A stretch of 64,000 bases of DNA. Origin: Ginglymostoma cirratum. Its lineage: Eukaryota. Below, piece after piece: positions 1 through 64,000 of the stretch (positions are counted from its first letter, which is position 1; every line of letters starts with the position of its first letter). The stretch spans positions 10,340,255-10,404,254 of the forward strand of contig JAHRHZ010000058.1 in the NCBI GenBank assembly GCA_024137785.1. Direction: 5' to 3'. The position numbers were made by a program, and so were the translations under genes. Under the pieces are notes generated by a model. The model worked only from the letters and a program-made list of their open reading frames with translations. It did not search any database and had not been told where the DNA came from.

Positions 1-1260
1 TTGATGCCAAAGTCATCGGTTGGGAAAAGGGATGAGGTCCTAAAAGTAGACACTTGGGAGTTAGGAAGGAAATTAAAAAGTAGGGCCTCAAATCTCAGGA
101 CTTCTCCTAGCATCATGTGATCATGAGCATAGGAGGAGGATTGATCATTTGAACATTTGGCTGGAGAATTGGTGGAGGAGGGAGGGCTTCAGAATTGAAA
201 CACTGGGACTACTTCTGAGGTAGACGCACGCACAAGCTGGATGGATTACACCTTTTCAGGATGGGACTGATATCTTCACAGAGAGATCTGATGGTGCTAT
301 TGGGTAGGGTATATATGAGCTTGGTAGGGATTTGGCAACCTGTGACTTAGCTCAAACTGGGAGAAAGCAAAGCTGGTCATAGGTAGTAGGAAAGTGGCAA
401 GTGAAATTAGAAGGCAGATGAAAATGAAGGTGAGCAACTAAACTTAGGATGCCGAATAACATAAAAAAGACAACATTAAGGGTAGTCTACCTGAACACAT
501 GCAGCATTCACAAAAAGGTAGATGATTTAAAGGCACAAACAGACGTGAATATATATGATCTAATTGCCCTTGCAGAAACATGGTTGTAGGGTGACCAAGA
601 CTGAGAACTGAATATTCAAAGTCATTCAATATTTAGGAAGTGTAGTCAAAAAAGGAAAAGAAGGTGGTGTTGTGCTGATAATAATGGAGTATTCCAGATT
701 GGAAGAACAAAATTATGAATCTATTTTGGTGGAGGTAAGAAACAGCAAGTATTAGCAAACATTAAAAGGAGTTTTTTGGCCACTAAATAGTAGTGATACT
801 GTAGGGCATGCTGTTAATGAAGAGATTAGAGAAGTGTGGGGCAGTTGTCAAACGGTGACTTCAATCTACGCGTAGACTATTGAGCACTAAGGTTGTGGAA
901 GAATAATTTCTGCAGTATGTTAATGATGGCTTTCTGGAATTATATGTTGAGTAACTGATGAGACACTTGGCTATTTTAGACCTAATATTGTAAAATGAAA
1001 ATGGGTTAATTAAGACCCTTGTAAAAAAACTTTTAGGGATACAGACTACAAAGTGATGGAATCCTACGTTCTGTTTGAAAGTGAGGTATTTCAATGTGAA
1101 TTCAGTGTTAAATTTGAACAAAGGAAGCTGTGAAAGTTTAAGGGACAATTTAGCTGAGATGGATTGAGACAATATTTTCACAGCACAAAGGCAAATAGGC
1201 AATGGATAGCTTTTAAAGTATTATTGCATAATTTATGGCAATTATACTTTCCTTCAAGGC
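1..1260 (+). mobile_element. Degenerate CR1-type LINE: ORF1 SGNH-esterase end plus ORF2 endonuclease start
   Basis: DGLH-like motif near 240; YLNxxSIxxKVDDL near 487; many stops and frameshifts. Confidence 0.7.
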
Positions 1261-1279
1261 ACAAAGCCCCCCAAACATT

Positions 1280-1712
1280 CAGCTACTATCTAACAAAATT
1301 CAAGATGCCTGACACCATCCAGGATAAAGCAACCCATTTAACTGGCACCATGTCCACTCTCTCCATCACCAATACTCAGTTACGGCAGTGTGTGCAATTT
1401 AAAAGATGCACTGCAGAAATTCAGCAAGGCTCCTTAGACAACATCTTCCAAACCTATGACCACTATCCATCTAGGAGGTCAAAGGCATGATACATGGAAA
1501 CAACACCACCACCACCACCAAGCCACTCACCATCCTAGAAATATATCATTTTCCCTTCACTGTCACTGGGTGAAGATCCTGGAGCCTTCTCTCTATTGGC
1601 ATTGTGGGTCTACCTACAGTAAGTGGACTGTAGGCAGCTCACCACCACCTTCTCAAGACCAACTGGACACAGGCAATAAATGCTGGCTCAGCCCATAACT
1701 CACGAATGAATG
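1280..1712 (+). mobile_element. 3' end of a CR1/L2-group LINE family; related copies at about 3490-3610(-), 3975-4150(-), 13345-13670(-), 35490-35690(-), 39440-39640(+), 46620-46870(+)
   Basis: Shared sequence between copies (aagatgcactgcagaaattc...cttccaaacc...gcagctcaccaccaccttctcaag...ggcaataaatgctggc...gaatgaat). Confidence 0.7.
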
Positions 1713-2129
1713 AAGGAAGCTTTTTTCCTACATGCAGCAGCACAATTGGTCAAAGTAAAGACTCTGTTTAGGTCAAAGGTCAAGATGTGCACATGCCCAG
1801 TTGGCACACATTTGAAGCAAAGGATTGTGAGCAGCGTTAAGTCTGCAACATTGACAAAGCTGCTAGACCTGTGCTGCCAGGTACATCTTTTGTCACTAAA
1901 ATAACTGCTTTTTATCTCATTTTAAATTCCACAGTGTTTTTTTAAACACATTTATAAACTCCCATGCTGACCTTAACCTGTGATCTCCCAGCAAATTCTC
2001 TGGTCTGGCAAAGGTTTGGTTCTGAGGCAGCCAGAATACAGAGGTATGACCTTGATTGCCATCAAGTGAGTTTGACCAAGATTCACCGCACTTGTTTTTG
2101 GGAATGGTAGGGCTGCACTCCGAACAGCG

Positions 2130-2470
2130 ACTGGTCCTGCATTCTCTAGAATTTTGACCAAAAATAGGTGATCTCATTGAAACCTAAAATCTACTTAAAA
2201 GGATTAGACAGGGTAGATACAGTTAAGATGTCTCCCCCTGCTTGGGGAGTCTTGAACCAGGGGATCACAATTTCAAACTAAGAGGAAATGCCATTTAGGA
2301 CTGAGATGAGGAAAAACACGTTACTCAGAGGTTTGTGAATCTTTAGAATTCTCTACCCTAGAGGGCTGTATAAACTTAGTCTTTGAGCATGTTTAAAGTA
2401 GGAGCAAGAGAAGCAGCTTGAATTTCTAAATACCAATGATATAAAGAGGTATAGGATCGGATTGCCATGA
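2130..2470 (+). mobile_element. CR1 LINE 3' fragment
   Basis: GDLIE.(Y)K..KGLDRVD...F.QR..NLWNSLP motifs, decayed. Confidence 0.75.
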
Positions 2471-2591
2471 GGTGATACACTCTGTACTGATTAACTATTC
2501 ATTTTGCAGATTATGTTTGCTATGATCTCTGAATATTGTGCTGTTGGTGTTTAAATTCCAGCACATTATAGGTGTTGAGGTTTGTTGTCCC

Positions 2592-3013
2592 GCAGACGTT
2601 TCATTACACTGCTCGGTAACATCATCGGTGCAGCCTCTGATAAAGCGTTGTTTTGTTTTCCCGCTTGGTTTTTAAACTCTGGAGTCCATTGAGCCGGGTT
2701 ACCTCACTTTCGGTTTTCCCTCGCAATGGAGTGTATATGGGGTCGAGCTCTATGTATTTGTTGGTAGGTTTCTTAGAAGAGAACCAAGCTTCTAAGAATT
2801 CCCGTGTTTGTCTCTGCTTCGCCTGTCCCAGGATGCTGGTGTTGTCCCAGTCAAACCGGTGGTGAAGCAGAGACAAGCATGGGAATTCCTAGAGGCCTGG
2901 TTCTCCACGAAGAAAGCCATCAACAAACATATAGAGCTAGACCCCATATACACTCCATTGCGAAGGAAAACTGGAAGTGATGTAATTTCCAGCTCAACGG
3001 ACTCCAGAGTTTA
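2592..3013. mobile_element. Penelope-like element 3' end (GIY-YIG C-terminus plus pLTR with hammerhead motif) in inverted arrangement
   Basis: The minus ORF HRFDWDNTSILGQAKQRQTREFLEAWF...IELDPIY and the plus ORF EFLEAWF...IELDPIY form inverted arms 2673-2820 / 2864-3013. HHR-like motif on the minus strand at 2592-2631. Confidence 0.85.
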
Positions 3014-4149
3014 TGTCTTGGCTAGCATCAGACGCAAGATACTTCTGCCCAGAAGGGAATTCATTTGGAACAATTAGGAAATAGCTTCTCTCAGGGTAAC
3101 AGTTTTAGTTTGAAAATTCCAGACCTGAAGGGTTATTTGAAACTAAGTTCATTTTTAAAGCTCAGCTGCATCAGTAATCAAAGAAATGGCCAATCAGGAA
3201 TTGAAAGAAAGTGTTAAGTTAAACTTATAGATGTCACAGAAAGGCAACTTTCTCACTGGTATGAGTACTGTAAAGTCTTGATGTTGGAATTTTGATTTGC
3301 CATGTTTCAAGTTGTTATATAAACACCTTGGATTATCATTTATTTTATGTACTAAACTTGTTTCATTGTTAAAACCAAATATATAGTATCTTGTATCGTG
3401 TGTAAAAACTACTAAATTTATTAAAAAATGATCTATCAGCCTGGTATCAGATGACTAGTTGGAACAGCGGCTCTAGGATCTAAGAATTTACAGTGCGAGG
3501 TGAGACATAGATCTAATGATGTTCCCACATATCTGCTCACCCTTGTTCTTCTAGGTGGTGGAGTTTGTATGTTTGTGAGGAGCCAAAATAAGATTTTGGT
3601 GTCGTGTAGAGTAAACATGGCACTGAATGTCAATTAAAGGTGATTAGGCTCTTCCGTTCAAAATGATCAATGCTTAACATGGACTAAGACTGGAACAAGT
3701 TCTGGAGATAAGTAGTTCTTGCAAACCCAAACCAAGCATCAATGAGGTAATTACATTTATGTATTCAAAAACTTGTTGACAACTTATTTTGACCATTTTA
3801 CTGCCAATTGAGAGTAGGCTTATAAGGGTGGATTTCTCTTTTGTTTTTGTGTGTGGTTACGAGATATCTAGGCAATTTTCCACAATGCAAGGTCTATGCT
3901 AATACTGTATTCTGTATATACTGTATAACTACAGTCAGTCAATTTCACGTAGGTACATCCACAATGCAATTCAGGATGAAGCTGCAGGCTTTTGACCCAG
4001 TCACACTGAAAGAACACCGATATATTTCAGAATCAGGTTGGTGAGTACTTTGGAAGGGAACTTACAAGCAGTGATGTTCCCAAATGTGTCTAACGTATGT
4101 CCATCTATATGGTGGTCCTCATGGCTTTGAAATGTTCCATGCAAGGAAC

Positions 4150-4525
4150 GCAAAAATGTAAACCAGGAGTAGGCAACTCAGCCCCTCAAGTCTGCTCTGC
4201 CATTTAATGTAATCACATTCAATCTCATCTCAGGCTCGACTCCACTTTCCTGCCTTGCCCCCATAACCCTTTAACCCATTACTGATTAAAAATGTCTCTT
4301 AAATTTATTCAGTACTTTTGGCATTCACTGCACTTGGAGGTAGTGAATTCAACATTCACAAACTTTTTGAAAAATAGTTCCTCCTGTTTGAAAACTGCAG
4401 GCCAGTAGCCTAAAACTATGACTCTCATTCTAAGTTGCCCCCCAAGGGGCAACATCCACCGAACATCTACTTTGTCAATTCCCTTTAGCATGTTATATAT
4501 CTCAAATCAATCTTCTCTCAGCCTT
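4150..4525 (-). mobile_element. CR1 LINE 3' fragment
   Basis: ORF MLKGIDKVDV..MLPL; CR1-type 3' UTR. Confidence 0.75.
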
Positions 4526-5320
4526 AAAGAATCCTTGATGAACTTCTGCAATATGTCTTGCTTCTAACGTACATGTGGAAACAGTGAATGTGTAATCAAG
4601 TCGCACTCAATTTATTATTACAAAGAATATGGTTCTTGGCAAATTTGACTTTGTCTACCAACCACAATGGATTGAAGATGAAAATAAGATTCCTGCTTAT
4701 GATGTTTATTCCCTGTTGTGGTGTTTCAAGCAACACTCAACAGACAGTTGAAGGCCATAGAAGGCAAAGGCTTTATTCTACCAGTGTGCATATGAGAATG
4801 CAGTTAAAAAGGTTCAGTTCAACAAACAAAGGTTTCTCCACCTCTTACATACTTCAGTTATGGTCGTTACTCTGGCACACAATTTGTCACATAGACATCA
4901 ATCAATCAAGCTCTTGCAGTGCCCAGTAACCATGTTCCTTGAAAATGCAAACAGATTCCCATTTGCAGCTATTATCACTCGATCACATCAACTCATTTAT
5001 AATTTCCATGCACAATCATGCTCATGTCTCTTTGTGTAGCTAAATGGTTCACGTCTCCTCTTGGGTCTGTACAGTCCTAAATTAAGCTTACATTCTATGT
5101 TTCGTTTCAACTCTTACAAACCTCAGCCAGTTGGCATCCTACACTAACGTTGCAGCCTGGTATACACCAAAAATCCTTCTATACATCTGTCAAGTGTCTA
5201 ATTAATTTGAATTTATGGGCATTCACACTCCCTTCCACAAAATGCTAATCAACACCATTTATCAATGTCGCCAGAAAACAAAGTGATTCAACAAAACATT
5301 TGTAACTCATTACATAAAAA

Positions 5321-5545
5321 TTTATTTCTTTTCCTTAATGTAATAAAACCAAGCTTCATGACATTTATTTTCAGATTAGAAATAGTAGAAAATCTTTCAT
5401 CATGATATGACACACATAGGAGAGATGTATGTGGAACTGAACCAAACTTAACCAACACAGACAAACAATATACAAGGAATATAATTTGGACGAGTTTTAA
5501 GATTTTGTTTCTGCACGCATATTTACATGAACATGAACATTTATT
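5321..5545 (-). promoter_or_regulatory. Candidate ASPM polyadenylation signals (AATAAA at 5540-5545, 5364-5369, 5321-5326)
   Basis: Three minus-strand hexamers downstream of the stop; the distal one is followed by U/GU-rich sequence (TTTTTATGT...ATGTTTTGTTG). Confidence 0.55.
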
Positions 5546-5556
5546 GAAAAATTAAA

Positions 5557-5680
5557 CTATTTCCCATTATTGACATTTAAAGTAGAAATTCCAAGGGTAT
5601 CCACAACCAACTGAATGGCTTTTAAAGGATCCACGATTTCTTTCATATTATCTCTCCTTAAGACCCAGTCTGGTTTTAGT
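5557..5680 (-). CDS. ASPM: ASPM last exon, coding part (124 bp to TAG)
   Basis: TTGCAG| [40 protein letters not shown]. Confidence 0.96.
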
Positions 5681-8600
5681 CTGCAACATAATCAAGAAAA
5701 AAGTTTAGCATAAGCGTTATTTAAAACAAAAAGCAGGAAGAGACAAGGGATAAATGGAAAAGATGAGCACAAAAGAATGACAACATAATTACAAAGTAAG
5801 AAAATGGGTTCTTACTTAGAAACTAAACTTGTTCGAATAGGAGTAGCTGGAATATATGAAATGCCATTGCAAGGGGTAGACATCCGCAGTTTAACATTTA
5901 TTCTGTCTATATCCATCTTGTGTTTTCTCACGGTAAGCTCATAAATGCTAAGGATACGATCCACTGCCCTAGGCAAGCTTCGAATCTCCTGAAAACAGAA
6001 ACTACCGTTAGTGCATCAGTTTTATCCAAAGGCCCATTTGTATTCCCTGTTTAAGTGGGAAAGAGGAAAAATCAACAAGAAATGAACCAAGTAATGCAAA
6101 ATACTGCAGATGCTGTAAATCTGACACAGAGATCTGAAGAGGAGTCACGGCAGACTCAGTGCTAACTCTGTTTCTCTCTTCACGGTTGCTGCCAGACCTG
6201 CTAAATTTCTCCAGCATTCTGTGTTTGTATAAGAAATTAACCATAACACAATTATTTATTTTCTGCAAAGGCATTTTGCCTCAGCAAAATGGAATTTGGC
6301 CACTAGAATGCTACTCTATTTGGACAAAATAAAGCACAACCTCAGAACAAATATTCATCTATTAAATGTGAATCAAACAGCAGAATCGGCAATTGCCACA
6401 TTTTATTCAAACTTGCATTTAACTTTGCTCATAACAACGAAATCCTTTAGAATATACACTTGCAGATATATTTGCTCACCATTGCTCTCTTCGAATCCTT
6501 TGAGAGAAGGGCCAGTAAACAGCAAACCTTTGTAAAAATGCTGCTACACTTGTTTGATGTCTTGTCACCGGCTTTTGCTCTATACGTTTGCAGCAAGTCG
6601 AGTAACGTATTAATGGAATTGTCTACTTCGTACACAACGGTAGATGTTTTGTGATACTGGAGGACATTAAAATCAAAATGCAATTTTATTCATTCATACC
6701 TAAAACTAAGCTAAATCTTTACGCTGATAACAAAGAAAATCTAAAAATGAACAGATACTGCAATAAAGTAAGGAACTTTATAATCATAAATATCCCACAT
6801 GGTTTTTAATCACCATTCTGGTATTTTATGTTGATCAAACAGGAAGAGAAATCTGCCACTTTATTGAAAGGTGGGGGGGGAACAAGAAAAAAATTGTGCT
6901 GATGCAGTGAGTAATTCCTCTTCATCATCATGACCACACTGAAATCACACAGCTGACTAGAATCCTGCATATTAGTCCTGTAGAATGCGTGAACAGTTAG
7001 TCTTTACAATGTTAAATTAACAAACTAGAAACATTCAGAATAAGCCTGTCTTTTCCAATGCAGTTGTTTTAAAGACATAATACTGTAGATTATAGAGTTC
7101 ATGGTTGTTATCTTTTCCCTGGGATGGGGGATTTCAAGTTTAGGGAGCACATTCTTAAGGTGGGAGGAGAGAGATTTAAAAAAGACACGAGGGGCAAATA
7201 TTTTTACACAGAGGTGGTTTGCATTTGGAATGAACTTCCTGAGGAAGTGGTAGATATGGGTACAATTACAACATTTAAAATACATTTGGATAAGTACATG
7301 AATAGGAAACGTTTGGAGGGATATGGGCCAGGAGCAGGCAGGTGGGACTAGTTTAGTTTCGGAGTATGTTCGGCATGGACCAGTTGGGCGAAAGGTGTGT
7401 TTTCATGCTTTATGACTCTGTGACTTTTTCTATCTGTAATTGGACCTTCCTGCAGTCAAAGATGAGACTGAAAAGAAATGATCGACTAGAAAGAGCTCAT
7501 ATGTGAAACACTGCAGGTTAACCCCTTAAAGGGCAAATGATGATAGTTCAAAATCAGCTTTCAAGGTCAGAAATCAAAGGCGTTAGAAGTACCATATAAG
7601 AGGGATCTCATGAAAAGTAAAGCAGATTGAATAAGTCACCACCATGTGAAGCTGCTTTACCTTGTTTCAGGTATAAGAAGAGGGCATAACCTGCACAAAA
7701 AGTCAATGAATTAAAAAATAATGTAAGAAAATATTCTCAGTGAGCAAGTGAACCTGCTGTGGTTAAAATTGCGCAGAGAGAAGATGGAAACGATTAGAAT
7801 TAGTTGATATATAGACAGTCATCAGGTTGCAAAGGGATTCCATTCTGGAGTTCGTTCGTAAGTCAATTTGGATGAAAGTTGGAACAATGCAGGTCAATGA
7901 AAGGAGTCATTAGTAAGTATGGAAAATGTTTATATATGTCGGATCTTTAAAATTACACCCCTGTACAAGATCACGTTCATGAGTATGAGCATTTGAGAGT
8001 CATACCTTCAAAAATTAGGAACCCTATATAAATGCAAAGATGGATTTTTTTCAAGCAATATTTTGGGTTACAATACGAGTAATGTGACATGATATAGGTG
8101 GTAAACTTGGAGTAGCAGGTGACTTGAAACATTGGACTGATTTTCAGGTAAGCAGCAGAATTATGGGTCAGGTTACTTCTCAACATTGCATTTTCACCTT
8201 CTAATTCACCCTGCATGATTACCATATTTTCAACATGCAGCACTGCAGCAGCCCTGTCAGGAAAGATGCCCAAGAATAGAATAGAATTCCAATTTGGGCA
8301 ATTTAGGAGACTAGTACTTCAGCTGAATTCTGTACATAAATATTATGCACTCTAGACCTCACCCCCCACGCTTACTCCTTACTCCCATTGCTTTGCCCCA
8401 ATGTCCATTATGGATGCAAGTCATGAGCCCTACAATAATTTTGGGAAGTTCTTGAGATCATCATGAAGCTAATAAAAATAAACAAATAGCCATTCTAAAC
8501 CTCTCCAAAAAAATTAATTCTGAACCCAAAACTATCAAAACCAAGCTCACAATCCATTTGTGACTTTGTCAGCAACAGCTGCTGAACAAAATACAAGTTG

Positions 8601-11600
8601 GTTTGGAACTCAGCCAAATGTTCACTGCAGAATTGCAAAGCACAACTTTGTCGGCAAAGCCTCTGAAACTGAATCACTACAATTCTTTTGAACTAGTAGG
8701 ACAAATGAACATATGCCCCACCGTTTCAAATGGCTAAGCAAATAGCTCAACTTTGAATCAGTGTAAAGACTAACGCAACGTCCAAATGACATCTCTGTAC
8801 TGTTGAAGGAAGAAAAGTATTTTAATCTACTGAATAATGTTCTCTAAACAATCTGAGCACCTTCACAACACTGGTCAATTTAATTTGATTTAAGAGCACA
8901 AATCCCCATAAATCACTGCATTCAAAATATGCTTAAATCGTACAACATCTAATTGTAACATATCAAGTTGGCAACACCTTTCAAAATTGTATGTCAATAG
9001 GTTGCTAATTCAAAACCAGGCTTTCTCCAAGGTTCTTGATGGACAATCTGATGTATTGCATGCAGGCACGAGGAACTCATCCATCTAGCTAAAGATATTA
9101 AACTATGGGACATTTTAAATTGAGGTAGGCATTTAAAAGGCTAAGCATAATGTGCATATCAGCTCTCATTATTCCCTGCATCAGTCAAAACGGCAGTTGG
9201 CATGAGGTTGTTGGGGAATTTAATCTTGAAATTCCCCAACCTTCATTCTTGGTCACTCAGCATAGATTTGTTCAATGTAAAGAAGGCAAAATCTGACTAA
9301 TTTTCCCAAAGGCTTCCATCATTCAAGCTTGCCTGAAGTAAGGGCCAGGTATAGACTTTTTGATAGAAATTAATAACTATGCTAAATGAAAACCTTCATT
9401 ACTATATCATGCAACTACCAATATGGTAGGCAATTTGACTAGATAATGGTCTTTTTACATCTAGCAATACTGCTACTAGTAAATAGTCTTAAATTAATTA
9501 ACCTTTTAACAAAACCACAGTGCACACTGAGAAAACGTTTGTTGAAAACGTTATGAGATTTGTAGCTAAATCACTTTGAGAAAAACTCTTAAAGAATGTA
9601 TTCATTCACAGGATTATGAGCGTCACTGGCTAGGCCAGCATTTATTACACATCCATAATTGGCCAGAGGGCAGTTAAGAGTCAACCACATTGCTGTGGGT
9701 CAGTTCTGAGGAAGGGTCACTGGACCCGAAACATTAACTTTGATTTTAATTCACAGATGCTGTTGAGCTTTTCCAGCAACTTCTGTCTTTGTTGCTGTGG
9801 ATCTGGTTCAGGTCAGGCCGGTTAAGGACAGTGGCTTTTCCTAAAATGAAATTAGTGAACCAGATGGGTTTTTCCCAACAATTGAGAATGGCTTCATGGT
9901 CACCACAAAACTGTTAATTTGAGATTCTTATTGAATTCAGATTCCACTATATGGCTTGGCAGGATTCCAACCTAGGACCCAAACATTACTGGATCTCTGG
10001 ATTAATAGTCTAGCGATAATACCACTAGGCCTTCGCCTCCCCTCAACGCTTGCAAACAGGGGACTAGCTACAGTTAACCGATGTCCAAGTACACGGGACA
10101 GTCAAAAACATATTTGGATGGAAGAGTTATAACGATTATAACTTTTAGCAAGGCACCAATGCAGTTGTATCCTTACAAATTCAACAGACTTAATTCTTTA
10201 TATCTACTTCAAAACAGGAGGACTTTCTTAAACCAACCAACCAGATGTATCTTTAAAAAATCCTTTTAAAGAACAGAATTTATTTTTAATATTTAATATT
10301 TAATTATTTTAATGTCATTTAATACAGATAGTACCTTCGAAAGATTGAGGAGAACTTGTACTGCATACTTAATGACATCCATAGAAGGCACACTGCGGTT
10401 ACAACTCCTGATCAAAGTCAAAATAATAGGTGTCGCTCCACTTCGGGCAAGATTTTCACAGCAAGTGGAAGATAATCTGGTTGCAGCCTCTAAAAATAAA
10501 TGGTTAATGTTAAAATTATGAGATCCTCTGTGATTGGGATTAGCAGATAATTCATGAAATTAGCCATTATGACCAATACCCACTTCAAGCCTAGTTTTAG
10601 ACATGAACAAAACTCAGCTTTTCAGAGAATACATGAGAAAACACTCTCCTTCCAATTTGCTCATAAAACCCCTCCTAAGCATCCTCAACCGTCACCCCAA
10701 ACAAGTGCTAGATATCAGAGACTTCTCTATCTTTCTGTTTCATAGATGGGTTAGCTCTGTGAGTTCAATGGTTATCTCACACCGTTTTCTGCTTAAGTGA
10801 CATAAAATGTATAGAAAGATCAAACTGTTAAGTTGCATTTGCAGTTGGGATTATACAGGGGATGCCAGCTTCAGCAGCATCAAAAAATTTAAACAGTTAG
10901 TGTACGATGACTTCACATAACTCAGTTAATAGGAGAGACAAATCTAATTGTTTCTCATCTAATTTTACTATATTGCACAAATGAAAAAAGTGAAAATATA
11001 CAAACCTAAATGTTTCAAAGCTGCAAGAATGTGAGAGAAATGTTTGTATTTAAGAATGTAATCGAGTGCTACAGCTGTTCTGTTGGACAATTTCTGCTCC
11101 TCAGTGCTGTTCTGATTAGCCTGTTCAATGTGGCGTCTGATAGTAATTATTTGAAGATTGTTGGTTTTCTTGCGCAAGCAATATCCTCTCCACAAAGCCT
11201 ACAGAATTAGAAAATTGTTTTGATATTTTCTTTGACAAATAAGTACAATAAACTTAAAGTCTATGAAGATCAAATTGAAGTATTTATAAAAAGTATGCAT
11301 ACAACTGTGAAACAGCAGATAACCACTGGACAACTGATTTTCAATCAAAATAAAACAAATTAAAGTTTTAAAGTACATGGTATTTTGTAAACTCCAAAAA
11401 TAACCAGAAAACTAAATTGTACAAAATGTACTTTTTCTTTCTCATTAGTTGCTGAAATAAAGCAAATACTTTAACTCAAATCAACTGCAAACCACAACAA
11501 AAGATTTAGTACCTGAATTTTGATAATTGCACTGTGAAATCTTTGCTTCCGGGTTTTTTGAAGAAAATGTCTTGCAACTTTCTGAATTACAACAGCAGCT

Positions 11601-14600
11601 TTGTGACGTCGCATGAGCCAGATCTTCACAGTTCGCTGAACTACAATAATCTTATGATAATCATCAAGATATTTTCTGCGTTGAAGACAAGTTCTGAACC
11701 ATCTCTATAATGAAGTGTACATGTATTACTGTACATTAACAAATAACTTATTCAAACCAGCAAAAGCATCAAGGAGACATTCAACATCCACTCAACCAGA
11801 AATGGATTTGGGAAAAGCTGGAGAAATAGCAAAATAAATTTTGGATTAAATACTTCAAGCAGATTGGATGAACAAGTAGTCATTCAAGGTAATTTTGGCA
11901 ACAGCAATTCAACTTGGCAGTACCAGCATATTTGAGATTATATGACAAAATGAGCAGAATCATGACGATTGTGGATTCAAGTCTCAATCTATGATTTAAG
12001 GTCAAAAATCAAGGCTGACATTTTGGAATGCTGCATTATTGGAAGTGCTATCTTCAAGAGGAGAGGCTAAAGCAAAGCTTCTGACTTGCCTATTCAAATA
12101 ACACAAAAGATCCAACATCCTGGTCAACACTATGCTCCAACACAACCACCAAAATGGACTTTCTACTTGTTTCTCATTCAGTTTCTGTTTTGGAATTTTA
12201 TATACTGTGGGCCACTACATAGACAACGACAGTGAATGCATCCTCACCATTTGCCTTCCCACCTGCGCTTTGGCAGGATGAACAAGGGAGCAACATTTAA
12301 ACAGCATCTGGACAAGCACTTAAAATGCCAGTGCATAGCAGGTATGGACCAAGTGCAGGTAAATGGGATTAGTATAGTTTGGTGTCTGTTGGTCAGCATA
12401 ACCATGGTGGTGGGCCAAAGGGTCTATATCTACACTGTATGACTGAATTCATCTGATGTTACATGAATGTCATTTCTTCAGAAGATTAGGTATTCTCAAG
12501 CAATTGTAAAAATTTAGAAAAAGTTAAAAGACTTGTAAAGGCTCAAGTAATCATAAAACACAATGGGATTAATTTGTTTTGTTAAAATGCATAGACACTA
12601 TAAATGTGTTTGATCTATGTAGTGACCAGAATAGTTCTTCATTGTCAACAAGTGTAAACTTCCAGCTTTTTAAGAATTGCTGTTTTAAAATGATCACCTG
12701 GATTGAACTTCACTGTTTTCTTTTTTTTACCTGAATAAAGATGACAGAATTGATTTCATTTCTTGCACATTTAAGAGCCCTGTATCTTTTGTACGTTCTT
12801 TGAATCTTAAAAGCACAAAGGTGGTGATAGACAGCAGCAGCGAAACAAAGCTTCTTTTCTGCCAATTTTTGTTCAACAAGCTGTAAAGTGAGGAGGAAAA
12901 ATAAATACAGAAGCAAAGGAGGCATTTATGGCATTCTAGCTACTAGGGAAAAGTCAAAATTTTAAAATCCGAATAGATAATTTACACCTTTCACACAGCC
13001 TTCTGGAACAAAATGTACATTCAACTTAAATATGTATCTTGAAACCAAACACATTTTTCCACTTCCTAATTTAAGCCCCTTATACTGACAAATGAAAACT
13101 ATCCCCAACGATCCTATAGCACGAAGGGCAGTAGTGATTTTCACAGCTACTCTCTTCATCCCCTGTGCCCTGAATGCAAGCAACTGGGGCTGTATCTTTT
13201 GTTTTTGGGTTTTAGACATTTTGAATATTTTGTTTAAGACAGTGATGTAGCCGTGTAACATAATTTCTCCCTTCATTCAGCTGACACTAGGTCAGAGAGT
13301 TTTAGCTCAGATTTACCTTTTATTTAGAGTCTTTTTTTAAAAGAAGTTTATTCATGGGATTTAGACATGATTGGCTGGGCCGGAATTTATTGTCTATCGC
13401 TGGTTGTCCTCGAGAAAGTGACTGTGGGTGCTTTCTTGAACTGTTGCAGATACATGCTATGGTAGACACACAACGTCATTTGGGAGGGCGTTCCAGGTTT
13501 TTGACACAGAAACACTGAAAGCATGGTGATATACTTCCAAGTCAGGATAGCAAGTGGCTTGGAGAGAACTTCCAGGTGGTGCTGTTCCCATGCAGCTGTC
13601 CTTGTCCTTCTAAATAGCAGTGAGAGTGGGTTTGGAAGATGCTGTCAGAAGAGCCTTGGTGAATTTCTTTCACCCCATTTACCAAATCCAGCCTTTAACA
13701 AAAGCTTAATAAGCCCCAACTGAAAATTAGAGCAAAATTGAACCGATAACACATTTTAGGATGATCACCTTGCACAGATTTCCTCGACAAACTAAGTTAG
13801 TTATCCACTTCTCCCTACGTGATAACAATTTATATTGAACAATGTATTTCATCAATTTTGAAAAAAACTAGCATGAATTTGGTAGAGGTAAATTGTGCTT
13901 AATGAACTTGACGGAACATTTAGATGAGAAATAGAGTTTTTGTGTTAATTATAGACTTCCCAAAGGTATTTGATGAAGAGACATGTAATAGACTTGCTGG
14001 CAAAATGCCTGGAATAAAAATTGGTTATGGCAGCATGAATACAGAGTGATACAGAATACAGAATAGTCGAGTGATAAGGAATACAGAACATTTATGAAAA
14101 GTTGTTTTTTTGGGTTGAAGGGTAATATTGTCATGTCCAGTAAGGCATGACAGTTTTAAACTTGTATTTTTTAAATGGACACGCCTTTTAATATGGCAAA
14201 TACCAAAACCAATACTTAATTAAAATATGTACAAACACAGCTACATGTGAAATTCACAAGTCCTTTTAAGAATGAACCATCAAACATGACAATATACTAG
14301 GAACAAAAACAGAAGTTGCTGGAAAAGCTCAGCAAGTCTGGCAGCATCTGTGAAGAGAAAATCAGAGTTAATGTTTCAGGTCCGGTGACTCTGCCTCAGA
14401 ACTTTTTATGACAACACACCAACTGCTCAATCTTCCTGCTTCACTGTGGACAACAGAGATGTTGAGACTCAGTGGGTGTTAGGCAAATGTAAAAATGATT
14501 CTGATCAAACTTCCACTGTTTTGTGATGACTTCTCATCTGAAATTCAAAGACTTTGCTGTCTCAAACACCTGGTATGAAGAGCCACAATTCAGGAAGTAT

Positions 14601-17600
14601 AATAGCTCAACACTAGCTTTTTTGGGAAAGGATAATTGAGCTTGAAACAGGCCAAGAGTAAGACGTCATGTTTGTTACCTGTTCTTTTAAAACTTGCAGC
14701 AGAAGGCACTCTAATCAGAAACATGAGGAGAGATAACATCTGAAACATTATGAAAAGCTATTGAACCAGCTGCAAGCCAAAAGGTAGCCAAGGTAAAATA
14801 ACAATAATTTAAGTAGGAGAATGATTCTCCCCAGCATGTTCCACCTCAGGTTCACGTGACATCCTAGCAATTCAGCTGCAAGAAACCCTGAAGCATCGTC
14901 TGCTATACAAAGCCTCCTTTCCAGTTGAAGCATCAATTCAATTAAGAAACATGCCTGCTAGGAAAGACACTTAAAAAAGGAGCTCTTTATCTCCTTCATC
15001 TACAGATAAACCTTTGTGTATGTGATAGTTGAGATGTTGTTTTAAACATCTGAGACAAGGTGATTTATCTGGTTTTATTATCTGGGATAATAATTTATCT
15101 GGTTTGTTTTAAACTCAAATATTTGATGTTGAAAATTATTTAAACTGGGACAAACCACTCCGTGGGCAAGAAAATACATTAACATCACAGAACAAAAATA
15201 CTTTGATCACAGAAAAATAAGACAACATACAAGCTCATGTCTGTGACAAATGGAGGGCGACAAGCCAAAGTTGATTCATTACAAATATCAAAATCTGACT
15301 TCAAAAGGAGGCAGGAGGGAGATTGAGAAAAAGACAAAATTGTTGAAACAAAACAGGGAATTGTTTGGGAATACTACCAATAGAAATTAAAATGGCTACC
15401 TTTGACATGAAAGCATTTCTGCAAGAGGACTCAACTTAGCAAAAATTAGTACCCCTAAACATAGGGCAATTAAAAACCATAGCTAAGGAGATAGACTTTA
15501 ACATATACCTTAAAGCATGGAGTCAGAAAGCAGTAAAGATGCCGGCTGAGTATTTGGACCTCATTCTTGATTCAGGGCAAGTAGAAGTTACAGAATTTGA
15601 AACAGGCCAAGTTATCTTAAATCTGCTTGGAAGAATGAAGGCTACAATTACAACTTAAAGCAAGGGAGAAAGGAGAAGACCAAGTGGAGAAGAACAAAGA
15701 GAGAAGATCAAAAGAAGAACAAAAAAAAGAGAAGCCCAGAAAGGAGAAAAAAAAGAAAATTTCAACTGATTCAGGAAGGAAACACTTAAAAGATTGAGTA
15801 AGAGTTACAAGTACAGAAAGACAGGGAATTGAGGCTCTTGCAGCAGCTAGGACCTAATAATAATTTCAATACACTTAGGCAGGAAACACATTTTGATTTC
15901 CTAAAATATTCCTAATTTGTGCACAATTTGAAGGAGGACGTCGAAACTTTCTTTACAGCCATTGAAAAACTGGCAGCTCAATTACAATGGCCAGAGGTTT
16001 GAATTGAATACAATAGTAATCTATTGTCATGTGTATTTTTTACAAAAAAAAAAGTGAAAAGTGTTTAAGTCGCTATACTGTGGTATCTATATTAATAACA
16101 GAATGCATAGATGAGAAAGAATTTTTAAAAATTAAGACAAAGTTCATCCGAGTTAAATTCATGGCTCCCGAGCTCAGGCAGACAGTACCGCTGCAGAAAG
16201 CCGGTGAAGACCACCATGCCAGGCCGCTGGAATACTGAGCCAGAAACGACCGTCGAAGCAGACCGTCCACACAGGGCCGCTGGAATCCTGGGCCACAAGA
16301 CTCAGCTGAAGCCGACCTAAGGATCAATCTCATCACTGAAGCTGGCCACCTACGCCTGGCACTGGAATCTCGGGAATGAATGTCAGGATCTGTATAGCGT
16401 GTACTTGCTTCCTACTGAGGCTAGTGTTGGATTCAATTGCCTCCAATGTGACATTAGATTGTTGACAGCAATGGCATGGCATAGGGCTGGGTGAGACCCT
16501 TCTGAGGTCGGGATCCGCAACTGAGGCATTCATTACACAAAGGCAGTTTGTCAGATAAAACTGGAGGTTTATTCCATGCTGTAGGCTTATGGTGCTGCCA
16601 CTAACGATCATATCAAGTACTCAAACTCAAGTGTTATACCAGTGCAACTCGAACTTTAAAGAAGCAAAGTCAAGCAAGGTACTGTGGACTTTAAAACTAA
16701 TGAAGGAGCTGAATCAAAGGACTGGTCATACGACCAGGTCTTTCCAGATTTTATTAGGATGAAAAGAATTTCCAAAGCTACATACTTTGTGATAACTCGG
16801 TTACACTCTCCTGCAATTAAGTCACATACAGACGTCTGTGCATGCTAAAGATCATTTTAAAAATACAACTCATGAGAATGCAATGCACCCAGACTGTAAT
16901 TAATAATCTTAAAATAAAGATGTGGATGTCACAAAGAACTAGCAAAAGCCAAGACGAGCAAATCCACGATAGCAGTTATTAGAGCTGGTGTCTCCTTTGA
17001 ATTCACTTATTAAGATCAGCAAAAGTGACAGTAATTCTTATCAGTTCCTCTTCCCTTTTGAAATAGTATCTGGTTATCTTTTTAGAGCATGTCTGCTCTG
17101 ATGATTACATTGGTAAATGATTAAAGTTTAGTTCATTTCATTATTTTTTGCGTCACAAACATTTCTCTGATGCATGTTACATGGTGTTGCATTGATAATT
17201 TTTTGTTTTAAATTACCATTAAAAAAACTCTCTTTGCTATTTCCTATCATTGAGGTTATTTAAAAGAATTAAATAAAGCCTTTTCCTTTTTGTTTCAATT
17301 AATGCATTTTGATCATCTTTGCCAAATTTTTGCAAACTAGTACTGTGAAAGCACTCATATCAATGACTTAAACATGGGCATACAGGCAACAACTTAAAAA
17401 TTTGGAGATAACCAAACTTTAAAACTATCTTAAAATATGAAAAGGATAGTGATAGACTTCTAGAAGACAAGGCCGGTGAAATGGAATAAATTACGGATAA
17501 AAGGTAATACAGAGAAGTGTGAAGTGAGACAGTTGTCAGAAGAATAAGTAGATGTAATATTACAAAGGATACAAGTCTAAGGAGTTTAGGAGCTGAGGGA

Positions 17601-20600
17601 CCTGAACGTATATGATCACAAATTGAAGATGGAAGGACATGTCAAGCACAGCTAATAATGAATCTGAACCCTGGACTTCATCGTAAAGGCATATAGTACA
17701 AAGTAAATATAATGAACCTTCATAAAACATTGGTTTGGTCTCAACTGGAACATTGTATTCGATCTGGATACTATGCTTTGGTAAGGATGTGAAAGGATTA
17801 GAGGGGGTGCAGAAAATATTCATGAGGGTGGATCCAGGGAAAAAAAAATTCAGTTAGGTGGACAGATCAGGGAAGCTGGGCTTGTTCACCTCAGACAAGT
17901 GAAGATGTAGAAGACATGTGATAAAACTGCTCAAAGTCATGCATAGACCACCCAGAATAGATAGAAAGAAGCTACACCATTTGGCAGAAAGCTTAATAAT
18001 TTTAATGGAATAGATATAAAAGATTAGCAATAGAAGCAAAGGTGGCATGAAGAACAATGTTTTTATACAACTGGTAGTTAGGACTTAGAATGCAATTTCT
18101 GAAAGGGCGATGGAGGCAGAATCACCATGCTTTCAAAAGCAAATTACGTAAGCCCCTTAAGTTAAAAGGTTTGAAGTATTTTCTACAATAACGTGTATTT
18201 TCTACAAGCGTAAAATATTCTGGGAGGTTTATAAGAGTGCTAATTGAGCTAAAAACGAGCTTCAATAAATTAGAACTCATCGTAGTTACTAACATCATAC
18301 CTTTTTGCGAACAAGCCAGCCACGACATATGGATTGCAAGAGAATTACAGCCTGTCTGATTTTTTTGTACTTCATGTTTTCAGTTTTTGCAAGTTGCCAA
18401 GTTCTGTAAATTCTTTGAATGATCATTGCAGCCATTCTTTGCTGAAGAAACTTCTTTCTTTGTTTATAACCTCTGTAAGCAGACTGAATTTGAGAGGCGG
18501 CTTCATGTTTCTGCAATCCCAAAAATATACATTTATTATACCACCGGTACTTATTTTGTAAAAAGTAATTTGCTCTAGTAACTTGACTTTTGATATCCTA
18601 TTTCAAACATTTAAAAACACTGATCTAGGATTGTGAGTATTTAATTAAAATTCATTCTTTGTGTAAGTATAAAGGATGGCAATATACAAATCTGAGAAGA
18701 AGTAACCAATTATTTTCCAGGAATCTGTTCTGGGACTCCTGTGATTCATGATATTAAAAGGTGCTAACAGGCCATTTGTTAATTACATTGTTGTATGGAA
18801 AGGCAATGAGTAGAATTTAACCAAGGAAGTTAAACCAAACATACAGTTGCACTTGTATTCTGACATTTATAAATGAGGTATATAAATGGATTGTACAAGG
18901 TGGCAGAGTGATCTGCAGATGCAGTATTAAAATTTTTCTAAAAGATTGCTAGAACACACCAAATGTCATCCTGACTGTACTCCACATCACCCCTTGTTGC
19001 AATAAAATGGAAGATACAAGTTACAATCTACAGTTCTCAATGTCAAAGTTCAAACAAAAAGACTACAGACAAATTACACACTATGCAATAGTCCAAACCT
19101 TTTTTTGACTGAAGTTTGCATGGCTTTTAGTTCAAGAGTTATACAAAGCATTACCTTGTCTTCTCCCTCCTGTGCAGAATTAGGCAAGTATCAATTTCGG
19201 AGACTTTCAGAGGATTCCCCACCATGAGCTCTGGTGAGATATCAGGCAATTCTCCACTGCTCACCCCATTACGTGCACACCTTACTGCACTCATCAAATT
19301 GTGCCCTCACCTGTAGAGGAAATACTTACTGCTGCTGAGACCTTTCAGGGTTTGAGCCACTAGTGTTATATTTCAAGTCCAGTTGCGCAGCAGATCAAAT
19401 ATTGCCAGCCAGGACTAGTACTTCACAGTACACAGTGGGGTGGGATTGGGAAAAAGCATTGAAGCACATACAGGTGGCACGAATAACATTTCATTGGAAA
19501 CAGAACTCACAATCATAGATATTTAATGTTTTTACATCAACACCTGTTTAAATAATTGTCATAGCTGCAAGAATTTGAACCCTATCCGAAGACAGTGAAT
19601 CTTTCTCTAATACCCAGGGTAGCTTAACAACTTGGCATTGCTCCATACTAAAGCATCACAATATCACAAAGCTTTCAGACAGCTGGTAATACCAACTTTT
19701 ATTTAACAGCATAGAAAGGGTGATGAAAAACTTTTTTTAAAATAGCTGCATTTGTCTTCGGAAGTGAAAAGAGTTGTTTCCCTTTTGAATGATAACTTCA
19801 CCCAACTCACCTGTTGGGAGTAGGTGTCAACTAATTCCTGTTTGGCCTATTGTGCCCAATGCTGCCCTATTCTATCACACTGTAGGTGATGTTCTTCTTG
19901 CTCAATGCCCTTATTTTTCTGCTGCTGCTGCTCTCCCAGCTCTTTAGCATCCATCACATCCCTCTTTTCCTGCTTCATTGTCCAAAATACACCAAGCAAG
20001 GATTATGTAGTACACACCGTTTGTACTATACTCCCACCTGATCTATACAAGCATTGGAACCTCATCTTCAGGAGAAGACTTCCTCCTCTACCATGCCCTG
20101 GACGTAGAATGGCTGCTTTTTTTCTAAACTTGGCTTTAGTCAGCATGTTCAGTAAAGGAGTCATCAATCATGGTTGTCAAGACTAGGCACCTAGCAGCTA
20201 TCCTTCTAAGGTACCTAACCATTGAAATGAAGCAGGAACCTGAACTATCAAGGACATAAAGCCTCATGGCTGCTTTTAAGGTCTTTGATGCCAACCTTGA
20301 AGATGTGACCACAGATGACTTCTACATTTACCGAACGGAAGCATTTTCTATTATTAATATCAGCCACATTGTACAGTGCTGAATGCTAGATGTTTTAGCC
20401 AATAGCATTCCTCACCTGGCTTATGCAGCTTCAAAGACAAAGTCTACCATCTGGGCTGTAGCACGAATCTAATCATTGGGAAATAAGGTGAAACTGTGTT
20501 TGAACTTGCACAGATTACATCAATAACAGCCTTGATGCATTTGTGGATTGAGACATTCTGCCAACCCCTACTGGGCCACTGGAAACAGCCAGCGGCATAA

Positions 20601-23600
20601 AAATTGAATGCAGCTGTCAACTTGACGGTCAGGGGGATTGAGTGGCCACCCACCCATTCAGATTGCAAGTTCTGCTCCAGCTCTGTGACAATGTCCTAAA
20701 CAATGTTCCCGCTAGCTTGTTTTCCTGCTGCACGATCCTCCAAGATCCCCGCATGGCAAATAATTTGAAGATAGGAGTCAATGTCCAAAGCATTGTTGGA
20801 TCACTGCACGTGGAACTTCTAGTGGCTGCGTGGCTTAGAGAGAACTTGGTTCCTGGATAGTGTTCCAGTTAATTTTCTTTCCTGCTGCGCAGACCTCCAA
20901 GATTCATGTAGGCTTCCTGCAGTTATAGCTGCGATCAACGTGCTGACGCCAATCGGCACCTTAGGTGTGCAGCTCAGAGGGAGCATTGTTCATGTGACAT
21001 CCTTAGCTTGTGACAGCAATGCACCTCACTCATTCAGAGGAAATGGCATCATGGATGACAGACTGAGCCTCCTGTACCACCTCCACACCTTGAGGGTATC
21101 TCCAGCTGCAACCTCTTTCGCATGGAAATTGTCCAGCTCGTGGTCTTGGGTTTGCTAGCCCCTTTGTCCTTCCTCAATTTCCCAGAGCTTTTTTTGCACC
21201 ATGGGAACAGCAACAATAACCCCTGCTGTGGCTGGATCCATTGGTCACAGTTCCAATGAAACCTATAGGGAATGTCAGATACAGACAGGTCCCTACGAAT
21301 GTGAGCATTCGCAGCACACACAAATGAAAGTTTAGCATAGTCCTCAATACAGTGCAACATAAAGGATTCGGTCAAGGAGGGCCACGGAATGCATATACAT
21401 GTACCTGTTATTTGGTTGACCTTATTCTAATCTATGCACCATAACCCATGTTTTGCAAACAATGAATGAGATTAGAATTAGTGAAACCCTGTTTCCCAAC
21501 CCCATCCATCACACCACCTGAGAAAAGCAGCATTGTTCAAGGTGAGAGAAAATCATCTCAACACCTTTGTGTAGCCAATGAAGCCTTGGATTGTTTTTGC
21601 AAGTTGTGGCCCACAAGACAAGAAGTCACCTATGATCACTTCTACTTCACACAGATGACCATGATCAATTTGCAATGACCAACAACGCGTTAAAGATTGC
21701 ATGTGGTCAATATGTGTACTTGATATAGTTGGTCACTGCATGAGTTTTGTTTGTAGAATTTTATGACCACAGATATTTTAAACCCACATGTACAAGTGCC
21801 TGATCGCAACAATGACCTCAATAAGGGCAAACACCCTCTCATGCCTCACAAGTAGAGCCTGCACCCTCAACAAATATACTGCCCACTTGCAAGCATGGCA
21901 GGAGCCCTTTTGCATTTGCATTGCGATTCAGATGAAAATGGAAAACAACACAGCTGGTGCTTTGTACAGCAAGTCACAGGCTCGGCCTTTCAACCCAAGT
22001 GACAGCCACTAACATTCAAGTTCTTCCTTTTTCCCTTGCACTCCTTGTTGACCCATCAGTTCTGATCTTCCACATGCTCAACTCTTTTATTTAAGTCTCC
22101 ATCTGCCAACATCCCCAATCCATGGGCCTACAGTTTAGTAATGCGATTGTGATGTACTGGGTGCACCAGGGTGGCAGTGGCTGTCAAATACTGCTAGTCC
22201 AAGAGTAAATTATGTCTTCTAATGCACGATTGTCTCCCACCATGGTACAGAGTTGTCCAGTATCATGATTACTGTCCCACCTGTATCCCAGCCTGCTGCT
22301 TCCATTCTTCACAACTGGCTTTCCAAGTTGTCCATGGTAGCAGTGGACTCTATAATCTGCTTTGATTTTAATCGAACAGACTCCCAGGACTGACAAGGAC
22401 CTAACCCCTGACTGACTTGGAGGAAAACTCCCAACTGACCTCTTTACAGCTTCACAACTGGCTGACTGTAATATACAGACTGATGCTCAGAATCTGCAGA
22501 ATTGAACATGGCCCACTCCCTAGACTGCAAAAACAAGGAACCCTGATACTGATTGTCCAAACACAGTTCACGGCTTAAGTCAGTCACTTGCACATTGATA
22601 CAATCAGGTAAGGACAAAAATCACATGACACCAGATTATAGTCCAACAATTTGAAAACACAAGCTTTTGGAGCCTGAGGAAGGAGCTGAGCTCCGGAAGC
22701 TTGCATTTTCAAATAAACCTGTTGGACTATAACCTGGTGTTGTGTGATTTTTGACCTTGTCTACTCAAATCCAACATCAGCGCCTCCACACCTTGCTTGA
22801 CTGTGGCAGGGTTCCTCTGTGATAACAGACCCCTTTGACTTGACTACATCCATTAGACTAGCTATATAGTTGAAGCATATGCAATGTGTTTGCTGCGTAA
22901 ACTAATGGCATATGCTGTAGGCATGACTTTCACGTAGCACAATGCTGTACAGCAACACATCCACTATCTTGACTGATCACTTCTGGCAACCGTGACAAGC
23001 TGTCCAGTTGTGTTTGCACCAAAAAGTGAGGCAAGACAGAAATACTGTCGGACTGTGAAGCAGGAATGCTCAAAAAGGCAAGTCATGGGCAGAGATACAG
23101 TATGCATCCAAGTGAGAATTAAGGGAGCAAGCAAGGAGCCCTGACATATGCCCTATTCTGATGAATGAAATGGTGCCTGTCCCTACGTGCAAAAGTGGCC
23201 TACCAGGTGCACAGCACTGAAAGGTGTAGGTGCACTCCAAAATGAAGTATTCTAAGTGAATCACAGATGTGCCATGATAATGGGAAGGCTGGTGCATTCC
23301 GATGTCAATCTCCATGACCAAAGGATGCAGGTGGATGCTGCCCACGTAGTATGCCCTGAGGTTTCAGATCAGACTTATATGTTTAGAATTGCCACAATCT
23401 AGTTTCTCTCCAGTGAAATAGCAAACTGCATATATATGAGATAATTCATGCATTTTATATAGGCCTCTCACCACTCACTAACAACATTTTCATCTCGCCA
23501 TTAAAACTTGGGTGGAAAATTAGACTTATTTTAGCGCCATCAAGAATCTCATTCTTTCTAATCATGCTATGTTTTCCCAATGGACTTGCCATTGTTGAAA

Positions 23601-26600
23601 CCTCTGTTTTTGTTTCAGAAACTAGGTCAAAATTATTCGAGTCCACTTCTTCCTCAAACCTTGTCAAAATGTCTAAAAAATAAAGATTACTTTAATCCTA
23701 GCAATTTAGTTAGGATTTGAATCCTGATCCCGGAACTAAAATGAAAACAGAAGTTTAGAGTTTCCATTCTCAGCACAATTCGCTCGAAATTAGCCAAAGC
23801 ACCACCATAACAGAATTTTAAATTCAATTCACAGCCAGCATAACTGAAGTGTCTGCAAACTTTAACATGGTTTAATCATCATACTGGAAGCTGGGAACCC
23901 ACCCATAAAACTGGACTCATCTTAGTTCAAAGGATTAGGCATGGAAAAAATGTGCAGAATATTCTAGAAAAACTCAAAAGGTCTGGCAACATCTATTGAG
24001 AGTTCTGAAGAAGAGTCATGCTGGACTCAGAAACATTAACTGTTTCTCTGGGCACTGGTGCTGCCAAACCTGCTGAGTTACTACAGCATTTTATGCATTT
24101 GTTTCAGATTTCCAGCATCCAAAGTATTTTGCTTTTAATAAGCATGGAGAGTTTTCTCAGAATGAAGAGCTGCCTTGAACAGGTATAAACGATTGTAGGT
24201 GCTTAGTGACACAAAGTTATACTTGAAATATTTAAAAAATGATTTGTTTTACAAGGAACAGACTGAGCATGAAAGATACTACTAAATAATACCATATAAT
24301 GGGTTGACATTAATTTTAATTATTTAATAGTGGGTACTCAGGTGGTACATTAGAAACACACTGTAAATGCTTACTTTTGCAATAAACTCATTTTTAACCC
24401 AAATGAATAAAGCTGCACAGGTTAACACTCTCAAGTACAATATAGTAACGTCTTTTAATGTAACAGGAGGCAGGGGTGGTGAAGGAAATCAATTACCTTT
24501 ATAATGCTGCCAGGTTGCATTGGTTCAAGGAAATGTTGGATTCAGTGATGGAAACTGTGTTTGAGCTGACATCTGAATCTTGGAAAATTCACACAATTTG
24601 TTCCTGGGTTGCACAGAGGACCCAAAGTGAAGTTTCTAACCCAGTATGTTTATGCTGATTCCTCAAAAGCAAAGCAAGCCAAAGAAAACTAAGAAAATGC
24701 AGTCTACCTTTATCAGCTGATTTCTGGTTCTAAATCCTTTCCAAAATGCCTGGATTTTGATTGCTGCCATTGTTTTTCTCATGTTTTCATCCTGCAATCT
24801 TCTTGTTGCAACAGTTAGTCTCCATTTTTGTTGAATAACAATTGAGGCAGCCCGGATCTTTAAGAACCTAGTTGTGAAATACAAGGAAATGCAATCAATT
24901 CAAACCATTTTGAAAAAAAGGGACAATTTAAATCAGGATTAAAAAAAAAGCAGTCAACTCCTGTACTTTGTTTACCACAGGTGCCTAGAAAATGACACTG
25001 ATAAATTCTCAGATAGCAAACCAGGCAGCAAAAATAACAGATAATCATTCATTTTTAGACCATTTCACAGGGAGCATGGAATGGAGGCTGAAACAGCAAA
25101 CGTTTTATAAAAAGTAAAACATGGAACAACGGTGTGACTATGATGTGACATTGAATGTGTACATCACAGAAAGTTGTGCAATGTCGTGTGATCTTTCTTG
25201 CAGCTTTGAGGCACGCTGAAGCCATGATAAGGTATTCGTAAGTAAGATGTTTTCTTTACCTCAGCAGATTATCTAAAATATTCTTTGGCAGTGTAATAGA
25301 TGAAGAATTCTAGAACTACACAAAAAGCAGTGACATGGGATTTAACATTTTAAATGTTTTCATAATGAGAATGGTATGTAATAAGTTTCAGTTCACGACG
25401 GAGGTCTGATTTCTGTGTTAATTGCATCTAGAACAACAGCATTCCTAATGAAAGAGCAGGGCATTTGGGCCAACAAATTCCAGATTTAAAAGTTCATGTG
25501 CTAACTGATATGACTGCTAAGCTGTGCAGTTACAAATCAACCTAAAAGCTACCACACAGGTTAATAACGTGCACAAGTGGCCAGACAAGAAAATTTAATG
25601 GGATTTTATAACAAGAAAAATAAACATGACTGTGCAGCATAACGAAAGTTCACAAGGTAACATTTGTGATCACGTCAGAAGTTGCTATCAGTTTCACAGG
25701 GCAACATTGGTAAAAGCTAACTTCTGTTTTCTCTAGAACTACAAAACACGGTGTAATTTTTTAAAAAATTATTTCCCATAAAATGTTACCTAGATCTTTC
25801 TTGTTTTGTTCTCAATTGCTGTTGGATGAATAGAACAGAGTCAAGTATAGACTTGTACCGCCGACGTTCAACTTGAGCCTTGAACCATGCCTGGATTTTT
25901 TGTGCAGCTCTTGTTTTTCTGGCTAGCTGCCTTGCTTTGTATCCACGGAATGTGTTCTGAAACAAATTAAAATATGGAGTAAAATCTTTATTGACAATGG
26001 ATGTCGAAGTTGGTCAGAAAGAACAGTAAACAGTTAAGTACAATTATGCATTTCAAGTAAAAAAAAAGCACACCGAGGTCATAATATTTATGCAAACAAC
26101 GCCTCTAAAGTGAATCATGTATGCCTGACCAGGATGCCTTGAATAAAAATGTGAAGGAACACAAAAAAAAAAATGAAATGCTGAAAGGAGCATCAACTTT
26201 GAAAGGTGAAGAGAAAACACAGCACAAAGAACATATCAAAAATTGGATCAACTGATCTAGTTGAAAAAAAGCTAACTTCAATAAACCACTTGTTATTGCT
26301 GAAGGAAAGTGCAATACTACAAAGCGAGAAGTGGTGCTTCAGTTTAAATCGGAGTTTAATAACAATGTCTAGAAATTGTGCATGTATTTGATGGAATTGC
26401 ATAATAAGGACTGATATCCGGGTTCAAAAAAAGGAAACAAAACAAGAGATATTGAGTGACAAAAGGTGTGAAGAGCAGAATGTTGATGCTTACAAAAGCC
26501 CAAAACTTGGTTAAATTATAAAGCGAAACTGAGAACTGACTGCATCACACTTCGGTTCGATGAGATGAGCAGTCATTGCCAAGGTGACCAAATCCATCAG

Positions 26601-29600
26601 ACGCCACTGCAGCATTTTGTCAAAGAATCAACTGTTGCAATTAAGGTGGATCAGATTAACTGCTGAGTGCAACCATGCACATTTAAATATAAATTTACAA
26701 AAAGACCACATGACCAAGCAGTGACGTGAAATCAAATCAGCAGTATGATAATATACTGCCAGGGATCCTCAAAGAGAATATTAATTTTAAAATCAGTGAA
26801 TACAGAACTTTAATCACATAATTAAAGAGGATTTGGTGGTGGGGGGGGGATGCATTAAAACTAGAGGATAAAAAACTGGTTTGAATCCGGTATTACAATT
26901 ACTTTGCATCACTCTTTAGAGGGAGAAGAAAGGCAATGCCAAATGCAGGGGTCCGTATGTTCAGGGCCATTAGAAAAGCATCTTGGTGGTTTAATTTTAA
27001 TACAAAACACAAGTCTTAGACAATATATATTCATAGACTGATAAATCCTTTGAACAATTCTACATTCTGGAGCATGTCTTTTTCAGGTGAAAGACAGAAA
27101 ATCTAATTCTTATTTGAAGAAAAAGCGGTTACCTAGCCATAAATTTCAGTCAAGTTTAACTTCTGAAATCTTTTTGAGGATTTAGCTGGGAAATATCTGG
27201 AGCAGTGCTGTTCTATAAAGAATAATAGATTAGAAAGAGGAAAATTACTACTATTTAGCTTTCTGTGAGGGAAATACCTGAATTACGATAGCAGCATGCC
27301 TCATTTGAATGTATTTTTCTTGTTCAATCTTTCTTTGACAATAAGCTCTGTAGTGTTGCTGTATCACACATGCAGCTTTCTTGTTTAGAAGGAATATGTT
27401 CCTTTGTTTTTTTCTACGATAAGAGGCCTGCAAGAATTTTTATAAACAAAACTGAAGCGAACTACTGTTTTTAAAAACAGAATGAAAGAACGTCTTGATT
27501 TTGACAAAACGTGAAAATATTTCAATCGGCACATTATTCCCCATTGTTCTTAATCTAATTCTTTCTTAATCAGCATTTCACGTGTGCTGCTGCAAATATA
27601 GTCAATTATCTGGGTGCCCTTCTTTACTGAATCATTCATTAAGCAACACAAAATTTCCCACAGATTGTGAGCAAAGAGAAAATGCTGAAGACTAGAATGA
27701 GAGATGGTCAGGGAAGAGAAAGACAAAACAAAACAAGGAAATTTATTATTGCTCAATGAACATTCTGTACAGCAAAGACAAACTGGATATCTGTCTCTTA
27801 ATCATCCCCAATGAGTTAAGGAACTACATTTAATGACAAAGTCAGAAGATTATTTATACTTACGAATTAAACTTTCAACAATATTAAAACTATAATATTA
27901 CAAAAAAGTACCAACTTACATACTACAGCCAATTTAAATATAATATTTGAAACATTACCTGAATTTTTGTGGTGCTCTGAAGTATCATTTTATATCGTCT
28001 TTGGGCAAAAATACCTCTTACTCTAGCTTGGAGGCTGATTACTACCCGCCTGAGTGTCAAGTAGCTTGATCTATGTTGCTTCATCAAGAGGTAGGATCTG
28101 TAATATCGCTGTAATATAGTAGTCGCTACTTTATATTTCTTATACAGCTTTCGAGCTTCACGAGCGCGGAAGTGAGACTGCACTACAATGGCTGCAGATT
28201 TGATTCTGAGGAAAGTTCTCCTACACTGAATCATACGGAATGTTGACTGAATTTTAACAGTTGCACTTTTCTGTTTAATACACTGGTGGACAACCATATG
28301 TCTGTATGCAGTCTGAATCGTGATAGCTGCCTGCCTCATGGACTGATATTGCACAAGTTGTGAATGGCCCATTTTGCAGGCTCTGTACCAGTTTTGGATT
28401 GAAGTGGCTGCAAGGCACATAGCTCTGTAGCGTGCCTTTTCTCGATGACCACGGAATGCTGCTTGTAGTACTATCACAGCTGACCTTTGAATCAAGAAGG
28501 ATTTTCTGGCAATGCACATCTGCAAGAATGATGTAATTCGGCGAACTGCCTTAATTTTTTTAGCCAAATCTCGGGCTTTTTTCCCACGGTAAAATGCTTG
28601 AAACCTAATTGTTGCTTTTTTCACATCATTATATTGTTTCACACAGACATCTCTGACTTTGCATGCTTGGTATCTTCGCTGCACAGCGGTGGCTGCCCAG
28701 CAGAGTCTCTTGAAACATTGTTGTTCCTTGTGCATTCGATAATAACTCTGTATTAATGTTGCAGATTTATGCATGCTCCTCAAATGCTGTCGAACAGTCA
28801 TTCCTCGGTATGCAGCCTGAATAAGCATAACACTGTTGCGAAGCTTTATATAATTGGCACGATCTGTTTTCATTTGGAGGTGAGCTCGATAATGGGTTTG
28901 AATGATTATAGCAGCCACTTTCAATGCCCTGTATGGAAGACATATCCTGTGCATCCTAAATGTAGCCTGTATGACTGTAGCTGCCTTGTGCTTGCACTGT
29001 ATCTCTCGACGTGCTTTCATACCCCTGTAAGCGGCTTGTATGGATACGGTTGCATTACGAATAGCGGAGTAATTATTTTGTTGAATCCGAGTAAGCAGGT
29101 GTGCACGGTACCGCTGTTGGATGACAATAGTGGCAGTTTTAAGAGACAGATACTTTTTTCTGTCATTGTAGGCATGAAATCTCCTCTGGATAATTACTGC
29201 AGCTTGACAAATTCGCCTAATTTCTTGCCTTGCTTTCATACCTCGGAAACCAGCTTGAATATGAACAGTTGCTCTCCTCACATCATGATAGCGTTTCACA
29301 CAGGCATCTCTAACTTTGCAAGCTCGGAATCTTCTCTGTACAGCTATGGCTGCCCAGCAAAGTCTCTTGTAACATTGTCGTTCCTTGTGCATTCGATAAT
29401 AACTCTGTATTAACGTTGCACATTTATGCATGCTCCTCAAATGCTGTCGAACAATCATTCCTCGGTATGCAGCCTGAATAAGCATAACACTGTTGCGAAG
29501 CTTTATATAATTGTCATGATCTGTTTTCATTTGAAGGTGAGCTCGATAATAGATTTGAATGATTGTAGCAGCCACTTTCAATGCCCTGTATGGAAGACAT

Positions 29601-32600
29601 ATCCTGTGCATCCTAAACGTAGCCTGTATGACTGTAGCTGCCTTGTGCTTGCACTGTATCTCTCGACGTGCTTTCATACCCTTGTAAGCAGCTTGTATGG
29701 ATATGGTTGCATTACGAATAGCGGAGTAATTATTTTGTTGAATCCGAGTAAGCAGGCGTGCACGGTACCGCTGTTGGATGACAATAGTGGCAGTTTTAAG
29801 AGACAGATACTTTTTTCTGTCATTGTAGGCATGAAATCTCCTCTGGATAATTACTGCAGCTTGACAAATTCGCCTAATTTCTTGCCTTGCTTTCATACCT
29901 CGGAAACCAGCCTGAACATGAACAGTTGCTCTCTTCACATCATGATAGCGTTTCACACAGGCATCTCTAACTTTGCAAGCTCGGAATCTTCTCTGTACAG
30001 CTATGGCCGCCCAGCAAAGTCTCTTGTAACATTGTCGTTCCTTGTGCATTCGATAATAACTCTGTATTAACGTTGCACATTTATGCATGCTCCTCAAATG
30101 CTGTCGAACAATCGTTCCTCGGTATGCAGCCTGAATGAGCAGAACACTGTCGCGAAGCTTCAAATAACTGTCACGATAGGTTTTCGCTTGAAGGTGAGCT
30201 CGAAAGTGGGTTTGTATGATGATAGTAGCCAGCCTCAAGGCCTGGTATGGAAGGCATACTCTGTGCATCCTAAATGCAGATTGTATTATTGTAGCTGCCT
30301 TGTTCCTGCGCCGAATATCTTGCCTAACCTTCATGCCTCTATAAGCAGCTTGTATAGTTAAGGTTGCGCCACGGATAGATACATAGATTCCCCGCTGCTT
30401 TCTGCTCAGTGCCGAAGCTCTGAATTGCCTTTGCAGTAAAACTGAAGCAGCTCTCAGGGTAGTGTAATGCTTCCGGGTTGAGAAAGATCTAGCTGCAGCT
30501 TGGATAATTGTAGCAGCTTTATGAATTTCTTTCATTCTCTTCCGGCTTTTCATTCCACGAAATGAAGCTTGCAACAATATGGCAGCAGTCCTTATCTTTT
30601 GATATTTTTGACGTTGACATTTTCTTTGCACATGTGCCCTGAATCGATTCTGTATTACTAAAGCTGCACATCTCTTAGCCTGAAAATTTGCATGCATTTT
30701 GTGCATTCTGAAATAAGACTGTATTGTAATACAAGCTTGCCATTTTCTACTGTATTCTTTTCTTGCAATCATACCCTTATAAGTTGCTTGAATTATTATT
30801 GCTGATTGGCACATTCTCAGGTATTTTTGACGTTCTTTTCTCCCCATGATCTTTGCCTTAAAACGACGTTGAACGGTTAAAGTGGCATTCTTTAACATTG
30901 CAAACTGATGCTGGGCTCGAAATTTCCGGAAAGCAGTTTGAATGGTCACTGCAGCCTTATATTGCACTTTTAAATTTTCCCTTGTAGCCATTCCACGAAA
31001 TGCCGCTTGAATAATAATCACTGCTGTCCTAATATTAAGGTACTCAAGTCGCTGCTGCTGCCCAACTTTGGAACTCCTATACCATCTCTGAATTACAATG
31101 GCTGCATTTTGCATTGCCAAGTACTTGACCCTTGATGCACGCCCTCTGAAAGCTGCCTGGATTTTGGAGGCTGCTTTATGTTGAAGGTTAAACATTTTGC
31201 GCACACTGTAACCTTTGTATACTGCCTGTAAACATATTATGGCTTCTTTGATTCTTATGAAATTCTGTCTTTGACAAACCCCTTCACTGTAAGCACGAAA
31301 TCTTCTTTGAATTATGACAACAGCATAATGAATCTTAAGATACTGCTTCCTTTGTCTGTGCATTCTGAACATGGACTGAATTTTAACTGCAGATTCCCTC
31401 CACAAATGTAATTGTTGCTGCATTAAGTACAATCTAACAGCACGCTGAAGACGTACACAAGCTTCCCTTTTCTTCAGATACTCTTTTCGCGTCTCCAAAC
31501 CAAGTCTTTTAGCCCGGTAGTGTCTCTGAATATACAATGTAGACTGTTTAAGAGATCTATAATATTTTTGTACTTGCATCATTTTCACGGAGGCCTGAAT
31601 TTTGATGGCAGCATTTTTAATTTTCATGAACTTTTTTCGTAATGCATATCCTCGGAAAGTAGATTGTATCTTTACAATTGACCGTAAAAGCCAAAACAGT
31701 CTTCGTGCTTGAAGTCCTCTGTATGCGGATTGTAAGACAATAGCTGCAGACCTTAATGCGTTGTACTCAGACTGAAGTTTTTTTTGAGCTGCAATTGCTC
31801 TGAAATGGGTTTGTATAATACAAGCAGCCATTTTCATTGAACAATATCTTCGCCGAGCTTGCCATTTTCTCACATGGGCCTGAATCGTAATTGCGCATTG
31901 TCTGGTTTGTAAAAACTTAAATCTTTCTTTTCTCATTTGCCAATATGACTGAATAACACATGCAGCTTTCAATTTTCTGGCAAACCTTCGAGCCTTCATA
32001 CCATGAAAATGAGCTTGTATTGTTATTGCTGCCTTGAGCATCAATATATGCTTCTCATTTTGAGCTTTTCTTGCTTTGTAAGCTCTGTAATATTTTTGAA
32101 TGACTAGCACTGCATTTTTGATAGTCCAGAAAGCACGTTGAGCAATGCAGCATCTATACCATGACTGTATTCTTATACAACTTTCCTTTTGATGTAAATA
32201 CTTTTGTTTTTCTCTACACATTTGATACCATGACTGTATTTTAACTGCAGCTTCATTTTCTCTAATCTTTTTTTGAGCTTGCCATCTCCGAAAAGCCACC
32301 TGGACCTTTACAGCTGCCTGTCTAAGTTTTCGGTAATGCTGCATCTCCTTCCACCCCTGTTGTTTGGCTCTGAACCGCCTCTGCAAGTTAACGGCAGCTT
32401 GACGATATTTTCGGAACCTAATCTGAGCTAACCGCACTCTTACTAAAGTCTGCATTGTGATGACCATTTTCCGAATGGCAATGTACTTCTTTCGCTGCCG
32501 ATACATTCTAAAAACAGATTGGATTACTAAAGCTGATCTTGTTTGGCAAAAAAACTTTCTTGCTTGTATGCCACGATAAGCAGATTGAAATACTACTGCA

Positions 32601-35600
32601 GCCCATTTCAATTTCTGGTAAGAAATGTATTCACGCTTTCCTGTCACGTATGCCTTTATGTGCTTCTGCAGCGTAAGAGCAGCTTTCTTCCTCTTCCTAA
32701 TTTCACTTCTTACTAGATATCCTTTAGCATAAGTTTGCAACATTAATATGGATCGTTGAAATCTTTTGTATTTACATCGACAGAGAAAACCCCTTATGTA
32801 TTTCTGGAGTAATACCGAAGCCTTGGCCTGCTCTTTGAGTTTCCAAGCTTTCCATCTTCTAAATGCAGACTGTATTATAACAGCTGATTGTTTGAGTTTT
32901 AAATAATTCCTCCGCTCAGCTAAAGCTAACTGATGTGCTCTGAAATGCCTCTGAAGTGTAATAATAGCCCTTATTGTACGTTTATATGTGGTGATTGCAA
33001 TTTTCATTCTTATGTAGCTTTGTATGAGAATACAGGAGTGTTGTGTTCGCTGAAGCTGTCTTCTAGCAGCATATCTTCGCCAATAAGCCTATTAGACAGA
33101 AAAAAAGTTACAAAAAACTAAGAATACATCAAAACACACAAGAATATGTTGTAATTAAAAATTAAACTAGCAACTACTCCAAAAGAAAACCACTCCAAAG
33201 TCAAAGTACATATGTTACAATTTCATGTAGTGAATTGATCATTGTTAAGTTACCATGATTAGGCCCACAAAATAGTTTAGAAAATGTAAACAAATATCTG
33301 AATACTTGTTTCTCATTTGTTTTAAATTTTTTCCCTAAAGTGATTGTTGGACGTGCAAAGCTAGCAGATGGGAAAGTAATGTGCACTCATCAGAACTGAA
33401 ACAAGCCTGTCAACTCAATCTAATGAGAAAATCTCACTTCGAAATTAGAAATGTTCATCCTGGAAATGGAGACTAGATTGAAACTCATCATGCAACTTTT
33501 AAAGTTACTGAAGAACCTAACAAAACCACGTCTTCAATAAATATAGCTGAACTCTTAGCCTGTTCAGTTTTTTTACAGGGTAAGATTTAAAAATCAAAAT
33601 TTTGTTCCGATCATCACAAAAGACAGATTTTTAGTGCTGTCCAAATGGGATACTTTAAGTACAAAACAGCAAACTATGCTGTCAATAACAACAATAGGCG
33701 GTTACAGTTAGCTAACAATGCACAATATAGAAAGCAGTGCTGAAGCAGTAAAGAGAAAATGATTACGATCCAGTTATAGGCTATCCAATAGGAATTTAAG
33801 GTAATGCAGAGCTATGGTTGGCTCATGGACAATTTATAAAGAACATTAGTCAAGCTAGCTCAGCCAGAACTACCAGATGAAACCCACACCTACAAGTACA
33901 AAAATTGTGTTGTACTTAATATGACTAAAATGAAGGACCAATAAAATGAAAAGGCACTTGGTGGAATTTCTTTGGGAAGATGAAAGAAGGTAAATTAGCA
34001 TTTAAAATGCCTAGCAACTTCAATGAATCAGTCCAGCAAACAAATAGTCATGAAGATACTACAATAAGGAACAACATCTATTCATACGTTGGGTAAAGCG
34101 TTGAATATGGGTATCAGCCAAAGCATGGATTATTTGTGGTGGTTTGGCTCCTACATTGTCTCAGGGGCTTCATGCTGCATTTGTGTAGCTTGAAGGAAAT
34201 ACGAAGGGCGAAGCAAATAGGAATTTGCTATATTCCTTAGACAATTTTTTTCTATAGCAGCACTTAAAAGGTATCAAATTCAATTTTGAGTCTTAGCAGG
34301 GTCAAGAAGGGAAAGATCCGATCAGTACCCAATTTCAGATTTCTTGCATGAGAAATGTAGGAATGTTTAAGAACCATTCACTGAAGTAGTTGGCAAAGTA
34401 CCCTGAAGTCTCAAGAAAGGAAGCTAAATGAGAGGAGGGTCAAGTTATAGAAAATCTGCTGGCTCACTGAAATTATTGGCATTCTCAAATTACTGTGATA
34501 CTGTGAAGCTTGCATGATCATCTTTGATGAAGAATATTTCATTTTTCTGTCCTAACTGTTTTCCTTTTAGCATTTTTATTTGCTGCTCTCAAGATTTCAG
34601 AATTAGTGGATTTGATAAAAGGGGTGTGGCAGGAAATAAAATTTCTTTGCTAGTGCAGTCCATATGCAATGTATCAGAATGAAGTACATTTGATGGTTTC
34701 CTCCTGTATTGCCTTTGCATGTTTAATACAGCTAGAAAGGATCATAGATTTTGCCTGCATTTATAAAAAAAAGGCTTCATCTAAACCCAAGCTGTCTCTA
34801 AAAATCAAGTGTCTTGAAGTTTTCAGTTAATAAATTGGGATGATTGAATCTACTGAACAAATAACAGGCAATTCAGAAGGACCAAGATCTGCACTGTTCA
34901 CTTTAGGACCAGTGTTCTATTTATATTATCTACACTAATCCACACCAGATTCATAATTATGCTAATCTGAGTAATTTGGACAAACCTCATCCAATGTACC
35001 TGGTGCAGAGCAAAATGAAAGTCAATATTTCATTGTTCAAGATAAACCACAGGAAAAAAAAATCTCATTATGTTGCATCAGTATTCAGCAAGCGAGCACC
35101 GGGTAGCCAAGGGAACAGAATTCAGGCAAAACGACTCATGTCATCAGATCTGGATATTACTGGGATACTGGAGCAAAAAATAATATTTTCTTCTTTTGTA
35201 GTCCAACAAAATAAATAACAGAACATCAGAATCAGGATAAAATGGAAGGCCCCAAAATATCAAACATATCTGATCTTTTTTCAATGCCTTTGTTATTCAT
35301 CAAGTAAACGCATGTTAAGTCAAGGCCCCAGTGAATGTTTACTCCAATGCGTGAAGGAACCCCTAAAGATGGAGATATATTCATTCAGGTGTTTTTTCCC
35401 CTCCACAAAATATCCTCTTCTTGGGCAACTCTGAGAAACCATGTGCACCTCATTTCAATCAAAATCCAAAGCACTCAGTTAGTGCCCAGATTGAGACAGG
35501 TCAGTTAGGAAGGAAGTTCCAGGATTTTAACCTAGTGACAGTGACAATAATACAACAATGCAATATAATTCCAAATCAGGATGTTGTGTGGTTTGGAGGG

Positions 35601-38600
35601 GAACTTGCAGATGGTATCGCCAGACAAATCCTGCTCTTGTCCTTATGGCTGAAAGGAACCAGTTGGAGGAATTGTAAAGATTTGTACAGCTCAAATGAGT
35701 GACCACACTCAATTACTGCTTCTGACTAGACTTGAAGATAAATTCTGAGAGCTTACTACTGTAAAAGAAAATCATAAACATCTACAAAAGGTACCATCTA
35801 AAACAAGTGGAATACAAGAAGTAGCATTTAGGCCTTAAATTGTCCTCGAAATGTAACAAAGAACATAGAACATAGAACAATACAGCGCAGAACAGGCCCT
35901 TCGGCCCTCGATGTTGCGCCGACCTGTGAACTAATCTAAGCCCATCCCCCTACACTATCCCATCATCATCCATATGCTTATCCAAGGACTGTTTAAATGC
36001 CCCTAATGTGGATGAGTTAACTACATTGGCAGGCAGGGCATTCCACGCCCTTACCACTCTCTGAGTAAAGAACCTGCCTCTGACATCTGTCTTAAATCTA
36101 TCACCCCTCAATTTGCAGCTATGCCCCCTCGTACTAGCCAACATCATCATCCTAGGAAAAAGACTCTCACTGTCCACCCTATCTAATCCTCTGATCATTT
36201 TGTACGTCTCTATTAAATCCCCTCTTAGCCTTCTTCTCTCCAATGAGAACAGACCCAAGTCCCTCAGCCTTTCCTCATAAGACCTTCGCTCCAGACCAGG
36301 CAACATCCTGGTAAATCTCCTCTGCACTTTTTCCAATGCTTTACATCCTTCCTGTAATGGGGCGACCAGAACTGTACGCAATATTCCAAGAGAGGCCGCA
36401 CTAGCGTTTTGTACATATCAGTCTAACCTGAAGAAGTGTTGCCGCTTCATTCTGGACTGCTTGCATCTTTGTCATCATCATTGTTTGAGCTTTCTTCCTT
36501 GCCACATGACCACGCCAATGCTTTTGTATAACAAGAGCAGCATTTGTTTCCTTCTTAACGTGCTGTCGACAGAGGAACTTACGCACAGCTGCTTGAATGA
36601 CACAGGCAGCTTGAACTTTTTCCTAAAACACAGTACAATTTTTAAATTAGAAGAACAAATCTACAATTTAGGTTGTGCTTGCCATGGTCTCAGGATCTTC
36701 AAAAAGGAGAGGAATGCCAATCTTCTTGCAAAATGCATTAATTTATATACGTTAATCTAAATTGACATGAGCGAAGAAGTACGGAGTCAGTAGAGTAGCA
36801 GTTAAATAATTTACACCTTTGTACCACATCATACCTGAACATATTGGGTATTCCATTAAGCCCCAATAATGAATTGCAGCAATGTTCTGCTGAATATGGA
36901 ATTACAAAATATCTCTATGTAAGGGGATGCAAGGCAAAGACATCTCTACAGATAAAGACAGAGGATGATACAATGCCTAATCAGCAACAACCAATAAATC
37001 AGAATTTAACTCATCACTGTTGCAAAGTTAAAATGGTATTGAACTAATTAAAACTAAGACTGGAACCATGGCAATGGGATAACTGGAATGGATTGCGGAC
37101 AAAATGCATTTTTGTGCATAAGTCATCAGTCATCTGCAAACATGCATTCTTACTTCATTGTAATTTCTTGATGATATGCATGAAATGTAATAAACGAAAG
37201 AAAAAAGTGTACAATTGAGAGTTATGTAGGCATGAGTATTCTGATGCTTGCAGTAATGAGATAACAGTAAAATAATCAATCGAAAAATCATACAATTTAT
37301 TTAACCATTTGCTTTTTTCTCTCCAATGGCAATAAAGTGAAATATTAAGGCAAAAAACAGCTATTCAAGTCATTGCCATATTACCATGCTTGCATAAAAC
37401 ACTATTGAACATTACTGGAAGAAGAATTCAAATCTTATTAAACAATGTTGTCTGACCATACATTTGAAATTGAGAATTTATTCTTTTACAATCTCCTTTC
37501 CTTTTCATTGGTTACAAATGTGGAACAATAAAGGTAATATTTAACAATGTAAATTTTATTAAAGTTTAGCTTGTTTCAACATATATCATTGCATTACATT
37601 TATGCGCAAAGGTCAGATGCACTGCAAATATACATGTACATTAGTTTTATTGGGACCCTGTAAGGGACAACGTAGGTGACAATAAATATTCTAGAAGATG
37701 ATCACACTACCTGTAAAAGCTGAAGCTCACGATTTAACTTGTACTTCCTCCAAGCAGCCTGTATGATCCTGGCAGCTCTTGTTTCATTTCGAAGATCCAA
37801 TAGACGAGCGCAAAGAAATGAAACATATGCAATGACAACCTGTAAAATAATTTTTAAAAACCATGGAAAATCAATTGTGACAAAGTGACAAAAAAATTAT
37901 TCAGTGAGGGTCCATGGTGGAATATCATTTGGAATATTTAGTTAAAATAGCACTGAACATACTGGCCATGAGCAGCAATGATAGACTAAACCGCAAACAT
38001 AACTTATTAAAACAGCAGTCATATAAGTCTTCAGATGTTGTTGGGTGCAGAATTAAAAAATTAGGTACAAAAACAGAAATTGCTGGAAAAGCTCAGCAGT
38101 TCTGGCAGCATCTGTGGAGAGAAATTAGAGTTAACATTTCGGTTTGAGTGACTCTTCCTCAGAACTCGACCTGAAACGTTAACTCTGATTTTTCTCCACA
38201 AATGCAGCCAGACTTGCTGAGGTTTTTCAGCAATTTCTGTTTTTGTTTCTGATCTACAGCACGTACAATTTTTTCATTTTTTATAAAATTAGGTAGTATA
38301 CTATTTAATGTTATCGCCTCAAGGCAAGGATATTAAATTTTACCTTCTCATCTGGGATAGTATTTGACATATCTATCTGTCGGATCATTGCTGGAACACC
38401 TCCAAGTTTCGCAACAGCAGTAGTCACCAGATTAAAATTCTTCTTTTCATTCTCCAAAAGTTCTTCATAGAGTCTACTTGATGAAGAAGCTGAAAAGTGA
38501 AATTCATATGCTGTTTTGTAACTTATGATATGTAATACTAAAAGTAACAGATAGCTCAAGTACATACCTAATTTTTTACATAACTATAACAAAAGACAGC

Positions 38601-41600
38601 ATTTCACCTTAGTACCACAAGATAAAACCACAGAATTATACACAATAGAACAGAGACCGTTACTTCTCTGCTCGAACAATCCAAAAGTAATCCAGCTATC
38701 CTGCTGTCACTGCATATTTCTATCATCAAAATTGACCAACTTGTTTTTAAAAACATGTAATAATCTCTGTACCAAATAAATTCATTCTTCAGCAGGCATA
38801 CAAGTTCTTAGAATCTCACTATTTCAACTTGATGGCTCTTAAATCACTGATTCATTAACCAGTGAAAATAGACTTTCTTCATATCTCAGCAATGGTGGAA
38901 ACAGTGCAAATATCTAAAGTTTCCTATTCACGAGACTAATCAAGTAAAATGCGCATCACACAATTGCCAGATAAGGACTGTTTCCAGTAAGGAAAGCCAA
39001 TCACGTCTTTTTGATATTGAACAGCATTACAGAGCTGCCTAGTAACATCTGGGGAGCACAGCGCAAGGAATCAGAACCTGAACCAGAGACAACAAGGTGT
39101 GGAGCTGGATGAACACAGCAGGCCAAGCAGCAAAGCTTGATGTTTCGGGCCTAGACCCTTCATCAGAAATTTCATGTTCATCCAGCTCCACACCTTGTTA
39201 TCTTGGATTCTCCAGCATCTGCAGTACCTATTATCTCAGAATCTGAACCAGACCTGCCACATAAAAAAACTAATCAGAAAAGGAGTATTCTGTAGCCCAT
39301 AAAACAACTCCCAACATCCCAAAATCTAACAAGCCCCTTTTAGGTGGTGGATAAAGATGTACATGAATGTCCTCCACTTGCCAGCTGCTCTGACAACATT
39401 CAGAGATCGACACAATCTCAGAAAGAGTTGATACCCCACTTACCAGCTTAAACATTCACCCTCTCTATCACAGCAGATTTGCAGCAGTACATGTCATTTA
39501 CAAGACTGTATTATAGCAAGTTGCCAAGTCTTCTTTGATGTCACTTCACAAACCTGCAACTTCCCTGACCTAAAAAGAAGGCACATGGGGACACAACTAT
39601 TTGCAACCTCCCCTCCAAGTTCCACATTATCCACACAGGCAGCCAGATCTGACTGGCCTTTTACCTTCTGGCGAGTAAGATTTTCTTGGGCAGCAGTATG
39701 GCTTGGATGCCCTGGGTTAGTGGGAATCTTCCCAGTTGGTCAAAGCTCCAGTATTGACAAGTTCAGCATGACAACCCTTGTACACTGCACAGTAGCCCGT
39801 TTATGAAACCAATGGGGAATTGGAGATCTGCTTTGGAGGAGCAGGTCTTTGCTTTGGCCTAAGAAAGCACCAGCTGTCTGGGCCAATGCTTGCTAAGGAT
39901 AAGCTGGTGCAGGTTCTGAGCCCTGTCAGTTCTGCCCCTGTTCCCTTGGGCTCATTTGGTCCTAGTTTAGGGCCCAAGGGCATCAGGCTATAACTAATTT
40001 TGGTCTGAGTTTCTATTAGGACAGCTTGCAGCTTGGTATTAGTGGGTAGTGTTCCTTTTTAAATTAATTTTACATCAAGTAAAAGAACAAATGTTTTGTA
40101 GAATTCCAGATGAATGGGGGTAAATACATATTTCTAATAAAATGTGCACCTTCTAGAAATAGTAATTAACACGGGGGTGCAAACGTCAACGTAATCTTCA
40201 AAATACTGACCAGAATCATTGAGGTTTGTGGGGATGACATCAATAGAGCTTTCATCAGAATCACTGGTTGATGTATCAATTGCCACTGTACCACGATGTG
40301 CACATTCTACCGTCTGTAGGGTTCGCGAACAGATTTCATCTGCAGCAACAAGGCCAGGATGATAATGATGGACAAGGTAACATAAAACCCTGCCATCAGA
40401 AAAGGCTACTGTGAAGTTCTCAATCTGAAATAAGTAGTAGAATAATAACTCGATCAGTACAGTTTAATTGTTACTTCATATCTTTATTATGGCTTTCTTC
40501 AGAAACTACTTATAAATATTAGTTTCTCAACTAATGAACTGACCACACTTCAGAATAGTCTCTTAAAGACTCCAAATCTTTGAGAATTAGTGTCAGCATT
40601 AATCTCTCGTTTTTTAACTTAATAGAATCATACAAGGGTGCAACATTGGAGCAGACCATTTAGCCCATCAATCACATCAGCTTCTGAGCCATTCTCATAA
40701 TAGTGCCCACTGTCTTTTGAATTACTCTTCCTTCCAAGCTAATGACTGTAGCAATTTCAAAGCTATTGAGAGTCTGTACCCACACCTATCAAACAGTGAA
40801 CTCCAATACAAACCAGTCATTGTGTAAGCAAGTTTTTCATCAAGTTATGTTTTTTTTCTTAATCAATTACCTTAGATCTGTATCCTCAGATTACTAACTC
40901 ATATCCTGGGAAACATTTCCTCTTTATTGGCTCTATGCAAATCCTTCACGATTTAAAACACAGCTATCAAATCTCCTCTTTGCATTCCCTATTCCACAGA
41001 GCATTACAATGGGCAGCACGGTGACTCAGCAATTAGCACTGCTGTCTCACAGCATCAGGGACCTGGGTTTGATTCCAGCCTTGGGCAAGACTGTCTGTGT
41101 GGACTTTGCACGTTCTCCCCGCGTCGGTGTGAGTTTCCTTCAATGGTCCAAAGATGTGCCAATTAGGTGGATTGGCCATGCTAAGTTGCCCATAGTCTTC
41201 AAGGATGTATATTGTTAGGTAGGTTAGCCATGGGGAGTGCAGGGTTACAGGGATATGGCAGGGGAATCAGTCTGGATGGGATACTCTTCGGAGGGTCAGT
41301 GTGGACTCGATGGGTCAAATAGCCTGCATCCACACTCTTAGGATTCTATGATTCAGTGCACAAGCTGAGTTTCTCCAGTCTCCCAACTTAACTTCCAATA
41401 ATAATCCATTTTGCATGATGTCAGTAAAATTAACTTAGATAATTACAGGAGACAGAGTCGTTTGGTAGTTAAACACTTCAGTTTAATTAATGCTCTCTTT
41501 AAATTTAATATTGCAAAGAAATCTTCACTGTCATTAGGTACTTGTTTAACTTGATTGCAGCGGCAGTATCTTGAAGCATAATTTTTTCATCTTAGTTGAT

Positions 41601-44600
41601 GAGATTTCCGTCTAATACTAATTCAGCATCTTTTTTTCCACCAAAATCTACATTTAACCTCCCCAAACAATTTTCACACACGATCAGTACTCATCCTGAA
41701 TCTCATCGCATCAGTTAGTCCTCTTATGAGAGTCACAACAGTGAGCTTCAGTGGGCTATTCAATATTGGGGTAAGCATTAGAAACGACCTTAATCTTGCT
41801 CTTCTACAATACCATTGATGCAAGCATATGCCATGGGTCACAAAATGATCATGTGTGGTAACATCATTATTTCTAGCTATGTTTGGTGACACCAACACAA
41901 ATTATAATTACCAACAAATATGTAATCCAATTGGCTCATTATATCTTCTATAAGTCTATCCTTCTCTTCAATCATTTGGGAGCTAAATAAGATACATCGA
42001 GGCATGATGGCAGTGTTGAAAGAGGAACAGTCCTTGAATGAGAACTATTAACAAATTTTGAGACCAGAAATAAATTATTGGGCAGTTGACAGTTTAATGG
42101 AAATAGAACTGCTAAGAATGCTTTGGAACTGTCTCAAAACATCTTTGAAGAGGTCAAACATTCCTGCTGACTCATGGGAGTCCCTATTTTGTGACTGGGC
42201 AAATTAGAGAAGGTTTATCTGGGAAGGCAACCAATACACTGAGAGATTACATTGGGAAGAAGTAAAAGCAAAGTCAAGGTATTGACAGGTCTACAGTAAT
42301 GTCCAAACAATTCATCTAGCAGATGCTCAAAGCACCAATTTCCTTGCACTGGCAGAGTGCACTAATCACATTTCCAGTTGCTTATTAATACAGAACTTGA
42401 ATATTGCTGACCAGGGGAAGATGTGTGGCCAGTCAATATACACATCAGGATTTGTATAACTTCACATGCTACAAGATTTCCCTTATCAACAATCTTGTAA
42501 GTAAAATCCTATCCATTCGTTCATCTTGTAAGTTTAACACAGAAATAGAACTAAAAGTTACCCTGTAGGCAATTACTACCCTGATCAGATCACAGTTCAG
42601 AACCATGCCTTGCTGGTTAATTGGATATTTTAGAACTGTATAAGCAAATATTAAAACTCTCTTCTCTGAATCTATTTGAGAGATTTCCTGGATTTGAGTG
42701 GCAGAGGAATGTTTGAGGACTCTGGGACTATACTCATTGAAGTTTAGAAGGATGAGGGGGGATCTAATTGAAACTTACAGAATACTGAATGGCCTGGACA
42801 GAGTGGATGCTGGGAAGATGCTTCCATTGGTAGGAGAGACTAGGACCCGAGAGAATGGCCTTAGAGTAAAGGGACCTTTTAGAATGGAGATAAGAAGAAA
42901 CTTCTTCAGCCAGAGAGTGGTGAATCTATGGAATTCACTGCCACAGAAGGCTGTGGAGGCCAGGTCATTGAGTACATTTAAAACGGAGACAGATAGGTTC
43001 TTGATTATCAAGGGGATCAAGGGTTACGGGGAGAAAGCGGGAGAACGGGGTTGAGGAACTTATCAGCCATGATTGAGTGGCAGAGCAGACTCGATGGGTC
43101 GAATGGCCTAATTTCTTCTCCTATGTCTTATGGTCTTATGGCTAATCATACTTGGAAAAGTATAGCCTGTTTAAAAATGGTTGGCTCTCCCCTTACGCTT
43201 CAAAAGACCACCGTTCCAAGTTACAGCTACTGCAGCAAGCTATTATAGCTTATACAAAAATATAAACTGATCAGTGACTAATATTTATGGAAACATGAAA
43301 TTTATGGAGGAATACCTGAACCCAAACAACTGCTTAATTGTAATTCTATCTGGAGTTACCATTTACCCATGATAAAAGTTTGAAATTTTATCATGGAGAG
43401 GGCCAGAAAGTAAACACTTAAAACCATAAATAAATTGATTTAAATAAAATCGATTTGTATTACAGATGAGACTAGTCCCAAGAATTTCAACATCATCCTA
43501 AAATTAGCAGTTTCCTTTGTTCATGGTTGCCAATGGCTCACAAATTTGGAGCACAAATAAAGCCTTAGGTCTGGGAGAGAAACAAGATTACATTTGGCTA
43601 AGGACATGATTGCAGTGGTGGAAATGTCTGCCAGTCACTTGCTAGTCTTGTGCGATGAAAACAGCCACAATGTAATGAAGGGTGGCACTTATACACAGCT
43701 ATATTCAAAAGACACACATAAAATCATAATTTTTGCAGATAAAATAAATGGATCAACCTACTTTGACACCATAATATCTACAAACAGCATTAATCCAATT
43801 CATTAGCAACTTGATTCTTGGGCTGTATTTTTCAGGTATATCTTTGAGGTTTTGATCTTTTAATGAGTGGGACTGTGCAGGCACAGAACGCAAGGCTGCC
43901 AGTTTGTGGCATGTGTGCAAAGTTTTTTGTAAGAATTCAATTTCTTCTTGTAACTGTTCTTCATTCAGCAAAATCTCCACCTAAGAGGAAAAAAATACCA
44001 CAATCAAAATAATTAATTTCCAGAGCACATATTATTGTTGAAAATACACAGCGTTGGTAGGCAAATTTACCCATGCAACCTCATATGTAACCTGTGGAAA
44101 ATCAAGGATAGGAGCAAAATAAATTTAAAATTTGTTGCTGTGTACCTATTGTATGAAACAATGGTTCCTCCCAAGTCCAAACAGAACTGAACAATTGCAG
44201 GCACAGTTGTCCCATTGAAAGAGTGGGAAAATGATGCAGAGATTTTTTTTCAAAAAAAGTGTGCAAAAGCGGGACAGCTGCACCTCCAAAAGCAGATGAC
44301 GTTGCTCCCATGCTCTCTGTTGCAACTCCTCAAATTACAGGTTTCCTCCTTTCCTTTCTTGTACTTCTCCTGAGACATAATCCAAGACTGATAAGGATGG
44401 GAGGGGAGTAACCTGTAATTGGAGTTGTTGTCATTATTTCATTCATTGGTCTCAGTGCCACCACATGGAAGACTTTTGTCTGCACCACTCCTAATTTATT
44501 GAGAGAGGTCAGAGGAAAAGAAACGAAAACAAAAACAGAGGGAGCTGGGAGCCAGAAAACCAGTAACCAGGCCAGAAATAGGACCCCAGGTGAAGGCTGT

Positions 44601-47600
44601 ACTTGGAACATGTTCATGATCCATTTCAGTCACTTCTTGGCCAAAGAGGATGGAGTAGGTAGACAGAAATCCAGTAATGAAGCTGGGATCAGGTCTCAGG
44701 GGAAACATCACTTAACCTCGCCTTTGGTGCCTTTGTTAAATGGGACTGGGATTTTTGTCTGAGTGTTCACATTTTTACTGTGAGTTTGAATGAATGGCAA
44801 GATTTTTTTTGAAATGAGGTGAGGAGTAGAAATAACTTGCAGAACCACCAAGTTAACAGGAGGCGTCCAATTCTGCTGTTCATTCACGAGGCATCTGGAG
44901 GGAGTCTGGATCTCCAAACATAGGTTAAAGTTTGCTTATGCTTCCTAAAGTTAATCTCACAAACAAAAATGTTGATAATATGGATATTACAGCGTTTTTT
45001 CAAAAACAAGAAAAAAAGTTGACATCAACACGTTAATATCCAAATTATAACTAAATGACTGCTTGAAGCCACGTTGTGTTGGAGTTCCTTTTGTGTTTGA
45101 TTTCATTGTGTTTGATTTCCAGCTCCACTTGAACAAAAAACATTTGTCCTTTATCTTTAATATGGATATAAAGACCCACAATTAATGTTCCTTTGATCCA
45201 TTCAATCTAGTGTACACATGATCACCGAGGCAGTGCTTGTAAAGCATATGCAAATTAAACAAATCATTATCTGATGGCTAGATTGATGCTGCAGCATTAA
45301 TCCGTACATACTCTTTGCTGCACAGCTCAAGGATCTGGTGGCACAGCGGTAGTGTCCCTACCTCTAAGCCAGGAAGCCCCAGTTTAAGTTCCACCTGCTC
45401 CAAAGGTGTGTAGTAACATCTCCAAACAGATTGATTGAAAAATCCTGTTGAACAGTGCACCCTTACACGTCAATACCATTTTCCATTAGATGGCCACCTG
45501 GTTTTTTACAAGGCTGCCACAAGCTAAAATTCAAAGAGCTGAGTACCTTTCTCTGTGTTTGAGACAGTAATATCCCAAGTGATGGGGAAAGCAAATAAAT
45601 GGATGAAGTCACAAACATTCCTAAATATATATTGTGTAGAATTTCAATACTAACTGAGCAACTCTTCAATTTTAATTTCAAACTATTTGCACCATCTTTG
45701 AAGAATGACAGCTATATTTTTAAGAAACACATACCTGAAATGCAAAGATGATTCCCCATAACAACGATAAGGTTTTTTCTCTATGTCCATCAACAATATC
45801 TCTCGAATCTATTACGTTGCCTAACAAACAAAAAGTGAAAAAAAAAACCTCAAAAGTAATCATGAATAAAAAGTTTTGTATTCTCAAATCAAATTACAGA
45901 ATTTCACTTTTACCGTGTTCGTCTCTCAGGTCAACTCCTCGAGTTTTAAGGGCATTTAATGCAACATCCACATTATGCAGTTTTTGAAGACGGCTAATCG
46001 CTGGGACTCTTAGCTGCTTTGACAGTTTCCAGTTTCGTGTGAGAAGCTCCACTGCTCGTCTGTAAAAGCGATTGTCCAAATCAAAAAAAAAATTGTACTG
46101 AAAATATCAAACTGGAATTAAATATCGTTAGCAATTCTCAAGACTGAGAAGCTCGACCAAGATTGAGAAATGCTCAATGTCTTATCTCAAGACAAGTTTA
46201 CTAAATGGATTTGCTTATTTAGAGCACTCATTAAGTCAAAGGAAAATTAATCATTTCAAAAAATACTTGTTCCTCAAAATCCCATGGGCAGATTAGAAGG
46301 CCCAGCTAGGTAAAATGCAAAGTAATATGTCCATATGATTTCCTTCACTTTCTTCTTTAAATATCCAGTGATTAAACAGCAAAATCAGATAACATTTACT
46401 CTGAAAACCAAGCACTTACTCCATTGTATTTCAAACTAATCAACGTAAATTTGATCAAACATTTGTTGAACTCCACTTGAAGATCTATGATCATACATTC
46501 TGTAGCAATTACACATCAAAACAGTCATTGGTGAATCCCAAGGAGTTTATCATTTTTTATCTCAAGGCTACAGTCTACAGTCAAATGGCACAGCACATTG
46601 CACAATTTCAGACATTCTTGTTCCACAATGCATGGGCTTGATTGGCACCACATCCACAAATACTCAGTCACTCCATCACCAATGCTCAGTAGCAGCAAAG
46701 TATACTGTCTACAAATCTACTGTCGAAATTTGCCAAAGATCTTTTGACCTCACGTTCCTAACACATGACCAATTCCATTGAGGGAAAACAAAGGCAGCAC
46801 ATTAACGGCAACAAGGGACAGTCAAGCACTGGCCCAACCAGCAATGCACACATTCCATGAGTGAATAAAAAAAAGTTTGATCTCTGAAATGCTGCTGATT
46901 TTGGGACAGTTCCAGTGGATTGGAAGGTAGTAAAAGTAGCACAGAGTATAGGCCAGATTTTCTGATGCCAGCTGTCAGGAAAATGTTGGAATCATAAAGA
47001 ATCTGTTAGCAGATAATTTAGTAAATTGTAAAACTATGTTGACTGCACCAAGTCATATTACAAAAGGAAAACCAAATTTAGCCAATCTACTAGAGATTTA
47101 TTTGAATAAATAACTAATAGTATCGATGAGTCAGGGATATTGCCACATGTTTCAAATTTCTAACAACATCAGATGAGATGCCATAAGAAAATTGCCCAAG
47201 ATAATGACTCGTGGGACTATGAGTAATATATTAGTACATTTAGAGAAATGGCCAATGGACAGGAAACAAACACAGTCATGATAAATAGATCAATTTCAAT
47301 TAACAAGCTATCATTTGTTGGATGCTACGAAAATCAGTGATTGTGCCTCTAATAGTCACAATCTGTATTACCATACTTGGCACTTTCATCTGAGTTGATA
47401 TTTGCTATAAATGGTTTTTCTTCTGTAACATGGGCTTGGTACTCAGTATGGTTTTATTGTTATCTAAATTAGCTGCTAGCACCTTATGATTCCAACATTT
47501 TCCTGATGGCTGACATTGGACAAACTGGCGTGCTGTTCTGTATACTCCCTTTCTTCTTTTCTGAACAGCAGTGCCATCTTCCAACCCACAGGAGATTCTA

Positions 47601-50600
47601 ATTTTTTGCAGATTTTGGAACCGATCAAACCAACGCCTTGAAGAACGACCAGACACTGGGAAACTGTGCAGTATGCTCTGCCACTAAAGTGTATTTGGCT
47701 CTACACTGTAGACATAAGATAAAAATGATTAGAAATTCAACTGTTTGCAAATAAAGCTGAGGTTAAGTGAGCAAATGGTGGCAGAAGGTATATAATGCAG
47801 AAATATAGCAGTTATTAACCTTTTGAATTTGCTTAAGTAACAAAATGTTGAAATTCAAAACAATTTGGTTGACATTTTGTCAGGAACAAAGCTAATATGG
47901 AGGTACAGCAAATAATGAGGTACAAGCAAGGATGAAATAGCATGTTGATTTTCAATACAAGGGGCTGGAACACAAAATTAAGAAAGTACAGCTGGAACAT
48001 TGGATTTAGGTGAGATGACACTTGGGATGTTGTACACGGGTCTGGCCTCTGACTCCAAGGAAGGTTACAGGTTTCTTAAACAGGCTCTCAATAAGGTTCC
48101 TGGATTGACTCCTGAGTTCAGGAGGTTGTCTTTTAAGGTCAGATGGAGTAGTCTGAGCCAGTATTCTCTACAGTTAAATGAATAAGTAATCTCACTGAAA
48201 CATGCAAAGTTCTGAGAGCACTTGACAGGGAAGTTGTCAACGGGTTGTGTCCCTGGCTGGAATGTCTAAAACTAAGGGATATACAGTGCTAGGATCAGAG
48301 GTTTGTCACTTGCGACTGAGATTAATAGAAATTTCTTCACTCAGATGTTTGCAAATCTTAGGATCTCTTGTCCAATGAGGGAAGATGGGGAAGAAAGGTG
48401 TACGAGGAATTAAAAAGTAATTTGTTTCAAACTTATCAAAAACTTTCAAAATTGGTTCAAAAATCAAAAATATACAAGATAGAAACATATTGAGCAATAT
48501 TAGACAGAGGAGAAAAGTACTGGAGGAACATCAAAATGTCAAGTAACACTGAGACAAACAAAATATTTAAACCTTTGTCGGGTCAGTAATGCTATTTATA
48601 TAAATTAGTCTTACCACAAAGTTTATAACTTCTTAACACTTTAGGATACACATCAGATTTCAGAGAAAAGTCAGAAACACCATCATTCCATTGGATCACT
48701 AAAATATACTTACACCAAACGAATACCACATCGAAGATCGACAGCTATATTGGTGACAGCAAAATTAAATTCATGGAGAGGTGTCTGAAAATGGCTAACA
48801 GTCAACCCAAAGTAACCAAGATGACGAGAAATATCTCCTTCACCACTGAGAAAGTCTCTAGAGAAGGCAAGTAACAGATCTTTGCTTGTCTAAATAAGAA
48901 AGACAAGTTAAAATTAGAATGTTCAAAGTTTACTGGTAAATAAAATCATACTGTAATGCACATGGTCTATAATTTTTTGTACAGAATACACTACTTTGGA
49001 CCCAATACATTTTTCACAGAACTAAAAAATGTTTTTCAATAAAAGAAAGTACTAAAATCATATTGGGTTCCACAATCAGTTAGGAAATGACAAATACACA
49101 GTCATCCTCAAGACGATAGTCTTATTACGTCAAGTCAGGTGTGCCCCAAGTACATATCCTCAATTCCCCTCCAATGACTGTGTTACACATTACTACTCAA
49201 TGACAACATCTAAAAAACTGTGTGCCAGTGTTCACTTGAAAGCTGACAATGCCCAGTTTCTACCTGGACCTTGCACAACCTATCCACAATCTCTAAAGTG
49301 TCAGACTGTTTATCACATATCAGTGGTGCATGTGGATGAATAGAAATTTTCTTTAATTGAATATTGGGAATACAGAAGCCACTAGTGTCTGGTTGCTGCA
49401 ACAGAATCCAATCCCTAGTCAATGACACCTCTCTTGGCAACTGTCACAGGTTGATATAGAGTTCGCAAATTTGGCTTCATATTTCACCAAGATGAGCTTC
49501 CAACCTCATTTCTGTGCCACTAATAAAATTAATTGTTTCCAATTTTGTAATATCGCATCTGTGTCACCTCAGCTGCTACCGAAAGCCTCATTCATTCCAA
49601 TCTAACTGGATTGGACCAGTTACAGCAGTTGCAGAACAATGTTCTGTGGGGAAATGAACAACTAGTTGTTGTCCACCTTGATACCAGCAACTCAGGTATG
49701 ATGGATGATGAGATCCTGAGAGCTAGAATGTAAATTAGAAAGTAGGACATCAAAATCTAATTGCTGGATTATACCCAGTTCCATGTGTAAGAGTGCAGAC
49801 AAATAATAGAAGAGAATGGAACTATTGAACTTAACAGAATCATCGAATTTTACAGTACAGAAGTCAGTCATGCGACACCTGATTTATACCATACCCAACA
49901 TTTACTACAACTGTTCTACTACCACCAATGTTTTCTGCCCTTTACTGTTTCTTAACTCCACTTGAATTGATTTTACATCTGATACTTCAATCCAAGATCC
50001 ATTCTTATTAATGTATTGATCAATTCCTTATTAAAGTGCTATCCTACCTCATTTTTTCCCCTTTCTAAATGAGGAATCTCCTTAGATACTCAGTTCCCCA
50101 ATTTGGTCACCCTGTCTGTAATGACAATTACACTATACCCATTTACCTCAATTTGTTTCTTTGAAATATCAACCTTTTTGCTGATGCTACATGTATTCAA
50201 GTAAGTTGTATTTAATCAGAGATAGCAGGAACTGCAGATGCTGGAGAATCCGAGATAACAAGGTGCACAGCTGGATGAACACAGCAGGCCAAGCAGCATC
50301 AGAGGAGCAGGAAGGCTGATGTTTCGGGCAGAGACCCTTCTTCAGAAAATTCATGCTGTGTTCATCCAGCTCGGCACCTTGTTGTCTAAGTTGTATTTAA
50401 TAGTGGCTTTTTAACATTATCCTTTTTGAACCTATGTGATGTTTGTATTAGCTCCCATTTGTATTTAATTTTGTTTACTGCTTTTCTGCTTTCTATTTTG
50501 TTTCTTTCCCATTGGAGTTCCCTCATAGGTTTCCTTGTCCTGCCAATCGAGTTTAAATACCACCCAACAGCAATAGCCAATCTGATCCAAAAAAACATTA

Positions 50601-53600
50601 CTCGTGTCCTCATTTTCAATAAGTTCCATTCACCATAACCCCTGTATCCCCTGACCGACATGCCCTAAGTTAATTGATACTGTAAGTTAAAATTCTCACT
50701 TGTTTTCAAATCCTTTCTTGGCCATCCCCTTTTGTTTCAGATCTACAATGCTCAGAAATATCCACACTCCAACATAATTTCTCACCTCTTAACGTCTTGG
50801 ATTCCAATCACACTGCAAGACACTGAATGCCCTTCTTTCTGCCTCATTCTTCTCTACTACTGCAAAGCCTGCCTCTTTGAACAGGCTTTTGACAATTTGC
50901 CTTAAATCCTCAAAAGAACAAAACAGCACAAGAAGAAGCCCTTTGGCCCTCCAAGTCTGCGCCGACACATTTTACCCTTCCATACTAAAACTGTCTTCAC
51001 TTACAGGATCCATATCCCTCTATTCCCTTCCTATTTGTGTAATCGTCCAGGAGTTTCTTGGTTGCTACTATTGTGCCTGTTTCAACCACCTACTCTGGCA
51101 ACGTGTTCCAGGCACTCACCACCCTTTGTGTGAAAAACTTGTCTCGCACATCTCTTTTAAATTTCCCCCCTTGCACCTTGAACTTGTGTCCCCTAGTAAT
51201 TGACCCCTCCAACCTGGGAAAAAGCCTCATATACTTTCCACTCTAACCGTGCCATTCACAATCTTATAAACTTCTATCAGGCTGCGCCTCAACCTGTGTT
51301 CCAGTGGAAACAAACCCAGTCTATCAAACTTTTCTTCATAGCTAAAATCCCCCATACATGGCAACATCCTGATAAACCTTTTCTGTACCCACTCCAAAGC
51401 ATCCACTTCCTTCTGGTAGCGTGGGGCCAGAACTATATGCAACATTCCAATACATCTCCTTCTACAGTTTAGCATTGTAGTTTTATAAAGCCTCTGAGCA
51501 CTGCCTTGGGATGTTTCAATGGTGCTATATAAATACCAATTGTTACCTATTAAGTTATGAATTTCTGTTTTTTAAGTGGACAGAGAACAATTGACTTTTG
51601 AGTACTACATTAGAACTTAATTTTTAATTGAATAAGTCTTTTTAAATTTTATGTTGTACAATAAGTAAAAGGAATTAAATCACGTAGAGCAATTCTATGT
51701 ACAAATGCTTAACAGGTAAATCTGAAATTCTCTCCACCTCAGCAATTCATTAACCCCTATATTAGAGATGAAGAAGAGGGAGAAACTGCAATGCTGGTGG
51801 TTAAGAACATCCAAGTTGGTATCACACAGGATGCCATAAAAAAAGGATGATTTTTGACCCAATCTCACCATATAAAAGAAAGCATAGCGTTCTTAAAATA
51901 AAACTTATTATACATTTTTTTTTTAAATCCAGAAAGTGTTATGACAAAACCTATGCATATTTAACATTTACAATAAAAACTCAATGAGTACATTTCGAGA
52001 AGCAGTATTTTTCATATCTAACCTTAAACTCTGCATCTTTGCAGAAAAGGCACGGATCATGATCTATCAACCTAGACTGTTTGGCACAATCAAGAAACCA
52101 AACCAAAAGCAGAAACTTCTTCAGTGTAAATTGTGCCAAAACCTCCTGGTGCTCTAGAAAAATCAAAATAAACAGTTACGATATAATTTACCGTTACATT
52201 AATTTCTCGTTAGGGCTCAATGCAGTACCAACAGTATTTCTACACTACTAATTGAGTTGCAACTCCAAATCCAAGATGGAAATCTAATCAATACGCAAGG
52301 AAACAACATACATTAGTTACAATCCATTGCATTTGAACAAGCAAATTAAGGTTGTTATCAATGATGAGTAGTATTTGAATATTATTAATAGTTATCAATC
52401 ACAGCCATGGCTAAGTTGGTAGCACTCACACCCGCCTCAAAATATTGAGAAATCACGTCCCACTCCAGGACAAACATAAAATCTAATCTACCACAATGTT
52501 GCAGTGCTGACAGCATTGGACTATTAGAAGTGTTATCTCTTAGATGAAATGTCAACACAAGACCTCCATCTGCTTGCTCAATAGAAGTAAAAGATTCCAT
52601 GGAACCATTCTGAAGAAGAGTGGGTGAAATATAGGAACTTTGGAGTAGGAATAGGTCAAACATCCCCTGTAGCTTGTCCTATATGCTGATTATCAACCTC
52701 ACACGATAATTCCATGCTATCTACACATACCATTCTGTCCTCAATGTACTTAATGACAGAGCTTCCGCAACTCTCTGACCTAGAAAATTTCAAAGATTCA
52801 CCATTCTAAACAGAGAAGTTTCTCTTTGTCTCAATCCTAACTGGCTAGCCTTTCATTGTGACTTGGTGCCCCCTTGGTTCTTGACTTCAATCAGGAAAAC
52901 ATCCTTCTTGCATCTACTGTCTACCCCTTTAAGAAATTTCCGAGATCACCACTCATCCTTCTGAACTCTGGAGAAAACAAGCTCAGTCTTCCCAGGAGTC
53001 AGATCTGGTAAACCATATTGCATTTGCTTTATAGTAAGTATGCCTCTTTTTCAGCAAGGGGATCCGAACTGTATATCATAGTCCAGTTGCAATCTCAACA
53101 CTGTCCTATGCAATTGAATAATAGACACCTCTGCTCCTGTACTCAAATTTTCTTGCAATAAAAGCCAATATACAGTTTTCCTTCCATATTGTTTGCTGGT
53201 ACTTTGACAAGCATTTATTTCTCTATCAATATCACAAAAACTGGTCATTATCAAATTGACCTATGGGAGTTTCCTATGCACAATTTTGGCTTGTGTGCAG
53301 TTTCTACATTAGAAAAGCAAACAGACTTTCAAATTAACTTTACTTGAAGCAAACCACTTTAATACAACAGGTAGTCATGAAAGGCATCAAATAAAACCTT
53401 TTCTCCTTTCTTTTTTGTATATCTTAGTAATTTTCTTGTTTCAAGCTGCCTCAAAAATAAACATGTAACTGCCCAACAAACAGCAATTTTTTTTCTGGCA
53501 TGTTAACATGCTTATGCTCTAATCAATTAATAAACTTTGCACATATGGCAAGATTTGTAGAAGGAAATGACAGCAGCACCACATAGAAGATATAAGGGCA

Positions 53601-56600
53601 GACTGGCACCTTGATTGCTTAAAACTGCAGTCTCATTTAAGTTAAAACAATCTTGACCAATAAAAGAAACTGCAGAGATATTTGTCTTTGAGGTATATGT
53701 TCAGTTTATCAGGAGCCAAAATAATTCTTTGGCATTGCCCCAAAGTGGCTATGTCCCCTCACTAGCCTTGCGTAGCAAACTGTCTGAGACTCCTTGCCAT
53801 TGCAGCCGTGGCTACCAAACCATCAGCTCACCCATATTCTCAACGGTCTTGTTCACCTACTCAGTTTTTTATTTCTCCTCCGGTCACAGGCCATTCCCTC
53901 CTGCACTTGCTGCTGATCAGCAAATATAGGGGATTAGATCAACCAACAAGTGCAGCAGTAGTTCCTTTCAATATTTGAATTCCAAACGTGCGGGTAAATT
54001 TTCTTTCTGATTGCCAAGGAAAAATGAGTCATGGGCTGACCAATTTGGCTATTTTTGGGGATATGTTCACCCACTGCTCTTGTATAGTTTGAGAGTTGCA
54101 GCTCATCATGTTCTACAAGCTCCTCCATTATTGCAAACTATACATCATACAACCTGTAACATCATACAACTCAGATAGCAAGCTGAAATCCCACAATTAC
54201 AAGACGCAAGATTGAATCTAATAAATCTGGTCATTTTAGAGCTAGGACTCTGAAAATTAAAAACTGATAATGTATGGAAGAGCAACTAGTTCATTAACGC
54301 CATCCAAGAGAAGGGGAAATGCCACACCTACCCAATCTGCCATCTAACTCATGTCCACGCGGTCAAGTTATAATGGTCTTAAGTGGACTAACAAGTTACC
54401 TCAGTTGTAACAATTATGAAATTAGCAGCAGAAGCAGAATCCACAATAGCTTTTGAAAAGAAGTGAATATACATTTGTAAAAAATTTGGGAAACTTGGGA
54501 AGTTTTATTAGAGATGACATGATAGAGTGTGGTCTTATTTTGTGCTGTAAAATTTATTGATTTTAATCAATATTAATCGAATTAGCATAACCAAAATCTG
54601 CACACAGAAAACAAAATTTGCACTTGTTGAAACTTAAATGAAAGTTGAGTTCCAATCCATCTTTTTCAAAATTCTGCTGGAGGTCCTTCAAGTCAATGAG
54701 AGCCCTATAATTTACATGTCACACTTACATTTTGAAACACTTTTCATATTAAAAGCAAAACATTTTTTACCGTCACGATATAAATGTGGCACAGTCGGAT
54801 GTCGAAATGCTGCAGTTATATCAGAATTCCAAAGTAGGCGATTTAAAATAAATCTAGCTAAGCCAATCACATCGCTGTTGCTTTCCAATGGAATCAGTTC
54901 ACCAAATACACACTGAAACATGACGCAAGATGAAGATTTCAGCCAATACATCAAAATATGTTCTCCATAAAAAAACTGTCATATTTGTTTATATTACAGT
55001 ATTCCTAATTGTGCAAAGTAAGCCTTACCTCCAGCCCTATACGCAACCATAGAGGATTATATGACAAAAGCCACTTTAGGATCTTCTGTCGCTCTCCTTC
55101 AGTGGAGAAGAAAATATAAAAGGTAAATATAATAGCATGTACCTACTGAAGAAAATTTCTAAAATCTCTAAAATTCAAATTTAGGTTCCGCATTCCACAA
55201 ATGAAGGGAAGCAACTTTCATGCAGCTATACCACTAAATATGATGTTGCTTTAAGGACATATTGAACTTTTGTATACAATTACATTCCTTCTAATAAAAA
55301 CTCTGCTTGAACAGTGATGATAAATCATTTCTGACCTTCATTTTGCTGTCCACTCAATACAAGTAATTAGACCTGTGTCTCATAAATATGTTATAGAATT
55401 GAGAATGTAAAAAGGCCGCCTTGAACTTAGACAGATACTATCTTCAGATTTTATTTATCTTACCATCAAATCCAGCATTATTATACCTAGATCACATTAA
55501 CAGAAATGTAACAACTCTATATATCAATTTTGGTCAGGGCCAATTCCATATACCAAGGACTGTTGCAAACAGTTTGCTCAGGCTATTTAGCGCATCTCAT
55601 TTCTGAAAGACAAACCAAAGACTCTCAAATGTCAGTAGTGGAAGATTTAGGGGACAGTGATCATCACCTCAAAGTCAGGTCAGCTAAGGAAAAACAGCAA
55701 CCAAAGAATAAGAAAAAATAATTAATGGAAAGCCAATTTCAGTGGAGTGAGAATAAACCTAGCCCAAATCAATGGAAATTAAAAGACTGGCAGGTAAAAT
55801 GGTATCTGCAAAATAGATTACCTTTAGGGAAGGGACAAGTCGGCAACAGACCATGTCTAGTCCCATGATGAGACAATGGCCTAGTGATATTATCACCACT
55901 ATTAATCCAGAGATGCAAATAATGTTCTGAAGACCTGGGTTCAAGTCCCACAATGGCAGATGGTGGAATTTGAATTCAATAAAAAGAAAAATCTGGAATC
56001 AAAAGTGTAATCATGCCCATGAAACTACTGAAGATTGTCAGGGAAAACCCATCTGGTTCACTAATGTCCTTTAGGGAAGTCAGCTGTCAACTGGACTACA
56101 CTTGACTCCAACACATAGCTATGTGGTTGCCTCTCAACTGCCCTTTGGGCAATGAATCCACATCCTCTCAATGAATATATTAAAAAAAAGTGGAAAAGCA
56201 GACCTCCTGGATGACAAAAATAGTAGAGATTAAGAAGTGTTTCTGATATCCTTAATGACATCCAAAGAATGACCTTAAAAGGTAAGCCCAGCAGCTACTG
56301 ACCAGTCAGTTTAATCTTGGTAGAGGGGAAGCTTCTAGCATTTGGACAAAATTATTCATTAATTGGGTAATCCAGATTTATTAAGAAAAGCCAGTACTGA
56401 CTTATACAGCAATAAAATGGAATTAACTATCTTGCTGGAGTTTTTGTTAAGGATGCTGCCAGCTTCATTAGTTATGCTGACAACCTGTTCTTCAATAATT
56501 TATAAACATTCTCAACATAAGTTCCATTGCTCTTGCATCTCCTTTAGAATTGTATCCTTAATTTCATATTGTCTCTCCACATTCTTCCAACCAGAAGTAT

Positions 56601-59600
56601 CACTCCACACTACTCTGCGTTGTATTTGTTCTGTCACTTGTCCACATACTCAATCAACCTATGTCCTCATGAAGCTCCGCACCATCGTCCTCAATTCACA
56701 ATGCTGCCTAATTTTGCTTCAGCTGCAAATTTTGAAATTGTGATTTGTGTTGTGATACTGTGAATTTGAGAACTTTAATAACTGCGCATGGATTGAAAAA
56801 AAACAATCAAAGATAAACTGTTATACATGGAAAGAAGCAGCAGTAACAGTGTCTGGAATAAACTATTAAAGACAATGATAAACTTATACAGAAATTGAAA
56901 ACAATTAGTCAAGTCCGAGAAAAGGAGGAATTGAAGCCACGGAAACCAATCTGTTTGAGAACTGGTTGCTTTATGCCAAAAGGATAACTAATTGCTCTGG
57001 AAAAGAATTTAAGGAGTTAAGACAGGAAACTTGTGTCTTCAAATGTGCACAGTTCAGGCCAAACAAGGAGCAGAGAAATTACTTCTCATAAGGAAACAAG
57101 GTACAGTCTCAAGGACTCAAAGAGTAATCAATATTTTGGATGAAAGGACGAAAATCTGTATAAAAGAATCTAACACCAGAAGAATTGAGCAGCAGAACGT
57201 TGAAGAACAACACTACACTAGGATTAAGCCTGGACATTTCTAGAGACAGACACTACTGGTTGGAATTGTAATTAAATTCCACCATTAATTGGTTAGTAGC
57301 CAAGTTGAGTTGTGAGACTTAACTTGCTTACTTGAGAGATCTTATTTTGGTTGCTAAATGAAAAAGGTTTAAATCTTGTTTCAGTACTTGATTATCTACG
57401 AGATTTCTTAATAAATAACCAAATTAAAGGTAACTTGTGGTGATTTGCCCAAAACAGTACACTAATGTGTATGTTAAAACATGTGTCAGGGTCCCAACAC
57501 TGGCTGCACTGACATTACAGACTTTCCCCCTGTCTGAGAAGCATCTACTAACCATTACTCTTCACTGCTTGTCACTCAGCCAATTCTATACCCACATTGC
57601 TACTGTCCCTTTATTCCACATGCTCCACTTGGCATGCGTTTTGGAAGTCCACCTGCAGCACATCAACAGCATTGCTCTCAATCATCTGTTACTTCCTCAG
57701 CAAGAACTCTAGCAAGTTGGAAAAATTTCTCATAACAACCAACTCATGTTCTTGAAAATTAATCCACTTTTTCCATGTGATTATTAACATTTTCCCAAAT
57801 AACTGTTTCTAGAAATTTCACCAAAGTTAAACTTGACTATAACCACTGGACTTATCTTTACAACCTATTTTGATTAAGGGCATAATGTTTCTGCTTTTCC
57901 AGTCCTCCGACACCAGTTCCGAGACCAAGGAAGATTGCAAGATCGTTGTCAGTGCCTCCGCAATTTTTCGCTATCTTAAATATCCTTGGATTCACCTCAT
58001 CCTGTACTGGTGCGTTAGCGACTTCAAGTACTGACAGCTTATCCAGTACGTCTCATCAATTTTAAACCCTTTGACTGACTGTGCTGTCTCCTCTGTCACC
58101 TTGGTCTGGGCAGCAGCTGCCTCACAGGTGAAGACAGATGCAAGGTGTTAATTTAACACTTTTGCCATGCTTTCTGTCTCCAGGTTTAAATCCTCTCTTT
58201 GAGTCCCTAATCAACCCTACTCCTACTTTTGCCACTGCTTTATTATTAATGTGCCAATAGAAGACTTTGAGATTTCTGTTTATGTTGGTTACCAGAACTT
58301 TTTCATAATCCCTCATTCCTTTTCTTATTTGCTTTTCCACATCGCTCTGAACCTGTTGTTTTCAGCTTGGATCTCTATTGTATTTTTACTTGACACTTTT
58401 CCTTCTTCACCTTTATTGTTATCTCCTCCATCGCCCAGAAACATCTGGATTTGTTTACCTGTCTTTTCCTTGAGATGCTGCAGAGGCACTTTCAGTTGAC
58501 ACATTCGAGAATTGGATTGTTATTTGAAAAGGAAGAACCAGTAGGACTACAAGAAGGTGGGAGAGTGGCATGAGGTAAATTGCTACCATTGAGTGCTGCC
58601 GCAGACCAAAAAGCCTCATTCTGTTCTCTATCAATTGCATCTCAGTGCTCAGTGCCTTTCCCAGAGGATCGCATATTTGATTACTGGATAAAGTTTGTAT
58701 GTGGCTTCACTACATTCAAGTGTGACATGATTGATGATTTTTTTTCATCTTTTTTAGGTATGCTTCCATATTCTCTGCTTCTCTTCCCTTTCAACCATAC
58801 AAAAAAGTGGGGTGATAGGAGGTTTGTGCGATGCATAGACCTGTTAGGCCAAATGGTCTGTTACTATGTTGTACTTTAATAACCAGCTTAGGGGAAAATA
58901 TCTCCCCTCATACTACTAATTCTATGTAATATTCAGGAAATTTTGAGCTGCCAAGATTTCCAAAACTTCTTAATGGCCTAGGCCAAGGTCACGAAGCTCA
59001 AAGCAACATTCCAGAAATTCCCAAATTTTATTCATATATACACAAGGTTGAGAACCCACAAGCATTGCTGTTGTCTCAAAACTGTGGTTGAAAAATGCAT
59101 TTCATACTTCTTTGCTATGAGGTGGAGAGGGGCAAAAAGACAATTTGTTGCCTAAGAAAATCTGACTGAGCTAAAATTTAGAGAATAGCAACACCGCATA
59201 TTATGGTTCAGTTTTTATTAAATTTTATTAAAATTTCATCAGATCGATTTGTTTGTCAGAGTTTCATTCAAACAAGAAGTTTCAAAATTCCCTCAAGACT
59301 GTGAAACCCCACCTCCAAGATTGCAAATCTTGCATCAGCTTCAAAATTAGCACAACAAAAACAGAAGAATTATATGTTTGAAAATTTACCAATGTCTTTC
59401 CAGAGATATCGGTCTTTCCGCACGACCAGATGTTTAGCTTCAATGGCTGCTTCCAACTTATGTATAACTTTAACCATTCCTTCAGATGCAAATAGTCTGC
59501 AGGCTGCACGGCGAAGACGATTAAGTCTACATTTTGCAGTGTATGCTCTCAGTGACATTTCTTCATTGGTTGGTGCTGCAGGGACACTAATTTTGTGGTG

Positions 59601-62600
59601 CTGTGTCTCAGAACCCATAAACAGCGTAGCAGTATTTACTAAAAAAACAAAAACAAATACCATAACAATAGGGCTTAACATTTTTGATAACTGTCTTCCT
59701 GATTAAGAACCAGAAAAGGATCTCTTTGATTGATTAGGCATATTTAAAAATTCACATAAAATTTTAAGTTTAAAATTCGAAACTGTTCAACCAGCACCAC
59801 GATTGACAAGAAACTACTGCCAACATAAAAATTCTTAAATACACACTTGAAAAGGTAAGAAACAATGGCAAAATGTAACACTTGGGATGAATACAACACA
59901 AACTATAGAAAAGAGTGAACACAAAGCAGCACATTGTATGCTGCTCATGAGAGCTCACCTCTAGAGGACTCTGTATTCACTGTAAAGTCATCAGGAGTAA
60001 GAATGAAATTCAACCACCACGTGAAACCCCTTTCCTGCTTCTCCTTCCATTGTTCATCATAATACATGTTTCCTGTAGAAAATGGGTTTGGATGTCTAGG
60101 AATAACTGCAAATAAGAAATGTGAATAATAGCATTTCTGATTAGTACATTTAGACAGAGTATTCATCGACAAAATAATCTCAAAATTATTATGCGCAGCA
60201 TATATTTTGCTTCAACATTTTTGTGCTTTGGTTGGTGATATGAAAAAACAAAACAGAGTGCGCCAATGGTAGTAGATGTTGGTGATGAAGTTGTTCATAA
60301 TTCCAGCAGCATTTTCTACTAGAACTAATGCACCAACCAATCAGTTTACTTAATTAATAACATTTGATTCAAAAATCAAAGGGCACTCATAACAAACGAG
60401 AGAATGAACCAAGATTACACAATCACAAATACATACCTCTGACTGGGTAACAATAACAATATTGCATTTTAGCAGGAATCATAAAATGTATTAATAAGAA
60501 ATTCAACTAAATGGCCTACAGCAAATTAAAATGTATAAATTCTTCAAGTTGCCTGACACAAATTTTGAACAAAAAGCTCAAGACATGTATTAAGATAAAA
60601 ATGTGAGCAGTTACGACTTATCAGAATGACTAAATGCAACACTCATAGAATATCTAACAATGGCATTTTAAGAGTGAATTTTTCACCTATTGATTGTTGA
60701 CACAGCTGGTTTCTCACCTTTTTACAGATAATCATGAGCTCACTGATATGTTGGGAAAATACCAGATTCTGGCACATACCAGCAGAAACTTTCTTGAGCA
60801 CACTTTTTGTACACCACTTCACTAACCCCAAGTCCAGTGGTCATTCAAAGCCAGCTATATAACTTAGTCCCAGGTCTGTCAAGGCAACATCTTTCAAAAC
60901 AGGTTTGGTACCTTCTAAACAGACTGTTATTCACCAAATGGAAAGGTTTTCACCGGGGCACATGGAACCGGATATAGTTCCTAGTATCCCTTGGTAAGGT
61001 AAATCCAGTCCTTTTTTTTGCGCTCTAGCTGTAGAGTACCAATTTAGAATAGTTCAAATTTCACAGTACAATTCTTTGCCCAAATGTAAACAATGACCTT
61101 TGCTAATGTGTCACCAAAAATGGCATTACTGTCAGCTGTAATACAAGTATATGTAACCGTAATTATAAAAAGTGTATTAAAATGACTTGAACAATGTAAA
61201 AATACAACAAAATAGCAAATGGAACCTCAAAGCATTGCGAAGTTACTTCACATAAACAGTTAAACAGATCATCTTTAAAAAAGTAATAACATTTTTTGTT
61301 CAGATTACAAAAAAATTAGCAAGTCTACAAATACTGTACATTCACCTACCTGTCTTGATTAATTTCCTAAAAGCAAATTGCGACTGAGCAACTCCAGGCA
61401 TAAGCTTTCCAGGTTTTACTTGAGCAGTAACAGAGGCCTGAACATGAGAAACTGTGGAGTTCAACAAAACTATACATTTTACTCCATGAATTTACAAGCT
61501 ACAATAGCTAATCCTTAAAGCAAGCATCTTTAAGAACTGCCAAAACAAAAAAAAAGCCACATATTTGCATAACATAAATTTGTTTAGTAATTGATTAAGC
61601 AGCAATGTTTATGTCCAGTAATGAGCTTGATTTGGAGTTATTAGCTATTTGTATGCCAGGCAATTTACATCAATAATAGATGGACAAGGTTGAACTTCTT
61701 TTCTATTGAAAATGGATACCACTTATACACAAAGTACACAGATTTCTGAAACAAAATGAAGAAACTGTGCAGCACCACTTGTTTCATTTGCCTTATTGGC
61801 AAGATAAGCTGCAAAGAAGATATTCTTTAATTGGACCTGGGGCCCATGCCTATGACATAACTCAGGTTCTTATCTGATTAAGCAAAAGCTTAGCTATGGC
61901 ATGATCTGTACAGTACTGCTTTATAAAAATTAGACCTCAAGCAACTGAATAACCTCCTACTATGTGACAGCAGAACTGTTCAGTAACCGCTGAACCTTTG
62001 GGCCAGATTTTCCAAGGAGTGGCAATCTTATTTAGATTGCTACACCAGCCCTTTCCAAAAACAAAAGACATCAAAGAAGGGAACCCAGGCCTCTGGTGGA
62101 AATATGTAACTGTACTTCCATCACGACAGTTCTTCTGTAGGGCGGAGAAGTCAGAGGAAGACAAACCACACCTCTTTTCACAGCAGTCAGAGGCAGTGTT
62201 CTGAAAGTCAAAAATTCTGACGACTATTTGAACAGTTGCTGTCAAACTGTAATGCATAAGCCAAGTGTGATGTTAGGGTGCTGAGAGGGCAGAGTGATTC
62301 GGGTTTTAGGTAAGTAAGCTGGCAGGTGAGTAGGACAACATGTGTGTAGTGTGCTCGCTGTGAAAGGGATAAAGGTGCCAGGATATCTGATGAGTACACG
62401 TACCATGCAGAGGATGGGATATAGTGGGTTGCATGCCAATAAATTATACCATATTTAGGGCAGGTGAAGGTGGATGGAGAATATAGGGTGGGGGTGGTCA
62501 AGTCAGGGTGTGGAGGGAGGTGTAGTTGGGGAGCATGATAGGTATGGGCTCAGCTGAAGAGTTATTCAGGAATTAGACTATGTATTTAATGCTCTAAATT

Positions 62601-64000
62601 CTCCTGAATAACTATTTTACTCAAATGTAAACTTCAGGAAGCTCCACAAGTGCAGGATTCATTTCAGTAGAAAATTTAATTTCCCAGTCAATTCCTTCAG
62701 AGGGTGTTATAATGAGGGATTCTGCAGGATGTACACATATAACCCATATCTAGTATAACCATCTGGCCAGTCACAAAGAACAACTAGAAACAATCTTCTA
62801 ACAGTAATTTCTCTGCCATTTTTATGCTTTGCTTTTGGCAAGCACAGGAATGTAAACTGTTCAATTTTAATGCCACATATTCAAAACTTCTGCTCTCTCT
62901 GATCTTTTTAACTTCACCATAAAGTTCAATTTCTAATAAATCTACAGTGCAGATGCATGTTTCTTTTATATTCAACATATCCATGGCAAATAAACTGTTT
63001 CTGGGCACAAAAGTAAAAATAAGAAAGCAATTTGAAATGTTCAATATGACTCAAACACCGAAGTCTCATTCTGTTCTAAAGTCTTCCCATCAGTGATAGA
63101 CTTTTGGAATATAATGCAACACACAAAATTAAAAAATCTGAATGAAGCACTGATCAGCAGCTTCCTTGCTTTCAAATATCATTACCTTACATTAGTACAT
63201 GAGGTAAACAAATGAAATATGTTCTCTACAAATCCACCACATTCACGACATAAAATTCAACGCACCAGATATCCTCTTCAGGAGTGGTCTTCCTCCAACT
63301 GAACGATATTTTTTATGATTCGATTTTCTACTTAGTTTTTCCACCTGTACAGACTTTCTTTTGTTAGTAATAACATCCTTTTCTTGTGCATCTGACAAGA
63401 ACTCAGAACTTTTTCTTTTTCTGCCAGAAAAGGATTGTTGGTTAGCGAGACTTGGATTTCTGTTTTCAGCATCAGTATGTACAATACCAACAGAATGTGA
63501 ACTGGAATTAGTGTTGACTTCAATATCTTTCTTCCTTGATAGCTTAACCTTTCTCTCAAATTCAAGAGGTCTTACAGAGTTACTTTTGGTTGTTGTAGTG
63601 GTGTAGACAGGGAGTAATTTGACTTGAGCAGCCGAGTAATGTGAGTGCTGTTTACGTTGCTGTGCACTCTGACGGCCATTAGACGTTTTTGACGACACAA
63701 AAAAAGTTAACCTTGACTTAAGCGGTCCCAGTTCTTCCACATTTATAACAGGGGGAGAACCCTTCTCTGGCCTGGATGATCCATGTGTCCCCACTAAGCT
63801 CAACCTCTCATTACTTCTCTTCTGTTTTGAAGAATTTCCTGACTGCGATGCAATTTTGTTTGAGGTTGTTTCAACAGCCTGTACTTGACTTAAACTTGGT
63901 AAAGACTGATTCATAGTTTCTAATGCATCCTTCAAAAACTGATCTGGCGAGAGCACCGACTCAGCAATTACTTCAGGGTCTCCTTCAGGAACATAACTGT
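5557..64000 (-). CDS. ASPM: ASPM gene span, 5'-truncated by the window edge; 27 coding exons encoding a katanin-binding repeat, two CH domains, a very long IQ array and the conserved C-terminal region
   Basis: Spliced translation matches vertebrate ASPM motifs ([36 protein letters not shown]; [17 protein letters not shown]; [15 protein letters not shown]). Junctions are GT-AG with consistent phases. Exon lengths sum to 9866 nt, in frame to TAG. Confidence 0.98.
5816..5988 (-). CDS. ASPM: ASPM exon 27 (173 bp)
   Basis: TTTCAG| [26 protein letters not shown]...[12 protein letters not shown] |GTAAGA. Confidence 0.96.
6091..6229 (+). mobile_element. Short Penelope-related element with a decayed hammerhead motif (6134-6168)
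   Basis: CTGAAGA-GGAGTC-loop-GACTC, but GAAA is lost; homologous to the 23946-24141 copy. Confidence 0.7.
6480..6656 (-). CDS. ASPM: ASPM exon 26 (177 bp)
   Basis: CTCCAG| [26 protein letters not shown]...[13 protein letters not shown]...RAM |GTGAGC. Confidence 0.97.
7105..7425 (+). mobile_element. CR1 LINE 3' fragment
   Basis: [35 protein letters not shown]...FKIHLDKYM; tail atgactctgtgact. Confidence 0.85.
9600..10042 (-). mobile_element. tRNA-headed SINE (same family as 55870-56178), interrupted by a 90-bp insertion
   Basis: Reverse complement matches the 55870 copy (ggcctagtg...ttaatccagaga...cccatctggttcactaat). Confidence 0.8.
9702..9791 (+). mobile_element. 90-bp hammerhead-bearing insertion with 12-bp TSD
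   Basis: AGTT CTGAGGA AGGGTC ACTG GACCC GAAAC ATT AACT at 9702-9739; TSD ttgctgtgg(g/a)tc at 9690-9701 and 9792-9803. Confidence 0.85.
10335..10489 (-). CDS. ASPM: ASPM exon 25 (155 bp)
   Basis: TTTTAG| [18 protein letters not shown]...[26 protein letters not shown] |GTACTA. Confidence 0.97.
11006..11198 (-). CDS. ASPM: ASPM exon 24 (193 bp)
   Basis: CTGTAG| [11 protein letters not shown]...[28 protein letters not shown] |GTTTGT. Confidence 0.96.
11513..11704 (-). CDS. ASPM: ASPM exon 23 (192 bp)
   Basis: TTATAG| [12 protein letters not shown]...[13 protein letters not shown]...AIIKIQ |GTACTA. Confidence 0.95.
11970..12240 (+). mobile_element. Degenerate Deu-domain SINE (SacSINE1/AmnSINE1-like)
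   Basis: aaggctgaca...tgctgcattattggaagtgctatctt...aaaagatcc...tcctggtcaaca resembles the Deu core; similar to the 52405 copy. Confidence 0.6.
12270..12445 (+). mobile_element. CR1 LINE 3' tail
   Basis: [11 protein letters not shown] motif plus CR1 3' UTR. Confidence 0.7.
12731..12880 (-). CDS. ASPM: ASPM exon 22 (150 bp)
   Basis: TTACAG| LVEQK...[16 protein letters not shown]...NSVIFIQ |GTAAAA. Confidence 0.96.
13850..14140 (+). mobile_element. CR1 reverse-transcriptase fragment
   Basis: Decayed (C)LxNL...YIDFPKVFD (YxDFxKAFD) motif. Confidence 0.6.
14300..14403 (-). mobile_element. Short hammerhead-bearing Penelope-related element
   Basis: Minus strand AGTT CTGAGGC AGAGTC ACCG GACCT GAAAC ATT AACT at 14366-14403; imperfect TSD atgacaa.a.ac at 14286-14297 and 14408-14419. 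Confidence 0.8.
15392..15998 (+). mobile_element. Gypsy (Gmr1-like) LTR retrotransposon gag remnant
   Basis: Start [11 protein letters not shown]..., an E/K/R-rich coiled-coil stretch, then [20 protein letters not shown]-type motif; frame-disrupted. Upstream 14650-15260 may be LTR/PBS. Confidence 0.65.
17400..18160 (+). mobile_element. CR1 LINE ORF2 3' fragment, decayed
   Basis: [15 protein letters not shown] / [15 protein letters not shown] motifs ([13 protein letters not shown]...). Confidence 0.75.
18301..18510 (-). CDS. ASPM: ASPM exon 21 (210 bp)
   Basis: TTGCAG| [16 protein letters not shown]...[13 protein letters not shown] |GTATGA. Confidence 0.96.
19930..20700 (-). pseudogene. PIF/Harbinger (HARBI1-like DDE) transposase remnant
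   Basis: Ordered motifs on the minus strand: [24 protein letters not shown]; [16 protein letters not shown]; SSHEA; G*LLG; LMTPLLN; SHSTSRA; [14 protein letters not shown]; [10 protein letters not shown]. Multiple stops and frameshifts. Confidence 0.85.
22610..22790 (+). mobile_element. Hairpin-shaped Penelope-related element with hammerhead motif (22674-22702)
   Basis: Inverted arms aaaaatcaca..acaccag.ttatagtccaaca / tgttggactataacctggtgttgtgtgattttt around CTGAGGA AGGAGC TGA GCTCC GGAAGCTT. Confidence 0.75.
23946..24141 (+). mobile_element. Hairpin-shaped hammerhead-bearing element
   Basis: AGTT CTGAAGA AGAGTC ATGCTG GACTC A GAAAC ATT AACT at 24001-24041; possible TSD gcatgga at 23939-23945 and 24142-24148. 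Confidence 0.78.
24708..24867 (-). CDS. ASPM: ASPM exon 20 equivalent (160 bp)
   Basis: AACTAG| [16 protein letters not shown]...[20 protein letters not shown] |GTAGAC; phase 2 to 0. Confidence 0.9.
25790..25956 (-). CDS. ASPM: ASPM exon 19 equivalent (167 bp)
   Basis: TTTCAG| [26 protein letters not shown]...RTKQERS |GTAACA. Confidence 0.94.
27278..27427 (-). CDS. ASPM: Additional 150-bp IQ exon (18b), phase 0-0
   Basis: TTGCAG| [50 protein letters not shown] |GTATTT; continues the IQ periodicity on both sides. Confidence 0.88.
27959..33088 (-). CDS. ASPM: ASPM giant IQ exon 18 (5130 bp, 1710 codons, phase 0-0)
   Basis: TAATAG|GCT TAT TGG (AYWRRY); continuous IQxxxRG repeats (the 1694-aa ORF); ends STTKIQ|GTAATG, matching human STIKIQ. 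Confidence 0.97.
28600..30350 (-). repeat. 657-bp coding tandem repeat in exon 18 (about 2.6 copies; core 28769-29425 vs 29426-30082)
   Basis: Manual alignment of the core copies: 16 substitutions in 657 bp, no indels. Flanking partial copies are more diverged. Confidence 0.95.
35858..36415 (-). mobile_element. Young-looking 5'-truncated CR1 LINE, sense to ASPM
   Basis: [23 protein letters not shown]...[15 protein letters not shown]...[12 protein letters not shown]...WNALP; (TTCTATG)n tail at 35858-35879. Confidence 0.92.
36428..36622 (-). CDS. ASPM: ASPM exon 17 (195 bp), IQ motifs
   Basis: TTTTAG| [16 protein letters not shown]...[12 protein letters not shown]...AATLLQ |GTTAGA. Confidence 0.96.
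37711..37839 (-). CDS. ASPM: ASPM exon 16 (129 bp)
   Basis: TTACAG| [34 protein letters not shown]...Q |GTAGTG. Confidence 0.97.
38068..38284. mobile_element. Palindromic hammerhead-bearing element with 11-bp TSD
   Basis: Inverted arms of about 80 bp (38067-38148 / 38165-38246); minus-strand HHR at 38128-38167; TSD aaaattaggta at 38057-38067 and 38285-38295. Confidence 0.85.
38344..38489 (-). CDS. ASPM: ASPM exon 15 (146 bp)
   Basis: TTTCAG| ...[13 protein letters not shown]...LGGVPAMI...[10 protein letters not shown] |GTAAAA. Confidence 0.97.
39088..39235. mobile_element. Hairpin hammerhead-bearing element with 17-bp TSD
   Basis: Minus core CTGATGA AGGGT CTAG GCCC GAAAC ATC at 39139-39166; TSD tcagaa(c/t)ctgaaccaga at 39071-39087 and 39236-39252. 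Confidence 0.87.
40211..40424 (-). CDS. ASPM: ASPM exon 14 (214 bp), CH2
   Basis: TTTCAG| [23 protein letters not shown]...TVEC...SDSDESS... |GTCAGT. Confidence 0.95.
40620..41000 (-). mobile_element. Old CR1 3' fragment
   Basis: Reverse-complement CR1 3' UTR and ...aaatctcctct... (RGDLI) region. Confidence 0.6.
41011..41353 (+). mobile_element. HE1-type V-SINE
   Basis: tRNA-like head (A box ggtgactcagc, B box ggtttgattcc), V-domain tgtgtggactttgcacgttctcccc...ccaaagatgtg...ttaggtggattggccatgctaa, CR1-derived tail gattctatgatt. Confidence 0.88.
42110..42400 (+). mobile_element. RTE-clade LINE 3' fragment
   Basis: [31 protein letters not shown] resembles the RTE ORF C-terminus. Confidence 0.65.
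42698..43140 (+). mobile_element. CR1 LINE 3' end
   Basis: [25 protein letters not shown]...[15 protein letters not shown]; tail (gtcttatg)n. Confidence 0.92.
43762..43980 (-). CDS. ASPM: ASPM exon 13 (219 bp)
   Basis: TCTTAG| [17 protein letters not shown]...[18 protein letters not shown] |GTAGGT. Confidence 0.95.
45331..45441 (+). mobile_element. Short tRNA-derived SINE
   Basis: A box tggcacagcgg, B-box-like gtttaagttcc; no complete cloverleaf. Confidence 0.6.
45735..45820 (-). CDS. ASPM: ASPM exon 12 (86 bp)
   Basis: TGTTAG| [28 protein letters not shown] |GTATGT. Confidence 0.97.
45914..46059 (-). CDS. ASPM: ASPM exon 11 (146 bp), CH1
   Basis: TTACAG| [31 protein letters not shown]...DEH |GTAAAA. 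Confidence 0.97.
46875..48390 (+). mobile_element. Decayed CR1 ORF2 with a nested minus-strand RTE-like fragment (about 47520-47700)
   Basis: [10 protein letters not shown] (VPxDWK) motif and later CR1 RT/C-terminal motifs; inner segment [12 protein letters not shown]...LEDG resembles an RTE C-terminus. Confidence 0.6.
48714..48889 (-). CDS. ASPM: ASPM exon 10 (176 bp), CH1 region
   Basis: ATTTAG| [25 protein letters not shown]...[10 protein letters not shown] |GTAAGT. Confidence 0.97.
50217..50386. mobile_element. Hairpin hammerhead-bearing element with perfect 15-bp TSD
   Basis: Minus core CTGAAGA AGGGT CTCT GCCC GAAAC ATC at 50318-50345; TSD taagttgtatttaat at 50202-50216 and 50387-50401; same family as 39088-39235. 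Confidence 0.9.
50911..51450 (-). mobile_element. CR1 LINE 3' end
   Basis: [25 protein letters not shown]...[20 protein letters not shown]. Confidence 0.88.
52023..52153 (-). CDS. ASPM: ASPM exon 9 (131 bp)
   Basis: TTCTAG| [21 protein letters not shown]...[14 protein letters not shown] |GTTAGA. Confidence 0.97.
52405..53400 (+). mobile_element. Deu-domain SINE (52405-52625 plus 53205-53400) split by a minus-strand CR1 fragment (about 52630-53200)
   Basis: Left part ends taaaagattccatgg...gaagaagag; right part resumes atttat...tcaatatcacaaaaactggtcattatca. Inner [18 protein letters not shown] is CR1-like. Confidence 0.65.
54771..54912 (-). CDS. ASPM: ASPM exon 8 (142 bp)
   Basis: TTTCAG| [29 protein letters not shown]...[10 protein letters not shown] |GTAAAA. 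Confidence 0.97.
55029..55096 (-). CDS. ASPM: ASPM exon 7 (68 bp)
   Basis: CTGAAG| [22 protein letters not shown] |GTAAGG. Confidence 0.96.
55870..56178 (+). mobile_element. tRNA-headed SINE whose tail resembles the 3' end of the LINE family at 1280-1712
   Basis: tggcctagtg A box, gggttcaagtccca B box, tail ctgccctttgggcaat...cacatcc...atgaat. Confidence 0.78.
56520..58460 (-). mobile_element. CR1 ORF2 fragment interrupted by an unrelated, possibly solo-LTR-like insert of about 730 bp (about 56750-57485)
   Basis: [34 protein letters not shown]...VGLIRD is CR1-like. CR1 RT sequence stops at about 56750 and resumes at about 57485. Confidence 0.7.
59390..59638 (-). CDS. ASPM: ASPM exon 6 (249 bp)
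   Basis: TTTTAG| ...[25 protein letters not shown]...LWKDI |GTAAAT. Confidence 0.97.
59959..60105 (-). CDS. ASPM: ASPM exon 5 (147 bp)
   Basis: TTGCAG| [40 protein letters not shown]... |GTGAGC. Confidence 0.97.
61350..61451 (-). CDS. ASPM: ASPM exon 4 (102 bp)
   Basis: CCACAG| ...[15 protein letters not shown] |GTAGGT; phase 1-1; resembles human VAQSSLTFIKPLKT. Confidence 0.88.
63266..64000 (-). CDS. ASPM: ASPM exon 3 equivalent (partial)
   Basis: Open frame to the window edge: ...[12 protein letters not shown]...RKRKS...RPLLKRIS; donor G|GTGCGT, phase 1. LSPDxF resembles the katanin p60/p80-binding repeat. Confidence 0.88.

Follow-up and report, generated by a model that had tools for sequence, protein, structure and literature searches.

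Short inserts with decayed minimal hammerheads in a shark genomic window resemble Penelope-like element ends and share a 5' edge at the ribozyme

Hammerhead motifs in the window and their Penelope-like origin

The window, by which we mean the whole 64,000-nucleotide stretch analyzed, has a G+C content of 38% and contains, on the minus strand, a gene in which one IQ-repeat exon spans 1721 codons (27923-33088) and which has further IQ and CH exons. This IQ-repeat gene is presumably ASPM. Sharks are the source of the named homologues of the repeats. The original prediction placed nine hammerhead motifs here, and a hammerhead-like motif is indeed present at all nine positions on the strand expected (five minus, four plus; Table 1). 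Profile searches built from the nine copies found no tenth in the window. The copies fall into four sequence groups, A (n = 5), B (n = 2), C (n = 1), and P (n = 1), which agrees with an estimate of at least three families, and a profile search relates group B to group A.

Minimal hammerheads of Penelope-like elements (PLEs) are described in the available text of PMC4209133 as type I ribozymes that lack a real helix III and have an additional base at 9/10.1, a G10.1-C11.1 pair, a palindromic 15.2-16.2, and a short helix I, with several families per genome. The pattern originally proposed, CTGANGA followed by stem II and GAAA, has no literal match in the window because in every copy A9 and stem II are separated by one additional base. 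When this base is allowed and at least four perfect pairs are required, three of the nine sites match exactly (9706+, 39166-, and 50345-), as compared to 0.23 ± 0.42 matches (maximum 1) in 60 dinucleotide shuffles. A looser pattern (three pairs, one mismatch) again gives three matches versus 1.38 in shuffles, which is not significant. The core letters had been called constant; instead, six of the nine cores are damaged (Table 1), and no copy has every feature. The palindromic 15.2-16.2 pair is gone, by a CpG-type change, from six of the nine copies, including all three exact cores, and is retained in loose read ends of group B.

The proposed covariation of the stems is borne out. In an alignment of 11 sequences (the nine window copies and metagenome loci L001 and L012), 77% of cells in stems I and II are paired and two-sided changes occur at eight of nine pairs, with the caveat that the structure was derived from the same 11 sequences, which favors it. 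None of 500 shuffles scored as high, and slid controls gave 15-47%. The Rfam search put forward as a check returned no hammerhead match at E up to 10; it gave weak miRNA-type matches on the window, reflecting the hairpins. At the level of families, the core, the extra base 9/10.1, the G-C closing pair, and paired stems I and II are all found, and core plus stem II stand in register in only three of the nine copies. The nine sites are real, mutated remnants of a hammerhead-bearing PLE end, and the ribozyme is probably inactive in these copies.

Table 1. Hammerhead-bearing inserts of the window, named by the first position of the motif. Strong and weak refer to the target duplication.
Site	Group	Feature	Coordinates	Strand	Target duplication	Arms and core
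2592	P	direct arm	2565..2861	-	none found	ORF end (~60 codons, 2861-2676), then hammerhead, short 3' part
2592	P	hammerhead core	2628-2599	-		U4>C
2592	P	inverted arm	2861..3013	+		second ORF-fragment copy, head to head, without hammerhead
6134	A	insert	6077..6243	+	13 bp, 1 mismatch (strong)	inverted arm is tail only (6090-6128); direct arm has hammerhead from 6134 without GAAA and ends at short site
9702	A	insert	9690..9800	+	9 bp, exact (strong)	no inverted arm, no tail; core intact (9706-9731)
14366	A	insert	14286..14414	-	7 bp (weak)	no inverted arm, no tail; A9>C
22674	C	hairpin insert	22606..22789	+	none found	inverted arm to short site; direct arm from 22674 with tail; A13>G
24001	A	insert	23936..24148	+	10 bp (weak)	inverted arm to short site; direct arm with tail; additional base ahead of GAAA
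38128	A	hairpin insert	38053..38295	-	15 bp, 1 mismatch (strong)	direct arm without tail; stem II broken
38128	A	inverted arm	38164-38280			with tail
39139	B	hairpin insert	39071..39252	-	17 bp, 1 mismatch (strong)	tail on inverted arm, not on direct arm; core intact (39166-39143, -)
50318	B	insert	50202..50401	-	15 bp, exact (strong)	33-nt inverted arm to short site; direct arm with tail; core intact (50345-50322, -)

A direct coding link to PLEs exists at site 2592. Its arms encode a peptide 67% identical to whale-shark protein P0006 over 43 amino acids (tblastn, E = 1.6e-15); the match in the inverted arm lies at 2868-2978, and this arm is an 84% match to 2673-2823. P0006 combines a reverse transcriptase (RT) match (Pfam RVT_1, E = 2.7e-4) with a GIY-YIG-type motif that has no cysteine linker. 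A GIY-YIG without this linker is the clade criterion for Penelope/Poseidon in the available text of PMC8557442, and P0006 is therefore assigned to that clade. The ORF fragment matches 121 cluster representatives, the long RT proteins P0072 and P0107 among them. A further protein, P0010, which derives from a different copy, has matches to the end of the ORF and also to a frame that runs through the hammerhead. Site 2592 is thus a 5'-truncated PLE with an inverted fragment and, judged by its sequence, of Poseidon type. In comparison with Poseidon PAc and P0072, its hammerhead holds a double-methionine frame like the N-terminus of full-length P0072. The inverted arm is missing its 3' end and is an exception to the two-site rule described below. 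The coding sequence at this site had been overlooked in the first reading.

Penelope had been named as the source of all nine inserts. For the other eight, the assignment is carried by their anatomy and by the occurrence of the same core behind RT/GIY-YIG ORFs elsewhere. A metagenome scan for the A/B core returned 38 loci with 40 matches, and in 19 of the 40 the core lies 65-163 nt behind the end of an RT/GIY-YIG ORF on the same strand. The preceding ORFs encode RT, a cysteine linker, and GIY-YIG, the Neptune type. Thirty-five of the 40 matches belong to one family, hereafter the control family; L012 represents a second, four look unrelated, and five of the loci supplied the queries. The metagenome families match the window copies over the hammerhead only, so the core belongs to PLE ends, and the match is no proof of a group A-C ORF in sharks. 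Groups A-C and the Neptune-type elements, which carry the cysteine linker, appear alike in the hammerhead.

Searches for the corresponding proteins near groups A-C were negative. No RT/GIY-YIG ORF was found by Pfam in 150 of 306 frames, the longest of those outside ASPM, where only IQ and CH rose above the cut-off; this search also missed the 2592 fragment and is hence insensitive. Likewise, when 175 proteins were compared with the window by tblastn, no PLE protein match fell at the A, B, or C sites, and the Neptune-type metagenome proteins gave none at E below 0.1 among the matches listed. A profile of the A/B translations found four matches only, all of them predicted host proteins that contain the repeat and none with RT, and pattern scans of viral contigs and of prokaryote genomes found no match. 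On balance, we regard a PLE origin of the inserts as very probable.

Anatomy of the inserts

The eight short copies have inner lengths of 93-213 nt, in agreement with the 90-220 bp first estimated. Measured on references from the window, their arms have two alternative end points, at 97-100 or 131-134 in group A, 92 or 125-129 in group B, and 85 or 116 in group C. Each of the six two-armed copies has one arm at each end point, and a 30-37 nt tail accordingly sits on exactly one arm (three times the direct one, three times the inverted one). Where there is a single arm, as in two copies, it stops at the short point and the tail is absent. The 3' ends of the control family also form clusters, near 57-69 and 107-115 nt. 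The tail on exactly one arm and the damage to the present cores are features that the original prediction had overlooked.

An adjacent inverted copy is present at seven of the nine sites. The inverted arms begin at six different places, and the reads contain many different inversion joints, from which it follows that the hairpin was not copied as a unit. Between the two group B copies the inversion junctions differ, and the tail sits on the direct arm in one and on the inverted arm in the other. Of the two identities first proposed for the inserts, mini-elements or inverted pLTR remnants, the latter fits better than hairpin mini-elements moving as a unit. A simple fold-back through stem I was ruled out by the varied starts of the inverted arms and by the three tails that are absent from the direct arm. 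Single-strand folds of the decayed copies yielded no consistent downstream structure; a stem closed by the tail is an idea.

Target duplications were scored as repeats abutting the homology-defined ends, with 400 random pairs as the null. The direct repeats anticipated for six copies are present, but the count is seven, comprising five strong duplications and two weak ones, at 14366 and 24001, that fall at 3.5% of the null. The insert at 9690..9800 is nested in a different dispersed repeat. Two inserts could be compared with a related organism (organism B). That at 38053..38295 is present there also. At 39071..39252, one organism-B contig extends as far as 39077, and a piece whose depth is the same (14.9) picks up at 39243; this 165-nt skip equals the duplication period, and an empty site in organism B is therefore inferred, the joint itself not having been seen.

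Short size, inverted ends, and target duplications are also what DNA-transposon MITEs with a chance hammerhead-like middle would display. The arms of the inserts are unequal, however, their junctions vary, and two copies have no inverted arm. The duplications, at 9-17 bp, have no fixed length, and site 2592 contains PLE coding sequence. The MITE reading, which would have contradicted the original prediction, is not supported; it is already largely refuted, and we consider it extremely improbable.

Most of this anatomy has precedents. Insertions of endonuclease-bearing (EN+) PLEs are described as complex, with an adjacent inverted 5' copy and a 30-40 bp tail at one end (available text of PMC3846280 and PMC8557442). 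The window inserts resemble them in the head-to-head inverted arm, the tail at one end, the short duplication, and the palindrome at the 2592 junction, and differ in that eight consist of the pLTR module alone, 93-213 nt long, with one start position. For the Poseidon protein PAc of the green anole, the accessible part of PMC11167929 reports that both target strands are cut and extended, that two internal RT start sites bound the tail, that uncleaved RNA is the main template, and that the hammerhead is dispensable for insertion in vitro. The two 3' ends that bound the tail and the uncleaved hammerhead in the inserted copy are features the window inserts share with PAc products.

The shared 5' edge and a candidate insertion mechanism

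In all eight short copies the direct arm starts 0-8 nt before core base C3, and at that edge it meets either the inverted arm or the target duplication. The cleavage site is not the start of any of the eight. Of 19 resolved 5' ends in the control family, none lies within 10 nt of the core, and the ends spread from 18 to 589 nt; 16 ends remain after removal of three apparent duplicates, and 16 further matches are limited by a contig end or by the 600-nt span. The contrast of 8/8 versus 0/16 gives a Fisher p of 1.4e-6, to be read with the knowledge that the copies are not independent and that assembly may favor longer copies. These data suggest that the shared 5' edge marks the start of the copied RNA, with run-off from a fixed RNA 5' end. 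The 8-nt leader common to both group B copies has only 2-3 bp of pairing with stem I.

Our preferred reading, to which we give a probability of about 0.55 as a whole, is insertion by PLE RT/GIY-YIG machinery from an RNA that starts just before the ribozyme. The PLE nuclease would cut one nick into each target strand, at a spacing of 9-17 bp, and from either nick a cDNA would be primed on uncleaved PLE RNA, at one of its two internal start sites. At the ribozyme edge, one of these cDNAs would run off the 5' end of the RNA; the simplest case is that the enzyme initiates within the 5' pLTR of a full-length transcript. The second cDNA would be shortened, and the two would then be joined head to head, so that the hairpin would be made anew at each insertion. 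The hammerhead would be a passenger in this process. Against the mechanism, the control family has the same core and yet no clustered 5' ends; run-off at the ribozyme edge therefore does not hold for PLEs in general. Drosophila Penelope has its transcription start ahead of an intron whose end is at helix I (available text of PMC4209133 and PMC8557442), and thus the ribozyme edge need not be the transcription start. The negative ORF searches for groups A-C, the short pairing of the group B leader, and the inverted arm of 2592 also count against it. No pile-up of molecule starts or ends was seen in the polyA reads, which are a weak test.

The same edge could also be the product of ordinary 5' truncation of copies begun in the 3' pLTR, if RT stalled at a folded or dimerised hammerhead. 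Most PLE copies are 5'-truncated (available text of PMC8557442), site 2592 is a truncated copy of this kind, and the sites were originally selected by their hammerhead. Yet the profiles, which cover the 3' parts, found no stand-alone copy without a hammerhead in the window, the same core is no obstacle in the control family, and RT, approaching stem I from the 3' side, would be expected to have unwound it by the time it arrives at the edge. We therefore consider stalling unlikely.

Spread as monomers of non-LTR retrozymes, via hammerhead-cleaved circular RNAs, is more improbable still. According to the available text of bioRxiv 10.64898/2026.07.22.740005, these retrozymes are of pLTR origin, one cartilaginous fish that was sampled has them, and they leave monomers behind; the inserts are like them in being pLTR-derived, non-coding, dispersed monomers with a type I hammerhead. 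Retrozymes are, however, defined by tandem head-to-tail units, and there is no tandem array at any of the nine sites; moreover, no copy begins at the cleavage site, and the ends obey the tail rule.

Abundance, precedents, and significance

The very large population originally proposed is supported in order of magnitude by reads. In a polyA run, 72,413 of 12,895,792 reads (0.56%) fall on two inserts at a likeness of at least 80%. Both orientations are equal, almost no reads lie on the flanks, and ends do not pile up, which fits passive carriage in host transcripts, library strandedness being uncertain. Among the runs listed as containing the sequence, none is recorded as RNA. In organism B, the summed contig depths are 7.9 and 8.9 million as compared to 14.9 in the flank. 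This excess of ~5 x 10^5 over the flank is an order of magnitude and not a copy number, and only in that sense does it agree with one copy per 7 kb. Run X24, with 524 reads that share primer-like ends, was excluded. An expansion of PLEs in whale-shark introns has been described (available text of bioRxiv 10.1101/443036).

Such abundance, together with an edge common to all eight short copies and upstream PLE sequence in none, raises the question of dedicated non-autonomous mini-PLEs. Here, short masters composed of hammerhead, stem-loop, and tail would produce their own small RNAs and be mobilised in trans by PLE proteins, much as SINEs are moved by LINEs. In 864 organism-B contigs, the loose-end consensus passes into low-complexity sequence just upstream of stem I (agreement 0.54), and pLTRs alone can mobilise cargo in trans (available text of PMC3846280). 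No promoter or master copy was identified, however; reads are equal in both orientations and lack discrete ends; and a full-length transcript would give the same products, making a separate master superfluous. We hold mini-PLEs to be a tentative alternative, less probable than run-off from PLE RNA.

As for precedents, thousands of dispersed single minimal hammerheads per genome were ascribed to truncated PLEs in 2014 (available text of PMC4209133). The window copies share motif type and dispersal with these hammerheads of Cervera and De la Pena. They differ in being decayed, and no description of the shared 5' edge was found in the available text of that paper. The term shark is absent from the two of its supplement files that were searched. 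No literature description of shark PLE families A-C or of the shared edge was found; Repbase, Dfam, and supplements may hold them. Dispersed minimal hammerheads, inverted ends, and tails are published PLE features, and the shared 5' edge is the residue. The inserts are mostly ordinary, new shark copies of a known PLE pattern.

PLEs are the least understood class of retrotransposons. Very many short copies, each with three measurable points (the 5' edge, the short end, and the tail end), would permit a direct test of two-strand priming and of the start of the template RNA. For annotation, PLE ends are being read into predicted shark proteins. More speculatively, and in our view doubtfully, sharks may harbor ~10^5 copies of a SINE-like, Penelope-driven retroposon RNA of ~130 nt, made up of hammerhead, stem-loop, and tail, with its 5' end at the ribozyme edge. 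If this were true, the one tail per insert would record coupled priming of both target strands, and the copies would form a genome-scale fossil record of Penelope transposition and of a non-cleaving role for the ribozyme.

Leader sequence and related elements

Directly before the hammerhead core, an 8-nt leader is common to the two copies of group B (39167-39174 and 50346-50353, both on the minus strand). Pairing of this leader with stem I is limited to 2-3 bp. By analogy, the leader could be a swapped 5' strand like that of Drosophila Penelope, in which splicing yields such a strand (PMC4209133).

The same core as in the window copies is found in an abundant Neptune-type Penelope-like element (PLE) family on metagenome contigs (L001-L037; e.g., L013:475-836, L029, and L035). 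The 3' ends of this family fall into two classes, ~50 nt apart, and some loci contain head-to-head copies.

Host gene and other repeats

The very large IQ-repeat exon belongs to a gene that we take to be ASPM-like. It contains three internal copies spaced by 657 nt with 84-88% identity over 300 nt, which suggests that the IQ blocks were duplicated in-frame fairly recently. The 251-codon frame, for which a Pfam search returned no match, is probably a further host-gene exon.

The group A insert at 9702 interrupts a dispersed repeat (9658-9976), both halves of which match 55934-56153. Three fragments come from the ORF end of a related retroelement and resemble CR1-type LINE 3' ends. The inverted arms are possibly a MITE-like element.

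Other features in the window
Feature	Position	Strand	Remark
IQ-repeat exon	27923-33088	-	1721 open codons
Retroelement ORF-end fragment	35953-36417	-	matches parts of P0069 (protein) and P0010 (protein that also matches the ORF end at 2592)
Retroelement ORF-end fragment	42704-42850	+	matches parts of P0069 and P0010
Inverted arms, 46 nt each	46952-46997 and 47484-47529		85% complementary, 486 nt apart
Retroelement ORF-end fragment	51215-51346	-	matches parts of P0069 and P0010
Open frame, 251 codons	63246-63998	-	at window edge

PLE ends in predicted shark proteins

Translated PLE ends are present in predicted shark host proteins (P0001, P0003, P0004, P0005, P0176, and P0178), including GLE1, EYA3-like, and CUEDC2 isoforms, and reflect either exonisation or annotation error.
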